Below, piece by piece: positions 1 through 64,000 of a DNA stretch of 64,000 bases. The notes under the pieces were generated by a model. The model was not told the origin of the DNA. It was given only the letters and a program-made list of their open reading frames with translations, and searched no databases. The stretch is from Candidatus Latescibacterota bacterium (GTDB lineage: Bacteria; Latescibacterota; UBA2968; UBA8231), in NCBI GenBank assembly GCA_965203175.1, contig OZ241867.1:6144001-6208000 (forward strand), read 5' to 3'. Numbering within the stretch: position 1 is the first letter of the stretch; every line of letters begins with the position of its first letter. The position numbers and the translations under genes are program-made.

Positions 1-825
1 ATAGGTAGTGAACTTGTTGGCATAGGTATTCATGTCGCCGTCGACCAAGCCCTCTACGTCGCGGACGACTAGGCCGGTTTTAAAGGACCCACCGCGCTCA
101 AGGACGCCGAGGCTAAAATTGTCACCCACAGCACTCACCTCAACCTCGGCTAGAGCCGCGTCTGCGCTCTGCTCATCAGCGCCAATGCGAATGTATTGGA
201 TGACCCGGAAACGCGCCGCGTCCTCAAACACCACATCTAGGCCGGGGTCTAGGACCCGCGTGATGTCGTTGCGCCCGCTCAGCCCGATGCGGATCTCGGT
301 CTCTTCGTTGGGCAAGGTCGTCTGATAGACCGATTCAAAGCGGAAGACATCCTTGCGGGGATCAATCGTCGCTCCAGTGGCCACATAAACCGTAAACTGT
401 CGCAAGGGACGCGCGCCCTCTTGGTCGGGAAAGCGCAAGCGCAATTCTTGGGCCAGCACCGCCCGCCCGAGATCAATCTCGACTTCCCACTTGGCCAGCG
501 GATCGGCCGGGTCGGGCTGCCAGAAGGTGTTATAATCGCCGTCGATAATATTGGCGGCGTCACTTAGGTTGGACCCAGCCCGGAAGATGCCGCCCTGCAC
601 GGCTTTTTGCTCCATCGTATCGTGGAAAAAGTCACCCGCATTGCGCGCTGGGTCGATGTCCTTGCGGAACTTGATCAACTCTAGGTGCCCAGACGGGCCG
701 AGCTGCACCAGACCCTGCGGCAGTTGCCAAGTCTGCCACTTCTCGGCGCTGTCAAAGGTAAACACCTCGGCTGCGAGGGGGCGAGCTAACAGGCTGAGGC
801 TCGCACACAAGAAAAATATCTTCAT
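1..825 (-). CDS. Secreted discoidin/F5-8-like domain protein, paralog class of the neighbouring FlgD-type proteins; partial, runs off the window
   Basis: Not in the ORF track because it has no stop in the window. ATG at 825 with AAGGA RBS. Translates MKIFFLCASLSLLARPLAAEVFTFDSAEKWQTW...NIIDGDYNTFWQP...WEVEIDLGRAV..., i.e. a signal peptide plus the discoidin-like DG-x-x-T-x-W / IDLG motifs. Open to position 1. Confidence 0.8.
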   Translation of the reverse strand, partial: MKIFFLCASLSLLARPLAAEVFTFDSAEKWQTWQLPQGLVQLGPSGHLELIKFRKDIDPARNAGDFFHDTMEQKAVQGGIFRAGSNLSDAANIIDGDYNTFWQPDPADPLAKWEVEIDLGRAVLAQELRLRFPDQEGARPLRQFTVYVATGATIDPRKDVFRFESVYQTTLPNEETEIRIGLSGRNDITRVLDPGLDVVFEDAARFRVIQYIRIGADEQSADAALAEVEVSAVGDNFSLGVLERGGSFKTGLVVRDVEGLVDGDMNTYANKFTTY

Positions 826-836
826 GCGTTGCTTCC

Positions 837-2831
837 TTAATAGGCCAAGCCAACGGGCAGGAGCACGCGCCCGCGCTGGGACTCGGTCACCAGCGCCAGC
901 TCCAATAAGTACAAGCCCGGCGGCAAGAGCGCGCCCTGTTCGTCGCGGCCATCCCAAAAGGCCTGCTGCGGACCAGTGCCCTGTGCGCCGATTTCTACGT
1001 GAGCGCGGCGGTTGCCCGCCAAGTCGTACACATCGAGTACCACCGGCACGGGCTCGGGTAGTAGGAAGAGCGCGTACTCTATAGCTAAGCGGTCGTTGAC
1101 CCCATCGCCGTTGGGCGTGATGACCCCGCTCGACAAGTGCACGCGCCGGACGATCTCCGAGGCCGTGTCTGCAGCCCCTATCACCCGCAGGCTATTGGTG
1201 GAAACGGCGACACTAGCGTCGCCCGGCTCAATCGGCTGCGGCAGGCGGTTCTCGTCCTCGGTCAACACCTCGCCAGTAAAGGTCGTCGCGCGTGTAAAGA
1301 CTTCCGCGGCAAAGACCACCCGCAGCGGATCGTTGGACTCGGCAGTCACTTTGCGCGGCAGGAGCACCTCTAAGCTCGCGTCGCCTTCGACCACGGTGAG
1401 CGGATCAACCACGGCGAGCGGATCGCCCATTTCCAAGCGCGCAAACTCAGGTGCAATGCCCGTTTGGATCCGCACCCGGTCAAAGCCCCCTTCAACGGCG
1501 CTGGCAAACGAGGCTCGCACGTCGTACACAAACATCTCCCGCGCCCCCAACTCGACTTGAACAAAACCCGGAGCGGGCTGCATGTCGGCTGCGCGCGCGA
1601 CTTCGCCCACGATCTGATCGGCCAGCGGCGGCGAGGTCTCAATCCACAGCGAGTCGAGCTCCACCCAGTCACCAAAAGCCCGGCTTTGCAGGGTGATTTG
1701 GAGTTGCAAATGCGAACCATTGCGCAAGTCGAGCCAAGTGCCAGATTCTGTAATGGGACTGGACCAAAAAGACCAATTCTCGCTGTCGTAGCCAATGGAC
1801 GCGCGGATGCCAGGCTGGCGGTCGATTTGCAAGATTCCCTCGGTTTCGGGCAGGCGTAGGTCGTTTTCGTAGCGCTCGCGCGTCACCACAAATTCCTTGC
1901 CCGAATCCGTGTATTCTCGGTAGACGTTGGGATCGCCATCGCGACCGGTCCGCACCTCCACCTCCACCCACGCCTCGGCGTCTGACACGACCACGGTCTC
2001 TTCGCCGACCATCCGCATGGTGCGCGCTGCCCACGCCAAGCGGCCAAAGTTCACTTCGTCCCCCAAGTCGAGGATTTTGCTGCGGTAGATCGCCCGCTTG
2101 GGCACGCCGCGGCCGGTGAGCACAAATTCGGCAATGGTGCCGCGCACTGTGTTGCTGTCGGTGGTGCGCTGCTCGTCGAGCGCGGACGCTTTGCGCTGGT
2201 AGCGCACAAAGCGCACGTATTGCTGGGGAAAATCGATCCCGACCTCTGGGTCGAAGTTGACCGGCACATCGGCGATGAGGGTGTTCAAGCGGCGATAGCC
2301 CTTTTGCGCGAGGACATCGCTCGTCTCAGCGGCAATGCTCACCTCAAAGGCCGGCACCGGATCTTGGTTGAGCGGCACGCCGTCGGAGCGGATCCCCTCG
2401 GTCGGCGTGGCAAATCCAAAGCGCATGGCCGGCACGGGCACGCCGATGTCGATGGTCCACCAGCCGTCGCGGGCGGTGTTGTACGTGCTCCGCAGCCCAT
2501 CTACATAGAGCGGGCTGTCGAAGTACGAAGTCCGGTTGACATTGGTACCGTCCATGTACCACAGCCGCGGCTGATGTCCGTCGATATATCCCAACTCGCG
2601 CGGGACGATCAGCTCGGACCAACCCGCTACCGCCAAGAACATGTTGTCGCCGTCGGCAAAATACACAGGGCGGATGCGCTCGGCGTTGATATCCATGATG
2701 ATCCGCGTGGTGTCGCTTCCGTCCCACGCCAGCCCGGCCCCGCCGATTTGCCACAGCGATATTTGCGCTTCCGCCGAGGAGCACAGCGCAATCGCGATCA
2801 GTGCAATTCTATACATCGGTGCGCGTGCCAT
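837..2831 (-). CDS. Secreted protein with C-terminal FlgD-Ig / gliding-motility-associated (type B-like) CTD
   Basis: ORF track 837..2855; GGAGG RBS favours ATG 2831. Signal peptide ends AEA-Q. C-terminus ITPNGDGVND...YDLAG...WDGRDEQGALLPPGLY...GLAY. Confidence 0.8.
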   Translation of the reverse strand: MARAPMYRIALIAIALCSSAEAQISLWQIGGAGLAWDGSDTTRIIMDINAERIRPVYFADGDNMFLAVAGWSELIVPRELGYIDGHQPRLWYMDGTNVNRTSYFDSPLYVDGLRSTYNTARDGWWTIDIGVPVPAMRFGFATPTEGIRSDGVPLNQDPVPAFEVSIAAETSDVLAQKGYRRLNTLIADVPVNFDPEVGIDFPQQYVRFVRYQRKASALDEQRTTDSNTVRGTIAEFVLTGRGVPKRAIYRSKILDLGDEVNFGRLAWAARTMRMVGEETVVVSDAEAWVEVEVRTGRDGDPNVYREYTDSGKEFVVTRERYENDLRLPETEGILQIDRQPGIRASIGYDSENWSFWSSPITESGTWLDLRNGSHLQLQITLQSRAFGDWVELDSLWIETSPPLADQIVGEVARAADMQPAPGFVQVELGAREMFVYDVRASFASAVEGGFDRVRIQTGIAPEFARLEMGDPLAVVDPLTVVEGDASLEVLLPRKVTAESNDPLRVVFAAEVFTRATTFTGEVLTEDENRLPQPIEPGDASVAVSTNSLRVIGAADTASEIVRRVHLSSGVITPNGDGVNDRLAIEYALFLLPEPVPVVLDVYDLAGNRRAHVEIGAQGTGPQQAFWDGRDEQGALLPPGLYLLELALVTESQRGRVLLPVGLAY

Positions 2832-2957
2832 CACGCCCTCCAGGTTGAACGGCACTCAATATTATAATGCAATGCGCAACGGCAAGCTATTGACGCGAGC
2901 GCGTCCTGCTCCCTTTATATGCCAACCTATCCAACCCCAAACAAGGAGCTTTTCCAC

Positions 2958-3683
2958 ATGGGCAAATCAGGGTACGACGATACCCCCATCCTACCCAACT
3001 CTCCCTATTGCGTCCACGATCACCGGCGGCCCGCCCCGGCAGTGGTAACGCCCGGCAGCGACAACAGCCCCCCCTCCGACGCGCTCGTCCTCTTCGACGG
3101 GACCAGCCTCGACGGCTGGCAGAGCACCAACGGCGGCGACGCCCCTTGGCAAGTGGCCGACGGCTACATGGAGGTCGCGCCCCGTACCGGCGACATCGTG
3201 AGCACGGCGCGCTTTGGCGACGTCCAGTACCATCTCGAATTCGCCTGTCCCAGCGAGGTCAAAGGCGAAAGCCAAGGGCGCGGCAACAGCGGCGTTTTCC
3301 TCATGAGCCTCTACGAGATCCAAGTCCTCGACGGGTACGACAACCCCACGTATGCCGACGGCACCACGGCCGCGCTCTATGGCGAGTACCCGCCGCTGGT
3401 CAACGCCTGTCGTCCGCCCGGCGAATGGCAGACCTACGACATCTTCTGGACAGCCCCGCGCTTCAACGATGCCGAACTGGTCAGCCCGGCCTATCTGACC
3501 CTGGTGCACAACGGCGTCTTGGTCCACCACCACGTCGAGGTCTTAGGCCCCACCGGCCATCGCGGCGTCTATCGCTATGAAGCGCATCCCCCCACCGGGC
3601 CGCTCCGCCTGCAAGACCACGGCGACCTAGTGCGCTATCGCAATATCTGGGCGCGGCCAGTAAAGGGATACGACGAAGGCTGA
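2958..3683 (+). CDS. DUF1080 family (3-keto-disaccharide hydrolase-like) protein
   Basis: AAGGAG RBS before ATG 2958. Motifs PPSDALVLFDG, GNSGVFL, YEIQVLDG, GEWQTYDI, LQDHGD-x-VRYRNIW. Confidence 0.9.
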   Translation: MGKSGYDDTPILPNSPYCVHDHRRPAPAVVTPGSDNSPPSDALVLFDGTSLDGWQSTNGGDAPWQVADGYMEVAPRTGDIVSTARFGDVQYHLEFACPSEVKGESQGRGNSGVFLMSLYEIQVLDGYDNPTYADGTTAALYGEYPPLVNACRPPGEWQTYDIFWTAPRFNDAELVSPAYLTLVHNGVLVHHHVEVLGPTGHRGVYRYEAHPPTGPLRLQDHGDLVRYRNIWARPVKGYDEG

Positions 3684-3689
3684 GAGAGT

Positions 3690-5675
3690 TTATACCCAGT
3701 AAATGGAATTGCCGGTCATGCCCGTAAAGTAGTCGATAACCAGCCACATCCCTGCCACGGAAAATTGGCCGAGAATCAATCCCAAAAAGAAAGGACAAGC
3801 CAGCCGAAAATAGGTCGGGCCTCCGTACTTGAGAATGATGGCTTTAATTAGCCAAGCCAAAAAGACACTAAAAGAAATGTAGTTAGTCAGGTAGGTACTC
3901 GCGCTGACGGCATACCCGAGCGGGTGCAGGGGCCACCAGAACAGGTGGTGACGCGCAATCATCAGCAGAGCCATGACCCCACCACCGGCTAGGGTCGATA
4001 TCCAGCCTACCAGATCGGGGCCGTCTAGCGTGTGGAGTTCGCGCGCCACAAATTTGAAGGGCACTTGAGGGCCGCTGATGAAAAACCAAGGCTCTAGATT
4101 AACGCCGCCGTAGGTATAGCTCAGATAGAGTACGACCCAGATCGAAGCCCCCAGACTAATACAGATAGCCAGCATAATGGCGGCAAAAAGTGCCCGTTTG
4201 CTCCCGCGCAAATACTCCTCGGCCAATTTGAGGCCATTGGCACAGGACGCCAAGACAAAGGTGCGGATGTCAGCGGCCCAAACATACGTGAAACTCAGTG
4301 CCGTAAGGGTCTGGCCTCCGAGCACTGCAGAGCCCAGACCCGAGGTGACAAAATCCGAGGCGATTAGCGGTGCCCGAGTGGCGGCAATACCGCCTTCGGC
4401 CACGACCCGGGTAATGCCGACAAACAGCGTGAACATGGCAAATAAATAGATGGGCACCACCCACCACGCCAGACCCGCTAGTCCCAACCAGATCCCAATA
4501 AAAAGGCTCGTGGCTATAAGGCCGAAAACAGCGGTCCGGTAGGAGAGTATCTCGTCCGAATCATCGACATCTGGGAGTCCCCTAAACGCCTTGCGGCAAA
4601 CCCGCACCAGATGCCGACGGGCCATCCACAGACTGAAAAATACCAGCACGATCATGGCACCCATGCCCTGGTGGGCGAAGATGGGGAAGGTGGCGAAATT
4701 GAGCTTTTCTGTGCTCGCCACACCCAGAACGCCAAGGGTGCCTTCCTGGACGCGGCCGACTAGGTTAAAAAACCAGACGCTAAAAGCGATATCGAGATTG
4801 ACCAGAAAGGCAAAACCCACCATGGGGAAGCTCAGGGCAATCTGCAGGTTGGTGGTATTGCGGAAAAGCGGGATGCTGGTGACCAGAACGATATCGGGAA
4901 CAAAGTCGTAGTAATTGTGCAGGGCGCGGATGGAGCCGATGACAAAGGGAATGGCAAAGCCCGCCCACATAATCGGATTCTTAAAAAAGGGACTGAGTCT
5001 GTCCGCTGGCTTGCCCTCGGCAATCATGGCGATGGGCACCTGAATGAGCGGAAAGTTCAGGCGTTCGTCCTGGATCCAAGGGCGTCGCAAGATGACTGCA
5101 ATGCAAATCATGGCCACGTACACGCACAGAATGAGAGGCATCCAAGCCAATAGGGGCACCAACCAAGCGGACCACGGTATGGGCATCCCCTGGGGCAGAC
5201 CTTCGTAGAAATACCGGGCCGCATCGTAGTCTTGCGGTACGAGCCAAGAACGAACAAAAGGATGAATCAGCGCCGCCCACTCGTTTTCCGGCGTGGCGTA
5301 GTAGAGCACGCCGCTAGTGATGGGCAGGAGGTATTCGGTGAGCCCCATACTGGGGATGGCGCAGCCCACGATGGCCATGATATAGACGACCACCAGTTCC
5401 TGACGCCGCAGGCCCAAGCGGGGATGCAGGGCCTTGAGCCCGGTTTGAATAAAAAACACAAAGAGAAAAAACAAAAAAATAGCGCCAGCCGTACTGAAAT
5501 CGAGGGCAAAGTTCGAGCCGCGCAAGATCATGTTGCTGTAGGGCGCTATAGTGCTGATGCCCAAGGTCATCAAAGACCCAACCAGCAGGGAGCGCCCCGT
5601 AACACCCGCTGCGGAAGCCGCGCCCTGATTTTCTTTTTTATACCTTGCATCCGATAACTCTGATACTTGCGCCAA
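3690..5675 (-). CDS. DUF6785/DUF6784 family multi-pass membrane protein (putative transporter)
   Basis: 661 aa, many TM segments. Motifs ELVVVY, YYATPENEW, W-x-x-x-ERLNFPL, WWPLHPLGY, KYGG, PFFLGLILG. Confidence 0.8.
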   Translation of the reverse strand: MAQVSELSDARYKKENQGAASAAGVTGRSLLVGSLMTLGISTIAPYSNMILRGSNFALDFSTAGAIFLFFLFVFFIQTGLKALHPRLGLRRQELVVVYIMAIVGCAIPSMGLTEYLLPITSGVLYYATPENEWAALIHPFVRSWLVPQDYDAARYFYEGLPQGMPIPWSAWLVPLLAWMPLILCVYVAMICIAVILRRPWIQDERLNFPLIQVPIAMIAEGKPADRLSPFFKNPIMWAGFAIPFVIGSIRALHNYYDFVPDIVLVTSIPLFRNTTNLQIALSFPMVGFAFLVNLDIAFSVWFFNLVGRVQEGTLGVLGVASTEKLNFATFPIFAHQGMGAMIVLVFFSLWMARRHLVRVCRKAFRGLPDVDDSDEILSYRTAVFGLIATSLFIGIWLGLAGLAWWVVPIYLFAMFTLFVGITRVVAEGGIAATRAPLIASDFVTSGLGSAVLGGQTLTALSFTYVWAADIRTFVLASCANGLKLAEEYLRGSKRALFAAIMLAICISLGASIWVVLYLSYTYGGVNLEPWFFISGPQVPFKFVARELHTLDGPDLVGWISTLAGGGVMALLMIARHHLFWWPLHPLGYAVSASTYLTNYISFSVFLAWLIKAIILKYGGPTYFRLACPFFLGLILGQFSVAGMWLVIDYFTGMTGNSIYWV

Positions 5676-5786
5676 GGATGGAGCGGAGGCGCAATCTATC
5701 GAAAAACCTCTTGTGCTGTCAGGCCGTATATACTATAGATGCTTCTCTGCATTTGCCAGTAAGCTCCATTGACGAAAGGAAGTGCA

Positions 5787-7871
5787 ATGACAGTCTCTGC
5801 TGCCCTCAAAGAGCAACGCGTTACTACTTTTACTAAAGTCGAGGAGATCTACGCCAGCGCCGCCAATACGACGGATCTGTGGATGGGCCGACAGGACGAA
5901 GGCATCCGCCTGTTTCGCGGCCAAGTGGTCGAGAACGACGCGCCCGGCTCGGGCCGTTCAGACCAGGAAGGCATCGAGCCTTTTGTCGAGCTGAGCGGCC
6001 AGACGGTGTTCCGCAAAATCCTGCATTTGGATAATCCGGCTGTACTTGGAACCCAGTTGGCATTTATCGCCAAGGAATGCCAAGACAATCAATCCACCCT
6101 CCAGTTCACAATAAACGGACACCCGGTCCTGCGTCCCTCCTCGCGCCAAGCCGCCCCCCGTGCCAACCAGTATTGGGAGTTGATAGTCGGGGAATGGAGT
6201 TGGAGCCGCTGGTACTACGTGGATATCCCGCCAGAGACACTACAGCTAGGCGACAATGTGATTGAAGTGGCCGCCGTGGACGGCTTAGCTGGCTGGCAGC
6301 TAATGGTGGCGGACTATCGCGATTTTTACAAGGGCATGGACGATCCAGTAACGCTCCCCTACGCCAGCCGCTATAGTACCGACGGCGGCCAAACCTGGGA
6401 AGCAGAACGCGGGGAATACGTACTGCGCCTGGTCCTCGACCGCTTTCGCCGCAACGGCGAGTTGGTCTCTAAAGTAATCGACGCGGCTGGCGAGTCGGAC
6501 GACGCGGTTAAAAGCGAGCGCAACCTGCAGCGCATAACCCTAGACTGGGAAGCGGATATCCCCGAGGGCACTCGGCTCGATTGGGCTTTGCGAACCGGCT
6601 CTCGTCCTGTCTGGGATGCAGACCACTGGAGCGACTGGCAGGCCTATGACGGACAACCAGCAACAGTCAGAGGCCGTTACATCCAGTGGAAAGTCGATTT
6701 TTCAACTGCGGACGGGTTGCAATCCCCTGTGCTCAAAAGCGTCCAGATCAACGCCGACTTCCAACAAGGGGAACAGTTTACAGGCCGCTTAGTCAGCGCT
6801 AAGAACGCCCAGATCCTACGGCCGTCCATCCCCATGCCGTATGAGGACTATCGCGCCCAGATACTGCGGGATTTGCGCCAACAATGCGAACTGGACGCGG
6901 TAGTGGCCGGAGCACAGACCGAATTCGCTAAAATCGCGCGGCTGCACCGCTGGGCGTATCACATCCCCCTGAGCGACTGCAGCCATTTCCCGTGGGATCC
7001 GCTCGCCTGGGTTTGCCTTGAACGGGACGAGAACGGTGCCATTCGGATGAACCAGTACGAACAGCGGCGGCGCGACCACATGTGCCTTTATCCCAATGTG
7101 GTCTTAGTAGCTGCCTGTTTGAGTATGGGCATCCCCGCTCGCCACCTCAATTTCCACAGCGAGGGGATGACCGGCCACGAAATCGCCGAGGTCTGGTCCA
7201 ATGACTACGGCAAGTGGATGCACCTAGACGCCACCCGCGATTACTACTGGTACGATCCCAAAACCCTAGTGCCGCTGGACACCCAAGAAATCCACCAAGT
7301 GCTGGCCGAGCGGCTAGAGCGTCCCGAACGTTGGGATCGCCCTTACCTTTTTCACCAAGACTTGGAGGCCGTGGTAAAAGACCTGCCCATCGCCTTCTAC
7401 GATGGGGACTACGAGCATTCCACCGAGGAGGGTTCACTCTTTTTGTTCCGCTCGTTTTGCCACTTCCGCATCGTGCCGCGCTTTGACGTGTTCAGCCGGC
7501 CCCGCCCCCTGCCGGTGAGCCAAGGTACCGAAGTGTGGTCGTGGAACGGCTACCTCAACTGGGCCGACGACCAAGTCCCGCCGCTACCCCACTTTACCCG
7601 GCACGCGAATCGACGGGCGGATTTCTACCCGACGCTCAATCAAACGCAGTATGTCGCCGAGGCCGTTGGCGAACGCCAGCTACGCATTCATCTAGAGACG
7701 GAAACTCCTAGTTTTCTGACCTTCCAAGTACAGATCGATGGACAGTCATGGCAGGAGTGTCCGGCCCAGATCGACTGGTCATTGCACGAAGGACTGAACG
7801 TGCTGGAGATGCGCGCCTTGAACAACATGGGAATACCGGGCGTGGTCAGCGCGTTGAACGTCGAGGTATGA
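5787..7871 (+). CDS. Transglutaminase-like domain protein
   Basis: Cys-His-Asp triad context HMCLYPN...GIPARH...GHEIAEVWSNDYGKWMHLDAT. AAAGGA RBS before ATG 5787. Confidence 0.8.
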   Translation: MTVSAALKEQRVTTFTKVEEIYASAANTTDLWMGRQDEGIRLFRGQVVENDAPGSGRSDQEGIEPFVELSGQTVFRKILHLDNPAVLGTQLAFIAKECQDNQSTLQFTINGHPVLRPSSRQAAPRANQYWELIVGEWSWSRWYYVDIPPETLQLGDNVIEVAAVDGLAGWQLMVADYRDFYKGMDDPVTLPYASRYSTDGGQTWEAERGEYVLRLVLDRFRRNGELVSKVIDAAGESDDAVKSERNLQRITLDWEADIPEGTRLDWALRTGSRPVWDADHWSDWQAYDGQPATVRGRYIQWKVDFSTADGLQSPVLKSVQINADFQQGEQFTGRLVSAKNAQILRPSIPMPYEDYRAQILRDLRQQCELDAVVAGAQTEFAKIARLHRWAYHIPLSDCSHFPWDPLAWVCLERDENGAIRMNQYEQRRRDHMCLYPNVVLVAACLSMGIPARHLNFHSEGMTGHEIAEVWSNDYGKWMHLDATRDYYWYDPKTLVPLDTQEIHQVLAERLERPERWDRPYLFHQDLEAVVKDLPIAFYDGDYEHSTEEGSLFLFRSFCHFRIVPRFDVFSRPRPLPVSQGTEVWSWNGYLNWADDQVPPLPHFTRHANRRADFYPTLNQTQYVAEAVGERQLRIHLETETPSFLTFQVQIDGQSWQECPAQIDWSLHEGLNVLEMRALNNMGIPGVVSALNVEV

Positions 7872-7892
7872 ACAAATAACCGCAAAAAATTA

Positions 7893-7921
7893 TTGATAAA
7901 TAAAAAAAATCAACTTATCAT
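7893..7921 (+). promoter_or_regulatory. Sigma70-type promoter for the 8039 gene/operon
   Basis: TTGATA (7893-7898), 17-nt spacer, TATCAT (7916-7921) in an AT-rich intergenic stretch. Confidence 0.65.
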
Positions 7922-8038
7922 AGGCAGCCCAACCGGAACCAATCCAGTTTTAGGAAAGGAGGCTTAAGGCATTGAATTTCGCTTTCTAACTATCTTTCTA
8001 ATGAACAATCGCGTTTTAAACTAAACGAAGGAGAAGCA

Positions 8039-9940
8039 ATGAGATTCTTGAAAAGTATTACTATCGGGGCTGCATCCCTGCTGCTTGCGGCAGGAACGGC
8101 CAGCGCCCAGTTCGTCCATGCTGGTAACCCCGATGTTACTAGCCTCGCCGATATGACCAGCGGCGGCAGTCCTACGGTCCTAGAGATTGAAGGCTTGGCG
8201 GATGTATCCAACTACGCGTTCGATGGTTCAGACCTAGAAATCCCTTTTACCCTTTCGGGTAGCGGCGCCACGGTCTGGCTGATCATCTATCATGCTGACG
8301 CGAGTCCTCCCTTGACCATTACCGGCGAAGGGCCAGCGCCCTATAACGATCCCGAACATCCCGATCCGGGCTGGCACGTGTACGAAGGGGTCAATCCCTT
8401 GGTGTTCAAGTCCAACGGCGAGCGCTTTGAAGAAGGCGACAACGCCATCGTTTGGAACGGCCACGACAACGACGGCAATGTGGTGCCCGCAGGAAGCTAC
8501 AAGCTGTTCCTAGCCGCCTTTGACGACGAAGCCGCACCCCATCTGGTGGCCGGTGCCGTCTTCCGCAAACTGGGGACTCCGGGTCGCTTCATCATCGACA
8601 CGGCCAACAACCGCGTCTTCGACCATACTCGCAACAACAATATGAACAACGACTGGATCGAGAACCTTGAGGGATTCGATCTGATTGACCACACTGCCAT
8701 CATTGATGCGGGCGGTGGCACGCCGCTATCCGGCGTGCCGCTCAACAGCGATATGACCGAGTTCATCGGTATCGGCCAGTCCAACCGCCTCATGCGCTGG
8801 ACCGTGGACTGGGATTCCAATCGCCTCGCTCCGGAGGAGGACTGGGGCATTGATAACGACGCCGAGAACGGCATTATCAACATTGAGGAACTGCCCGGCA
8901 GCCCAGGGCAGCGCACCCTCATCACCAATCCCGACAAGACCGTCGCCTATGTCACCGCCGGCGTGACCGGCACGGTGGCCCAAATCGTCTCCTACGACGT
9001 CGAGACCGGTGCCAAGCTAGACACTTGGGACGTGACCGACCTGTTTATCTACGATAATGCAGGCTCCGACCGCGTCGGTGGGCCGATGGAAACGGCCGCC
9101 TTTTACAATGGCGAGCCCCCTCCCGAAGGCATCACCACTACCTCCCACCACACTTCGTGCATCGTGCGCCACAGCTACAATGGCGATCTGATGTGGATGA
9201 ACCGCAACGGCGACGGCTTTGGCGATACCCGCGCCTTCAATTCGGATGACGGCACGTTTGGCGACCTGCTCTACGGCCATACCGAAGCGCCCAACTTCAA
9301 GTACTCGATTTTCGCCAACAAATGGGGCTGGGTCTCGGTCTGTGAAAACGGCTTGGATAACACCAGTTTCGGGGCCATGCTCGGTGAAGACGGCTCCGGC
9401 CTGTTCAAGTTTGAGCCCAAGGAGGCACCGCTGACTTGGTCGCAGCATGTGGCCGTGGTCGACGAGGGCGACGACTGGGACGGCGTGTACATGATTATCG
9501 GCGGTTTCGGCGATGCCTTGGCTTCCAACGAATGGGTGTCCGAGGATGTCGGCGTAGTGCCGCCCACCCATCCAGTGGCCCAGTTCCCTTATGATCAGAA
9601 GCAGGTGACTTTGGGCTCGGCTGGCACTGCGATTGCAGAGGTGGAAGGTGCTGCTACGCCCAACACTCCTGCTCTGGGTGATGCGTATCCCAATCCCTTC
9701 AACCCCGAAACCACGATTCGCTTCGACCTGCCCTGGCAAGCGCCGATCCAGATCAAGATTTACAACCAGACTGGCCAGTTGGTGCGCGTGTTGGCCAATC
9801 AGGTTATGGGTCCGGGCAAATTCACTGTCACGTGGGACGGCAGGGATGACAGCGGTGCAGAAGTATCCACTGGAGTGTACCTCTACCGGATTGAAGCACC
9901 CAATCTGCAGTTGAGTAAAAAGGTCACATTCCTCAAATAA
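8039..9940 (+). CDS. Secreted protein with internal FlgD-like domain and C-terminal T9SS type A-like / FlgD-Ig sorting domain
   Basis: Signal peptide ends ASA-Q. Internal WNGHDNDGNVVPAGSY. C-terminal AYPNPFNPETTIRF...IYNQTGQLVR...WDGRDDSG...GVYLYRI...KKVTFLK. Confidence 0.85.
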   Translation: MRFLKSITIGAASLLLAAGTASAQFVHAGNPDVTSLADMTSGGSPTVLEIEGLADVSNYAFDGSDLEIPFTLSGSGATVWLIIYHADASPPLTITGEGPAPYNDPEHPDPGWHVYEGVNPLVFKSNGERFEEGDNAIVWNGHDNDGNVVPAGSYKLFLAAFDDEAAPHLVAGAVFRKLGTPGRFIIDTANNRVFDHTRNNNMNNDWIENLEGFDLIDHTAIIDAGGGTPLSGVPLNSDMTEFIGIGQSNRLMRWTVDWDSNRLAPEEDWGIDNDAENGIINIEELPGSPGQRTLITNPDKTVAYVTAGVTGTVAQIVSYDVETGAKLDTWDVTDLFIYDNAGSDRVGGPMETAAFYNGEPPPEGITTTSHHTSCIVRHSYNGDLMWMNRNGDGFGDTRAFNSDDGTFGDLLYGHTEAPNFKYSIFANKWGWVSVCENGLDNTSFGAMLGEDGSGLFKFEPKEAPLTWSQHVAVVDEGDDWDGVYMIIGGFGDALASNEWVSEDVGVVPPTHPVAQFPYDQKQVTLGSAGTAIAEVEGAATPNTPALGDAYPNPFNPETTIRFDLPWQAPIQIKIYNQTGQLVRVLANQVMGPGKFTVTWDGRDDSGAEVSTGVYLYRIEAPNLQLSKKVTFLK

Positions 9941-9954
9941 AGTGACTGACTTAG

Positions 9955-9994
9955 TAAGTGCTGCCGGCTGGTACGCCGGCAGCACTTATTTTAT
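9955..9994 (+). terminator. Rho-independent terminator
   Basis: Perfect 14-bp stem TAAGTGCTGCCGGC / GCCGGCAGCACTTA with a 6-nt loop, followed by TTTTAT, 15 nt after the 9940 stop. Confidence 0.85.
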
Positions 9995-10008
9995 GCAGGT
10001 AAACAACG

Positions 10009-12147
10009 GTGCGAATCGATATATTCTTTCGCCTGCCAGCGATCCTAATGGCCTTGGCGCTGCTGTGCAGCAGTAGCCTTTCCGCCCAAGACCTCTCGCG
10101 TGCCACTATCTCTAGCTGGCCCACGACTACGTATTATCTCGGCTTTTTCGAATTTGCAAGCAAAACGGACGGTCAGATCCAGATTGTCGCTGGGGGCCAC
10201 TATACCCTCTATCTCAACGGCGATATAGTAGGTAGCGATCAGGGGCCTGACGCGGCACAATCCTACGAAGTTTCCTTTAAGCGCCGGGTAAATCACGTAG
10301 CCGTAACCGTCCAACACGATGGCCGGCAGAGTCCGTACGGACTGTTCTGCGTGCTGAATGGAGGAGAAGAGCATTTTGTCAGTTCGCCCACAGATCGGGT
10401 CAATCCCTGGTTCTGGACCGGCACCCCGCTTCCCAACGAGGAAGATGCGGATTGGATGACCATCCGCCAGAGGGATTTAGGGGATTACGAGGAAAACGGT
10501 GCAGCCGTGCGCTGGCAGCCCGTTCAAGCCGGCAGTCTCGATCCGGGTATCTATGCCGAGTTTGCGGACTTGGATCTGACCAGGAACTGGAGTATGGCAG
10601 GGTTCGCCGGTGGCCTAGCCGGCCATCAAGGCGGATTGCAACTGCGCGATTTGGCCGGCCAGAATATGGCCTTCAATACGCTGTCGACCGAGCCCAACAT
10701 GGTGGACGGCAACCTCAGCACTTCAGTGAATTTTCGCAAGGGAGCCGGTGCGCTTTTACAGAGTGTTGAAACTGATCTAGGCCGCCTTTTCTCCATTGAG
10801 CGGGTGCGGGTAATCACACAGCCCCCTTCGAGTAGAAACAGTTATGAAGATCTTTCGCTGCGCGGGTATAGCATTCTAGTGAGCAAGGACGGGGTCGGAT
10901 TCCTAGAAGTCGGATCGCAAAATCAGATTGCCACGTTTCAGGAGAGCGAAGTGGTCTTTCCACCCGTTCCCGCCCGCCACGTGCGCCTGACTATCACCGA
11001 GTTTTCCAATCGCAATGCTGCGCCGCGGGTGGGCGAGCTAGAAGTCTACGTTCAAGGGCTGGATCAGCAGGGCACATACCGGTCTCCCCCGCTGAATCTG
11101 GGCACCGATGATCTGAAGAATTTTGAACGAGTCCAATGGTTCGGCCAAGTGCCGTCCAACGCGGAAATGAGTCTGCGCTTTCGCAGCGGCGACGATGGCC
11201 AAGTCTGGAGCACCTGGTCGGACTGGTCGCCGGATCTCGACAGACCGCTGGACGTCCCCGAACCGCGCCGCTTCCTGCAATTCGAATCCCGCCTTGCGAC
11301 CCAAGCGTTGACGGAGGGGCCAGTGCTAGACAGCCTAGTTGTCTTCTACGACAGCGGGCCCATCCCGGCCACTCGGGCAGCGGCCTCAATTTTGCCGCTG
11401 CGCACTTCGATTGGCGTGGATACGCTTTTTACCTATACGCTTGAGTTAGACATCGGGGCCGATGATGCCGGGATTGGACGCTTGGCGATTATAACCCCGT
11501 GGCCGGCCAGTCTGGACAGGAACGATGTTCAAGGCCTAGGTGATGCTGGCATTGCCGATGTGGTGGCCAGTAATGACTCCCTAGTGTTGGTCTTCGACCC
11601 GCCTATCACCTCCGAAACCGGCACTACGGAACTGGTCATACCCTTCACTACCCGGCTGCTGGCGGCTAGCCACGCCTTCCAAGGATTGCTTTTTCCGCCA
11701 GATGCAGTTTCCTCGCTGCGGGTCCAAAAGCGCGAGGGCACCGATCCAAATACTGGATTGGCGTATTCCATTACCGCCTCGGCAACCGATTTCGCTATCG
11801 CTATCCTCGACGATGTGAAGGCCTATCCTGCAGCCTTCACGCCTAATGGCGACACCATCAACGACGAAGCCACTTTGGGCTTTGTTTTGGGGCGAGTGAA
11901 TGATGCCCAGGTCCACTTTGAAATCTACGATCTGGGCGGCCGCTTGGTCCGCACTCTCCCTGCACACAAACTCAATGCCGGGAACTATGCGCCTAGAGAT
12001 GGGCTCGACGCGAGTCTGCCTGGTCGCTGGGACGGACGCGGAGATGACGGCGCAGTACTGCCGCCCGGCTTGTACGTGTTTCGCGTTGTCGTAGATCTGA
12101 AACCCGACAAAAAAGTGGGAACGGGCGTTATAGGCCTAGCCTACTGA
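10009..12147 (+). CDS. Secreted discoidin-domain protein with C-terminal FlgD-Ig / type B-like CTD
   Basis: Signal peptide ends LSA-Q. MVDGNLST...ETDLGRLFSIERVRV...ARHVRLTI. C-terminus FTPNGDTINDE...IYDLGGR...WDGRGDDG...PPGLY...GLAY. Confidence 0.8.
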   Translation: MRIDIFFRLPAILMALALLCSSSLSAQDLSRATISSWPTTTYYLGFFEFASKTDGQIQIVAGGHYTLYLNGDIVGSDQGPDAAQSYEVSFKRRVNHVAVTVQHDGRQSPYGLFCVLNGGEEHFVSSPTDRVNPWFWTGTPLPNEEDADWMTIRQRDLGDYEENGAAVRWQPVQAGSLDPGIYAEFADLDLTRNWSMAGFAGGLAGHQGGLQLRDLAGQNMAFNTLSTEPNMVDGNLSTSVNFRKGAGALLQSVETDLGRLFSIERVRVITQPPSSRNSYEDLSLRGYSILVSKDGVGFLEVGSQNQIATFQESEVVFPPVPARHVRLTITEFSNRNAAPRVGELEVYVQGLDQQGTYRSPPLNLGTDDLKNFERVQWFGQVPSNAEMSLRFRSGDDGQVWSTWSDWSPDLDRPLDVPEPRRFLQFESRLATQALTEGPVLDSLVVFYDSGPIPATRAAASILPLRTSIGVDTLFTYTLELDIGADDAGIGRLAIITPWPASLDRNDVQGLGDAGIADVVASNDSLVLVFDPPITSETGTTELVIPFTTRLLAASHAFQGLLFPPDAVSSLRVQKREGTDPNTGLAYSITASATDFAIAILDDVKAYPAAFTPNGDTINDEATLGFVLGRVNDAQVHFEIYDLGGRLVRTLPAHKLNAGNYAPRDGLDASLPGRWDGRGDDGAVLPPGLYVFRVVVDLKPDKKVGTGVIGLAY

Positions 12148-12185
12148 AGCGTGTAGGTCAATGCGTTTGCGGTCGTTTGCTGTTC

Positions 12186-12218
12186 ACCCGAGATATCTCG
12201 GCGGGTAATTATTTTTTT
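12186..12218 (+). terminator. Possible terminator/attenuator or operator palindrome
   Basis: Perfect 14-bp palindrome CCGAGATATCTCGG (12188-12201); alternative stem ACCCG/CGGGT; T-run follows. Confidence 0.35.
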
Positions 12219-12268
12219 GCCTCGTGTCCCGCACAAGACTCGAGCATTGGGCCACTGTAATTCACGTT

Positions 12269-14962
12269 ATGAAACGTGCACCTATGCACCATACTCTCAG
12301 CTATGCCCTTAGCGTTCTTTGCCTGCTGCTAGCGGTTGGCGCTGACCTAGTCGAGGCCCAATTTCTATCGCGGGACTATCGACGCTTGTGGGCCAATGAG
12401 CTGTTTGAAAACTACGGTGCATCGGGCTATCGCGACTATGACCTAGAAGATGAGAATCGCCGCTTCGACCTATTTGGCAACCTACTGATCGATGGCGTCG
12501 ACGTAGTTGAGTACAGCGAAATTCGCCGCGACGCGCCTGGGATTAGGGGCAGTTTTGAATCCCGCAATGCGCGCTACGATCGCTTCTTCCAGAAGCTGAT
12601 CATCGCCAACGAGGGCTTCGGTTCCTGGTCTACCCGCCTGATAATTGGAGACCACATCCGCACCTTTTTCACTCCGATGACCTTGAATCTGCCTAGCTAC
12701 AGCGGCATTCGCTGGGACGGCTCTTCTCGCAAAAGTCGTTTCAGCGTTATTGGCACGCATCTTACCGATCCGGTGCTCGCGTCGGGTTTAGGATCCCTCG
12801 AACAAAACGCAACCCAACGCCGGATCTTTGGTACGAGCCTGTTCGGCGGACACTGGGAGAGCCAGATCGGCGATATCCTTACGATAGGCTCCACCTATGT
12901 CAACGTGCACCGCTTTGACGCCGAAGCCAATGCCAAAACCAACAGCTTGCGAGGCACTGTGCCTCAGGTGATGCAGGACGGCTTGCGCAAGGTATTCGTT
13001 TTTATTAGCGACGATGCACCGTACAGAGGTTCTGGTGCCGAAGTACACCAATTGGACATGTTCGTAAACGACATCCCTGTACTGCCTGTGCGGGTGGGCC
13101 GGATCAACAACCTGCTCGAACACCTCCCAGTGACTACGGATTTGAGCAGCACGATTCTGTTGCAGCCACACGAAATCGGCTATTTACGCCGCAACCGCGA
13201 CTGGCTGCACGCAGTGGTCGATGCCAGCAATACGCCTTTTTTTCGTTCTCTACTGGCTGGTATTACCCAGGACGTAGCCCCCGCGACGCAAGCTGCTCCC
13301 CTTAGCGCCCACGACACGGACGTTATCTATTATGAATATGTCGTGCCTGATACGGTGAGCCGGATCGATTTCAGTGCCGTCGTGGCCAATGACTACAGCG
13401 TCGATGTGGTCGGAGCCGTACAGGTGCCGCTACTGGCACCGGGAGATGACGATTTTTACTACGATTGGCACAATGCGGCACGCGCCGCCGGCCAAGCCGG
13501 CCAGCGCAGCAATTTGCGCCAAATCCAATTCAACTACGGTTTTCCCACTGGCCTCTCGCTACTAGGTCTTAATTTTGCAGCCACCTTTATGGGCTTTCAA
13601 CTGCAGGGAGAACTCGCCCGCAGCACGACCTTTTTCAAGGTGCCCGAAGCCCAAGGCAAGCGCTACAAGCGCGAAAGTTCAATGTATTACGTCAACATGC
13701 TACGTCCTGTATACGACCGGGCAGAGGTGGGCTTCGAGTTGTTCGACGTGCCGCACGACTACACCACAGATTTCTCTTTGTTTTTTTCTTCAAAGGTAGG
13801 CCCCACTGTCGGCGGCCGACTCTACGATTCGTTCGCACTAGTCGAGGATAACGACGACCTAGACGACTGGCCCGACCGGGTAGAGCGCAACGATCCATTG
13901 GCACCGTATTTGAGCGCCAGCGGCCAAGGCCACGGCGTGTATCCCGGCTTCGATCCTGACGGTGACGGCGTCCTCGATTTTAATCTAGACCTGGATCGCG
14001 GCTCCGACGCTACACAGCCCTTTATAGGCTACTACGCTGAACTGCCTAGCTTGGTTTTCGGTGATGATTTCGACAACAACGGCATCGTCGATTTTCGCGA
14101 AAACGACAATCTACCCGATTACCTATATCCAGTGGACCATCGCGGCTTGCATGGTTTTGTCTCGCTGCAACCTACTGATCGCACCCAGTTGCGGCTGGGC
14201 CTATACCGGGTGCGTCAGCCGGCCCTAGGCACGCGCAACCACTCCCGTTATTTGGAAACTCAGTACCAGCGCGACTGGAAAGATTGGGGCTATGTGCGCC
14301 TTAGTTACCGCATTAAGCGGACGCGAGACAACATCCAGAATACGACCTTTTTCCCCACTTCCGATACCACCTTAAGCCCGGACCGACTAGAAAACAGGAA
14401 CAGCCTCAGCAATCAGATCTTTTTTGAGGGAGATCTGACAACTCTGCCGGCGTTGAACATACGCAATATCATCTCCTTTACCCACATCGACCTAAAGGGA
14501 CAAATCCTAGCCGATCCCGTGGCAGCCAAACCGGGCACGATGACCCGTTTTGCCATGGTGAACAAGATCGACTACACCATAAACCGGGGACGTTTCAGCA
14601 TTTTCCCCCAATTCAAGCATATCTACCAGCGGCACAAGTCGCCCGAACTCCAGATCCCGGATGCCCAGAGCCGCTGGCTCATGCCCATTCTGCGCGTGGA
14701 CTATCGGTTGACAGCCAAAACCATGCTCAAAACAGGCATCCAAGGCTTGCCCTTTTGGCACGAGCGTTTTCTCGATGCGGCCCGTCCAGAGAGCGAGTTT
14801 ACGCGGCTGACCTACACGGCATTTTTCCAAAACAAGAGCAATTACCGCGGCTACGACCTGACCATACTGTTGGGAACCTATCATACGACTAAGAAATTCA
14901 CCGGCTCGACCCGGCCCAAAGACGGTTTTCTGGAATATTTCTTTAGGGTCTATATTGGCTAA
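12269..14962 (+). CDS. Large exported hypothetical protein, probable outer-membrane beta-rich protein (paralog 1 of 3)
   Basis: Signal peptide ends VEA-Q. Amphipathic strands; Ca-binding-like DNDDLDDWPD, DPDGDGVLD, DFDNNGIVD; ends YFFRVYIG. Start uncertain (12224/12269/12284). Confidence 0.7.
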   Translation: MKRAPMHHTLSYALSVLCLLLAVGADLVEAQFLSRDYRRLWANELFENYGASGYRDYDLEDENRRFDLFGNLLIDGVDVVEYSEIRRDAPGIRGSFESRNARYDRFFQKLIIANEGFGSWSTRLIIGDHIRTFFTPMTLNLPSYSGIRWDGSSRKSRFSVIGTHLTDPVLASGLGSLEQNATQRRIFGTSLFGGHWESQIGDILTIGSTYVNVHRFDAEANAKTNSLRGTVPQVMQDGLRKVFVFISDDAPYRGSGAEVHQLDMFVNDIPVLPVRVGRINNLLEHLPVTTDLSSTILLQPHEIGYLRRNRDWLHAVVDASNTPFFRSLLAGITQDVAPATQAAPLSAHDTDVIYYEYVVPDTVSRIDFSAVVANDYSVDVVGAVQVPLLAPGDDDFYYDWHNAARAAGQAGQRSNLRQIQFNYGFPTGLSLLGLNFAATFMGFQLQGELARSTTFFKVPEAQGKRYKRESSMYYVNMLRPVYDRAEVGFELFDVPHDYTTDFSLFFSSKVGPTVGGRLYDSFALVEDNDDLDDWPDRVERNDPLAPYLSASGQGHGVYPGFDPDGDGVLDFNLDLDRGSDATQPFIGYYAELPSLVFGDDFDNNGIVDFRENDNLPDYLYPVDHRGLHGFVSLQPTDRTQLRLGLYRVRQPALGTRNHSRYLETQYQRDWKDWGYVRLSYRIKRTRDNIQNTTFFPTSDTTLSPDRLENRNSLSNQIFFEGDLTTLPALNIRNIISFTHIDLKGQILADPVAAKPGTMTRFAMVNKIDYTINRGRFSIFPQFKHIYQRHKSPELQIPDAQSRWLMPILRVDYRLTAKTMLKTGIQGLPFWHERFLDAARPESEFTRLTYTAFFQNKSNYRGYDLTILLGTYHTTKKFTGSTRPKDGFLEYFFRVYIG

Positions 14963-14977
14963 TATGGGCGGAATCAC

Positions 14978-17767
14978 ATGAGATTATCGGCTACATTGGT
15001 CCTAGCAGGAGTGATATGGTCTGCCGCTGCCGAAGCACAGCTACTATTCAGACCCGGCGAGCCCTATATCAACTATGCGTACGAAAGTTACCGCAGCTAC
15101 GAAAACCTCATCTTTGGCCGGGACCGCACGCCTCAATTCGACCCCTTGGGCCAGTTCGTGCTGAACGGGGCGACCGTGTTTCAACTACAGGAATTCCGCA
15201 CCATCCGTCCGGCCGCCGGCAGTATCATTGCCAAACCCAGGCTCTACGAGGCCTATCTCAATCGGCTAGTGATCGCCAACGATTCGTATAAAGGTGCCAA
15301 TTCACAGTTAATTGTTGGCGACCGGATTCGCACCAAGTACACCTCGCTGACCCTAGACCTGGCGGCGATGAACGGGATACGTTTGGACACTCATTTCAAG
15401 GGTGGTTCGGTGGTGCTAGCCACATCCAGAGTGGACAAACCTATTTTTGAATCTGTGCTCAACGCCGACCACAGAATTCACGGCACCGAAGGCTCTGAAT
15501 TCCGGCCGCGTTGGAGTACGTATCTGATGTCGGGGGACGTGCGCACTCAATTGCCAGGCCTAGATATGGGCTTGAGTTGGGTCAACCAATATCGCACGGA
15601 CAGTTTTAAAAAGCTTAGCGAAAACAGCTTCAAAGGCACCCTGCCCACAACGGGCAGACCGCCGGAGTGGATTGTGGTGCGCGTATCGGCTCAAGGACCC
15701 GAAGACAATGCGGGCGTACGGGTGGTTCCGCCGGTGCTAACGCTCAATGGACGCCAGATTACCCACGTGTTGGGTCCTTACGACAAGCTAGACACCGAAA
15801 CGCTGACGCTGACGGTTACAGAGCACGAAGATCGGACCATCATTCCGCCCATAACGCGCGACACCAGTAACGATCTTATCATCGATCACCCTCATATCGA
15901 ACCGACACCGCAGGGCTTTTACGAAACCCGAGGCCGGAGCAGTTTGCTATTCTGGTTTAAGGTGCCAGCTTTTTTTGCGGACAACGGCGACACCGTCATC
16001 GTCACCAAGACATATGCCAGCCTAGACGTGGCCGGCGACTACGCGATCGAGCTATCCGAGGTTTTTGACGGCCTCTCAAGGAATCCGGCGACCTATTTCT
16101 ACACTGCGGCCCAGTCGCGCGGCAGGCCAGCTAACCTCAACGACTTCAAACGAGTGCGGGTACATTATGGCCGCCAGACAGGCCGTACTCTTGCCAGCGC
16201 CCATCTAAACTGGGACATTCGCGGCTTCTCACTGAATACCGAATACGTGCGCAATTTCTCGTACCGGGCCTATCCATCTCTAGTAAGTACCAAGAATCGC
16301 CATATGTTAGACCAAAGCCAAGCTTGGTTTGCCGTTTTACGCCGGGATTGGGATAGGTTCAGTATCGGCGGCGAGGTATTTAACGTAGATGGTGAATACT
16401 CCACTGTCTTGACAGTACAGGACGATGATTTCAGGAGTTATTCTGGTTTTCTCACCAGCCCCTTTCAGTTCCCCAATAACTATCACGAACCGCGCCTGCC
16501 CACGTTTATTGGCCCGAACATAGCAGATCAGACCTATACACTCGAATTCAATACCGTGGACGACAACGACGATAAGGACCAGTTCCCCGACTCGTACTTT
16601 CTTCGCCGGACGACAAACCTAGCGACCGGAGGCCGCTTTATCGAAGATCCCGATGGGGTATTCCCGGGACTCGACGCCGATTTGAATGGCCGTCCAGATA
16701 TCAATGAGAACAACAACCAGATCCCCGACTACTTTGAGCCTTTCTTGCTCTACGATGTCAACCCCGACGCCTTCGAATGGGGGGACGACACCAACAACAA
16801 CGGCAAGATCGACGAGCGCGAAAATGACGAAAAGCCAGACTATCCGTACGATGCAGATCGCCGCGGCTTTCACGGTTTTACAACCCTTCTTCTGACCAGA
16901 GCCGTATCTGCAACGCTGGGCCATCACAATACCTGGGCACCTTTCGGGGGCGGTCGGGCAACATCCACCTATGGCAAGGTTGAGTATCGTCGTCGCATCC
17001 CCTTTCTGGTAGACTTGTATGCAGTAGAACGGCTCAAGCGCGTACAGGACGACATTGCCGACGACGTGTTCGGTCTCAGGCGCAGCCCTATCTATTTCGA
17101 GCCCGACGTGATCCCCATCGTAGCGCTGACGGACGAAGAGATTTTCAATCCTCTGGGCGAGGCCGAATTGCTGCAGGATCCGCTGCTGATGCAAGATAGC
17201 TGGGTGAATACGTTTTTTACGCGGACCCGTTTGATATGCGTCCCCAACCTGAATGTAGAACTAACAGTCAAGTACGAGAATAACTTTCAGCAAAGCACTT
17301 CCCTGCAAGCAGACAACAGGATATCCGATCTAGCCACGGTCTTCAAAGCCGACTACCTGTGGAATCCGTGGCGCGAACTGCGGGTAATTCCGCAGTTCAA
17401 ATGGCTGCGGCAACGCTTACAAGACGATGAAAACGCGCTCTTGCCGATCCACGAGAATTTTCTCTATCCCATTTTGCGGCTGGAATATCCGCTTTCCTCT
17501 CGCACGACAATAAAATTGGGAGCCCAAGGCTTTTCGTTTTTCACCAGCAAGTACCGCAATGAATTGACGCCGGAAGCGAATTTTGATTCCGCAGTGTATC
17601 TGCTGCTGTTGAGCAACAATTCTACCTACGTCGGTTATCAGCTCAACCTCAATCTGGGATATGAGAAACGCGTGCGAACATTCCTGGACCAAAAGCGCAG
17701 TATCCAAGATATCGATTTCTCGCGCCTATTCCTGCGCCTGATTGTCGGGTTACGGCCTTTGTATTGA
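14978..17767 (+). CDS. Large exported hypothetical protein, probable outer-membrane beta-rich protein (paralog 2 of 3)
   Basis: Signal peptide ends AEA-Q. Shares RTKYTSLTL..GIRLD, DDNDDKDQFPD, FPGLDAD, RENDEKPDYPYD, NNSTYVGY with its neighbours. Confidence 0.7.
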   Translation: MRLSATLVLAGVIWSAAAEAQLLFRPGEPYINYAYESYRSYENLIFGRDRTPQFDPLGQFVLNGATVFQLQEFRTIRPAAGSIIAKPRLYEAYLNRLVIANDSYKGANSQLIVGDRIRTKYTSLTLDLAAMNGIRLDTHFKGGSVVLATSRVDKPIFESVLNADHRIHGTEGSEFRPRWSTYLMSGDVRTQLPGLDMGLSWVNQYRTDSFKKLSENSFKGTLPTTGRPPEWIVVRVSAQGPEDNAGVRVVPPVLTLNGRQITHVLGPYDKLDTETLTLTVTEHEDRTIIPPITRDTSNDLIIDHPHIEPTPQGFYETRGRSSLLFWFKVPAFFADNGDTVIVTKTYASLDVAGDYAIELSEVFDGLSRNPATYFYTAAQSRGRPANLNDFKRVRVHYGRQTGRTLASAHLNWDIRGFSLNTEYVRNFSYRAYPSLVSTKNRHMLDQSQAWFAVLRRDWDRFSIGGEVFNVDGEYSTVLTVQDDDFRSYSGFLTSPFQFPNNYHEPRLPTFIGPNIADQTYTLEFNTVDDNDDKDQFPDSYFLRRTTNLATGGRFIEDPDGVFPGLDADLNGRPDINENNNQIPDYFEPFLLYDVNPDAFEWGDDTNNNGKIDERENDEKPDYPYDADRRGFHGFTTLLLTRAVSATLGHHNTWAPFGGGRATSTYGKVEYRRRIPFLVDLYAVERLKRVQDDIADDVFGLRRSPIYFEPDVIPIVALTDEEIFNPLGEAELLQDPLLMQDSWVNTFFTRTRLICVPNLNVELTVKYENNFQQSTSLQADNRISDLATVFKADYLWNPWRELRVIPQFKWLRQRLQDDENALLPIHENFLYPILRLEYPLSSRTTIKLGAQGFSFFTSKYRNELTPEANFDSAVYLLLLSNNSTYVGYQLNLNLGYEKRVRTFLDQKRSIQDIDFSRLFLRLIVGLRPLY

Positions 17768-17777
17768 GGTGCTCAAA

Positions 17778-20700
17778 ATGGTGTTTAGAGTACTTAGAAA
17801 TATCTTAACGGCGACAAAAATACTCTGGGTAGGTGCCTGTGGACTGGCGCTGCTGTTATTCTTGTGTACCGGTGCTTTTGCCCAAGAGGTTGAGGACTCG
17901 CCCGAACATCCCCGATTAGGTCCGCCGCGCCTGCTTTTGGACCAGCCCTATATAGGGCAATTCGGGCAGGAGTACTATCAGAACTACGGGTTTGAAGACT
18001 ACTCCAGACAACCCCCCACGACCAGCAACCTGCGCAACTTTTACAATTCACTGGGGGATCCGCTCCTGTACGGGACCGAGTCCATCCGCTGGGTGGAACG
18101 CCAAGGGTTGGGCGTGCGGCGCGGCTTCAGTTCCCAGTCAGAGCGTTTCTCGCATGGCCAAGCTCCCGGATCGAGTTATGGCAGTCTTTTCAATTATGTC
18201 ATTGTCGGCACCGACGGCACCGACGCTTGGCAGGCGCGGGCCATCTATGCCAACGAACTGCGCTCGAAATTTACGCCGCTCACATTTAAAATGGCCAATG
18301 TCGATGGCCTGAGAATCGACGTAGGTACGGAACAGGACAAGTTCTCGGCCATAGCCTCCAATTTGGTGCCCAACAATACTTTCATTGTCAATACCATGAT
18401 GCTGGGCACGCACTACGAACGCAAATTGGGCTTCCTCAATTTTGGCACCACCTTTCTCAACGCACACCAGTTCGAACCTCGCATGGAGAGCGGACACCGG
18501 ACACTTAAAGGCGTAGTAGGCGCAGTGCAGCGCTCGACCGCCCTAGTGGCCATCCGCATTTCGGATGGTTCGCCGCAGGACGGCAGCGGCGGTCCAGTGC
18601 TGCATGGGGTCAAGGTATTCGTCAACGGCATTCACAGGCCCGAAGCAGACCCCTTCGTCATCCGTCTGCGCGCGCGCGGCGCTGAGCGTCAAAGCTATAT
18701 GGCCGGTCTGCTGCGCAGCGGCGACCGTCGGCCTTTGCCGGAGTTGGACAACGACTACCAAGCCATCAATCGGGGGGCAGTATGGAACACCTACGATCCG
18801 TACATCAACTACGCCTCTTTTGACACCGATGTATTCTATCGGGGGTACGAGTTCCCCTTCTGGATTGATCATCTCTTCTACCGGGATTTCAAGCTCTACG
18901 GTGCCGATCATGTGCTCAACGCCGACGAGGAGATCAGCGTCAACTCCGAATTCGCCCACGAACTGAGCGAATTCGACCCCACGACCAACCCAGAAGGCCA
19001 GTTTCTCGGACTGCATACTCTGGCCGATCTACCACAGACGTTCGACGGTGAGGAGTACGGCATCCTCTATGTCGATCTGGAACCGTTCCAAGAACAGATC
19101 ACTTCGGTGAATATCGAACTAGCGCTGGCCAATGACTACCATGTCGAGGTGTCTGAGATCGACCTATCAGGCGAGGCCGGAGATATGCCCAATCCCAACT
19201 ACAGGGACCGCTACAATTATGCGACCTTTTTCCGCACTGTGGCCACAACACCGGGCAACCCGCAAGATGGCCGGGTTCGGACCGTGCGCGTCAAGGTGGG
19301 TGCCCCTACCGGCTTGAGCATCTATAGCGCCAATGTATACGGCGTTTTAAAGGGGTTTGAAATAAACGGCGAGTTCAGCCGCAGCAACAGCTTCTACCAA
19401 TATGCCAGCGGCATGCCCGCCCCGCGCGTACCCTCCGAAGCACTCAGCGTCAATGCCCTTAATCGCGAACAGTTTCCGGGGACCCGCTCCACCATCGCCG
19501 ACAATGCCTATTACTTGACGATTAAACGCGACTTCGACCGCTTGGGCTTGGGGGCTGAATTGTTTTCCATGGGCGCACTCTACAACACGGAGTTGCGTAC
19601 CTACATAGGCCGCAGTGAAAACAATTTCGGCAGCTTGGTTGCCTACAATAATGTGTACCTACACCGCCTAGTCGAGGACAACGACGACAACGACCGCTAT
19701 CCAGATAGTTGGTACACCAACAGACCGACCATATTCCAGGGGCAATCCGACATCGACGGCATCTTTCCCGGGCTTGATGAGGACCGAGACGGCATACCCG
19801 ATACCAACAGAAATTTCAATGGTACTCCGGATTACCTCGAACCGTTCCTCATGTACGATTCCGATCCCCAGGTCTACGACTACGGCCTTGATCTCAACCA
19901 CAATGACTTTATCGACGTACGCGAAAACGACATCCAGCCGGACCTCCCCTACGATCCCGGGTTGCGAGGCCGCCATCTGTACGGGACTTGCGAGCCCATC
20001 CACAGGGCGCGTATAACATTGGGAGTCATGGACGCGGAGCAAATTGCGGCCAATGACCCCAGCGATTTTTACTACGGCAATCTGGGATACGAGCGGCAGA
20101 TACCTGCGCTAGGTCAATTCTTTGGCGTGCTGTCGGTAGAACGAGTGGAAGATGGCGTAGCCGACCCCCTTAGCATCTACAGCGACGAGGTGCTCACCCC
20201 TGCCCAGCAACTTGATCGCGAATTTGCCGGTTTACAGCGCAATATACAGCTCTCCCCTTTCTTGGAGGAACCGCGAGACGATCCACTGCTGTTCAAGAAC
20301 AGCACCTACACCCGGATGTTCGTCGATGCCCGCTGGAAGGCCGTGCCAAACCTGAAAGTCCACAACAAAGTCAAGTACGAGATCAATTCGCAGCACGAAG
20401 GCGAACTCTACGATGGCACCTTCCAACAAGGCAATCGCTTGTCTCGTCTAACCATGGTCCACAAGGCGGATTACCTGTGGCAGATAAGGCCTCGACTCGG
20501 TTTATTTTCCGGTCTTAAGTTTCGCTATCTCAAAGAGCGGCAAAAAACAGATGACCTGACCACGGCGCAAGAGCGCCATATCATCCCGCTGCTGAAACTG
20601 CAGTACGAACTGACGCTGAGGACGCGTTTCCAGCTCGGTATTCAAGGGCTTGGCATGGCTTTGCCTTATTCTGTGACCGATGAAATACAGCCAATAAACG

Positions 20701-20891
20701 ACTTTGAACAGTACGACGCAGTGTTGATGATGACGAACAATTCCCAGTATTTCGGTTACATCATTTCCACCAACGCGGGCATCGGTCGCCGCGTCAAGAA
20801 ATTCGACGATCCAACTCGGGGTGAGACAAAGGACGAAGATTTCACCTCCGCTTTTATTAATGTGATCCTAGGATTCGTAGATGAAACCTAA
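17778..20891 (+). CDS. Large exported hypothetical protein, probable outer-membrane beta-rich protein (paralog 3 of 3)
   Basis: GAGG RBS before ATG 17778; signal peptide ends AFA-Q. Shares RSKFTPLTF..GLRID, EDNDDNDRYPD, FPGLDED, RENDIQPDLPYD, NNSQYFGY. Confidence 0.7.
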   Translation: MVFRVLRNILTATKILWVGACGLALLLFLCTGAFAQEVEDSPEHPRLGPPRLLLDQPYIGQFGQEYYQNYGFEDYSRQPPTTSNLRNFYNSLGDPLLYGTESIRWVERQGLGVRRGFSSQSERFSHGQAPGSSYGSLFNYVIVGTDGTDAWQARAIYANELRSKFTPLTFKMANVDGLRIDVGTEQDKFSAIASNLVPNNTFIVNTMMLGTHYERKLGFLNFGTTFLNAHQFEPRMESGHRTLKGVVGAVQRSTALVAIRISDGSPQDGSGGPVLHGVKVFVNGIHRPEADPFVIRLRARGAERQSYMAGLLRSGDRRPLPELDNDYQAINRGAVWNTYDPYINYASFDTDVFYRGYEFPFWIDHLFYRDFKLYGADHVLNADEEISVNSEFAHELSEFDPTTNPEGQFLGLHTLADLPQTFDGEEYGILYVDLEPFQEQITSVNIELALANDYHVEVSEIDLSGEAGDMPNPNYRDRYNYATFFRTVATTPGNPQDGRVRTVRVKVGAPTGLSIYSANVYGVLKGFEINGEFSRSNSFYQYASGMPAPRVPSEALSVNALNREQFPGTRSTIADNAYYLTIKRDFDRLGLGAELFSMGALYNTELRTYIGRSENNFGSLVAYNNVYLHRLVEDNDDNDRYPDSWYTNRPTIFQGQSDIDGIFPGLDEDRDGIPDTNRNFNGTPDYLEPFLMYDSDPQVYDYGLDLNHNDFIDVRENDIQPDLPYDPGLRGRHLYGTCEPIHRARITLGVMDAEQIAANDPSDFYYGNLGYERQIPALGQFFGVLSVERVEDGVADPLSIYSDEVLTPAQQLDREFAGLQRNIQLSPFLEEPRDDPLLFKNSTYTRMFVDARWKAVPNLKVHNKVKYEINSQHEGELYDGTFQQGNRLSRLTMVHKADYLWQIRPRLGLFSGLKFRYLKERQKTDDLTTAQERHIIPLLKLQYELTLRTRFQLGIQGLGMALPYSVTDEIQPINDFEQYDAVLMMTNNSQYFGYIISTNAGIGRRVKKFDDPTRGETKDEDFTSAFINVILGFVDET

Positions 20892-20916
20892 TCGGCAGTT
20901 TGGGAGATAAAGCGCT

Positions 20917-23900
20917 ATGAATCTGACCCTAATAGTAGGCTTGCTCACTATAGCCGGAGCGTACTTTGCCGCCCGTACGCCGAGCGAAGAAGAACTGGTG
21001 GCCTCATTTCAAGAAGCCCAGCGGTTCTATGCCGAAGGTGCCTATGACCAAGCTATTGTAGAATACACGGCCGTTACTCGGGTGCAGAGCAAGGTCCTAA
21101 CTGTCCAGAACATAGAGGTGATGGTTGGTGAGGAACGTTTCCCCCTCAGGGATGCTGCGCTCTACCAAATCGGCAACGCCCATTCAAAGCTCTATCAGGA
21201 CTACACCCGCTTTGCGGAAGAGACTCCTAACGACGAAAAAAGGGCTGAATACCAAGCCCTGTCAGATAGCACTTTTGCCCGGGCTGTGGCCGAATTCCGC
21301 CACGTGATCGAAACAGCTACCAGTCAGGTGCTCCGGATTCGGGCCCACAGCCGACTCATTGATCTTTTTTTTACGGCTAAAGCCTATCCCGAAGTGATCG
21401 CCGCATCCCAAGAGATGATCGCCAACTATCCCAACAGTTCCCAAATAGCGAATGCTTACTACAACACGGGATGGGCCCACTACGAGACCAAAAACTATGA
21501 TCGCGCCATCCAATCTTTTGAGGCCCTGCTGGTGCGCTTTTCTACCGGCTACCAGTCCGATCGCAGCCTCTTTCAAATTGGCGAGTGCTATCGGGAACAG
21601 GGGGATTGTCTGCGGGCTATCGGCTACTACCGCCGCTTAGTGGAGCGCCAGCGCATCGAAACGCTCACCGAAGATGAACTGTTGCAGATGAAGCGAGAAA
21701 AGATGGCGGGTCTGGTGGATGAGACAGCCCTGGAACTGGCGGCCAAGGCCATGATTCGCGTCGGGAGCTGTTACGCCCAGTTGGGCAGTTTCGCGGAAGG
21801 GCTCCAAGCCTATCATCGCGTCATTGACCTATTCAGCACCGAGCGCAGTCTGGTAGAAGAAGCCTATTTGCGCATGGCCGACCTGTATCGGGAACAGGGG
21901 AACCTAGATGCGGCGCTGCAGACCTATCGCGAAGCCATCGATCAGTCGCAAGACCGCACCCTAAAAGCGCGCATCCAGTATGCCCTTGCCGAACGCCTGT
22001 TTAGTCAGGAGCTTTACGAGCAGGCGATTCAAGAATACCGGATTTATCTCCAAGGCTACGGCGACATCGCGCGAGTGGCCGGTTTTAGCCAAGATCGCGT
22101 GCGCTACCGAATCGGCAGCAGCCATCAACAGTTAGGTCAACAGTATCTGGAGGCGGGCAACAGACCAGCGGCCACTGGGCAGTTAGAGCACGCCATTGCC
22201 CAGTACGACACTTTGTACGACGCTGCTGGTTCCTACGTCCTAGATTCCCAGTTCAACCGCGCCCTAGCCCATCAAGCATTAGCCACCGCTTCATCGGTAG
22301 CGTACGCCCGCACCGCGTACGAAACGATTATCCAAGAGGACCAAGAAGCAGGCTATACCCAACGGGCACTGGTACAACTAGCCGAGCTGCTATTTGAGCA
22401 GGGCCAGTATGCCGATGCGGCCGAACAGGCGGAGCAGTTGTTGCGCACTTATGTAGACAGTGAATTCACAAACGAAGCCCTGATGCGTTTGGCTCTTTCC
22501 CGCCAGGCCGAAGGGGACCTGGACCAGGCCGGCGTCGCCTTCCTGCGGGTCGCTCCAGAGTCGCCCTATTTTGTTCAAGCGCGTATAGGCGGCGGGCATG
22601 TCTTTTTGACACAGGGTACGCACTCTGAGGCCATAGCCGCCCTCGAACCGGCTTTTGACCAAATAGAGGATGAAAAACAGCTTGGCAGCTATCACTATTT
22701 GCTGGGGCAGGCTTATAGCGGACAGGAAGAATATCGTCGGGCGATCACTCATTTTACCGAGGCTTTGGGACTGTCGCTAGATAGCAAACTAGTAGAGGCC
22801 CTCCACTTGAGTCGCAGCAATGCCGCCTTTGCCGTGGAGGACTACCAACAAGGTGAGCAAGATCTGCACTGGATCATTGAGAACGTGGAGGAGGAGGAAA
22901 AAGTCCGCTTTGCCCGCAATGCGCTAGCGTTTTCTTATATCAAACAGAACCGGGGCGGAGATGCGGTCCAAGTGTTGGATGAAATGGTCGCCCAAGCCGA
23001 TGGCCCGAAGGAAAAGGCAGACCTGCTCAATCGCATGATGGATCTCCACTACGACCAAGACAACTATCCGCAGACAGTGCGCACAGCCCGGCAACTGCTG
23101 ACCCTAGACTTTGCCGACGAAAGCGCCTCCGGAGCGAACGGCATTCAGGAAAAAGCCTATTTCATCTTAGGAGACGCATTGTTGCGTTTGGGACGGAACG
23201 CAGAGGCTATTGACGTTTTTAACCAAGCGCTGAACGCATATCCGAATTCACGCTTTGCTCAGGATATGCAGTTGGCTCTCGGCACACACTATTTTTCTCA
23301 GGAGAAGCTCGACCGGGCCGTAGAGATATTCACCCAATTAAAGGACACCAAGCTGAATCCAGAGAAGGCCCTGTTGGTTTCGTTTTATCTGGCTAACGCC
23401 CACTATAGCCTGCGTGAATTCGCGCAAGCACAGGTGCTTTTCCAGCAGCTATTAGCAGATTACCCCAATGCACGCGAACTGCCCGATATTCTCTTCGGGC
23501 TAGCGGAAAGCTTTTACCAACAAGGTCAATACGCAGAGGCCATCGTCTACTACCAGCGCCTCCTCGGCGAATTCCCAGACGAGCCTTCCGCCGACGACTC
23601 CCAGTACAACATGGCCTGGTGCCTTATCGAGCTCAAGCGCGAAAAGCAAGCCATGCAGGCATTCCGCACGCTGCTAGCGCGTTATCCCCAGAGCGAGTTC
23701 GCCGCTTCGGTTCAGTTCACCTTCGGAGATTACGCGTACAATCGCGGCGACTACCAGGAGGCAATGCGGTTATACTTACTCGTGCAGGAACGTTTTCCCA
23801 CTGCTGAGGTGGCGTCTCAGGTACCCCGGCTGGTCGCCGAACTCAGGGAGGCCATCGCGTATGAACGCTACGAACAAGGCATCGCCCTGATGGACTCGGC

Positions 23901-24159
23901 CGAAGTGACCAAGGAAACTCAATACTATCAACAGGCCGTGGAGATTTTTCAGGATGTGATCGACAATTATCCCGGCACCGAGAGCGAAGTCGGCGCGCTG
24001 AGCAATATGGGAGTCTGCTTAGAGGGGCTGGGGAAATGGCAGCAGGCCGTAGAAGTGTACGACCGCGTGATTCAATTGTTCGAGGATAAACGCGCCACTA
24101 GGGATGCCTTTCTATTTGCCCAATCCCACCGGGATTGGATCATCTCCACCCGGCTCTGA
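20917..24159 (+). CDS. Large tetratricopeptide-repeat protein (BamD/CpoB-like TPRs) with N-terminal hydrophobic anchor or signal
   Basis: 1080 aa of A-x-Y-x-x-G...YP-x-S-type TPR units, e.g. LLADYPNARELPDILFGLAESFY and LLARYPQSEFAASVQFTFG. Confidence 0.85.
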   Translation: MNLTLIVGLLTIAGAYFAARTPSEEELVASFQEAQRFYAEGAYDQAIVEYTAVTRVQSKVLTVQNIEVMVGEERFPLRDAALYQIGNAHSKLYQDYTRFAEETPNDEKRAEYQALSDSTFARAVAEFRHVIETATSQVLRIRAHSRLIDLFFTAKAYPEVIAASQEMIANYPNSSQIANAYYNTGWAHYETKNYDRAIQSFEALLVRFSTGYQSDRSLFQIGECYREQGDCLRAIGYYRRLVERQRIETLTEDELLQMKREKMAGLVDETALELAAKAMIRVGSCYAQLGSFAEGLQAYHRVIDLFSTERSLVEEAYLRMADLYREQGNLDAALQTYREAIDQSQDRTLKARIQYALAERLFSQELYEQAIQEYRIYLQGYGDIARVAGFSQDRVRYRIGSSHQQLGQQYLEAGNRPAATGQLEHAIAQYDTLYDAAGSYVLDSQFNRALAHQALATASSVAYARTAYETIIQEDQEAGYTQRALVQLAELLFEQGQYADAAEQAEQLLRTYVDSEFTNEALMRLALSRQAEGDLDQAGVAFLRVAPESPYFVQARIGGGHVFLTQGTHSEAIAALEPAFDQIEDEKQLGSYHYLLGQAYSGQEEYRRAITHFTEALGLSLDSKLVEALHLSRSNAAFAVEDYQQGEQDLHWIIENVEEEEKVRFARNALAFSYIKQNRGGDAVQVLDEMVAQADGPKEKADLLNRMMDLHYDQDNYPQTVRTARQLLTLDFADESASGANGIQEKAYFILGDALLRLGRNAEAIDVFNQALNAYPNSRFAQDMQLALGTHYFSQEKLDRAVEIFTQLKDTKLNPEKALLVSFYLANAHYSLREFAQAQVLFQQLLADYPNARELPDILFGLAESFYQQGQYAEAIVYYQRLLGEFPDEPSADDSQYNMAWCLIELKREKQAMQAFRTLLARYPQSEFAASVQFTFGDYAYNRGDYQEAMRLYLLVQERFPTAEVASQVPRLVAELREAIAYERYEQGIALMDSAEVTKETQYYQQAVEIFQDVIDNYPGTESEVGALSNMGVCLEGLGKWQQAVEVYDRVIQLFEDKRATRDAFLFAQSHRDWIISTRL

Positions 24160-24177
24160 GTGGAAGGTCGCATAACA

Positions 24178-24738
24178 ATGGAAATGCGTTTCAAACAACG
24201 CTGGCACTTCGTTATTCTGGGTAGTGCCTTGATACTGGCCTCTAGCCAGCTTCTCCATGCCCAAGCAGGGACGGATAACCAGCCCAAGGCGACCGCTATA
24301 TCTCATTCTCAGGCCATCGCCCTTTCGGTCGCCTTTCCGGGTTTGGGACAACTGGCTGCTGGGCATCGAATCAAGGGCACGGCACTAGTGGCAACCGGTA
24401 TCGCAACTATAGTGGGGTGGCTCACATCGCACGCTGATTACAATACGCAGACCAATCAGTTTGCCTTAGAAAAAGAACGCTATCTTTCGCTGCAAAACGG
24501 AGGCTCCTTTGACGCGGCGGAAAAAAGCTGGCGACGGCTCGGCAACTTAAAATCCGATCTGGACGGCTCCCATATCCGTCGCCGCTTATTCGGCGTCTTA
24601 GCCGTGGGTGTCTACGGCTACAATTTGCTCGATGTCCTGCTGTTAGATGGAGCGTCTCCCGCTGCGAAGCGGCGAATGCGCATCGCGCCATTGCCACAGA
24701 CCAGAACATCAGGCGTCTTACTGGTTGCCCAGTTTTAG
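24178..24738 (+). CDS. DUF5683-like exported/membrane protein
   Basis: Signal peptide; LSVAFPGLGQLAAGHRIKG and VYGYNLLD motifs; C-terminal Phe. Confidence 0.6.
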   Translation: MEMRFKQRWHFVILGSALILASSQLLHAQAGTDNQPKATAISHSQAIALSVAFPGLGQLAAGHRIKGTALVATGIATIVGWLTSHADYNTQTNQFALEKERYLSLQNGGSFDAAEKSWRRLGNLKSDLDGSHIRRRLFGVLAVGVYGYNLLDVLLLDGASPAAKRRMRIAPLPQTRTSGVLLVAQF

Positions 24739-24762
24739 CATCTGGTCTAGGAGAAACTGGAT

Positions 24763-25134
24763 ATGGAAACCCGAATTTATCTCTTACTCGGTCTGCTGAT
24801 CTGGGGGTGCAGCAACGACACGGAACTACCTATGCAATACCATCGGGGATATCTTGCGCAGCCTACCAATGTGGAAGCGGTAGCCGAAGAAGACAAGATT
24901 ATGGTTTCATGGCATCTGGATTCAGCAGCCAATGTGTCCGGTTTTGTCATTAGCTTCACCGATTCGATTGGAGTCGTGCAAACGCGCTCGTTGGAAGATA
25001 CAGAGGCGAGGTCCTATGAGGAGACAGACCTAGATCTGAGCCCAGGAGTCTGGTATCTGATCCAGGTGTGGGCGGTGGATGCCCGCCTATTTTTCGGACC
25101 GCGCTCGGCAGTAGATACGTTGGCGGTTTTTTAA
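24763..25134 (+). CDS. Fibronectin type III domain lipoprotein
   Basis: Lipobox LIWGC. PTNVEA...VSW...GF...LSPGVWYLIQVWAVD is an FN3 pattern. Confidence 0.75.
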   Translation: METRIYLLLGLLIWGCSNDTELPMQYHRGYLAQPTNVEAVAEEDKIMVSWHLDSAANVSGFVISFTDSIGVVQTRSLEDTEARSYEETDLDLSPGVWYLIQVWAVDARLFFGPRSAVDTLAVF

Positions 25135-25175
25135 ACTGCCTCTTCCGAGCATGAACTTAGCAGGAGTGGCGTAGT

Positions 25176-26411
25176 ATGGTCTCAGACCTAGGCCGTTTTC
25201 AAGCGCCAAGTGATCAGTTAAACTTTAACCGCCTCCTGCGGGAAACCCTCAAATACACCGTCTGGGGGTTACTCATCGGTGCGGGACTGATCGCCGGGGT
25301 CTTCGTCTATTGGCTATTGAGTGTCGAGGAGCGCGACGCGCCGGAACCGGCGTTGACCCGACTCATCATTCGCAAACCTAGGGCGACCAAGACTTTTGCG
25401 CTCAAGCGTCAACGGCTCCGGCCACGAGCCCTCACCAAACAGGTCACGGCACTCAAGCCGCGGCTGTCCACGCCGGCGGCTCCGCGCCTCAAAGGCTCCA
25501 GTGTTTTCGGCAATGTCCAGACGTTCGAATACGCCCTGCAAGCAGACGTGCCAATCAACCTGAAGACTAGCTCCATCGAATTGTCCGCTGCTAAGATCAC
25601 CGGCACCAAAGATCCGGAGAAGCGCATTGCCATGCGCGAGGAATTGATCGATCTGAACGCGCTGGATACGGGTAAATACAAGGGTCTCATCATCCAGGAC
25701 CCGACCGACCGCCGCAAAGTCAAGGGGTTCGTCTATCTGGGTACGGCTTGGGCCAACGACCTAAAGCCAACGTTTGACAGCGCTGCCAAGGCCATCCCCA
25801 ACCTAGTCGACGCCCTCAACGAACAGACGGGCATCTCGGCCAGAGTGGACGCGCATTTATTTATCGATTCTCAAGAACTGTTTCGCACGCCTTTTGTATA
25901 TATCACCGCTACTGAGGCCTTTGAACTGACGGAACGCGAACTAGAGAATCTAGGGAAATATTTGCGGCAGGGCGGGTTCATCTTCGTCGACAATGCCAAT
26001 CCCACCACAGAATTCAGTCAGGGGGAGGCGTCTCTGCGACGCATCTTCCGCGGTGCCTTAGGGGCGCAAGGCCAACTGCGGCCCATTTCCAACAACCATC
26101 CGATCTACCACACCTTTTACGATTTTGACGGCCCGCCAGTGGGTTCCGAACTGGAGATTCCCAGCTTCTCCGAACAGCGCAGCCTTGACCACTTAGTCAT
26201 CGCCGAGCAATCGTATTACCTAGAGGGTGTTTTCCTAGATGATCGCCTGGTAGCCATGTACTCCGACAAGGGATACGTCCATACTTGGGCACGCAATTAC
26301 GGCAATGAACCACAGTTGCGATTTGGCATCAATGCCGTCATTTTTGCCCTGACGCAGGAAGGATCTATCGCCCAGCAGCAGATTGATTTCTTCAGTCAAC
26401 GGGGCCAATAA
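25176..26411 (+). CDS. DUF4159 domain protein with N-terminal TM and Pro/Lys/Arg-rich stalk
   Basis: One TM near residues 27-48, basic linker, then PFVYIT...ENLGKYLRQGGFIFVDN...HPIYHTFYDF...RFGINAVIFALT. Confidence 0.8.
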   Translation: MVSDLGRFQAPSDQLNFNRLLRETLKYTVWGLLIGAGLIAGVFVYWLLSVEERDAPEPALTRLIIRKPRATKTFALKRQRLRPRALTKQVTALKPRLSTPAAPRLKGSSVFGNVQTFEYALQADVPINLKTSSIELSAAKITGTKDPEKRIAMREELIDLNALDTGKYKGLIIQDPTDRRKVKGFVYLGTAWANDLKPTFDSAAKAIPNLVDALNEQTGISARVDAHLFIDSQELFRTPFVYITATEAFELTERELENLGKYLRQGGFIFVDNANPTTEFSQGEASLRRIFRGALGAQGQLRPISNNHPIYHTFYDFDGPPVGSELEIPSFSEQRSLDHLVIAEQSYYLEGVFLDDRLVAMYSDKGYVHTWARNYGNEPQLRFGINAVIFALTQEGSIAQQQIDFFSQRGQ

Positions 26412-26419
26412 GAGAGGTA

Positions 26420-27178
26420 ATGGCCATGCATTTGGGAATTATGCTAATGTTATTCGCGTCCGGCTGTAGCTTTTTTATTCCGCCGACCATTCTGTACAAA
26501 AACGAGCTGATACCCCGTTCTTCCCAAGGCGCTGAGGAACAGTATCTCGTGGGTGACGATGGGTCGGTCGCGTATGCTATAGAGGGCCTGCGCGTCAAGG
26601 TGGAACCGATGACGGATGATCAATTGAATGCACTGTTGCCCGAGGATTCGAGCAAAGGGAAGTTCTCGACGAATCCCTACACCTACGGCAATTGGATTGA
26701 TCCACTGTTGGGTTACCGGCCCAAGCGTTTTACGGTTTTTCGCGTTACGGTTATCAACGATATCTATGCCAAAGTCCTGCTCGATCCAATCAAAGCGCTG
26801 CTCTATACCGACCAGGGCGAGGCCCTGCATTCCTATGGTCTGCCATCTTTTTCGCCGCACAAAAGTTTTGAGCGCTACTACCGAGCCATTCGGGGTCAGA
26901 GCGGCAACGAATTTTATCGCTTTGACCTGCGCATGGGCAATGCGCGTAGCACGGCCTATATAGAAAACCAAAAGGTGTTCAAAGGAGAGAAATATTCAGG
27001 GCTCATCGCCTTCGATCCACTAAACGAGGAAGTCAGCCAAGTGCGCCTAGTGCTCAAAGATTTTGTCCTGAAATTCGACGCCTCCGGACAGCCGCTGGAA
27101 ACCGTGGATATCGCCCTCGAGTTCGATCAAAAGATCGCAACCGAGAAAGTGCGGCAAGCGGAGGCCACGAACAGGTAG
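26420..27178 (+). CDS. Hypothetical lipoprotein
   Basis: Lipobox LFASGC; GAGAGG RBS; lies within the operon. Confidence 0.7.
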   Translation: MAMHLGIMLMLFASGCSFFIPPTILYKNELIPRSSQGAEEQYLVGDDGSVAYAIEGLRVKVEPMTDDQLNALLPEDSSKGKFSTNPYTYGNWIDPLLGYRPKRFTVFRVTVINDIYAKVLLDPIKALLYTDQGEALHSYGLPSFSPHKSFERYYRAIRGQSGNEFYRFDLRMGNARSTAYIENQKVFKGEKYSGLIAFDPLNEEVSQVRLVLKDFVLKFDASGQPLETVDIALEFDQKIATEKVRQAEATNR

Positions 27179-27186
27179 CCAACCCA

Positions 27187-28122
27187 TTGCGTTTGCTAAC
27201 CATTTTATTCTTTTGCACTTGGGTAGGTCCCAACCTCCTGGTGCTCGACGTGGCAATCGCTGCCGAGGGGCCGCTGCCGACCTTGCGCCTTGCCCTGCTC
27301 GATTTTGAAGACCGGGCCGGCTTTCAGGCGGAATGGCATTTGTCTAGGGATGTACCCGATTTGCTGGGTCGATATCTGGATGCAGACGATGCGGTCTCTG
27401 TCATTCTGCCAAAAGAAGTAGAGGCCGTTCAACTAAACAAACAGTTCGAAAAATACCAGGGCATTGACCGGGCTGTGCGGTTAGGGCAATTCTTGGATGC
27501 CGACGTGGTCATTACCGGTGTCGTGGAGAAGATGGGCATGCGCCGAGTGACAGTGGGGAATCCCAATCTGGCTGGCTATAAATCCTACAATTCAGTGATC
27601 CACCTCAGCCAAGTACAGCTAATCAGAGTGGCGACCGGAAAAATAGTCGAGACCTTTGAAACGCGCAGAGACTCCACGGAAAAGTCGTACGGCCTAGATC
27701 TGTTCGGCCGGCCGCGCCAACAGGATCGGATATTCCGCGAACTCTTCAAGGTTGACTTCGGTTCCGAGCGTTTTTTTGATTTGACCTTTGGCAAACTCGT
27801 CGATGTCGCTTTCAGAGACCTCAGCAGCCAAATGATTACGAGTCTGACGGAGCGCCCCCCCATCGACCTTTCCGGCGAGCAGGCCCAGGTCCTAGCGGTC
27901 GAAGCCGACGAGGTGTATCTAGGCATCGGCATTTTGGATCGCGTCGAGTACGGCGATGTCCTGCCGCTGTATGATAAAGAGGTCCGAATTGCTCTAGTCA
28001 GAGTGCATCAGCTCATCGGGCCGCACTTATGCAAGGCCGAGGTTGTTGAGAAATTCGGTGTCATTGACACTGGTTTGCGCATAGGACAGCGCTTATCTAG
28101 AAACGCCAAAGAAGACGATTAA
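27187..28122 (+). CDS. CsgG/FlgT-like (TolB-N fold) exported protein
   Basis: LALLDFED...AVRLGQFLDADVVITGVV...QLIRVATGKIV, plus a FlgT-C-like tail VLAVEADEVYLGIG...GD. Confidence 0.6.
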   Translation: MRLLTILFFCTWVGPNLLVLDVAIAAEGPLPTLRLALLDFEDRAGFQAEWHLSRDVPDLLGRYLDADDAVSVILPKEVEAVQLNKQFEKYQGIDRAVRLGQFLDADVVITGVVEKMGMRRVTVGNPNLAGYKSYNSVIHLSQVQLIRVATGKIVETFETRRDSTEKSYGLDLFGRPRQQDRIFRELFKVDFGSERFFDLTFGKLVDVAFRDLSSQMITSLTERPPIDLSGEQAQVLAVEADEVYLGIGILDRVEYGDVLPLYDKEVRIALVRVHQLIGPHLCKAEVVEKFGVIDTGLRIGQRLSRNAKEDD

Positions 28123-28154
28123 AACTTTTCTCTTGCCAACAAGGAGCGATAGCC

Positions 28155-28901
28155 ATGTGGGAAATAATTCAAAGTGGCGGACCGATGATGGTGCCCCTCA
28201 TCGCCTGTGCGATTCTAGCCCTTGCCTATTCGATTGAACGCCTGTGGATCTTCAGTCAATTGCCCACCTCGGAAGAAGCCCAAACTGAGCTCGATCGGCT
28301 CGAAACCGCGCTGCGCAACCGCGGCGAACAAGCCGTCGTCGAAGAGTGCAACCAAGGCAAGGGGCTGCTCAATTACGTCTTTGCTTCGCTGTTGAAACGA
28401 TACGATACGCTGATGATCGAACAGCGGGAATTCAAAGACACCAACGAGGAGATCATCCGGCTAGCCGACGCCGGCGGCGGCGGGCAGGTCAGCCGGTTTA
28501 TGGTCATGCAGCGGGAACTGGCCGATCTCAAAGACGAACTGGTCATTCAGACCGAGGCTGCCGCCCGAACCTATTTGGGCAAGAATCTGGCGATCCTGAA
28601 TACCATCGGCAACATAAGCCCCTTGCTGGGCTTGCTCGGCACCATTATGGGGATGATCATCGCCTTTGAGTCCATCGCCACCGCCGGGGCCGGCGACCCC
28701 AAAGTCGTCGCGGGCGGTATTTCCCAAGCTTTGGTCACCACCGCATCGGGGCTGATCGTGGCCATCCCAACGATTGTCTTGTATCGCTATCTAGCGCGCA
28801 AAGCAGACAATCTACTCGAAGACGCTGAGATGTACGGCCATGCCTTTGCCAATGCGCTGATCACGACCGGACAGCGCCAACAATACGAAACGACCGAGTA
28901 G
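28155..28901 (+). CDS. exbB: MotA/TolQ/ExbB proton channel family protein
   Basis: GGPMMVPL; ISPLLGLLGTIMGMIIAF; GISQALVTTASGLIVAIP. Confidence 0.9.
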   Translation: MWEIIQSGGPMMVPLIACAILALAYSIERLWIFSQLPTSEEAQTELDRLETALRNRGEQAVVEECNQGKGLLNYVFASLLKRYDTLMIEQREFKDTNEEIIRLADAGGGGQVSRFMVMQRELADLKDELVIQTEAAARTYLGKNLAILNTIGNISPLLGLLGTIMGMIIAFESIATAGAGDPKVVAGGISQALVTTASGLIVAIPTIVLYRYLARKADNLLEDAEMYGHAFANALITTGQRQQYETTE

Positions 28902-28925
28902 CTCCCGCCGGGAGGAGTCAACCTG

Positions 28926-29342
28926 ATGGCTAGACATCGCAAAGATCGTCCCGAGAGCTTTCTGGCCGAAGGCGGTCCGGATATGACGCCTTTGATCGAC
29001 TGCGTGTTTTTGCTGCTGATTTTTTTCATGGTCACCACGGTGTTTCTCCACACCAAAGGGCTAGAAGTGGACATGCCAGCCCAAAGCGAGGCTACGGAAG
29101 AAAAAAAGAAAGATATCAACGTCTTGGTCGATCGCGACGGCCAGATTCAGATCAAGGGCGAGGCCGTGCAGCCGACGGCCTTGGCGGCACGGCTGGTCAC
29201 GGCCATGGACGAGGCCAATAACGACAATATCATCATTCAGGCCGACGGCGAGTGCGCTCAGAAACACGTCGTGTTTGTGGTGGATAGAGCCAAGGAGGTT
29301 GGGGTTGAGGGCATCGCTTTTGTGCGGGAACGGGAGGAGTGA
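28926..29342 (+). CDS. exbD: Biopolymer transporter ExbD/TolR, copy 1
   Basis: MTPLIDCVFLLLIFFMVTT with the conserved TM Asp; IIIQAD. Confidence 0.9.
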   Translation: MARHRKDRPESFLAEGGPDMTPLIDCVFLLLIFFMVTTVFLHTKGLEVDMPAQSEATEEKKKDINVLVDRDGQIQIKGEAVQPTALAARLVTAMDEANNDNIIIQADGECAQKHVVFVVDRAKEVGVEGIAFVREREE

Positions 29343-29755
29343 GTCGGATGCCTAGGCGCAAATCCCTATACGAAGAGCAAGAATTGAACATGACGCCTTT
29401 GATCGACTGCGTGTTTTTGCTGCTGATCTTCTTCATGGTAACCACGGTATTCAAGCAGCCCTACAGTCTGCAGGTCGTATTGCCCGAAGCGCAACAGGGC
29501 GTGATCGTCGAAGAGAAGAAACTAGTCGCCTCGATCACCCAGGACGGCCGCATGGAAATCAACCGCCATCTGGTGACCTTGGACAATTTGGAGCAGGTTC
29601 TGTTGCGGGAAAAAGAAGGCACCCGAAGTCTGACGCTGGTGGTGCGAACCGATCAGGAGACCCCGCATAAGTACCTACTGGATCTCTTCGAGGTGGCTAA
29701 GCGCGTGGGAATTGAAAAAATACCCCTGGCTACGGAAGACCTGCGAGAAAAATAG
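29339..29755 (+). CDS. exbD: Biopolymer transporter ExbD/TolR, copy 2
   Basis: LNMTPLIDCVFLLLIFFMVTT; VVRTD; GTGA overlap with copy 1. Confidence 0.9.
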   Translation: MSRMPRRKSLYEEQELNMTPLIDCVFLLLIFFMVTTVFKQPYSLQVVLPEAQQGVIVEEKKLVASITQDGRMEINRHLVTLDNLEQVLLREKEGTRSLTLVVRTDQETPHKYLLDLFEVAKRVGIEKIPLATEDLREK

Positions 29756-29839
29756 TTTGGAATTGGACCGCCACGGCGAACAACTCCTCTGCAGACGCCC
29801 ACAGAAATCCACCCCATCTGAATAAATGTAGCCTTCGCC

Positions 29840-32830
29840 CTAGCGTTGCCCTGCCAGCCGCTGACGCGCCCGGTGGATCCCTTGGGCCGCGCCAGCGTGA
29901 TCGGGTACCAAGCGCAATACGGCTTCCCACTGGGCTATTGCTTGCGACCAATTTTTCTGGACCGCATAGACCTGTGCCAGCGCATCCCTTGTATCCGGCA
30001 CCTTGGGATCAAGCTCAATACTGCGCTCAAACGATGTAGTCGCTGCGTTTAAATTTCCCTGCATGGCATAGGCCATGCCCAGATTGCTGTGGACCAGCGC
30101 CAGATCCGGTTTAATCTCCAAGGCGCGCCGGTATGCAGCCACAGCCCGATCATAGCGACCGCTCTGGTGGTAGGCTTGGCCCAGATCGTTGAAGGCATCA
30201 TAGAGTTGCGGATCCAGTTGGCAAGCCCGTTCGTAGGCGCGGATGGCCAGTGCTATTTGGTTGCGCTGGTACAATACCCGTCCCTTACCGTGAAAGGCCG
30301 GGGCGTAGGAAGGATCCAGTGCGATAGCGCGTTCAAAAAACTGCAACCCTAGCGCAAAGCGTCCCTGTTCTACATAGGTCAATCCCAATAGGTAATGGGC
30401 CCGGACATTCTCTGGATAATCGGCGACCTTTTTCTCATAGAGTTCCACCCGATTCTGCACTAGACTTAAACGCTCAAACAGCGCCTGCTCTTTGGCCGCC
30501 TGTCCATGCTGTCCCTTGTTCGCGTATAACTGAGCCAGATGCAAATGCGGTTTGGGATCCCACGGCGCAAGCCGAACCGCTTTTCTGAAGGCGGCAACAG
30601 CGGCCCCTAGCCTATCAGCCCGCAGGTAGGCTAGCCCCAACCAGTGGGCGTACTCCCAGGCTTGTGGTTTCAGCAGAGTCGCCTGTCCGAGTGCCTCGAT
30701 TGCTTCGGGCAGGCGACTCTGCTGCAAATAGACCTTGCCCAGCAAATGGTGAGCATCGGCTCGCGTTGGTTTTATCTGCACGGCCTGTTCCAGCACCTTG
30801 CGCGCCGCAGCAAACTCGCCCAAGCCGGAGAATAGCACCAAGCCCAAGTTGACATAGGCCGGGATATACTCCGGGTCCAGTTCCAAGGCTTTTTGCAACA
30901 TAGCCCGCGCTTCGAGATAGCGACCCTGTTTGAAGAGAGCCTCGCTGGCGCGGCGATAATCTGCCGGTCCCCAATCCGGTGCCCCTGTGACCTGCGGTGC
31001 GATATCGGATGCTCTGATTTGAGAAGCCGATGCTCTCGCAGTCGGCACCACAGCCGGCACTTCATTCCCGGCCGCGATCTGGTCACTGCCTTCGCGTACG
31101 ATCAGATAGCGACGCAGCAGAGGATCGCGGATTACCTGTTTTAGGCCCGAAGGCCAGCGAATCTCCACCTGATCCACACTCGTCGCCCGGCCCAGACCAA
31201 ACAACAGGCGCTCATCGTGCTGACTCTGAAAACCGTACCCGCGCTGCACTTCCTTGGTTTGCACTATATCTCCTGCCCACACCCGCACGCGCGCGCCGAT
31301 GGCATCCTTGTTGCTCTGCACGCCCACCAGTTTTAAGCCCAGCCAATTGTGAGCATTCCCTCCGTCGTTGCGCAACAATGCCGGCCGGCCATTGAGATTG
31401 GTCACCAGCAAATCTGGATCGCCGTCGTTGTCGTAGTCGCCTACGGCTCCACCCCGACTTACCTGTTTGAGTTGCCACCCCGGACCGGCTTGTCCTCCCA
31501 CTTCGACAAAGCGGCCCTGTCTATTTTGATAGAGCAAATTGCGCTGTGCATAGCGCAGGCCGGTCGCGTATTGACTTAGCTGGGGATAGACGTGCCCGTT
31601 GACCGCAAATACATCCTGCCAGCCGTCGTTGTCGTAGTCGAAGAAACCCGCGCTCCAGCCCAGATAGGGTAGTACTGCACCGCCCAACCCCGCTTCATAA
31701 GTGGCATCTACAAATGCGCCGTTGCCTCTATTCCGGTACAGCGTATTAACATCATCCGAAAAATTGGTCACGTATAGATCCAGATCGCCGTCGTTGTCGT
31801 AGTCTCCACCGTGGACGCCCATGCCGGCTTGCGCCCGACCGCCTTCGCTAAAGCCCACCCCCAGCGGGATGGCGGTATCGACTAGGTTCCAGTTCCCGTC
31901 GTTCCGATAGAGGACATTGACTTCCGAGTCATTGGCCACATAGATATCGGCGTCACCGTCGTTGTCGTAATCCCCGAAAACAACGCCCAGTCCCGGCAGC
32001 GGCCGATCAGGCCCTAAGGCCTGAGTCTTGTCCTCGAAGCGATCCCCGCCCAGATTGCGGTACATGCGATCTGATTCCGCTGTCATCCCCTGGGGACCAC
32101 AAAAGCTCTCAAGCCCTTTGTAGAGGCACTTTTTCCATCCAACCGGTGGATTTTCCAGATCAAACGCCAGATAATTGACCACGTACAGATCCAGTAGGCC
32201 ATCCTGGTCTAGGTCTCCGAACGCGGCGCTGGTGCCCCAACCCTCGTCGTCTACCCCCGCCACCTCGGCGATCTGGTTAAAGCGGCCGTCCCCCTCGTTG
32301 CGGTAGAGTCTGTTGGGGCCCCAGTACGTAGCGTAGAGATCCACATCGCCATCGTTGTCGTAATCGCCCACTGCACAGCCCATACCCCAGCCGCTGTAAT
32401 CGACGCCTGCCTGCTGACTTACCTCCGTGAATACTCGCTCACCCGTTGCCGCCTCGGTGCTGCGATAGAGCCGGCTGTGGTTGCCGACCGTCTCGCCTTC
32501 CAAGCGCGTGCCATTGGCAAAAAAAATGTCCAGATAGCCGTCTCCGTCGCTATCGAAAAAAGCCACACCCGCCGATATAGTCTCCAGTATGTACCCCTGC
32601 TCGGGACCACCCGACACATTCTCAAAGTCCAGACCCAAGACCTGCCCTACATCCTCGAAATACACGGCTGTGGTTTCCACCTTGGCCGCATGCGAGACAG
32701 GTCGTTCCGGCGGTTCAGTGCGAGCTATGGGCTCAGGCTCAGGGGCACATCCCGAGCTTAGTGATAAGAAAAAAGCTGTGCCATATGCACAAATTCTGCG
32801 GCACCTGTTAAATGCGATGCAGTGTATCAA
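29840..32830 (-). CDS. CRTAC1-family FG-GAP repeat / ASPIC-UnbV protein with C-terminal TPRs (lipoprotein)
   Basis: Repeated GDYDNDGD; NKDAIGARV...LFGLG...IRWPSG; TPR tail; lipobox LSSGC. TTG 32830 with GGAG RBS preferred over the track start 32875. Confidence 0.88.
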   Translation of the reverse strand: MIHCIAFNRCRRICAYGTAFFLSLSSGCAPEPEPIARTEPPERPVSHAAKVETTAVYFEDVGQVLGLDFENVSGGPEQGYILETISAGVAFFDSDGDGYLDIFFANGTRLEGETVGNHSRLYRSTEAATGERVFTEVSQQAGVDYSGWGMGCAVGDYDNDGDVDLYATYWGPNRLYRNEGDGRFNQIAEVAGVDDEGWGTSAAFGDLDQDGLLDLYVVNYLAFDLENPPVGWKKCLYKGLESFCGPQGMTAESDRMYRNLGGDRFEDKTQALGPDRPLPGLGVVFGDYDNDGDADIYVANDSEVNVLYRNDGNWNLVDTAIPLGVGFSEGGRAQAGMGVHGGDYDNDGDLDLYVTNFSDDVNTLYRNRGNGAFVDATYEAGLGGAVLPYLGWSAGFFDYDNDGWQDVFAVNGHVYPQLSQYATGLRYAQRNLLYQNRQGRFVEVGGQAGPGWQLKQVSRGGAVGDYDNDGDPDLLVTNLNGRPALLRNDGGNAHNWLGLKLVGVQSNKDAIGARVRVWAGDIVQTKEVQRGYGFQSQHDERLLFGLGRATSVDQVEIRWPSGLKQVIRDPLLRRYLIVREGSDQIAAGNEVPAVVPTARASASQIRASDIAPQVTGAPDWGPADYRRASEALFKQGRYLEARAMLQKALELDPEYIPAYVNLGLVLFSGLGEFAAARKVLEQAVQIKPTRADAHHLLGKVYLQQSRLPEAIEALGQATLLKPQAWEYAHWLGLAYLRADRLGAAVAAFRKAVRLAPWDPKPHLHLAQLYANKGQHGQAAKEQALFERLSLVQNRVELYEKKVADYPENVRAHYLLGLTYVEQGRFALGLQFFERAIALDPSYAPAFHGKGRVLYQRNQIALAIRAYERACQLDPQLYDAFNDLGQAYHQSGRYDRAVAAYRRALEIKPDLALVHSNLGMAYAMQGNLNAATTSFERSIELDPKVPDTRDALAQVYAVQKNWSQAIAQWEAVLRLVPDHAGAAQGIHRARQRLAGQR

Positions 32831-32918
32831 GCGTTCTCCATTTCCCGATGCAGTCAAGTACGGCGCGCAATACAATATCCCCTACGATAATCGCTGATGC
32901 GGCCATAGCGCAAAATTT

Positions 32919-33473
32919 TTGATTTTTTCGTACAAACACATGCCCCACTCACCCGTCTCCTCTATAAAGGGAGACAAAGAAAGGCGTCCGTTCTTCGTCG
33001 AAAACGCGGATTTCCTCGGCAAACACGGATTGTTCTACAGCCGACGGATCGCCGACCCAGATTTCGGCGCTAAGTTTATCGGCAAAGCCGGGGAATGCAC
33101 GCTCGGCATCCTGACGGCGCAAGACCGAGGCGAAGCCGGTGCAAGACCGAAATTCGGCGTCTTAAAGTTACAGAGGGAAGTATTCCACAATTCGACCGTA
33201 GGTGCGCTAGTGGAAGGCATCTGGGATCGCGGGATGTTTGACGAGCGCAAGACGGTCTGGCGGGGACGGGCGACCTACTTTGCCACCAAGCGCCTCTTTC
33301 TACGCGGATTCGCACAAGACGCTGGCTATCTGGATGAGCGCGACATCAACTTGCTCGCCAGCTATGAGATCGTACCAAAAAGCCGGGTTTATCTGGCTTA
33401 CAACTTAGGCGACACTGCCGCAGAGAGAGCGGAAAAGCTCCGCTTCAAGGTGGCGTATCTGCTGTCCTACTGA
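32919..33473 (+). pseudogene. Truncated, internally deleted DUF5916-family outer-membrane protein
   Basis: Mid-protein motifs ERRPFFVEN, LFYSRRI, GAKFIGK are joined directly to C-terminal strands (INLLASYE...FKVAYL). No signal peptide; only 184 aa. Confidence 0.6.
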
Positions 33474-33501
33474 GCGGTGAGAGAATGGATGCAAAGGCAA
33501 C

Positions 33502-34056
33502 ATGGGAGACGAATACGATCCTACAGATGGGGACTTGGTACGGCGTTTTGCCGAAGGCGATATGGCCGCCTTTGCCAATTTGGTCACCCGCTACCAAAAT
33601 GGAGTTTTTTTGTTCTTCTGTCGCATGACAGGCCGGAGAGCCGATGCTGAAGATCTGGCACAAGAAACCTTTGTGCGCGTCTATGAGTCCCTCCACAGCC
33701 TCAATGATCCGACGCGTTTCCGCTCGTGGTTCTGGGCCATTGCCAGCAACTTATGCCGCGACTACCACAAGTATCGCCAGCACCGGCACCACCTGTCGAT
33801 TGAACGCGACATCGATCTCGACCTTCAACTCGCGGAGATGGGATCGGCGCGGACCGTCGAGTTGGCGAGCAGAATCCGCACGGCGCTTGCGGCGCTTGAC
33901 GACGAACGGCGCTTGGTCGTGGTTTTGCGCGAATACCACGAACTCTCTTACGAAGAGATCGCCGCAACAGCGGGTTGCTCAGTAGGTGCTGTGCGCTGGC
34001 GTCTGCACGCAGCCCGCCAGCAACTGCGGGCAAATCTGTCCGATTTGATTGGTTGA
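33502..34056 (+). CDS. ECF RNA polymerase sigma-70 factor
   Basis: AEDLAQETFVR, FRSWFWAIASNLCRD, LSYEEIA...GAVRWRLHAAR. Confidence 0.92.
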   Translation: MGDEYDPTDGDLVRRFAEGDMAAFANLVTRYQNGVFLFFCRMTGRRADAEDLAQETFVRVYESLHSLNDPTRFRSWFWAIASNLCRDYHKYRQHRHHLSIERDIDLDLQLAEMGSARTVELASRIRTALAALDDERRLVVVLREYHELSYEEIAATAGCSVGAVRWRLHAARQQLRANLSDLIG

Positions 34057-34061
34057 GCACT

Positions 34062-34439
34062 ATGGAACCCGAGAAATCCCACACCGAGGATCAACTATCG
34101 CAACTACTGTCGGCATACGACCCTGCTAGGCCGGAAGACCTCGCCGCAAAGACGCTGGCACGGCTATTGCAAAACGAGCCGGACCGGGAGCGTCGGAGAG
34201 CTTTGCTGAAAGCCTTCGCCGGCCGAGTTGAAGAGTTGCAAAACGGACTGGGATGTACTATCGCCGTCGTGTACATCGGCGACTGCTCGGTCGTCGTACC
34301 TACCTCGGCACTAGCGCGGGACAGTCAGCCGATTCCTTCGATATCCGCATCGAAAGAAATCAAGTCCATAGTGCGCGAAGTCGATGAACGCGAAGTGCCG
34401 GTCGGCGTGGGCTATACGTTTACCATAGACGCTGTCTAA
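34062..34439 (+). CDS. Small hypothetical protein, possible soluble anti-sigma partner
   Basis: Starts 5 nt after the ECF stop. N-terminal EDQLSQLLSAY...LAAKTLARL resembles anti-sigma N-termini; no clear TM. Confidence 0.5.
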   Translation: MEPEKSHTEDQLSQLLSAYDPARPEDLAAKTLARLLQNEPDRERRRALLKAFAGRVEELQNGLGCTIAVVYIGDCSVVVPTSALARDSQPIPSISASKEIKSIVREVDEREVPVGVGYTFTIDAV

Positions 34440-34459
34440 GGAGGCTGTAGAAAGACGAC

Positions 34460-34894
34460 ATGGATAGAGACAGAGCCGATATCGAAGCGATCCACCGCCT
34501 ACTGAACCGCTACCAGCAGGCCCACAGGGAACAAGATTGGGATGCGGTCCGCTCGTGCCACGACGAGACCTATTTTCGCTGGTTCGGGTGTGGATCGACA
34601 GATCCTATGGGCTGGGTGCCCCACCTATTCTTGGTGCAGAGCGAGATGCAGGAATGGGGGGAGACGCGCATGCCCGAGGGCGCTAACTACGAGCAGGAAC
34701 AGCAAATATTACAGACGGACGTTCGCGGCAATATGGCCATATCCGTAGTGCGGGAATCGGGGTGCTGGAGTTCGGATACTGGTCAGGTATACTCTCGATG
34801 GGACGATTGCCAAAACGTGTGGTTCACGGGCCGTATCAAGGGCGAGTGGAAGATTGTGGGTGCCTTCTTTCCCGATATAACACCCTCCAAATAG
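34460..34894 (+). CDS. SnoaL/NTF2-like (DUF4440-type) protein
   Basis: AAGGAGG RBS; DIEAIHRLLNRYQQA...VRGNMA...GEWKIV. Confidence 0.75.
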   Translation: MDRDRADIEAIHRLLNRYQQAHREQDWDAVRSCHDETYFRWFGCGSTDPMGWVPHLFLVQSEMQEWGETRMPEGANYEQEQQILQTDVRGNMAISVVRESGCWSSDTGQVYSRWDDCQNVWFTGRIKGEWKIVGAFFPDITPSK

Positions 34895-34898
34895 GGGC

Positions 34899-35045
34899 CT
34901 GTACAAGCTCGCCAGAAGCGAAAAGTTAGCTCAGCTCGCTCGCCCCGAAACACGACTACTGACGATACCCGTTATGCCAGTGCCTCGCTCAATTCCTGCG
35001 GGCTTTACATCACAACAGCCTTATCACCCCGCTTTGGCCATCAAT
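34899..35045. repeat. Direct repeat A, left copy (~145 bp; partner 36090-36233)
   Basis: Collinear with the partner from TACAAGC..CCAGAAGC.AAAAGTTAG to CAGCCTTATCACCCCGCTTTG.CCATCAAT; roughly 80-85% identity by hand alignment. Confidence 0.9.
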
Positions 35046-35080
35046 CAGGTATCTACCTAAACACCGAAGGAGAAGAAGAG

Positions 35081-35491
35081 ATGGCAGCTATCCACCACAT
35101 CCGGTTATCAGTCTCCGATCTAGATACTTCGACGAGATTCTACTCACCCTTGCTAGAAGGGCTTGGATTCCGAGGATTGCCCCCACGGCTGACAGGGAAG
35201 GGCGAGATCGACAGATTGCGATTTGAGAAAGACGGGACGGTCCTGCTGATCGGCCGCACTATGGAAGCAGGTCGACACGAGAGGGAAAAGCCTGGGCTAC
35301 ACCATCTCGCCTTTTCCGTGGACTCACGTGCAGAAGTTGAACGGATCTACGATGAGGTGATCAAAAACCTAGAGCATGTGAATGTCGAAGACCCGCCAAT
35401 CGACTGTCCAGAGTACGGCGAGGGCTACTACGCGACATTCTTCTTCGACCCTGACGGCATCAAGCTCGAAGTAACTTTTACCCCGGAATAA
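35081..35491 (+). CDS. VOC/glyoxalase family protein
   Basis: IHHIRLSVSDL, GLHHLAF, YYATFFFDPDGIKLE. Confidence 0.9.
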   Translation: MAAIHHIRLSVSDLDTSTRFYSPLLEGLGFRGLPPRLTGKGEIDRLRFEKDGTVLLIGRTMEAGRHEREKPGLHHLAFSVDSRAEVERIYDEVIKNLEHVNVEDPPIDCPEYGEGYYATFFFDPDGIKLEVTFTPE

Positions 35492-35657
35492 ATCAGAACG
35501 GAAGGCACTGGTATGATTCGCGATGTGTTGGATGATCTTTTTTCCAAAAAGTTCCTTGATGAGCACCTCTAAAACTTGAGATGAAAGGACACCTTGGGGA
35601 CGCCCACTTCTAATCGCAACCGAGAGGCATAGTCTCCAAAAATTAAGGCCCCTGTAG

Positions 35658-36149
35658 ATGGAAATTAGGATTGCTGAAGTAGATGCAGATTTAGAAATAG
35701 TTGGTAGTTTGTTGATCCAACTCAGACCTAGCTATGACCTACGCACTATAATCTCTCAGATTAAGGCTCAGCAAAAGAGAGGTTACACCGTTGCTTATAT
35801 CAAGGATGATAGTCAGGCTATTTGTGCAGCGGGGTTTGTAATTGAGACCCGATTGGCTTGGGGAAAACACATGTACATTGAAGATCTGATCACAGATGAA
35901 CACCGACGTTCTTTGGGCCTAGGCAAAGTCATGCTAGATTGGCTTAAATCCTATGCGCAAAAAAATGACTGTGAGCAGATCCATTTGGATTCAAGCGTTC
36001 AGAATTTTTCTGCACATAGGTTCTATCTGCGCGAGGGGTTTAATATCGCAAGTCATCATTTTTCGATTGTGAATGGGAATAAGGCAGATCTATACAAGCC
36101 CACCAGAAGCAAAAAGTTAGATCATCTCGCTCCGAAACACGACTCCTAA
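35658..36149 (+). CDS. GNAT family N-acetyltransferase
   Basis: YIEDLITDEHRRSLGLGK, IHLDS, AHRFYLREGF; AT-rich relative to the flanks. Confidence 0.9.
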   Translation: MEIRIAEVDADLEIVGSLLIQLRPSYDLRTIISQIKAQQKRGYTVAYIKDDSQAICAAGFVIETRLAWGKHMYIEDLITDEHRRSLGLGKVMLDWLKSYAQKNDCEQIHLDSSVQNFSAHRFYLREGFNIASHHFSIVNGNKADLYKPTRSKKLDHLAPKHDS

Positions 36150-36233
36150 CGGTACCCGTTACGCCAATGCCCCGCTCAATTACTGCAGTGCCTTACATCA
36201 CACCAGCCTTATCACCCCGCTTTGACCATCAAT
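36090..36233. repeat. Direct repeat A, right copy; includes the 3' end of the PEP-utilizer gene
   Basis: Partner of 34899-35045; spans the GNAT 3' end and the stop codon (36198) of the convergent gene. Confidence 0.9.
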
Positions 36234-38603
36234 TTCGATCAACTGCCCGGTTCTAATCTTCTTGGTCCCGATCAGGGTTCCCACCACCGCCGGCAACCCG
36301 TATTCTCGGGCGACGACCGCCCCATGACACAACGCCCCACCCCTGTCGCTCACTAATCCCGCCCCGACGGCAAAAAGCGGCGTCCAATGGGGATCGGTCG
36401 TACCACAAACCAATATCTCCCCCGGCTGTAGTTGCAACGCCTTGTCCAGATTCACGGCCACGCGCGCACGCCCTCTGACAATCCCCGGCGAAGCCCCTAC
36501 TCCACGCACCTCTCCCTTTGGTGCCTCAAATGGAGTCGAGGGACCCCAAAACAAGTAATCTTCCTCTTCGGCCGGCGGCTCCTTACAAGCACCGAGGAAC
36601 TCTGGCGGCGCTAGTTTCAACCGTCGATCAAACTCCCGTTGGCGTTCGACGACTCGCACGCGCAACGGCTGACGCACGCCGAATCCCCAGAGGATGATTT
36701 CGTTCAGTTCTAGGTATTTGATCTCGCTCCGCTTCTTCTTGAGGATCCCGCCTTTGATCATTCGGCGGCCCAGTTCATCGAAAAGCGGAAATATGTAATG
36801 CGTTGCGATCCCATCGACCCAGTAGTTGTGGTCCTCGGTCAGCGGATAATTGGCCAGAGCTACCTGCAAAAGCTCTTCGAAAACCTCGCGCTCCTGCTTT
36901 TTCAGCAGCGAACGCACGTGTTCAGTAAATTGCTCCCGCTCTACCGCAAGCTGGCGCAATTTCACGTGCGGGTCTTCCACACCCTGCTCGGCGTATTTGA
37001 GGACCAAGGAAGCGAGAAATTCCGGCGAGTCTTTCCAATAGGTCTCTAAATACTGGTCGAAAATTTCTTTGAAGGATCCCTCAAGCCCGTCCCATCTGCC
37101 TTGCTTCTTGCGCGACTGTAAGGCAGCCCTTAGAAGCTCTTCGTTGGCGGGAGTAAGGTGCTGTTGCAACTGCCACAGGAGACGCCCCTTCTCAACGCTC
37201 AAATTTGACTGCCCCTGTACCAATCGGTAGGGTTCGCTTTCCGCGGCATCGGGAAACCGTTGGCGATACCACTCCACCAAGTGCCCAACGGCCTCGACCG
37301 CGGTCCCGCCTAGATGCGCGTGCATTCTCGCGCATTCGCAATACCAAGGCAGTGCTTCGACCAGCACGCTGGCCAACTCGTCGTTGGACAGCGCCGACAG
37401 GTCCAAGCTGCGGAAATAAGCCCGCTTCTGCTTGAGCCCGGGCAACCATTCACTTTTCCAGAGTTCGGGTATCTCGCGCTCCGTTTTTTTGCGAGCCTCT
37501 TCTTGCGCCTTGCGATTGCCGACCCTAAAGGGTTTTTCCGCCTCGTATGCGTAGCCATTCACATAGATCCGCATAGGTAACGTGCCGCTGCCCGTCTCTC
37601 GCCGTGCTTTCGCCCAACCTTGCATCCAATACCATTCAAACGACTGATCGAGCGGCGCTTCCAGACTCCCCTTGCGCCAAGTCAATTCAGCATCTTTGGG
37701 ATCGTCCCATTCCACCGACCAATCTCGTCCATCTTGCACGAGGGTCGTCACCGGACGGCACTGGAGCAAATACAGCTTTCCATCCTTAAAAGCGCATTCC
37801 AAGTCAACAGGCCACCCCATCTGGGCCTCCAGGTCAACCGCGCTACGGCAGATCTCACCGACCTGTTCGTCAGTTAAAGTTGGCCGCGAACGATTGTCTG
37901 CTGGCACGTCGATTTCGATCGTGCCAATGGATCCAGCGGCGCACATCCGCTCTTTCTTGGCCACGCTCCGCGTCTTGATCCGCAATTCCCGTTTGTCCAC
38001 GGTGTACGTATCGGGAACCGAACTGCCATCGACCAACCCTTCTCCCAACCCCCAATATGCGTTGATGACGATCTCGCTTGAGTCGTTGGTGACTGGGTTG
38101 GCGGTAAACGCGACCGCTGAAGAATCCGCAGCGATGAACTCCTGCACGAGAATGGCCAGATTCACCTCGTCCGCACCGGCCCCTGAGTGCTTGCGGTAAG
38201 CGGCGGCATGGGGCCGGTAGGCCGCCTCCACGCATTCGACTATCGCCGCAGCTACGGCAGCCACGCCCACGACGTTCAATAGGGTCTGATATTGGCCAGC
38301 AAAGGAATTAACTGCTCCGTCCTCCGCCACAGCCGAGGATCGGATCGCCACCGCTGGCTCGGAAGTTCCGCAGCGAGCACCCAGTTCCGCGTACGCGGTC
38401 TTGATCTCAGCATAAAGGTCGGGAGGCAGCGCTGCTCCGCCACTCCGCACCGGTACCATTCTCGCCGTCGCATTGGTAGTGATACAAAAACCAAGTGGCA
38501 CTTGTCCGCCACTATGTAGCTGGTTGAGGTTAGCCGCTTTACCGCCTACCAGTTCCCTCTTGCCGCTTGCAGGGTCGTCTAACCAAATAATACTCAAAGC
38601 CAT
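36198..38603 (-). CDS. PEP/pyruvate-binding (ATP-grasp) plus PEP-utilizer His-swivel domain protein, rifampin-phosphotransferase-like architecture
   Basis: VGGKAANL, AIRSSAVAEDG..SFAGQY, GLGEGLVDG, LLQCRPVT; C-terminal GGALCHGAVVAREYGLPAVVG. AAGGA RBS before ATG 38603. Confidence 0.85.
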   Translation of the reverse strand: MALSIIWLDDPASGKRELVGGKAANLNQLHSGGQVPLGFCITTNATARMVPVRSGGAALPPDLYAEIKTAYAELGARCGTSEPAVAIRSSAVAEDGAVNSFAGQYQTLLNVVGVAAVAAAIVECVEAAYRPHAAAYRKHSGAGADEVNLAILVQEFIAADSSAVAFTANPVTNDSSEIVINAYWGLGEGLVDGSSVPDTYTVDKRELRIKTRSVAKKERMCAAGSIGTIEIDVPADNRSRPTLTDEQVGEICRSAVDLEAQMGWPVDLECAFKDGKLYLLQCRPVTTLVQDGRDWSVEWDDPKDAELTWRKGSLEAPLDQSFEWYWMQGWAKARRETGSGTLPMRIYVNGYAYEAEKPFRVGNRKAQEEARKKTEREIPELWKSEWLPGLKQKRAYFRSLDLSALSNDELASVLVEALPWYCECARMHAHLGGTAVEAVGHLVEWYRQRFPDAAESEPYRLVQGQSNLSVEKGRLLWQLQQHLTPANEELLRAALQSRKKQGRWDGLEGSFKEIFDQYLETYWKDSPEFLASLVLKYAEQGVEDPHVKLRQLAVEREQFTEHVRSLLKKQEREVFEELLQVALANYPLTEDHNYWVDGIATHYIFPLFDELGRRMIKGGILKKKRSEIKYLELNEIILWGFGVRQPLRVRVVERQREFDRRLKLAPPEFLGACKEPPAEEEDYLFWGPSTPFEAPKGEVRGVGASPGIVRGRARVAVNLDKALQLQPGEILVCGTTDPHWTPLFAVGAGLVSDRGGALCHGAVVAREYGLPAVVGTLIGTKKIRTGQLIEIDGQSGVIRLV

Positions 38604-38664
38604 ATTATTCCTTACCAATGAGACCGTTTCACGTAGCTAATTCCGCAGACTCTGCACCGCAGGA

Positions 38665-40566
38665 TCACCCCACCAAAACTCGCACATCTCCCCGCCGCGT
38701 CGTCAATCCCTCAGCGTCGAAGTGACCCAAAAGCGCCATGGCGCATTTGCGGTTGCTGCCAATCAGCGTGCGGAATTCGGCTACTGTAATCTCGCCGTCG
38801 CGCTTGAGAGAATCGCTCAGCAGCGTCCGCGCGCGGGCGAGGGCCTCGCAATGGATAAGCAAGCCCCCCTCCAACGCGACCACCGTCCCCAATGCTTGCA
38901 GTGCTTGGACCATGTCCGTTACCTGGGGCAGCGGGGCGTCGAAGGCTTGGGCTAGCTCGGCCATCGTCGGCAAGTTGGCAAAATCCGTGGTGTTGACCCG
39001 CGCCTCCACAGCCGCCCTTAGCACCTCTTGCTCTGGAGTGAAGCAAATGCTGTGCGACGCAGCCCTCACCACGGCCCCATCCAGCGCGATCCGCCCCGCT
39101 TCCTCCAAGTAGCGCAACACGCAGTCGAACAATTCGGGCTGGATGTAGCGCGCGCTCAAATTGCGCAGCTCCTCGCGCGGCAATCCCAGCTTGAGCGGCT
39201 GGTCGCGGTGAAAGCTCGTCAGCGCAGCCTCGACCTGCGCGCCCCAGTGCTCACACACGTCCAAATGCAAAACGTGCGGTTGCCCTTCCGACACCACGCG
39301 CACGGCACGGCCATCCGCTACCAGCGCATCCGTCAAGCCCTCCAACCGCTCCTCGCCAATGCCCATTTCGCCAGCCAGCACCTGCTGGCCCTTGAGCCGG
39401 TCGTCCGCATAGCGGAGCCAGCACTCGACAACCTCAGGCAAATCGGCACTAGCCAACGCCTGCAAATGCGCGAGCAGCGCCTGCTCGAAGCGCCGGTGCT
39501 TAGCCGGATGCGGGTTGAGCACGCGGCCGCCGCCAATGGTCAGCGCCGGCGAGTACCGGCGCAGCACAAAGCGGTCGCCCCACGCCGCAACTACGGGAGC
39601 TTCTAGGCGCAGCTGCGCAAAACTCTCCTGCCCAGGCGTCAAAGGTTCACCACCGGGAAGTACGACCCGCGCCATAATCTCCCGCGTGCCCAAGTGCAGG
39701 CGCACGCGGGTGCGCGACGCCATAGTCATCGGGCTTGACGCGAGGAGTTGCACCTCGGCGTCCAGCATCTGCGTAGGACGGAAAAATCCAGCCGCGACCA
39801 GCGAGTGCCCGCGCTCGACTTGGCCCTGCTCCACGCCAGCCAAATTGATCGCGGCTCGGTCGCCGGCCCGCACCTCTTGTGCCGTCGCGCCGTGCTGTTG
39901 CAAGCGGCGCACGCGCGCAGACCGACCTTCGGGCGCAATCTCCACGCGGTCGCCCTCAGCCAAGGCCCCAGCCTGCACCGTGCCTGTGCAGATGAGGCCA
40001 AAGCCCTTGACCCCAAAGGCCCGATCTACGGGCAGACGAAACGGCGCATCCGTGCGCTTGGCTGCAGTGTCCTCGACCATGGCTAACAGCCGCTGCCGCA
40101 GCGGGTCAATGCCCGCGCCGCTGAGCGCAGAGACGCGAAAGATCTCGGCCTGCGCCAAAAAACTCCCGTGCACAAACTCCCGCACCTCTTCCTCCACCAA
40201 GTCCAACCACTCCTCCTCCACCAAGTCGGCCTTGTTGATCACCACTACCCCGCGCTCGACCCCCAAAAGCCGCAACACGTCGAGATGCTCCTGCGACTGC
40301 GGCATCACGCCGTCGTCCGCGGCAATGACCAGCATGGCCACGTCAATGGTGCTGACGCCAGCCACCATGGTCTTGACAAAGCGCTCGTGCCCGGGCACGT
40401 CGATGATCGTAGCTTGATCCCCCAAAAAGGCAAAGCCAAGTTCAATGGTAATCCCCCGCGCCCGCTCTTCCGGGGCTTGGTCCGTATCCATGCCGGTCAG
40501 TGCCTTGACCAACAGAGTCTTGCCGTGGTCAATGTGCCCGGCCGTGCCAATAACAGTGTGCGCCAT
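38665..40566 (-). CDS. selB: Selenocysteine-specific translation elongation factor SelB
   Basis: [32 protein letters not shown]; winged-helix tail [19 protein letters not shown]. Confidence 0.96.
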
Positions 40567-40583
40567 CTGCTCAATATCCTATA

Positions 40584-40611
40584 TTGACGTGCTCTTCCTG
40601 GCCTATATTAT
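40584..40611 (+). promoter_or_regulatory. Possible sigma70 promoter for the creatininase-Sua5-sppA-SelA-like operon
   Basis: TTGACG (40584-40589), 16-nt spacer, TATTAT (40606-40611). Confidence 0.45.
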
Positions 40612-40645
40612 GTTCAATTCCGCGAACACAACAAGGAACTTCTTC

Positions 40646-41380
40646 ATGTACCTCAAGCACCTGCGTCCCTACCAACTCACTGATGCAGTGGCCCAAGGGC
40701 ATCCCCTGCTCGTGCCGGCCGGCTGCATCGAAACCCACGGCCCGCACATGGCCATCGGCCACGACACCCTCATCGTCGAGGAGATCTGCGACCGCGTGGC
40801 CGCACGCACCGCTTGCGTCATTGCTCCATCGTTCGACTACGGCCCCACCGGCTATGCCCTCGGCGGTCCAGCCGACGGGACCATCGACCCGGACTACGAC
40901 GCCTTTGGCGGCTTGGCCAAGAGCATCCTGCGCAACTTTATCGAAATGGGCTTCCGCAAGACCTACGTCATCATCATGCACCAAGGCATGGGCGGCCCCC
41001 TCGCCTTGGCCTTCAGCAAGGCCGCGGCCGAACTGGCGGTTGAGAAGGTGCTCGCCGAGGGACACCCACGCGGCTGGTGGGGCGACCGCGACGAGCTGGC
41101 CCGGGTTGGCTCTTGGGGCGGGCACATCGAAGTGCAGCCCATGATCCTCCCGGAATCGAGTCCTCCGGCCGGGGGCGATCACGCCGGATACAACGAGACC
41201 TCCTTCCTGCTCGCCGCGCGCCCCGAACTCGTAGAGCAAGACCGCCTCGGCGACGACCCGCCTTGGTACTGCCAGCAAGACGAAACCAAAAACAGCTACA
41301 CGGCCAACGCCGAGCACGGCCAAGCCATGATCGCGTCCGTCGTCGATGCGTGGGTCGCCAAAATCGATCAGGAGCGCTAG
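40646..41380 (+). CDS. Creatininase / creatinine amidohydrolase family protein
   Basis: [33 protein letters not shown]; AAGGA RBS before ATG 40646. Confidence 0.88.
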
Positions 41381-41381
41381 A

Positions 41382-42005
41382 ATGACCCAAGTACTGACCG
41401 TACACCCCGACCGCCTCAAAGGCCGCCACATCCAGCGCGCCGCCGAGGTGCTGCGCCAAGGCGGCGTTATCGTCTATCCCACCGATACGATCTACGGCCT
41501 CGGCTGCGACATCACCAACAAGCAGGCGATTGAACGCGTGCAGCGCATCAAGGGCCGCGATAGAAAGAAGCCCATGTCCTTTGTGTGCGCCGACTTGACC
41601 CACATCAGCGACTACGCCCGCGTCTCCAACTACGCCCACCGCATCCTCAAGCAGTGCCTGCCGGGGGCGTACACCTTCGTGTTGCCAGCCACCCGCCAAA
41701 CGCCGCGCATCCTGCAAACCAAACAGAAGACCGTCGGCCTGCGGATCCCCGATCACCCAGTGCCGCTGGCCTTGGTCCGCGCCCTCGGCCAACCCATCCT
41801 GAGCACCAGCGCCAACTACGCCGATCAAGAGGTGATAACCGAACCGTGGGCCTTGGAGGAAGAGTTGGGACCACAAGTAGAATTGATCTTGGAGTGCGGG
41901 CCGCTGCCCGTGGAGGCTTCGAGTGTGGTCTCGCTGGTGGGGGATCAGGCCGAGGTGCTGCGGGAGGGCAAAGGGGATTTGCGCTTGTTTGCCGAGGAAG
42001 ATTAG
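41382..42005 (+). CDS. L-threonylcarbamoyladenylate synthase family (Sua5/YciO/YrdC)
   Basis: YPTDTIYGLGC, KGR...KPMS, GLRIP, STSAN, LREGKG. Confidence 0.92.
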   Translation: MTQVLTVHPDRLKGRHIQRAAEVLRQGGVIVYPTDTIYGLGCDITNKQAIERVQRIKGRDRKKPMSFVCADLTHISDYARVSNYAHRILKQCLPGAYTFVLPATRQTPRILQTKQKTVGLRIPDHPVPLALVRALGQPILSTSANYADQEVITEPWALEEELGPQVELILECGPLPVEASSVVSLVGDQAEVLREGKGDLRLFAEED

Positions 42006-42008
42006 CGG

Positions 42009-44342
42009 ATGCCGCACCGGCTCTTTGGCGCGGTCTTGTGCTGCCTGCTCGTATTCGGCGCAGCCAAGGCCCAATCGCCGTTTATCTCCTACGCCGAGCG
42101 CGGGGAATTCGCCCTCGCTGCTTTTGGTGGGTTGGACGTAGGCCTCTACGGCTACGCCAATCCCGCGCTCCTCAGCTATGTCGAAGGCTTGGAGCAGGGA
42201 GTCGCTTGGTCGGATAGTAGTTCCACCCATTCGTGGGGCCTTTTCACGGCCGCGCCCCACTTGGGATTTGGCGTTGTAAACGGTCGCCGCACCCGCGAGT
42301 ACCGGGCCGGACTTAGCACCGGCGACCGCAACTTCAGCCTCGGGGTGAGCATGGGGTGGGGAAGCGTGCGGCACGTCGTCCTCGGGGGAATTTGGCGGCC
42401 CGGGCCGCGTCTCTCAGTAGGAGGCACCTTCACTTCGACCTTTGCAAACGAGAGTCGCGAAGGAGCCGTTGATCTCTCCCTGCGTCCCTGGGGCGACGAG
42501 CGGCTCACCTTGTTCGCGGATTACGCGCGCACCGACGAAACGGAGTTCTGGAGCACCGGAGCCGTAGTCGAGCTGGTGCCAGGACTGGCGCTGACCGGGC
42601 GCATGTTCGCGGATCGCGCCCTGAGCGTTGGCTTGCGCATCGGGCTAGGTGCCGCAGATTTCCAAGCGCAGGCGCACAGCCGCACCTTCCAGACGTATGC
42701 GGCGCGCTTTGGAGCGCAGCGCGGGAACCTATTCCGACCGCGGGCGCGCTACCTTTCCATGGAATTGTCTGGGCCGATTCAACACCGCCGCTATGCTTTC
42801 TTCGACGACTCGCAGAGTCTGCTCAATCTCATCGCCTTATTGGAGCGCGCGCGCCGCGACCCAGCGATCAAGGGCCTCGCCATCAATGCTTCGGGTCTGC
42901 GGATCAGCCCAGCGCTCGGCTGGGAACTGCGGGAAAAGCTGCGCCAGATCCGCGCTGGGGGACAGCGGGTCATCGTGTACATCGACCGCGTGGACATGTA
43001 CAACTATCACTGGGCCTCGGTGGCCGATCACTTGGTGCTCGATCCGGCTGGCGCAATCGGCTTGCAGGGCTATGTGGCGGGGCACACGTACTTCAAGGGC
43101 GCGCTGGAAAAGCTCGGAATCGGCTTCGACGAGTGGCGGCTTTTCTCCTACAAATCCGCGACCGAACCATACGTCCGCCGCGACATGTCCGAGGAGGAGC
43201 ACGAGCAGCTAACGGTCCTGCTCGACGACTGGTACGCCCTCGCGCGCAGCGACATCAGCGCCGATCGCTCGCTGGCGCCCGATCAATTCGACCGCCTCGT
43301 GGAAGACACCGCGTTCTTCCTCCCGCAAGAGGCCCTCGACGCCGGCCTAGTGGACCGCCTCGGGCGCTGGAGCGAAATCGACCCCACAGTCGAAGACCAC
43401 CCCGTCGTCGCAGCCGCTTCGTACACCCGGCCAGTCGACCGGCGCTGGGGGCAGCGCAAGCGCATTGCCATCGTCTATGCCCTCGGCGTCTGCGCCATGG
43501 ACACCGGCATGGGTGCGCGGCGGCTCGTCGGCGAGATTGCCTCGGCCTGCGCGGCCGCGGACGCCGTGGTCCTGCGCGTGGACTCTCCGGGCGGCGACAT
43601 CCTGCCCTCGGCTCTCGTGGCCGACGCCGTGCTGCAATGCCGCGAGCGCAAGCCCGTCATCGTCTCGCAGGGCTACCTCGCGGCTTCGGGCGGGTACATG
43701 ATCTCGCTGCCCGGCGATGCAATCGTCACCGCGCCCAACACCATCACCGGCTCAATTGGGGTCATTGCCGGCTGGGCGTACAACACCGGGTTCAAGGAAA
43801 AGCTCGGCCTGAGCACGAGCCGCGTGCAGGTGGGCCGCCATGCGGACTTGCCCTTTGGCATGACCCTGCCCCTGCTCGGCCTGCGCTTGCCAGACCGCAC
43901 TTTCACTGAAGACGAAAGCGCGCGCATGGAACACACCATCCGCTCGCTGTACGAGGACTTCGTCGCCCAGGTGGCCAGCAGCCGCCACATTGCGCCGGAC
44001 TCAGTCGAAGTCATAGCCCAAGGCCGCGTCTGGAGCGGCCAACGCGCCGTACAACTCGGCCTCGCCGACCGGATCGGCGGTCTCGAAGTGGCCATCGCGC
44101 TAGCCAAGGAAAAGATCGGACTGTCAACGGACGAGATCGTCGAGCTGATGGAACGCCCCCGGCCCAAGCTATTTTCGTCCGCGCTGTTGCGCCCGCGACT
44201 GTTGGGCCTCACCGCGCAGCCCACCCCCGAACTCGACTACCTGCAATTTCGCCTCCAGCACAATGGCTTGCCCTTGTTGCTGGTTCCCGCCAACCACGTA
44301 CCGAGCCCTGTGGGGCTGTATGGAGAGAAAACCTATGAGTGA
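42009..44342 (+). CDS. sppA: S49 family peptidase SppA with N-terminal beta-strand-rich domain
   Basis: Signal peptide; YKSATE, LRVDSPGG, AASGGY, TGSIGV, AQGRVWSG..A..LGLAD..GG. Confidence 0.88.
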   Translation: MPHRLFGAVLCCLLVFGAAKAQSPFISYAERGEFALAAFGGLDVGLYGYANPALLSYVEGLEQGVAWSDSSSTHSWGLFTAAPHLGFGVVNGRRTREYRAGLSTGDRNFSLGVSMGWGSVRHVVLGGIWRPGPRLSVGGTFTSTFANESREGAVDLSLRPWGDERLTLFADYARTDETEFWSTGAVVELVPGLALTGRMFADRALSVGLRIGLGAADFQAQAHSRTFQTYAARFGAQRGNLFRPRARYLSMELSGPIQHRRYAFFDDSQSLLNLIALLERARRDPAIKGLAINASGLRISPALGWELREKLRQIRAGGQRVIVYIDRVDMYNYHWASVADHLVLDPAGAIGLQGYVAGHTYFKGALEKLGIGFDEWRLFSYKSATEPYVRRDMSEEEHEQLTVLLDDWYALARSDISADRSLAPDQFDRLVEDTAFFLPQEALDAGLVDRLGRWSEIDPTVEDHPVVAAASYTRPVDRRWGQRKRIAIVYALGVCAMDTGMGARRLVGEIASACAAADAVVLRVDSPGGDILPSALVADAVLQCRERKPVIVSQGYLAASGGYMISLPGDAIVTAPNTITGSIGVIAGWAYNTGFKEKLGLSTSRVQVGRHADLPFGMTLPLLGLRLPDRTFTEDESARMEHTIRSLYEDFVAQVASSRHIAPDSVEVIAQGRVWSGQRAVQLGLADRIGGLEVAIALAKEKIGLSTDEIVELMERPRPKLFSSALLRPRLLGLTAQPTPELDYLQFRLQHNGLPLLLVPANHVPSPVGLYGEKTYE

Positions 44343-45453
44343 AGAAGCCCGCGCACTGTACGCGGATATGGGGGCGACGCCCGTAATCAACGCCCTCGGC
44401 CCGCGCACCCTCTTAGGGGGATCGTCCCCTCACCCGGACATTATCGCCGCTATGGAACTAGCCGGCCGCTACTACGTTGACATGGACGCCTTCCTGGCGA
44501 GCACGGGGCGAATCGTCGCCGACCTGCTCGGGGCCGAGGCCGCGCTGATTACCCCTGGCTGCGCAGCCGCATTGGTCCTCGGCACGGCCGCCTGCGTCAC
44601 CGGTGCAGACCCAGATAAAATGGCCCGCCTGCCCGATTCGACCGGCATGCCCAACCAAGTAGTCATCCAAAAAGCCCAGCGCTACAAGTACGACCGCATG
44701 GTGCGCCTGCCCGGCGTCACCCTCGTCGAGGCGGGCACAGAGCAAGGGACCACAGCCGACGAACTCACCGCAGCCATCGGCCCCCAAACCGCCGCCCTGC
44801 TCTACCCGGCCATCGACAACGAAGCCGCCATCGTCCCGCTAGCCGAGGCCATTGACATCGCCCACGCTCGCGACGTTCCGGTCTTCGTGGACGCGGCCTT
44901 CCGCGTCTATCCCCTGGACGGCTTGACCCAATACATCGCAGCCGGGGCCGACCTAGTCGGCTATGGCGCCAAGTACGTGGGCGCACCCAATTCTTCGGGC
45001 ATTCTCTGCGGTCGCGCCGACTTAATCGCCGCAGCCCACTTGCACAGCTTCGCCTGCTTTGAAACCCGCGACCTAGAAGGAGTTGGCCGCCCGCTCAAGA
45101 TCGACCGCCAAGAGGTCGTCGGCGTGGTCTTAGCCCTGCGCCGCTGGCTGGCCATGGACCACGACGCCCGCAACCAACGCGACACCCGCCGCGCCGAGAC
45201 CGTGCGTCAGCACTTAGGCGAACTACCCCACGTACAAAGCTCCGTCAATGGCGCATCCCTGACCCTGACCTTGGACGAACAAGCGCTCGGCCAAACCGCC
45301 GCCGATCTAGAAGAGACCCTGCGCAACGGCAATCCCTCGGTCTGGCTCTCAACGGCCCCAAGCCAACTTCACTTGTCCATGCCCACGGTGTCCGACGGCG
45401 ACGAGGAACTCTTGGCAGCGCGGGTTAGGGAAGTGCTGGGGCTTGAGGGGTAG
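44335..45453 (+). CDS. SelA-like / DgaE-like PLP-dependent enzyme
   Basis: PVINALG..TLLGGS, VFVDAA, PLP lysine in YGAKY, GRPLKIDRQE. Lacks the SGDKLLGGPQ signature of true SelA. Confidence 0.8.
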   Translation: MSEEARALYADMGATPVINALGPRTLLGGSSPHPDIIAAMELAGRYYVDMDAFLASTGRIVADLLGAEAALITPGCAAALVLGTAACVTGADPDKMARLPDSTGMPNQVVIQKAQRYKYDRMVRLPGVTLVEAGTEQGTTADELTAAIGPQTAALLYPAIDNEAAIVPLAEAIDIAHARDVPVFVDAAFRVYPLDGLTQYIAAGADLVGYGAKYVGAPNSSGILCGRADLIAAAHLHSFACFETRDLEGVGRPLKIDRQEVVGVVLALRRWLAMDHDARNQRDTRRAETVRQHLGELPHVQSSVNGASLTLTLDEQALGQTAADLEETLRNGNPSVWLSTAPSQLHLSMPTVSDGDEELLAARVREVLGLEG

Positions 45454-45484
45454 ATTCAGGCTGGCCACATCGCCGCGCCCAAAT

Positions 45485-47413
45485 TTACATGGTAAACCAG
45501 TTCGACATGCCGCCAAAATAGTCGATGATCAGCCACATGCCCGCCGAGCCAAAAGCCCCCAGCACCATGCCGAGAAAGAGCGGGCGCAGCAGGCGATAGC
45601 CCTTGGCCCCGCCGTATTTCAAAATGACCGCTTTGAAAGCCCAGGCGATAAAGACCGAAAACCAAATCTGGCTGATCGGGTAGGTCAGACCGAGGACTAG
45701 GCCGATGGGATGGATGGGGAAGCCGACGAAACGCGCCTTGAGAAAGCTCAGCACGGCCATGACAGCGCTGCCGATGCCGGTGTAGATGAGATGCCAGCCG
45801 TAGATTTCCTGCGGGTTGTTGATATTGTGCGCGATCCAGTTGCCCGTCAGTTGGGTCAAGCCGCCGAAACCCCAACCCCCGAGATTGATGCCACCGTATT
45901 TATACGCCAACGTGGTAACCGCCCACACCGCGGAAATCAGGGTGACCACTATGGTCGCGGCGATCGCCCAAAACAGCCGCCGAGTCTCCAAACGCATAAC
46001 CTCGGCGATCTTGAGGCCGGTCGCCGCTGAGGCCATGACGAAGGTGCGCAAATCGGCGGTCCAGGGGAAGTTCATGCCGAGCGCCGTCAGCCCGCTCGCT
46101 CCGAGCGCAGTCGGCCCGAGCGCCGTGACCATAAATACCGGCGGAGCCACCGGCGACACACCGTAGGCGAGGCCAGCTTGGGAGACAATGCGCGCCAAAC
46201 CGATGAAAGTGGCTAGGCACAGCAAAAAATAAAAAAGTGCAATGCCGAACTGCAGGCCGGTTTGCGCCAGCCACCACACGGCAAAGATCGACCCAAAGAT
46301 AAAACCCAGCACGGCCGTGCGGTACGAGAGCATCTCGCTGCTATCGTCAATCGTCGGATCGCGCTTGAAGGCTTTGCGCAGCACATCGCCGATATGTTGG
46401 CGCGCGGCCCACAGGATGGAAAAAACCAGGAAGAACATCGCGCCCTGCGCCAGATGGGCGACGCTGGCCGAAGCGGGCATCGAGTAGGGCTGCGATGGGC
46501 CAATGCTCCAGCCGAACAGACGCTCAACCCCAGTGTGGACATAGGCGAGAAAGGCGAAGAACCACACGCCGAACGAGACATCGAGGCTCAACAGATACGA
46601 AAGCCCGATAACCTCGAAGCGCGGGTAGAGGTTCAGACGCACGGATTCGCGCAGAAAGCGCAGCGGGGTATTCAACTGGATGAAGGGGAAGTAGTTGAAG
46701 TAGGAGTGCAGGCCATTGACGAGATTGATGAGAAACGGGATCAGAAAGCCCACCCAAGTCAGATAGTTGCGCAGCAAAGACGGCAGCAGACGGCCCTGCT
46801 CCCTCTGGGCCAATTCGAGCGGCAGGATCGAGAGCGGGAAGAGCAGGCGCTCGTGTTCCATCCACTGCTTGCGCAGGATGACCAACATGCAGAGCGTGAC
46901 GAAATAAACGCTGAGTATGAAGAAACCCCAAGCCAACAACGGCTTGTGCCACAGTCCCCAGGGCACGGGCTCGCCGCGCGCCGCCCCTTCAAAGAGCTTC
47001 CAGGTCGCCGCGCGGTCCTGGGACACGAGCCAGGGTTTGATGTGCGGGTGGATGATATTGGCCCAGTCGTTCTCCGGCGTGGCAAAGTAAAACAGCCCCC
47101 CTAAAAACGGGATCAAGTTCATAACGAAACCCCAAGAGGGAATCGCCGAAGCCACGATCATCATTATGTAAATGGTCGCTAACTCGCCGCTGTGCAGCCG
47201 CGAACCGGTGAGCAGCTGGGCAAGGGGATTGAGCAGCAAAGTGAGCAGAAAGAACAGGAAGATGGCGGCACCAGTGGAATAATCGGCGGCCATAGCCGAA
47301 CCGCGCACCACCAGCGTGCCATAGGATTCCCCGCAGGAGATCGCAGTAGCGCAGAGCAGTCCGATAAAAACCGCCCGTTTGGAAACGCCGCGCTGTGGTT
47401 GGGCTTCTGTCAC
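45485..47413 (-). CDS. DUF6785/DUF6784 family multi-pass membrane protein (second paralog)
   Basis: ELATIY, FYFATPENDW, QWMEHERLLFPL, FPIHPIG, KYGG, PLFLGMVLG. Confidence 0.8.
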   Translation of the reverse strand: MTEAQPQRGVSKRAVFIGLLCATAISCGESYGTLVVRGSAMAADYSTGAAIFLFFLLTLLLNPLAQLLTGSRLHSGELATIYIMMIVASAIPSWGFVMNLIPFLGGLFYFATPENDWANIIHPHIKPWLVSQDRAATWKLFEGAARGEPVPWGLWHKPLLAWGFFILSVYFVTLCMLVILRKQWMEHERLLFPLSILPLELAQREQGRLLPSLLRNYLTWVGFLIPFLINLVNGLHSYFNYFPFIQLNTPLRFLRESVRLNLYPRFEVIGLSYLLSLDVSFGVWFFAFLAYVHTGVERLFGWSIGPSQPYSMPASASVAHLAQGAMFFLVFSILWAARQHIGDVLRKAFKRDPTIDDSSEMLSYRTAVLGFIFGSIFAVWWLAQTGLQFGIALFYFLLCLATFIGLARIVSQAGLAYGVSPVAPPVFMVTALGPTALGASGLTALGMNFPWTADLRTFVMASAATGLKIAEVMRLETRRLFWAIAATIVVTLISAVWAVTTLAYKYGGINLGGWGFGGLTQLTGNWIAHNINNPQEIYGWHLIYTGIGSAVMAVLSFLKARFVGFPIHPIGLVLGLTYPISQIWFSVFIAWAFKAVILKYGGAKGYRLLRPLFLGMVLGAFGSAGMWLIIDYFGGMSNWFTM

Positions 47414-47634
47414 ATTCGCCTTTGCCAGAATTTCGCTCGTTGCCCACGTCTTTCCGCAGCCGGCCCCATAATCGAGACGCGACCGTCGTTCCGCATTGTA
47501 AACTACAGGGCGTCAACGGCATTATCAAAGCCGCTAGTTTCACAGCGGTATTTCACGCGATAGCTGGCAAAGACTTGCCCCGGTCATCCCCGCGCCTTAA
47601 ATCCTACGACCAACCCAAGCCACGAGGAGCAACC

Positions 47635-47706
47635 ATGTCCACCGAAGAAGGCATGGGGCTGAAGATGGCAGCGCCCATCACCGCCTATGCTGCCGAGCAT
47701 CTATGA
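47635..47706 (+). pseudogene. 23-aa ORF, probable gene remnant
   Basis: GAGGAG RBS; MSTEEGMGLKMAAPITAYAAEHL; ATGA overlap with the helicase fragment. Confidence 0.35.
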
Positions 47707-47795
47707 GCCCGGCACAACAACAGGCCGAGGCCCTAGCGGCCGGACTGTATGACCATCAGATCGAGGGCATCGCCTTTTTGTTGGGTCGTCAGCGG
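47693..47795 (+). repeat. Duplicated 5' end of the SNF2 helicase gene (pseudogene fragment); partner 52020-52122
   Basis: 103 bp with 8 mismatches by hand count. Encodes MSPAQQQAEALAAGLYDHQIEGIAFLLGRQR, then diverges and stops at 47822. Confidence 0.92.
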
Positions 47796-48140
47796 TTCGC
47801 TCTTTTTGCCCGATCCCATTGAAGTGGAACAGACCTATCGGTACGCCGGTGTTCGCACACGACGGGGAGCGGACTTGACCATAGAATTAGTTGCCAGCGA
47901 TGCCGACGAGGACGAGCTTATACAGCAATAGGGGTGGGCCAGAGAGTACATCGTTGTCGGGGAATACTTTTACGTGGGCACCAACCCATGAACAAACCTA
48001 CACCTATCAGGTAAGGCTTACGGCGGAGGATGGTCAAGGAGGATAGCGGATAGGGAAACCTTTGCGATTATCGTGACCGAGGCCGATGATGGAGGCTCAG
48101 AGGCGGCGGGAGGTGAACAGCCTCTTGACCCAAGTGAGGA

Positions 48141-48255
48141 ATCGAGGAGAAATCAGACGATGTCGAAATTATCGGCGAAACTGAAGAATAACCAAGCCTA
48201 TCTCATGTACTGGGCAATAGTCTGTGCCCTCTGCGTAGGAGTGGCGGCTTGTTCG
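48141..48255 (+). repeat. Direct repeat B, copy 1 (115 bp; partner 48436-48550)
   Basis: Encodes a gene tail (..DVEIIGETEE*), a spacer and the lipoprotein signal MYWAIVC.LCVGV.ACS; about 6 mismatches. Confidence 0.92.
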
Positions 48256-48486
48256 ACAGACGCTTTGATTGGCCCCGAAAAGGGTAAGGCCCAGAAGATC
48301 ACCGGAGAAATCGAGGAAAAATTGGGTGATGCACAGATCACCGGAGAAATCGAGGAGGAATCAGGCGATGCACAGATCATCGGAGAAATCGAGGAAATCG
48401 AGGAAAAATTGGGTGATGCACAGATCACCGGAGAAATCGAGGAGGAATCAGGCGATGTTGAAATTATCGGCGAAACTGAAGAATAA
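48205..48486 (+). CDS. Small acidic tandem-repeat lipoprotein
   Basis: Lipobox VAAC; body made of I[TI]GEIEE(K/E)(L/S)GDAQ repeats. Confidence 0.65.
   Translation: MYWAIVCALCVGVAACSTDALIGPEKGKAQKITGEIEEKLGDAQITGEIEEESGDAQIIGEIEEIEEKLGDAQITGEIEEESGDVEIIGETEE
48298..48483 (+). repeat. 39-nt coding tandem repeat (~4.5 units, one with a 9-nt expansion)
   Basis: ATCACCGGAGAAATCGAGGAAAAATTGGGTGATGCACAG alternates with the ..GAGGAATCAGGCGATG.. variant. Confidence 0.9.
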
Positions 48487-48499
48487 CCAAGCCTATCTC

Positions 48500-49639
48500 A
48501 TGTACTGGGCAATAGTCTGTTCCCTCTGTGTAGGAGTGGTGGCTTGTTCGGATAGCGCACTGACACGACCAGAAGCCAACGATGGCGGTGAGGCCTCTTT
48601 CTTTATTAGAAGCAAAGTCGTCGCTGCTACCTTGTCGCGTGCTGAGGTAGTTATAACGGGGTCAAATATGGATGAGATACGTCAAGACTTGACCATTGAT
48701 GGAGACGTGATTACTGGAATTGTACAAAACATACCCGCCGGGGAAGAACGCCGTTTCGTCCTGAATGGATACGATTCCTCTGGCAACTTAGCCTATAGTG
48801 GATCGGCAATTGCCAACGTAGTTGCCGGAGAGCAGGTAACGGTCAGAATTACAATGAGAAAGCAGGGAGACAAGATATATTGGACGACCAGTAGCCGCAT
48901 TCGCCGTGCCAACTTAGACGGCTTACAAACCGAAGACCTCGTCACTACCCGAGGTGGGCTAAGGGGGTTGGTCTTAGATGTGAGCAGCAGCAAGATGTAT
49001 TGGACCGAGCAAACCGCGGACAAGATTCGCCGTGCCAACCTCGACGGCTCGCAAATCGAAGACCTTGTTATCAACCTAGAAAACCCAGTGGGGCCGGTCT
49101 TAGATATGGGCGATAGCAAGATGTATTGGATAGAGACGGGTAAGATTCGCCGTGCCAACTTAGACGGCTCGCAAATCGAAGACCTCATCACTACCGGACT
49201 GAGTGAGCCAGCGGGACTAGCCTTAGATGTGAGCAGCAGCAAGATGTATTGGACTGACCAAGGCACGAGTAAGATTCAACGCGCCAACCTCGACGGCTCA
49301 CAAATCGAAAATCTCGTCATCACCGGACTGAGTGAGCCAGCGGGACTAGCCTTAGATGTGAGCAGCAGCAAGATGTATTGGACCGAGCAAATCGCGGACA
49401 AGATTCAACGTGCCAACCTCGACGGCTCGCAAATCGAAGACCTTGTTATCAACCAGAATAAGGTGGATGGTCCTAGGGCACTGATCCTGGATGTGGACGA
49501 CGGCAAAATGTATTGGATAGACCAGCACGGGAGCAGCATTCGCCGTGCCAACTTAGACGGCTCACAAATCGAAGACCTCATCACCGGACTGTCATCCCTA
49601 TCGGGGCTAGCTTTAGATGTGATCAGTAGGGATCAGTAA
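48500..49639 (+). CDS. Lipoprotein with LDL-receptor class B (YWTD) beta-propeller repeats
   Basis: Lipobox VVAC; six KMYW(T/I)(D/E)...KI(R/Q)RANLDGSQIEDL...GLALD units, also visible as DNA repeats. Confidence 0.9.
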   Translation: MYWAIVCSLCVGVVACSDSALTRPEANDGGEASFFIRSKVVAATLSRAEVVITGSNMDEIRQDLTIDGDVITGIVQNIPAGEERRFVLNGYDSSGNLAYSGSAIANVVAGEQVTVRITMRKQGDKIYWTTSSRIRRANLDGLQTEDLVTTRGGLRGLVLDVSSSKMYWTEQTADKIRRANLDGSQIEDLVINLENPVGPVLDMGDSKMYWIETGKIRRANLDGSQIEDLITTGLSEPAGLALDVSSSKMYWTDQGTSKIQRANLDGSQIENLVITGLSEPAGLALDVSSSKMYWTEQIADKIQRANLDGSQIEDLVINQNKVDGPRALILDVDDGKMYWIDQHGSSIRRANLDGSQIEDLITGLSSLSGLALDVISRDQ

Positions 49640-49740
49640 ATGCCGCACCGTTACGAGGCGTTGTGAATGCGGCATGGCATCGATATTATGTCGCTCCTGC
49701 CTTAATTTCCTTGCTGTTGCCACACTAAAAGGAAACCATC

Positions 49741-50730
49741 ATGCCACGCTCAGCCGAAACAGGGCGTCGCTCATTAAGCACAACGGAGCGGATAGTGGTA
49801 ATTGTGGGAATGCTCTGTTTACTGGTTGTAATTATTGTAGCGAATGAGTCCCACAAGAAAAGGGAGGCGGAACGATTAGCCGAACGCGAGCGCCAAGTTC
49901 AAGAACAAAAAGAAAGGGAGGCAGAGCGAGCAGCAGCCCTCAAGCGCCAAGTCCAAAAACAAAAAGAAGCATCCAACATGCGCCAACTCGCCCAAGCTAG
50001 AGCCCTAGTCGATTCAGGGCAATTCAAGCCAGCCTATAAGATGATGATAGAGCTTCCAGACTCCCTTGTAAGGCATGAAAGAGAAGACATAAGAAAACGC
50101 GCACTTCGCCAAGCCCTTGTTGCCCTTGATATCGAAACCGCTAACGCGCTACTGGCAGCCTCTCGGACTCAAGATTCCTCATATGTCCAAGCTGTCCAAG
50201 CCCTTGACGCCTACTCTAGCATAGATAAGAAGTTACATGAGATACACCGTGATACACTCTATTTATCAGAAGAGATACCTCGGTTAAGAGAAGAACTTCG
50301 TAGCCGTCGTAAGACAACAGGATACATTGTGAAGAGATTCGCCGATGACCTCTATGAATGCCGATATACCGGCTTAACTAGTTCTGATTTCTGGCTGAGG
50401 GGGGCACAGCCGAGAATACTCAATGAGATATTCTTGCTTGTAACTGTACAGACGGCCTTTACCTCAAAAGGGCATTTTGCTCTCTATCTAAAAGAGGGGG
50501 GTACCCGGACTATCGAAACGGTTGATGGATTTACTAAAACAGTTGATGTGCTCATTGAGGACACAGAAGCAGAAAGTGAAATCGAGCAGGACAAAGCTTG
50601 GCTAAAAGAAGCGCAGGGAGAGTGGAAACAAATGAGAGAGAAGATTCTCCAAATTAAAAAAAGTAAACGCGAAGCGTGTAAACAACTTATGAAGGCCACC
50701 CGCGTTTTAGGGTTGTCAACTAAGTGTTGA
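49741..50730 (+). CDS. Hypothetical membrane-anchored coiled-coil protein
   Basis: AAGGA RBS; one N-terminal TM; charged helical segments; lower GC than the flanks. Confidence 0.7.
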   Translation: MPRSAETGRRSLSTTERIVVIVGMLCLLVVIIVANESHKKREAERLAERERQVQEQKEREAERAAALKRQVQKQKEASNMRQLAQARALVDSGQFKPAYKMMIELPDSLVRHEREDIRKRALRQALVALDIETANALLAASRTQDSSYVQAVQALDAYSSIDKKLHEIHRDTLYLSEEIPRLREELRSRRKTTGYIVKRFADDLYECRYTGLTSSDFWLRGAQPRILNEIFLLVTVQTAFTSKGHFALYLKEGGTRTIETVDGFTKTVDVLIEDTEAESEIEQDKAWLKEAQGEWKQMREKILQIKKSKREACKQLMKATRVLGLSTKC

Positions 50731-50811
50731 CGAGGGCATTTTGAATACAAAACGGATTGGTTGTCTTGCCTTGTCTATTATCCTCGTCTTGGGTTTGTTG
50801 GACGTGATTAT

Positions 50812-50851
50812 GGCCCTACGGCCGAACTGTACACCCACCAAGTCGAAGGCA
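50812..50851 (+). repeat. Third, more degenerate copy of the helicase 5' segment
   Basis: GGCCCTA-CGGCCGAACTGTACACCCACCAAGTCGAAGGCA versus GGCCCTAGCCGCCGGACTGTATGCCCATCAGGTCGAGGGCA (ELYTHQVEG vs GLYAHQVEG). Confidence 0.65.
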
Positions 50852-50887
50852 GCACCTGATTGGGAGTAAACCCATCGTTTTTATCTA

Positions 50888-50916
50888 TTGACGCCGTAGA
50901 GGGGTATCCATATGCT
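50888..50916 (+). promoter_or_regulatory. Sigma70 promoter upstream of the Xre-RES module
   Basis: TTGACG (50888-50893), 17-nt spacer, TATGCT (50911-50916). Confidence 0.6.
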
Positions 50917-51020
50917 CACTATTCGACCCGTTTCTTTGCATAAGGGGGGCCTATGACCGCCTCGCAAAGCAGCCCGACAGGGGTTGTCAGACGGTTTCTA
51001 ACAAAATACGAGGTATCGTC

Positions 51021-51371
51021 ATGCAGTTTGAAGAATTCGTCGAAGATCGGGTGTTCTCGCCGACGCTCGTCGCGAATGCGTTGCATACGACCCAGGCCGA
51101 AATTGCCGGTACGCTAGGGCTTGGCCGCGATGCCTTTTCGTGCGCCTCACAGATCCGAGCGCAGAAGACGCAGACGCGACTGCGGCAGATGCTGGAGATC
51201 CTCCACCGAATTGAAGCTCAAACCGGTTCCGAACTGGCCGCTTATGCTTGGTTCCGTGCGGAGCCTTTGCCGGGCTTTGGCGGCCTAACACCCGACCAAC
51301 TTCTGCGGGAAGGCCGTGCAGACCAAGTGCATGCTCATCTCGACCGGATCGTCGCTGGTGGTTATGCCTGA
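51021..51371 (+). CDS. Xre/MbcA/ParS-type antitoxin (DUF2384)
   Basis: AYAWFRAEPLPGFGGLTPDQLLREGR...GGYA; TGATG overlap with the RES gene. Confidence 0.88.
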   Translation: MQFEEFVEDRVFSPTLVANALHTTQAEIAGTLGLGRDAFSCASQIRAQKTQTRLRQMLEILHRIEAQTGSELAAYAWFRAEPLPGFGGLTPDQLLREGRADQVHAHLDRIVAGGYA

Positions 51372-51892
51372 TGCGGTTCCAAGGGTTCGTGTACCGTGCA
51401 CACAACCCGCACTGGTCTTGGTCGCCGCTCTCGGGAGAGGGAGCGCGTCTTCATGGTGGTCGGTTTAACCGGATCGGTGTTCCCGCTCTCTATACATCTC
51501 TGTCGCCGGTTACCGCCATAAGAGAGGCGAGTCCATTGGGGCGACCAATGCAGCCGATCGTGCTGTGTTCCTACGAAGTGGATGCCGAGCCGATATTCGA
51601 TGCCACGAACTCGTTCCAGCGGGCCGCCCACTTTGTGACCGATTTTGAACTTAGCTGCCCAAATTGGGAACGAGAAATGCTGGACGGTGCAACCCCGGCA
51701 TCCCACACGCTAGCGGATCGCCTAATCGCGGCTGGCTATTTGGGAATGCGCGTCCAGAGCTTCGCGCTAGGGACCGAAGCCGATGATCTCAACTTAGTGT
51801 TCTGGCACTGGAGCGATCGTCGGCCGAGCCGCGTCGTGGTGATTGACGCCGAGGGGCGTCTTCTCAAGAATCCATCATCACCTACGAACTGA
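51371..51892 (+). CDS. RES domain toxin (NAD+-targeting family)
   Basis: VYRAH, SGEGARLHGGRFN, ALYTSLS..TAIRE, VQSFA, NLVFW. Confidence 0.9.
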   Translation: MRFQGFVYRAHNPHWSWSPLSGEGARLHGGRFNRIGVPALYTSLSPVTAIREASPLGRPMQPIVLCSYEVDAEPIFDATNSFQRAAHFVTDFELSCPNWEREMLDGATPASHTLADRLIAAGYLGMRVQSFALGTEADDLNLVFWHWSDRRPSRVVVIDAEGRLLKNPSSPTN

Positions 51893-52029
51893 CGTTACGT
51901 AACCTCTGCCTTCGTAGGACAGACTCTTACGCCCACTTGGTTGGAGCAGGTATCCAGCAATGCTTGTTTGTAGACAAGGCGCTGGCCTGAGTAGCGTTCA
52001 AAGAGACATCCCCACGCAACCGAGCATCT

Positions 52030-53784
52030 ATGAGCACGGCACAACAACAGGCCGAGGCCCTAGCCGCCGGACTGTATGCCCATCAGGTCGAGGGCATTGC
52101 CTTCTTGTTGGGCCGCCAGCGGGCGATTCTCGCCGACGACATGGGGCTGGGCAAGACGCGGCAGTCCGTGCTGGCCATGCGCCAAGCCCGACCCGAAGGG
52201 CCTTATCTAGTCGTCTGCCCGGCAGCAGTCAAAATCAACTGGGCGCGCGAGATCAAGTTGGTGCTGCCGACGGCAGAAATCGCCATCGTCGGCCCCGCAC
52301 CCGCGCCTGAGCCCGGCTACACCGGCTGGGTCATCATCAACTACGACATCCTCGCCAAACACCCACTGGCGGAACACGCTTGGAGTGGCCTAGTCTTCGA
52401 CGAGGCCCACTATCTCAAAAACTACCGCAGCCAGCGGCACCGCCTGTCCATGGACTTGGTCAAGGCCGTCGATGACGAGGCGGTGATCCACCTTTTGACC
52501 GGCACGCCGTTGACGAGCCGGCCGCGCGATCTCTTCCCCTTGTTGCAATTGGCGCGCCACGCGCTCGGGCGTTCGTTCGTCTCGTTCGCCAAGCGCTATT
52601 GCGACGCGTACAAGGGCGAATACGGCTGGGTCGCCGACGGAGCCTCTAATATCGAAGAGCTGACCGTGCAGTTGCACGGCATCATGCTGCGCCGCACCAA
52701 GGCCGAGGTCCTCGACCTGCCGCCCAAGATCCGCAGTTGGCTCGACGTGGAGGTCGCCAGCCGGGTAGCGCGCGACATGAGCGAGGCCGTGACAGAACTG
52801 TTGCAGACCATCTCGCGCCGGGGCCAAGCCAAGCTAGCCGACGAGACCGAGACCGAGCGCCGCTCGCGCCAAGGCTGGATCATGGGCCAGCTAACCACCG
52901 CGCGCAACCGCTTGGCCATCGCCAAGGTCCGCAGCACGATCCCCTTCGTCGAAAACGCGCTCGAACAGGGCGAGAAGGTCCTAGTCTTCTCGTGTTTTCT
53001 CGCGCCCGTCAACACGCTGCGCAAGCACTTCGGCCAAAAGGCCGTAGCCATCACCGGCGAAGTGCCCGCTAGTGAGCGGCAACAACTAGCCGACCGCTTT
53101 CAGGAGGACGACTCCGTGCAGATACTAGCCGCGCAGATTACCGCCGGAGGCGTTGGGCTCAACCTCACGGCGGCGCGGCAGGTGGTCTTCAACGATCTCG
53201 ACTGGGTGCCGGTCAATCACTGGCAAGCCGAGGACCGGGCCTACCGCATCGGGCAACAGCAAGCCGTCAACGTCACCTACATGGTCGGCAGCAACACGAT
53301 CGACGAATTCGTCAAGACAGTCCTCGAGACCAAGTCGACGCTGATCGACCAACTAGTCGAAGGCAGCGCCTTACCCGGAGATTTCCAGCGCGACGTGATG
53401 GACGAGTTGCGGCGGGTAATGGAGGTGCTGCCCGAACTGCCCACTGGTGCAATGGACGAGCAGCAAGTGGCGGAACTCTTGCGCGAGGCCGGGACGGCTT
53501 TTGTCGCCGCGCAGCCCTCCGTCGAGTCGGAAACCAAGTCGCGCTTGCCGTCAGCCGAGGCCGTGCGCGTGTTGGCGCGGGTGTTGGCAGGGCCAAAGCG
53601 AGCGCTGTACCGAGTGGACAGTTCGTCGAAGCCGGGGGCGTTCTACGAATTGGAGGTAGAGGGAAACGACATAAGTTGTAGCTGTAAGGGATTTTCTTAT
53701 CGAGGAATTTGTCAACATGCGCGGGCGCTAAAAGAGGCATTGGTCAAGGGGGAGGGATTGCCGGAGGGATTCGTCGAAGTTTGA
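52030..53784 (+). CDS. SNF2-family helicase/ATPase with C-terminal SWIM zinc finger
   Basis: LADDMGLGKT, DEAH, LTGTP, LRRTK, GGVGLNL, QAEDRAYRIGQ; CSCKGFSYRGICQH. Confidence 0.92.
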   Translation: MSTAQQQAEALAAGLYAHQVEGIAFLLGRQRAILADDMGLGKTRQSVLAMRQARPEGPYLVVCPAAVKINWAREIKLVLPTAEIAIVGPAPAPEPGYTGWVIINYDILAKHPLAEHAWSGLVFDEAHYLKNYRSQRHRLSMDLVKAVDDEAVIHLLTGTPLTSRPRDLFPLLQLARHALGRSFVSFAKRYCDAYKGEYGWVADGASNIEELTVQLHGIMLRRTKAEVLDLPPKIRSWLDVEVASRVARDMSEAVTELLQTISRRGQAKLADETETERRSRQGWIMGQLTTARNRLAIAKVRSTIPFVENALEQGEKVLVFSCFLAPVNTLRKHFGQKAVAITGEVPASERQQLADRFQEDDSVQILAAQITAGGVGLNLTAARQVVFNDLDWVPVNHWQAEDRAYRIGQQQAVNVTYMVGSNTIDEFVKTVLETKSTLIDQLVEGSALPGDFQRDVMDELRRVMEVLPELPTGAMDEQQVAELLREAGTAFVAAQPSVESETKSRLPSAEAVRVLARVLAGPKRALYRVDSSSKPGAFYELEVEGNDISCSCKGFSYRGICQHARALKEALVKGEGLPEGFVEV

Positions 53785-53901
53785 CAAGTTCGGACGAACT
53801 GTTCCGATCCGATAAGCAACTTTCTGTATGGAAGTTTTTAGAGACGCTGGACTTGGATATATTGATTGCCATCCCCATCAACTTCTACAAGGAGCCTGTC
53901 C

Positions 53902-54546
53902 ATGGCCTTTGAAATTTTCGACTTCCGCAAAGAGGAACACATCAAAAACCTCCTCGTCACTCCGCACATCCGCTCCCGCTTTCTGCGCATGCAGCCGGGC
54001 GACGTGGCCGGCCTGCACAGCCACGACCTCGGTCACGAGATCTTCCTCATCCTGCAAGGCCGCTGCGCCTTCCACATCGCCGGCAGCGAACAGGAGCTGT
54101 GCGCGGGCCAGCTCTGCGTTGCCCTCGCCGACGAAATCCATCAGGTGCGGGTCGTCGGCGATGAACCCATGGTCATGTACCTATCGGTCACGCCCCACAT
54201 CCAACCGACCCACACCGGCCGCGACCCCGACGGTACCCGCCATCCAACCCGCTTCCAGCTTTCCAGCTCGTACGACGTGGAGACGGATACCGACACGCCC
54301 ATCGACGAACTCATCGACAAATTCACGACCGCAACTGACGATTTGGCCCGCGCCGCCAGCGACCAAGCGACTGCCCAAGCAGCAAGAAGCGACCAACTCA
54401 AGGCAGCTCTCGCGGCTGGCGACGAAGCACAGGCCACCGAGTTACGCGAAGCCATGTGGCAAGACGTGTACCAGAGCTTCAAGCGGGCCCACGCACTGGC
54501 TGATGTGTGGAATGACTTGACGCCTCGCGTCGGGAAGGTAGGTTGA
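53902..54546 (+). CDS. Cupin domain protein
   Basis: AAGGAG RBS; HSHDLGHEIFLILQG...EIHQV. Confidence 0.85.
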   Translation: MAFEIFDFRKEEHIKNLLVTPHIRSRFLRMQPGDVAGLHSHDLGHEIFLILQGRCAFHIAGSEQELCAGQLCVALADEIHQVRVVGDEPMVMYLSVTPHIQPTHTGRDPDGTRHPTRFQLSSSYDVETDTDTPIDELIDKFTTATDDLARAASDQATAQAARSDQLKAALAAGDEAQATELREAMWQDVYQSFKRAHALADVWNDLTPRVGKVG

Positions 54547-54547
54547 C

Positions 54548-55621
54548 ATGGCCCCTATCCGCATCGGCATCGTCGGCTGCGGTGCCGTCGCCCAAGTCCA
54601 GCACCTGCCCAACCTCACCGCGCTCAAGGACCTGTTCTCCGTCGAGATGGTTTGCGACATCTCGCCGAGCTTGGTGCAGACCGTAGCGCAGGAATTTCAC
54701 GTACCGCACCACACCGACGACTGGCGCGCACTGCTCGCTGCCGATCTCGACGCCGTACTCTTGTGCCACACCGATCCCAAAACCGAGATCGCCGTCGCCG
54801 CCTTTGAGGCCGGCAAACACGTCTTCGTCGAAAAGCCGATCTGCTTCTCCCTCCAAGAGGCTGACCGGATCATTGCCGCTCGGCAGGCGGCTGGCACCGT
54901 TGGCTTAGCTGGTTACATGAAAGTGTACGACCCGGCCTTTGAGGCCGCGGCCCGCGCTGCCGCTGACATGGCCGCGATCCGCTTCGTCCAGATCCACCAT
55001 CTGCACACCAACAACTCACATCACCTTGCGCACTTCCGCCTACACCGCACCGACGACATACCCGCTGATGCCGTCGAGCAAACGAGTGCGGCCCGCGCTG
55101 CAGCCGTGCGCGAGGCCATCGGCGAGGTCCCCGCCGACGTACAGTCTGCCTTTGGCTGCCTCTCCGGCAGCATGATCCACGACATCTACGGCCTGCGCGC
55201 CATCATGGGCATGCCCGAAAAAGTCTCCAGCACCGATATCTGGTACGAAGGCTGGGGCGTCAGCACCATGCTCGCTTACGCCAACGGCGCGCGCTGTGCG
55301 GCAACCTGGGTCGAGCTAAAGGACGTGCGCGACTTCAAAGAAACCCTCGAAGTCTGCGGTGACGACCGCCGCGTGTTGCTCTCTTATCCGACCGGCTTCT
55401 CGCGGGGCATCCTCTCCACCTTGGAGATTCAGACCCTCGACGAGGCCGGCGAGGCCATCACCCACCGCCCAGCCATCGCGTGGGAAGGCCCCTTCGTCCG
55501 CGAACTGAAGCACTTCCACGCCTGCATCACCGAAGGTGCGCAGCCGCGTACTCCCTTGGAAGAGGCCCGCTGCGACATCGCCCTGATCATCGACATCATC
55601 AAAGCCTATACAGACCGCTAA
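54548..55621 (+). CDS. Gfo/Idh/MocA family oxidoreductase
   Basis: IGIVGCGAVA, GKHVFVEKP, MIHD. Confidence 0.92.
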   Translation: MAPIRIGIVGCGAVAQVQHLPNLTALKDLFSVEMVCDISPSLVQTVAQEFHVPHHTDDWRALLAADLDAVLLCHTDPKTEIAVAAFEAGKHVFVEKPICFSLQEADRIIAARQAAGTVGLAGYMKVYDPAFEAAARAAADMAAIRFVQIHHLHTNNSHHLAHFRLHRTDDIPADAVEQTSAARAAAVREAIGEVPADVQSAFGCLSGSMIHDIYGLRAIMGMPEKVSSTDIWYEGWGVSTMLAYANGARCAATWVELKDVRDFKETLEVCGDDRRVLLSYPTGFSRGILSTLEIQTLDEAGEAITHRPAIAWEGPFVRELKHFHACITEGAQPRTPLEEARCDIALIIDIIKAYTDR

Positions 55622-55634
55622 CAAAGGAAGCAAC

Positions 55635-57212
55635 ATGGCCCCCAAGCCCAAAGCACCACCCATCATCTTCACTGACGACGGCTGGATTTTCACGGCCGAG
55701 GAAAACGTCTCGGTCGCCGACCTCAAAGAGAAAATCGTCGATGGCTATGCTGGCACCGGCGGCGCGCTCTGGTGGAGCACGGGCGATCACGAAGTCTATC
55801 AGTTCGAGACGGAGATTGGCGAGAAATTCGGCGACGACCGCAGCGACCTCGACGCAACAGCCCCTTCTTTCGTCCACTCGGCCACGCCCGGCGTCGAGGA
55901 GCGGATCGCCGCCAATTTACGGGGCCTGATCTCCGAGTGCGGCGGACCATTGACCGCGCTCTCGGGACTGTGCCAAGAGGCGGAGATCCCCTTTTTCCCG
56001 CGCGTGCGCATGAACAGCCATTACGTGATCGATCCGTCCCATCCCGGCTACGGTTGCTTCCGCCGCGAGCAACCCCACCTGCTCATTGGCCGCCCCGGCG
56101 AGGAGTTCCCCGAAAAGTCGGTCGAGTGGGGCATCCGCACCGGTCTCGATTACGCCCACGCCGAGGTGCGCGAGCACATGCGGCGCATAGCCTGCGAGGT
56201 CTTCGAGCGCTTTGACGTCGATGGCATCGAACTCGACTTCATGCGCCATTCGGCCTTCTTCCGCATGGCCGAAGCCACGGCCAACAGCTACCTGATGACC
56301 GATCTGGTGCAAAAGATCAAGGCGCGGCTCGACGAAGTCAGCGCCCAACGGGGCAAGCCATTGCAACTAGCCGTCCGCGTCCCCCCGACCTTGGCAGACT
56401 CGCGGCGCATTGGCCTCGACGTTGACGAGTGGATCGAGACCGGCCTCGTCGATATCGTCGTCGTTGGCGGCGGCTTTATCTCGTTTGAGACTCCGGTCGA
56501 TGAATTCGTCCGCGCCGCGGCCTCCACCCCCTGCCTCATCTATGGCTGCATCGAGGCCACCCGCCACAGCGACCGGCACTTCCTCCGCGCCTTGGCCCTG
56601 CGCTGGCTCACCGACGGGGCCGACGGCATTTACCTGTACAACTTCTACACCATGTCGCCCGAGTGGAACCGCCAAACCGCCGCTGAATTCTCCGACATAG
56701 AAACCCTAAAAAAACTCGACAAATGCTACGAGATCAGCGGCACCATGTCCTTCAGCCCCACGGAGGGCCACAGCGCCGCCTTCCGCTTGGCCCACCCTTC
56801 GACGCCGCTTCCCGTGCCCTTGCCCACCGACAGCCCAAGCTTGGGGCCGACGTTCCGCATCCGCGTCGCCGATGATGTAGCCGATGCCACCGGCGGCTTG
56901 GCCTTGCGTTTGGATCACTTGCCAGCAGAGGACCGCCTCGAAGTCGAACTCAACGGCCGCGCCCTCCTTTGGGATCAGGCCCAAGTTTCCGGCGATGGCT
57001 GGTCGCGCGAGCTGGCAGCACCGCTGTTTTGGGCTAGCTATCCCACCCGTCCGGTCGAGCAAAAAATGGAAGGGGTCAGCGTGGAATTTGCAGTGGATGG
57101 TTCTTTTTTGCGGCAGGGTACTAACGAGATCGCCGTGCGGCTAGTGGCGGGTGAAAAAGATCGCCGCGAGCAAGTGATACTGACCGGCGTCGAATTGGCT
57201 ATTTCTCACTGA
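55635..57212 (+). CDS. Glycoside hydrolase-like family 10 (GHL10-type TIM barrel) protein
   Basis: RMNSH, LDYAHAEVRE, FDVDGIELDFMRH, GLDVDEWI..GLVD, GADGIYLYNF. Confidence 0.7.
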   Translation: MAPKPKAPPIIFTDDGWIFTAEENVSVADLKEKIVDGYAGTGGALWWSTGDHEVYQFETEIGEKFGDDRSDLDATAPSFVHSATPGVEERIAANLRGLISECGGPLTALSGLCQEAEIPFFPRVRMNSHYVIDPSHPGYGCFRREQPHLLIGRPGEEFPEKSVEWGIRTGLDYAHAEVREHMRRIACEVFERFDVDGIELDFMRHSAFFRMAEATANSYLMTDLVQKIKARLDEVSAQRGKPLQLAVRVPPTLADSRRIGLDVDEWIETGLVDIVVVGGGFISFETPVDEFVRAAASTPCLIYGCIEATRHSDRHFLRALALRWLTDGADGIYLYNFYTMSPEWNRQTAAEFSDIETLKKLDKCYEISGTMSFSPTEGHSAAFRLAHPSTPLPVPLPTDSPSLGPTFRIRVADDVADATGGLALRLDHLPAEDRLEVELNGRALLWDQAQVSGDGWSRELAAPLFWASYPTRPVEQKMEGVSVEFAVDGSFLRQGTNEIAVRLVAGEKDRREQVILTGVELAISH

Positions 57213-57260
57213 CGATCAGAATCGATCGCCCTTGCGAATATTTAGGCAAAGGACGAGTTT

Positions 57261-57288
57261 TTGCTCCCAACCCTAGAAAGTTTATACT
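57261..57288 (+). promoter_or_regulatory. Possible sigma70 promoter of the three-gene cassette
   Basis: TTGCTC (57261-57266), 16-nt spacer, TATACT (57283-57288). Confidence 0.5.
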
Positions 57289-57295
57289 AAATTTA

Positions 57296-57398
57296 GCTGA
57301 AGGACTTTCCAGTACACTTACCAGCATCGAATCATCGACGGGGAACCTTTGGCCAGCAAAGTGATTCATAGAGGAAAGTCTCGGTATTTTCAGCCGAG
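57296..57398 (+). ncRNA. Putative structured leader RNA (nested stems)
   Basis: Nested pairings GCTGAA/TTCAGC, GACTTTCC/GGAAAGTC, GAATCAT/GTGATTC, CTTTG/CAAAG; begins ~7 nt after the -10 box. Confidence 0.4.
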
Positions 57399-57443
57399 TT
57401 GAGCGGTCAGGCGCGGTAAATCGACCCTTCTGTTTCTGTACCG

Positions 57444-58118
57444 ATGGAGAGTGTGTTCATGCCCCAGGACCTCCCTTACTGGCTGCACTCCGTGAGTGTT
57501 GTCGTCACCGCGGAGTTTCACAACCCATCAATTCTTAACCCCGACTTCTTGGTGTCAAAAGAAATCGTGCCCGAGGACTGGGAGGTCTCCGAGACGATCA
57601 CGACTCCGTCGGTGTCCGTTGTGAGTTATAGCCAAGGTATCCAGTGGAGAGTAGATCAGTCGCAGCTCAATGTTGTTGAGAACTGTGAATCTTCTTTTCG
57701 GGATAACTATCACGTCTATGAGCTAGTCAACGCCTATCTGACGAAACTCCCCCATGTTCCCTATCGGAGCCTCGGGCTCAACTGTGTCTTGTCCATCAAG
57801 CAGAGCGATCCTGAACAGTGGCTGATCCAACAATTTCTGCAATCAGGCCCATGGCTTGAGGGGGAGCCCAAAGTACTTGGCATGGAACCGAAATTCAGCT
57901 TAGATGCAGGTGACGCGGTGTGCAATCTTACCTTCAACGCAGGGCAATTCACACCACCGCAAGGTGAACCTGAGACCGCCGTCATCGTAAGAAGCAACGT
58001 CCATCACGCTGGTCCACTCGACGCGAATAAGCTACACATGGCCATCAATCGTTGGCCGGAGAAGCAGAACTTTGTTATCTCGGCCCTAGACAAGCTACTA
58101 AAACAACCACAGACATGA
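57444..58118 (+). CDS. Hypothetical protein, TIGR04255-like
   Basis: FHNPSILNPDFL, LPHVPYRSLGLN, NVHH; family assignment recalled from motif pattern only. Confidence 0.6.
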   Translation: MESVFMPQDLPYWLHSVSVVVTAEFHNPSILNPDFLVSKEIVPEDWEVSETITTPSVSVVSYSQGIQWRVDQSQLNVVENCESSFRDNYHVYELVNAYLTKLPHVPYRSLGLNCVLSIKQSDPEQWLIQQFLQSGPWLEGEPKVLGMEPKFSLDAGDAVCNLTFNAGQFTPPQGEPETAVIVRSNVHHAGPLDANKLHMAINRWPEKQNFVISALDKLLKQPQT

Positions 58119-58813
58119 GTATGTTGACGGTTCCTACAGATGCCGTATTTGAGAATGCAACTGAGGCGTCGATTTCCTCTAGATGCTCGGCATTCGATAC
58201 GAGCGAGGACAGCGCCAGCTACTTCCAATCAGTGCCGGCTAGTCTCGACTCGGGTCATCAACAAATGCCACTAACGTGGCTTGGAGAGGACTTACAGACA
58301 GTTGCTATCCCTTTAGTTCATAAAGTTCTCTACGGTGACGTCACTTTCGAAGAGTGGCCCACTTTCGTTCAGATTACTACCCGTCCCGCTTGGGAACCAA
58401 CAATTGCCACCGCGAATGCACCTAAGGAGATCATTGCGGTCCTCAGACTGTTCGGGCTTGATGCAATCGCTGATCGCCTAAGCTATCTCCAACAGCTTGT
58501 CGAGGACGATCCTGACGAGCCATCCATGTCGATTGAATCGTTGAGAGCGCTAGCTCTTTTTCTTATGAGCGAACGACAACTACCCGATCCACGAATCGGC
58601 GTCACCCCAGACGGATTGGCGCAAATTGAGTGGCGGTTCCCAACTAACGGTATTCTAGCCATGGAGTTTCTGTCCTCCGGTCTAATCCGATTCGCCGCCA
58701 TCTCTGCACCAGCCCAACGCGGCGTCGAGCGACTGAGCGTCAACGGCACGTTGCCTAAGGACGCGGCCCTAGAAGCGATCCGGCCATTCACCTCGCGTCT
58801 ATCGCTCCTATGA
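58115..58813 (+). CDS. Hypothetical protein (middle gene of the coupled trio)
   Basis: ATGA overlaps on both sides; C-terminal PDPRIGVTPDGLAQIEW...LAMEF domain. Confidence 0.65.
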   Translation: MSMLTVPTDAVFENATEASISSRCSAFDTSEDSASYFQSVPASLDSGHQQMPLTWLGEDLQTVAIPLVHKVLYGDVTFEEWPTFVQITTRPAWEPTIATANAPKEIIAVLRLFGLDAIADRLSYLQQLVEDDPDEPSMSIESLRALALFLMSERQLPDPRIGVTPDGLAQIEWRFPTNGILAMEFLSSGLIRFAAISAPAQRGVERLSVNGTLPKDAALEAIRPFTSRLSLL

Positions 58814-59250
58814 CGAACCAGTCGCTTCCCGACGCCGACCATATCTCACGGTATTGCAAGCCATCGACTGTCGACGATGGAATACCGATGTTCACTGCCT
58901 TCATACCACGACAAGATGAGGATTATCTCTCGGTCAATTGGCTTGAGTATTTCGGTGAAACCGAGTTGGACGTCGCCATTGAGCGGGTTCGAGAAGTGTT
59001 TCGTAGCAAGGATTTCACACTGCGACCGAACGGTCGGTTTGCAGTGCTGAACGTCGAGGCGGCAAAGACGGCTGTCCATGAAGCGGTCGGGCGTACCTTG
59101 AACATAGATCATCTGCCCCTCAGCGACGACCCGTCCCACGCTGGTATTCTCGGATATTCTTCGGAGGACTTGGCGGTCGCCGTAGAGCTAGCAGCGCTCG
59201 TCACATACCAAGACGTACACCTAGCTATACCCGGATCTATATCGATTTAG
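58810..59250 (+). CDS. Hypothetical protein, possible ADP-ribosyltransferase-like fold
   Basis: HISRY...AF..R..EDYLSVNW...DPSHAGI pattern (early Arg, L-S-V strand, late His). Confidence 0.55.
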   Translation: MTNQSLPDADHISRYCKPSTVDDGIPMFTAFIPRQDEDYLSVNWLEYFGETELDVAIERVREVFRSKDFTLRPNGRFAVLNVEAAKTAVHEAVGRTLNIDHLPLSDDPSHAGILGYSSEDLAVAVELAALVTYQDVHLAIPGSISI

Positions 59251-59257
59251 TTCAGAC

Positions 59258-59497
59258 CTAAGTCGGAGAAGGCAATGGCCTGCCGTCTTGCCTGTAGAGT
59301 TCAATTGTCTCTTCAACGATACGGCACAGTTCTGAAAACACTTCTTGTTCGTTATCACCGTGGCAGCCACCGTAAAAGAGACCCGGACAACTGCCAACAT
59401 AGCACTGATCTTCATCAGACCATTCTACTATTTTGACGTAACTCATGCGGCCCTCAATGTATGGTCTCTCCTGCTCATCGAACTCGCCGATGATCAT
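59258..59497 (-). CDS. HicB-like antitoxin fused behind a 17-aa foreign N-terminus; probably a chimeric remnant
   Basis: MIIGEFDEQERPYIEGR then (from 59446) MSYVKIVEWSDEDQCYVGSCPGL..GGCHGD.E.EV..EL...G.PLP. Confidence 0.65.
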   Translation of the reverse strand: MIIGEFDEQERPYIEGRMSYVKIVEWSDEDQCYVGSCPGLFYGGCHGDNEQEVFSELCRIVEETIELYRQDGRPLPSPT

Positions 59498-59778
59498 AGG
59501 ATCAGCAGGGGTGGGTCTGTGTCCAAGAACTCGATCACTACGTCCGCTCCGTGCAGCCCCCGGCCCTCAACCTCCCTGAGTACCTCATCCATGGAGTCGC
59601 CTACGGCTATAACTCCCTCCTTCCCCATCGCCACCCACTTGTCGGGATGACGTTCCACTAGACTAGGGCGCTCCTTGCTCATGCAAGCGACTATTTGGTG
59701 GTAATCGTCCATCTCATCTATCAAGGCTTTGGCACCACCCAAGCCCTCAATGATCCCCTTCACATAGTCCTTGTCCAT
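59494..59778 (-). CDS. DUF5678-like small protein
   Basis: AGGAG RBS before ATG 59778; LVERHPDKWVAMGKEGVIAVGDSMDEV. Confidence 0.65.
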   Translation of the reverse strand: MDKDYVKGIIEGLGGAKALIDEMDDYHQIVACMSKERPSLVERHPDKWVAMGKEGVIAVGDSMDEVLREVEGRGLHGADVVIEFLDTDPPLLIL

Positions 59779-59809
59779 AAGATGTCTCCTTCTCTTTTGT
59801 CGTTCGTAA

Positions 59810-59962
59810 TCAACAAGAAGGCAAGCCAGCCCGTTTTCGCGCTTTGAGCGTCTTGCGCAGCAACTCAAACTCGGGTGCTGCTTCATCATACTTTTCTTTG
59901 TATTTAGGCTGCGACCGCATTTTTGCGATCAATTCTTTGTGCGTCATCATCTTTGATTTCAT
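59810..59962 (-). pseudogene. Truncated XRE/HigA-like antitoxin (N-terminal half only)
   Basis: Below the ORF-track cutoff. MKSKMMTHKELIAKMRSQPKYKEKYDEAAPEFELLRKTLKARKRAGL-PSC*, cut where the HTH (GLTQ..) should begin. Confidence 0.65.
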
Positions 59963-59987
59963 TTCGGGCTAATGGGATTTTCAATAT

Positions 59988-60869
59988 CTACTCTTCCCAC
60001 GGAATGCTCTCTCTCAGGACGAAATCGGCGCGATTCGTTATAAGATCAGTCATTCTATAGACCAGCGGATCAAGGCAATCAGAGACAAATGCTTCAAGCT
60101 GGTTCTGACGTACAAACTCGACGGAGAATATCCCGTTGAGTTTTTTTGATCGAATCTCTCTCTTGAAGGTAACATAGTCTATTCCCTGTGGCACGGGATC
60201 GGCTTTCATCGAGTCCACATAGAAAATATCGCCGCTGATAATCACCATAGGAACGAACAACCAGAAATATCGCCATTCACCAGATCGGCGGTAATCCATA
60301 ATCATTTTATGCTTCTGGGCTGTAAACGCTTTTGCCATAGGATAGAATATCGAATCGTATAAGCCGCCATGATTGGCGTGCCAGCTTTTTCCTTTACTGC
60401 GATCAATCCGGCAGAATTGGACAGCCTTCGTATCTCTTGCGAAGCCATGATGCACCTTGTCTAAACCTAGATGAAAGAACGCGGGTTTTTTTCTAACCTG
60501 AAAACCGCCTCTCGCTATTTTTTTTCGTGCCTCGTAGTTTGCAACTGGAAAAACAAACTCCTGCGGAGGGTAATGGCTATCCGCCTGATTCTTGGGCCGC
60601 CCTATGAAGACGAACGGATTCGTGCTGTTTTTGCATTCAGCGATGACCTCGACAAACGCTGATAGCTTTCTCTTTTCATTATGAGCCACTCGCCTGATCG
60701 CTCTAACGTCGATCTCACGAGATTTTCCTTCCTCGATATCCTCAAATGCCAAGTTAGTTTGGACATTGAAATTGAGAGATTCTAGTTGAGTAGCAACCTC
60801 CTGCTCCATCAAATAACCGGACTGTTTGAGTGCGTCGATAATATCTTTATGATTGGGACAATCGCTCAT
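59988..60869 (-). CDS. PD-(D/E)xK restriction-endonuclease-like protein
   Basis: SGYLMEQEV...REIDVRA...IAECKN motif; AT-rich. Confidence 0.7.
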   Translation of the reverse strand: MSDCPNHKDIIDALKQSGYLMEQEVATQLESLNFNVQTNLAFEDIEEGKSREIDVRAIRRVAHNEKRKLSAFVEVIAECKNSTNPFVFIGRPKNQADSHYPPQEFVFPVANYEARKKIARGGFQVRKKPAFFHLGLDKVHHGFARDTKAVQFCRIDRSKGKSWHANHGGLYDSIFYPMAKAFTAQKHKMIMDYRRSGEWRYFWLFVPMVIISGDIFYVDSMKADPVPQGIDYVTFKREIRSKKLNGIFSVEFVRQNQLEAFVSDCLDPLVYRMTDLITNRADFVLRESIPWEE

Positions 60870-61069
60870 TCGGCAACTTCTCCGATAGGTTAGTTGTAGC
60901 CATGACTACGCCGCCAGCGCATTCATATACGCCAAATGGGTGAACAATTGGCCGAGCATATCACAGTTCCTTTGAATTGAAAAAAAACTTTGATTTCTTC
61001 GCCGTAATCTGTCATAGTATGGTAAGCCTACCATACCGGCATTTTGAATACAGCCGTGGGAGACGAAGA

Positions 61070-61399
61070 ATGACTGAAAACATCCGATTTGAGCGAAGCT
61101 CGGGGAATGTGTTCAAGGACATTGGGTTCCCTGAGGCAGAAGCGGAACGCGAAATATTGAAGGCCGATCTCGCCGTTGAAATCTACCGCATTATCGCGGG
61201 ACGAAAACTGACGCAGGCAAAAGCTGGGGAACTCCTCGGCGTCGATCAGGCGGATGTGTCGCGCCTGAAAAACGGGGATTTCGACCGTTTCAGCGTGGAA
61301 CGGCTGTTCGCATTTCTCAACCGGCTCAATCGCAACGTCGAAATCCGCATTACGCCCGCGAAAAACGCAAAGGGACACCAGCGGGTCGTCGCAGTCTAG
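61070..61399 (+). CDS. XRE-family HTH protein (orphan HigA-like antitoxin)
   Basis: SSGNVFKDIGF, LTQAKAGELLGVDQADVSRL..G...FSVERL..FL. Confidence 0.85.
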   Translation: MTENIRFERSSGNVFKDIGFPEAEAEREILKADLAVEIYRIIAGRKLTQAKAGELLGVDQADVSRLKNGDFDRFSVERLFAFLNRLNRNVEIRITPAKNAKGHQRVVAV

Positions 61400-61414
61400 C
61401 GCCCTCCCGCTCCC

Positions 61415-62203
61415 TCACTCCTCCACCTCGGCCCACGCTCCCTTAGCCATCAGCCCCCCATCGACGCAGACATTCTCGCCAGTCATAAACGATGCCTTGT
61501 CGCTAGCCAAGAACAACATGGCATTGGCTATGTCTTCCGGCTGCCCATAGCGTCCGATCGGATGGAGCTTGGCGTAATCCTCGAAAAATTGCTCGCGCTC
61601 GTGGCCGAATGCCTCGATCACCTCATCGACCAACGGCGTCTGAATGCCCCCTGGATTAACCGCTAAAACTCGAATCCCATACTTGGCGTAGTCGAGCGCA
61701 AGCTGCCGCGTCATAGAAATAATCCCTCCCTTACTCGCAGCATAAGCCGAAACCATCGACGCCGACTGCAAGCCCTGGACGCTGGCCGTGTTGATGATGA
61801 CTCCCTTGCCCTGCTCCATCATCTGCGGCAGACAGTGCCTAGCCATCAGAAAGAAGCTCTTCAGATTGACGTCAATGATCCGATCCCACATCTCTACCGG
61901 CAGTTCGTGAGCCAGCTTATAGCTGGGCACGGGCTGGATGCCGACGTTGTTGCACAACACGTCAACACGGCCCCAATCCTCAATGATCTGCCCCACAGTC
62001 TGAGCGCAGACCTCGTCGCTGGCCACGTCGGCCTCAAAAAATCGGATCTGGCCCTCTTCCTCGGCCAAGGCCACACCAGCCTCCGCGTCTATGTCCAACA
62101 CGGCAACCTGCGCCCCTGCGCCGGCAAACGCCCGCGAAATCCCCCCGCCAATGCCCTGAGCACCGCCGGTGACGATTACTACTTGACCCGTAAAATCAGC
62201 CAT
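61415..62203 (-). CDS. SDR family NAD(P)-dependent oxidoreductase
   Basis: TGGAQGIG, NNVG, YAASK, VNPG. Confidence 0.93.
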   Translation of the reverse strand: MADFTGQVVIVTGGAQGIGGGISRAFAGAGAQVAVLDIDAEAGVALAEEEGQIRFFEADVASDEVCAQTVGQIIEDWGRVDVLCNNVGIQPVPSYKLAHELPVEMWDRIIDVNLKSFFLMARHCLPQMMEQGKGVIINTASVQGLQSASMVSAYAASKGGIISMTRQLALDYAKYGIRVLAVNPGGIQTPLVDEVIEAFGHEREQFFEDYAKLHPIGRYGQPEDIANAMLFLASDKASFMTGENVCVDGGLMAKGAWAEVEE

Positions 62204-62246
62204 GACAATCTCCTTTATGGTTTAATGGAATGTCTCATTCGCCAAT

Positions 62247-63305
62247 CTAATACTCAGCGAGTTTCTTCAATTTACAACAAAACGCCTGCTGCCCCAGCAC
62301 CTCGACCGGGAACACGCGCTCCATGTACAAATCCGGCCATGCGCCAAATGCTTCACCCAGCAGAGTGCGTTCGCTGGTCAAACACACGGCCACTCCACCA
62401 GCCTTTAGAACTCTCGCCACTTCGCTAGCAAAACCCTCATAGAGCGGACGCAGCGCTTGCAGCTTGCCGACCTTTTTGCCAAAGGGCAAGTTGCACACCA
62501 CCCGATCGACGCTGCCATCGTCCAAGGGCAAATCCCGCGCATCCCATTGGCGAATGTCAATCGGCTTGTAGCGCGGACCGACATTTGTGCGGGTGGCAGC
62601 CACGGCTTCCGGGCGAATGTCTCCGCCCAAAAGCTGGGCGTAGCGGCCGTGCATCCCCCGCTCAATGAGAATAGTCCCAGCCCCGCACATGGGATCGAGA
62701 AAGACATCGCCGTCCGCTGGCTCGGATAGCATCACCAAGGCCCGCGCCACCGTCGGCCGCAGCGAAGCCTCCACTTGCGCGACCTTGTACGTGCGATGGC
62801 GCATGGTCTCGTCGGAAAGGCGCACCCCACAGAGCAGCTCGCCCGCGGCCTCCAAACCCCACACCTCCAACAGCGCTTGCTCAGCCATGTGCTTCCAGCG
62901 CGGGAACCGCCACGCCACGGCCTTCTGCAAGGCGCGGCGCATCTCTTGGCGCACATAGCGCTGCTGCCCGCCGCGACGCTGGACCACGATCCGATAGGTG
63001 ATGCGCTTGATCCGCTTGGGGCGCGCGCGGCGATGCGCACCCACCGCGTCTTCAAAAAGCGGCGACTCCGCGACAAGTGTGCCAGCCTGTGCCAAACCCT
63101 CCCGTCCTGTAGCCACCGGGCCGCGCGCCACCAGCGCAAACACATCCTCAGTCGTCCCCAATCCGAGCAAGTCTTGCGGCGGGGCATCCGTCGCAAAGAA
63201 CACCACGCCGCGCTGTTGGCCCTGCCGCTCGGCTCCCAAGCGCGCTGCAATTTCTCGTTGAGCGATATCCTCTAGCCCGGGGGCGACAAACGCGTAGAAC
63301 TGCAC
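62247..63305 (-). CDS. THUMP-domain RNA methyltransferase (UPF0020 / Trm14-like)
   Basis: PGLEDIA..E, ASLRPTVA, LDPMCGAGTILIE, NLPFG. Confidence 0.85.
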   Translation of the reverse strand: MQFYAFVAPGLEDIAQREIAARLGAERQGQQRGVVFFATDAPPQDLLGLGTTEDVFALVARGPVATGREGLAQAGTLVAESPLFEDAVGAHRRARPKRIKRITYRIVVQRRGGQQRYVRQEMRRALQKAVAWRFPRWKHMAEQALLEVWGLEAAGELLCGVRLSDETMRHRTYKVAQVEASLRPTVARALVMLSEPADGDVFLDPMCGAGTILIERGMHGRYAQLLGGDIRPEAVAATRTNVGPRYKPIDIRQWDARDLPLDDGSVDRVVCNLPFGKKVGKLQALRPLYEGFASEVARVLKAGGVAVCLTSERTLLGEAFGAWPDLYMERVFPVEVLGQQAFCCKLKKLAEY

Positions 63306-63309
63306 GGCA

Positions 63310-63999
63310 CTATTCGTAGAGATCGTTTAGATCAGCGGCAGCCAGCTCGACCAAAAACTCGGCGAGTTGCGCTGCCACTTGCTCCAAGCAGCGGCGGCCC
63401 TTCTCCGGGGTAGCTTGGCGCGGGTCACCGATGCCCGTGTCGTCGGTCGCCTGCGTCCAGTCGCGCTGGGTCCAGACCCAGCCCTCCCGCAGCGCGGCGA
63501 GCTTAAACTTGTGCTCGCGGCCACTGCCCGCCTCTGACAGAGGCAACACCCAATCCGGCCGCAAGTATTGCATGAGACTGGTCTCCATCTCGTTGGCATG
63601 ATCGCCACCCTCCGCGAAAATCCCCATATCCACGATGCGATACCAATCCATGCAGCAAATAAAAATCGCATGGCGCGTCAACAGTTCCCGCACCATCTGC
63701 TTGAAGTCATTGCCGCCGTGGCCGTTCACAATGAGCAGTTTGGGAATGCCCTGATGGGCGAGCACTTCGACCAAGTCTTGCAGGACGGCGAACTGAGTCG
63801 AGGGATTGAGATTGAGGTCCAGCTTGATGTCGAGCTGGCCGGTGTTGACGCCAAAGGGCACGGTCGGCAAGACGATGACCTTGGCGTCCTGCTCCCAAGC
63901 AATACGAGCCGCAGCCGCAACGATCTCGTCGCACTGCACCACATCGGTCGAATAAGGCAGGTGGTAATTGTGCGCTTCCGTCGCCCCCCACGGGAGAAT
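63310..63999 (-). CDS. Creatininase family protein, partial (start outside the window)
   Basis: Frame open to the window edge: ILPWGATEAHNYHLPYSTD...NGHGGN...DHANEMETS. Confidence 0.9.
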   Translation of the reverse strand: MLPWGATEAHNYHLPYSTDVVQCDEIVAAAARIAWEQDAKVIVLPTVPFGVNTGQLDIKLDLNLNPSTQFAVLQDLVEVLAHQGIPKLLIVNGHGGNDFKQMVRELLTRHAIFICCMDWYRIVDMGIFAEGGDHANEMETSLMQYLRPDWVLPLSEAGSGREHKFKLAALREGWVWTQRDWTQATDDTGIGDPRQATPEKGRRCLEQVAAQLAEFLVELAAADLNDLYE

Positions 64000-64000
64000 C

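Follow-up and report, generated by a model that had tools for sequence, protein, structure and literature searches.

A conserved ExbB/ExbD gene cluster with predicted giant outer-membrane barrels in an uncultured Latescibacterota bacterium, a possible trans-envelope force-transducing system

From our analysis of the window, a stretch of 64,000 nucleotides from the genome of an uncultured Latescibacterota bacterium, 14 co-directional open reading frames (ORFs), g1 to g14, were found tightly packed on the + strand between positions 8039 and 29755. The intergenic distances from g1 through g14, taken from the ORF coordinates, are 68, 76, 15, -26, 25, 0, 24, 41, 8, 8, 32, 24 and -4 bp; since each ORF start was set at the first ATG, GTG or TTG following a stop codon, the true starts may be further downstream. 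The genes, with the evidence for each in brackets, are:

g1, 8039..9940, + strand: exported protein, 633 aa, with a T9SS-type CTD (profile matches; signal peptide read from the sequence)
g2, 10009..12147, + strand: exported protein of 712 aa with a discoidin (F5/8 type C) domain and a CTD, member of family fam0 (profile matches)
g3, 12224..14962, + strand: predicted giant outer-membrane beta-barrel, paralog 1, 912 aa (paralogy and family profile)
g4, 14978..17767, + strand: predicted giant outer-membrane beta-barrel, paralog 2, 929 aa (structure prediction by AlphaFold, fold searches)
g5, 17742..20891, + strand: predicted giant outer-membrane beta-barrel, paralog 3, 1049 aa (paralogy and family profile)
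g6, 20917..24159, + strand: TPR protein, 1080 aa, with a hydrophobic segment at the N-terminus, a candidate scaffold in the periplasm (profile matches)
g7, 24160..24738, + strand: DUF5683-like membrane protein, 192 aa (Pfam match just under cut-off)
g8, 24763..25134, + strand: small probable lipoprotein, 123 aa (weak fn3 match, lipobox-like N-terminus)
g9, 25176..26411, + strand: TonB-shaped bitopic protein with a DUF4159 head (profile match and sequence features)
g10, 26420..27178, + strand: probable lipoprotein, 252 aa, the short form of its unnamed family (lipobox)
g11, 27187..28122, + strand: exported protein, 311 aa, with a FlgT/CsgG/TolB-N-like fold (AlphaFold model and fold search)
g12, 28155..28901, + strand: ExbB/TolQ-type proton channel (Pfam, NCBIfam)
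g13, 28926..29342, + strand: ExbD/TolR-type protein 1 (Pfam, NCBIfam)
g14, 29339..29755, + strand: ExbD/TolR-type protein 2, 34% identical to g13 (Pfam, NCBIfam, blastp)

The ORF coordinates and profile searches confirmed the number, direction, close spacing and domains of the genes as given in a preliminary description of this DNA. When synteny of the whole cluster was compared across relatives, the order g1 to g12 was found in six other genera of the same GTDB family, extending in some of them to g14, and the order g1 to g5 also in a genome from a second GTDB family. The conserved order indicates that the g1-g12 arrangement is not a chance one. None of the 14 proteins matched the TonB_C, Plug, TolA, TolB, Pal or GldK/L/M/N models of Pfam and NCBIfam.

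In the left half of the cluster, g1, whose orthologs hold the same position in relatives, scored 64.5 bits with FlgD_ig, 33.8 with CHU_C, 27.1 with Por_Secre_tail and 34.6 with TIGR04183 (cut-off 23), and g2 scored 35.3 bits with F5/8 type C and 27.2 with FlgD_ig (cut-off 27). No Pfam or NCBIfam family, Plug and TonB-dependent-receptor models included, was matched by g3, g4 or g5, which are mutually paralogous (blastp E 1.7e-75, 4.6e-79 and 7.7e-45); g3 matched the barrel-family profile with an E value of 6e-242. The AlphaFold model of g4 (pLDDT 79.7, pTM 0.80) has approximately 26-30 long strands and two inserts, one Ig-like and one Asp-rich, and was matched to SlpA (E 1.4e-10) and MtrB (6.4e-9) by Foldseek and to maltoporin (Z 14.7) and SlpA (Z 13.8 over 412 residues) by VIA-align. 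By the model and the fold searches, g4 would be a very large transmembrane barrel, so that of the earlier reading as three paralogous large beta-rich exported proteins the paralogy stands and the rest is revised to predicted giant plug-less outer-membrane barrels.

The barrel family has 62 members across 40 loci of the genome. Every one of the 62 has, within four genes, a CTD gene of fam0, a family with 169 copies in the genome, 115 of which lie near barrels against 15.8 expected; 128 of the genome's 249 CTD genes sit away from barrels. The left half of the cluster thus represents a single instance of a barrel+CTD cassette that is iterated in the genome. Neither the CTD genes nor the large paralogs are peculiar to this cluster. 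A PpiC-type PPIase lipoprotein is encoded within four genes of 35 of the 62 barrels, and 31 of the 38 members of its family occur in barrel neighbourhoods, a proximity that fits protein handling and barrel biogenesis equally well.

The TPR protein, the DUF5683 protein, the fn3-like lipoprotein, the DUF4159 protein, g10, g11, ExbB and two ExbD proteins together form the right half, a motor/transducer module. The TPR protein g6 scored 220.7 bits in eight stretches with the YbgF-type TPR model (CpoB/YbgF cut-off 90.1), and there are five such proteins of approximately 1080 aa in the genome, all within module loci. A single copy of g7 (DUF5683, 25.9 bits; cut-off 26.7) exists in the genome, adjoining g6 in relatives too, while the fn3 match of g8 is weak (E 1.9e-4). 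In g9, a TM helix at about residues 27-48 is followed by a linker rich in K, R and P and then by the DUF4159 head at 197-392 (E 2e-30). No family was matched by g10 or g11 in profile searches; the AlphaFold model of g11 (pLDDT 83) found FlgT (3w1e, E 1.3e-13) as its best fold match, with CsgG, the TolB N-domain, LpoB, PelC and LptE among further matches. The best NCBIfam matches of g12-g14 were tolQ and tolR (81.2, 67.3 and 57.8 bits), well under the equivalog cut-offs of 221 and 127.

Four partial paralogous copies of the module were found elsewhere in the genome, giving a one-to-many layout of 5 module loci and 6 ExbB genes versus 62 barrels. Barrels join TPR, g9 and g10 genes at 4 loci; the fifth module locus has no adjoining barrel. 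Public genomes supplied 80 loci centred on g10: 61 of them have a g6-like TPR gene no more than 10 kb away, 57 have g9, 51 a barrel and 24 ExbB, though contig ends truncate many of the loci. Two gene strings recur among these loci, ExbB-ExbD-ExbD-TPR-g9-g10(long)-x-CTD-B-B-CTD and B-TPR-g7-g8-ExbB-ExbD-ExbD-g9-g9-g10(long).

The preliminary description had reported no TonB C-terminal domain, which holds for the cluster's own g10, a short form without TonB_C in Pfam and NCBIfam searches, and fails for its long paralogs. NF033768, the AgmX/PglI C-terminal domain, was found in 16 of 18 aligned g10 relatives, that is, in all 16 long forms (best E 6e-22); tonB_Cterm matched 13, Pfam TonB_C nine and the C-terminus of the GltG model 15 of the 18. 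Near barrels lie 15 of the 18 g10 copies in the genome, and one of the genome's four TonB_C matches is in a long g10-type gene adjoining three barrels. The cluster appears TonB-less only superficially, since its long g10 paralogs carry a predicted TonB_C of the AgmX/PglI (GltJ/GltG) type.

Across 168 Latescibacterota genomes, the barrel was present in 106, g9 in 105 and g11 in 99; g9 occurs in the same families as barrels, and all three are missing from each of the 61 genomes of four families, although, as genomes of one family are kin, this agreement represents few independent events. SprA was found in 163 of the 168, including 61 of 61 in the families without barrels, g9 and g11, and CTD proteins exceeded the cut-off in 5 of 5 genomes sampled from three of these four families, which indicates that CTD secretion works without the cluster system. 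On the same SprA distribution, the cluster was rejected as the motor of the T9SS. Of the T9SS genes sought elsewhere in the studied genome, SprA and PorV, and also PorU, were found outside the cluster; GldL and GldN were not found by profile search and GldM exceeded its cut-off in 0 of 168 genomes, a weak negative because the models derive from Bacteroidota and gave no match in any control genome.

The conserved order and the common phyletic pattern of the parts are evidence for a system, and it is probable that some machine connecting motor to barrels exists. Our leading, though still tentative, reading is that the cluster encodes a force-transducing system which spans the envelope, is specific to the lineage and is of the Ton or Agl-Glt kind, with parts mostly of no described family. 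As a conserved unit with a PMF motor, inner-membrane stalk, TPR scaffold, protein of ring-former fold and outer-membrane barrels, distinct in profiles, gene order and g11 fold from the canonical Ton, Tol, Bat and T9SS families, the cluster is supported much as first proposed. With an ExbB/ExbD motor joined to three giant barrels and surface proteins, it looks like an envelope machine undescribed in print. Proton flow through an ExbB-ExbD1-ExbD2 stator would move g9, which, together with g10, g11 and the TPR scaffold, would act on the three barrels assembled as a hetero-oligomer. Export of the CTD proteins to the surface would fall to the SprA/PorV/PorU T9SS encoded elsewhere, the exported proteins would sit on or at the barrels, and a few motor modules could serve the 62 barrels of 40 cassettes, as one Ton system serves many receptors.

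As function we infer force transduction to barrel/surface-protein complexes and favour energised uptake over secretion; the role that we favour, much more hesitantly than the existence of such a machine, is that large substrates bound by discoidin-type surface proteins are captured and taken up with energy from the motor. Against uptake, a canonical exbB-exbD-exbD-tonB operon is present in the genome as well, and 31 Plug-bearing receptors score over cut-off, so there is no uptake gap that needs the cluster system. Against glycan uptake, the 25 most frequent of 123 Pfam families among 96 proteins flanking 20 cassettes hold no glycoside hydrolase; they include TPR, DUF6785/6784, PhyH, ABC permease (4), MFS (3) and sulfatase (2).

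A dedicated secretion apparatus, the main reading of the preliminary description, now seems rather unlikely. The barrels would serve the CTD proteins encoded next to them as dedicated channels for export or anchoring, like PorP/SprF with type-B cargo, and ExbB/ExbD would power delivery or attachment, perhaps substituting for the missing GldLM. The CTD genes beside all barrels, the PPIase lipoproteins, the unmatched GldL/M/N and the CTD matches to CHU_C, a type-B-like model, are consistent with it; the solved SprA translocon has a PPI subunit according to its structure entry (8gl8), and PMC9143113 describes type-B CTD proteins associating with PorP-like outer-membrane proteins. However, SprA, PorU and PorV are encoded elsewhere, SprA and CTD proteins persist in barrel-less families, about half of the CTD genes lie away from barrels, the Gld negative is weak, and the TonB_C-type domain on long g10 paralogs argues for pulling and not for pushing cargo out. 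TonB_C-type domains pull outer-membrane proteins from the periplasmic side and are not known to push cargo outward.

An adhesion, gliding or surface-motion apparatus, in which the motor moves barrel-anchored CTD adhesins as Agl-Glt does with CglB, would agree with the part-by-part architecture, with the GltG/GltJ subtype of TonB_C and with discoidin domains like that of g2, which are adhesive modules. We consider it improbable because, apart from the C-terminal domain, no Glt family model matches, MglA/MreB-linked cytoplasmic parts were not seen in the cluster, 62 barrels in 40 cassettes far exceed the needs of adhesin tracks, and the core complex by itself is insufficient for motility in the account excerpted from PMC3169522. 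Still less probable is envelope maintenance of the Tol-Pal kind, with a TolQ/TolR-like motor, g9 as TolA, g11 (TolB-N fold), g10 as Pal and a CpoB-like g6 tethering and remodelling the outer membrane. It draws on the tolQ/tolR matches, the g6 score above the CpoB/YbgF cut-off, the TolB N-domain among g11 fold matches and a genome search that gave no TolB equivalog over cut-off. Yet the tolQ/tolR scores are far too low for equivalogs, profile searches of the cluster found no TolA, beta-propeller or OmpA-like Pal domain, the system is missing from 61 related genomes whose envelopes must also stay intact, and it occurs in several paralogous copies linked to barrel cassettes. That there is no single machine, a barrel+CTD cassette merely adjoining an unrelated ExbB/ExbD operon, is already disfavoured and very improbable: about 35 of the 40 barrel loci have no motor genes alongside, and these genes can move alone, as seen in a 1612-bp copy (99.6% identical) 0.6 Mb away, but the barrel/TPR/g9/g10 junction recurs within the genome and in many other genomes, and both cluster halves share one phyletic pattern.

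Compared with known systems, the g4 model is structurally closest to Deinococcus SlpA, MtrB (441 aligned), LptD and SprA, at just 7-12% sequence identity and TM-scores of 0.19-0.26; homologs give weak SlpA_C matches (20-25 bits; cut-off 35), and the barrels have no SLH domain, LptD N-domain or cytochrome partners. Several members of the FlgT/CsgG/PelC/LpoB fold make periplasmic rings beneath the outer membrane. The FlgT match of g11 spans approximately 300 columns (TM 0.42), the LPHT-ring entry 8z5n was also matched and a single g11 homolog has a precomputed CsgG Pfam match; identity is 14-15% and a flagellar context is lacking. With the T9SS the cluster shares CTD-bearing proteins, cargo genes accompanied by cognate outer-membrane barrels, a PPIase adjoining barrels and, broadly, a PMF motor of the 5:2 class, but SprA, PorU and PorV are encoded away from it, GldL/M/N are not recognisable and it is missing from lineages retaining SprA. 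Tol-Pal with CpoB/YbgF has the same order of roles (motor, stalk, TolB-N-fold periplasmic protein, outer-membrane lipoprotein, TPR protein), although the cluster misses every equivalog cut-off except for the repeat-driven YbgF score.

With Ton systems and their SusC/SusD-type loci, the cluster shares the ExbB/ExbD motor, a TonB-shaped g9, TonB_C in paralogs, and few motors for many barrels that stand beside surface binding proteins at dozens of loci. It differs in far larger barrels without Plug or TonB_dep_Rec, in a TonB divided between DUF4159 stalk and lipoprotein, in coexisting with the canonical operon and its receptors, and in cassette flanks that are not CAZyme-rich. A close parallel to the Agl-Glt core was absent from the preliminary description. 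As excerpted from PMC3169522 and PMC11761067, Agl-Glt has one TolQ-like and two TolR-like proteins, TonB_C-type transducers, a TPR pillar of approximately 1200 aa (GltD), outer-membrane barrels GltA/B/H, lipoprotein GltK and a surface adhesin, and its core complex is also found outside gliders, where its function is unknown, including in one Fibrobacteres species. The cluster differs from the Agl-Glt/Nfs set of Myxococcus xanthus and relatives (AglR/Q/S, GltD, E, G, C; GltA/B/H, GltK, GltJ, CglB) in that, motor families and TonB_C aside, Glt models give no match; the barrels are of 900-1050 aa versus 256-275 aa in GltA/B, TonB_C is on a lipoprotein and not on a TM protein, the TM stalk has DUF4159, the surface proteins carry T9SS CTDs instead of lipoprotein signals, a FlgT-fold protein is added and cytoplasmic GltI/MglA-type parts were not seen. 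Nevertheless, with one TolQ/ExbB-like and two TolR/ExbD-like motor genes, an AgmX/PglI-subtype TonB_C in the paralogous modules, a TPR protein longer than 1000 aa, three outer-membrane barrels, lipoproteins, a surface-exposed protein and several paralogous copies per genome, the cluster appears to have its nearest architectural analogue in the Myxococcus Agl-Glt/Nfs core, an analogy of parts and not membership in that family.

The cluster at 8039-29755 comprises 14 ORFs on the + strand, separated by intergenic gaps of -26 to +76 bp, in a genome assembled as one contig of 6.58 Mb (completeness 93%, contamination 6.5%). The closest homologs of the cluster proteins came from Latescibacterota wherever the source names them, and Pfam/NCBIfam scans of all 14 proteins bore out the domain content given in the preliminary description. 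The genes, in order, are:

g1, g2: exported proteins with FlgD_ig/T9SS-type C-terminal domains (CTDs); g2 additionally has a discoidin domain
g3, g4, g5: three large paralogs assigned to no family
g6: 1080-aa TPR protein
g7: DUF5683-like protein, scoring slightly below the Pfam cut-off
g8: small, probable lipoprotein
g9: TM helix, basic Pro-containing linker and DUF4159 (E 2e-30)
g10: probable lipoprotein assigned to no family
g11: exported protein assigned to no family
g12, g13, g14: ExbB (PF01618, 100.2 bits) and two ExbD (PF02472, 101.4 and 101.7 bits)

Both g1 (TIGR04183 34.6 bits, cut-off 23; PF13860 64.5 bits) and g2 (PF13860 27.2 bits, cut-off 27) carry the C-terminal sorting domain of T9SS cargo, and against solved structures neither gave anything better than E 0.02. 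A promoter and terminator scan of 10401-30400 returned 11 promoter-like and 18 terminator-like sites, not above shuffled sequences (11.7 and 21.1). Genes flanking the cluster are:

837-2855 (-): upstream 672-aa CTD protein on the opposite strand, a further member of fam0 (the CTD family that includes g2)
3690-5675 (-): 661-aa membrane protein clustering with a 53-member family, with DUF6785 and DUF6784 in the six members scanned
5769-7871 (+): 700-aa protein directly upstream of g1, with a weak transglutaminase-core match
29840-32875 (-): convergent 1011-aa protein with FG-GAP, UnbV_ASPIC and TPR domains

Homologs of the 5769-7871 protein ('g0') were found in other genomes near g6-g10-g11 or beside g11 (loci L166-L170, L175, L183-L185), and this protein may belong to the system. 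The 3690-5675 protein is a candidate inner-membrane partner or permease.

We then examined the large paralogs g3-g5, which are predicted from the model of g4 to be giant outer-membrane beta-barrels. The AlphaFold model of g4 (53 sequences; pLDDT 79.7, pTM 0.80) has about 26-30 long antiparallel strands (hand count from the DSSP list) together with an Ig-like and an Asp-rich insert; the paralogs thus model as a large barrel rather than as soluble enzymes, the outcome that would have told against the preliminary description. Foldseek placed the Deinococcus SlpA complex first (E 1.4e-10), followed by MtrB, LptD and TonB-dependent receptors, all with low TM-scores. In a second search, independent of Foldseek, maltoporin scored Z 14.7, SlpA 13.8 (412 residues) and SprA 12.9, and MtrB aligned across 441 residues. 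For g4 and g10 the ESM Atlas gave nothing beyond unnamed clusters of Latescibacterota or 'Gemmatimonadota', with DUF6029 (0.90) and DUF4352 (0.79) as weak leads. Residues ~527-625 of g4 (14978-17767) form an Asp/Asn-rich stretch in which D529, D532, D534, D566, D584, D604, N608, E615, D617 and D621 are invariant across the 62 barrel paralogs of the genome; this stretch resembles a calcium-binding insert. Past the signal peptide, the opening ~100 residues (~20-110 in g4) are highly conserved within the majority subfamily, where the motifs WYVPQEL and WEYTNYAR occur, but this part of the model is of low confidence.

The barrel profile found 62 members in 40 loci of this genome. In a crude call of 5150 genes, 249 genes ended in a CTD; fam0 had 169 members (168 of them with the CTD), and one lay within four genes of every barrel (62/62), while 115 of the 169 had a barrel no more than five genes away (expectation 15.8). 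Other families enriched near barrels were a lipoprotein with two PpiC-type PPIase domains (31/38), g10-like lipoproteins (15/18), a ~315-aa exported protein without family (34/44), FG-GAP/UnbV proteins (19/55, 5.1 expected) and DUF6785/6784 membrane proteins (18/53). Such a cassette typically begins with an exported protein, followed by three CTD proteins, then a single barrel or two, and lastly the PPIase lipoprotein. With 62 barrels in 40 CTD-associated loci, g1-g5 is one cassette of many, though of a conserved three-barrel kind, and the CTD genes and large paralogs are not special to this cluster as had been supposed. Given the fam0 protein at 837-2855, the cassette may extend leftward past 8039-29755. 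The 29840-32875 protein fell outside the 55-member FG-GAP/UnbV family on clustering; the family shares its domains except the TPR part. Proteins of ~340-370 aa with PD40 (TolB-type beta-propeller) repeats lie inside two barrel loci:

G000:C1:6521912-6522703: PD40 protein
G000:C1:5247601-5248392: PD40 protein

We also considered whether the cassettes are PUL-like and set this reading aside: the 96 proteins flanking 20 of the 39 other cassettes fell into 123 families, of which the 25 commonest included no glycoside hydrolase, although rarer CAZymes could remain. A first look at CTD candidates (strict setting, E 1e-30) gave 44-166 per genome in the 20 genus-mates listed, and 23-34 (families f3 and f4) and 112 (f14) in five barrel-less genomes, so that by this crude proxy the proposed co-occurrence of the cluster with CTD expansions holds only in part.

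In comparison with the cassettes, motors are few. The genome encodes five ~1080-aa g6-like TPR proteins, each within a module of motor and transducer genes (B, barrel):

Module 1: the cluster in the window
Module 2, 5.632-5.654 Mb: TPR-g9-g10-x-CTD-B-B-CTD-B
Module 3, 6.497-6.525 Mb: three barrels, g10, ..., TPR-g9-g10
Module 4, 2.789-2.808 Mb: g9 ... B-g10 ... B-TPR-ExbB-ExbD-ExbD-g10
Module 5, 3.053-3.062 Mb: g10, 311-aa protein, TPR-ExbB-ExbD-g9

Separate from the cluster are a canonical exbB-exbD-exbD-tonB operon at 3.503 Mb and 31 Plug-bearing receptors over the cut-off. The stretch 28138-29749, which starts inside the g11 tail and carries exbB-exbD-exbD, has a second copy in unrelated surroundings at a distance of 0.6 Mb, at G000:C1:5537807-5539418 (1612 bp, 99.6% identity, 7 mismatches); this copy reflects either misassembly or a recent segmental duplication that took in only the motor genes.

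The TonB C-terminal domain, described as lacking, is indeed absent from the 14 proteins, as are matches to Plug, Tol, Pal and Gld models (Pfam/NCBIfam); it is present, however, in paralogs of g10 elsewhere. Two forms of g10 homolog exist, one short (~250 aa, the form present in the window) and one long (370-450 aa). When 16 long and two short forms were aligned, NF033768 (AgmX/PglI C-terminal domain) matched 16 of the 18 (best E 6e-22), the GltG C-terminus 15, tonB_Cterm 13 and Pfam TonB_C nine. The genome's own long copy scored 57 bits against NF033768 (cut-off 40), and one of the four TonB_C matches in the genome is in a long g10 gene directly 3' of three barrels. By these profile matches the system is not truly TonB-less, TonB_C being carried by the long g10 paralogs. 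Among 80 g10-centred public loci, the recurrent order was ExbB-ExbD-ExbD-TPR-g9-g10(long)-x-CTD-B-B-CTD, distant families had B-TPR-g7-g8-ExbB-ExbD-ExbD-g9-g9-g10(long), and the order type of the window was B-B-TPR-g7-g8-g9-g10(short)-g11-ExbB-ExbD-ExbD. A complex prediction for g9 (140-411) with g10 (17-252) gave a score of 0.00 and a mark of 0.32, which speaks neither for nor against binding.

The g11 protein had no Pfam or NCBIfam match, and its alignment gave no match to solved structures by profile or sequence search. Its model (pLDDT 83) was closest to the Vibrio H-ring protein FlgT (E 1.3e-13, TM 0.42) and an LPHT-ring entry, with further fold matches to CT253, CsgG, the TolB N-domain, LpoB, PelC and LptE. 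The label 'CsgG/FlgT-like' is apt at the level of the fold.

Several observations bear on whether the cluster is a unit. By crude gene calls in which small genes were sometimes missed, the order g1 to g12 (to g14) was kept in six genera (G102, G103, G148, G156, G166 and G113, the last without g7 and g8), and g1-g5 was kept in G005 of another family up to the contig end, so the expected synteny was found. Contigs from RNA libraries (four runs, three studies), 95-99% identical to the window, covered 20-25 of 30 bins and span most of 9800-29760, uncovered bins carrying no meaning; they bridge the g3/g4, g5/g6, g6/g7/g8, g8/g9, g9/g10 and g11/g12 junctions. Cluster genes of close relatives are thus present in RNA libraries and are probably expressed, although DNA carry-over is possible and such contigs are not proof of transcription or of an operon. 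The source metatranscriptomes carry the label 'sponge metagenome' or those of two coded organisms, and from the sponge-labelled matches the close relatives seem to live in sponges.

Across 168 genomes of the phylum, kin included and hence not independent, the counts are 106 for the barrel, 105 for g9 (E up to 1e-10) and 99 for g11. The barrels are a large outer-membrane family without a Pfam/NCBIfam model, now tied to T9SS cargo and a PMF motor. In families f2, f3, f4 and f14, barrel, g9 and g11 are each found in 0/61 genomes. The T9SS translocon genes, for which a check had been proposed, were found far from the window:

G000:C1:2482242-2487677 (2.48 Mb): SprA
G000:C1:2958744-2963097 (2.96 Mb): PorU and a PorV-like protein

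For gldKLMN the same check fared differently: GldL, GldM and GldN had no match in the genome, a weak negative with Bacteroidota-based models that matched no control genome, and the GldK model gave generic FGE-sulfatase matches only. SprA was detected in 163/168 genomes, including 61/61 of those families, and GldM over the cut-off in 0/168 with its Bacteroidota-based model. Since SprA is universal where barrel, g9 and g11 are missing, the system appears to lie outside the SprA-based T9SS and not to be needed for it, and we rejected a T9SS motor as the main reading of the cluster on these counts. With SprA across the phylum and no recognisable GldM, the question of how T9SS is powered outside Bacteroidota becomes sharper.

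In the path that we infer, the ExbB-ExbD1-ExbD2 stator would energise the TonB-shaped g9, which would act on the barrel complex via g10, g11 and the TPR scaffold, while the CTD proteins, delivered by T9SS, would sit on that complex. Because motors are few for 62 barrels, and because of the TonB_C and discoidin domains, we tentatively favour energised capture and uptake, a role to which we give somewhat less than an even chance. Secretion or anchoring by the same machine seems unlikely; it and other rivals are kept alive by the PPIase partner of the barrels, by the plug-less barrels themselves and by flanks without evident glycoside hydrolases among the commonest families. A more far-reaching proposal, and a rather doubtful one, is that Latescibacterota have a further type of energised gate in the outer membrane, the third after TonB-dependent transporters and the translocon of T9SS. 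In such a gate, T9SS-anchored binding proteins would act as baits or lids for the giant barrels, which have no plug and number 62 per genome, a split TonB (the DUF4159 inner-membrane stalk plus a GltG/J-type TonB_C lipoprotein) would open the barrel from the periplasm, and a dedicated ExbB-ExbD1-ExbD2 motor on the TPR scaffold would supply the power. A full-text literature search found no publication joining Latescibacter and T9SS, and mention of DUF4159 only in a Pfam database paper; the organisms are uncultured, and the account of TonB-ExbB-ExbD in Latescibacter in PMC4454575 describes the canonical system only.

Compared with known systems, the cluster shares ExbB (MotA_ExbB) and ExbD with Ton, but g9 joins its TM helix and spacer to a DUF4159 head instead of TonB_C, and g3-g5 lack Plug/TonB_dep_Rec, the barrel model being much larger than a 22-strand receptor. 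The motor proteins are not Tol equivalogs (tolQ 81.2 bits, cut-off 221; tolR 67.3 and 57.8, cut-off 127.3), and TolA, the TolB beta-propeller and an OmpA-like Pal are absent from the cluster, g11 sharing only the fold of the TolB N-domain; a genome-wide TolB equivalog search gave PD40-repeat proteins only, all under the cut-off, which is not proof of absence. The g6 score for CpoB/YbgF (TIGR02795 220.7 bits, cut-off 90.1) is summed over 8 repeats in 1080 aa. Bat/aerotolerance-type loci combine DUF4159 with BatA_N/vWA, MoxR and DUF58; DUF4159 is shared, and the others are all absent here. SlpA_C and SLH had no Pfam match on g3-g5, and 3/4 distant barrel homologs reached 20-25 bits for SlpA_C, under the cut-off of 35. 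SprA, PorV and PorU are not in the cluster. The cluster is not a member of the canonical Ton, Tol, Bat or T9SS families, and on Ton, Tol and T9SS this agrees with the preliminary description.

By analogy of parts, the closest described architecture is Agl-Glt/Nfs. Its motor, AglR/AglQ/AglS (as set out in PMC3169522), combines one TolQ-like with two TolR-like proteins, as do g12 and g13, g14, and its parts as described in PMC3169522 and PMC11761067 include the TonB_C-type transducers GltG/GltJ, a ~1200-aa TPR pillar GltD, the barrels GltA/B/H, the lipoprotein GltK and the surface adhesin CglB. The likeness is architectural: no Glt model matched g3-g6 (NCBIfam), homologs of GltD/GltE/GltC and GltA/B/H were not found, and the AgmX/PglI-type TonB_C, which GltG/GltJ carry on a TM protein, is absent from the 14 proteins and sits here on lipoprotein paralogs of g10. 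A seven-gene Glt core also occurs in non-gliders, including one Fibrobacteres species, with function unknown (PMC3169522, PMC11761067), and its role outside gliders is described as open in the 2011 account (PMC3169522). If the third gate were real, it would be a free-living or sponge-symbiont counterpart of this core complex and would reveal its ancestral function. For the function of the Agl-Glt core complex, the cluster supplies a candidate, together with a comparison set that is tractable.
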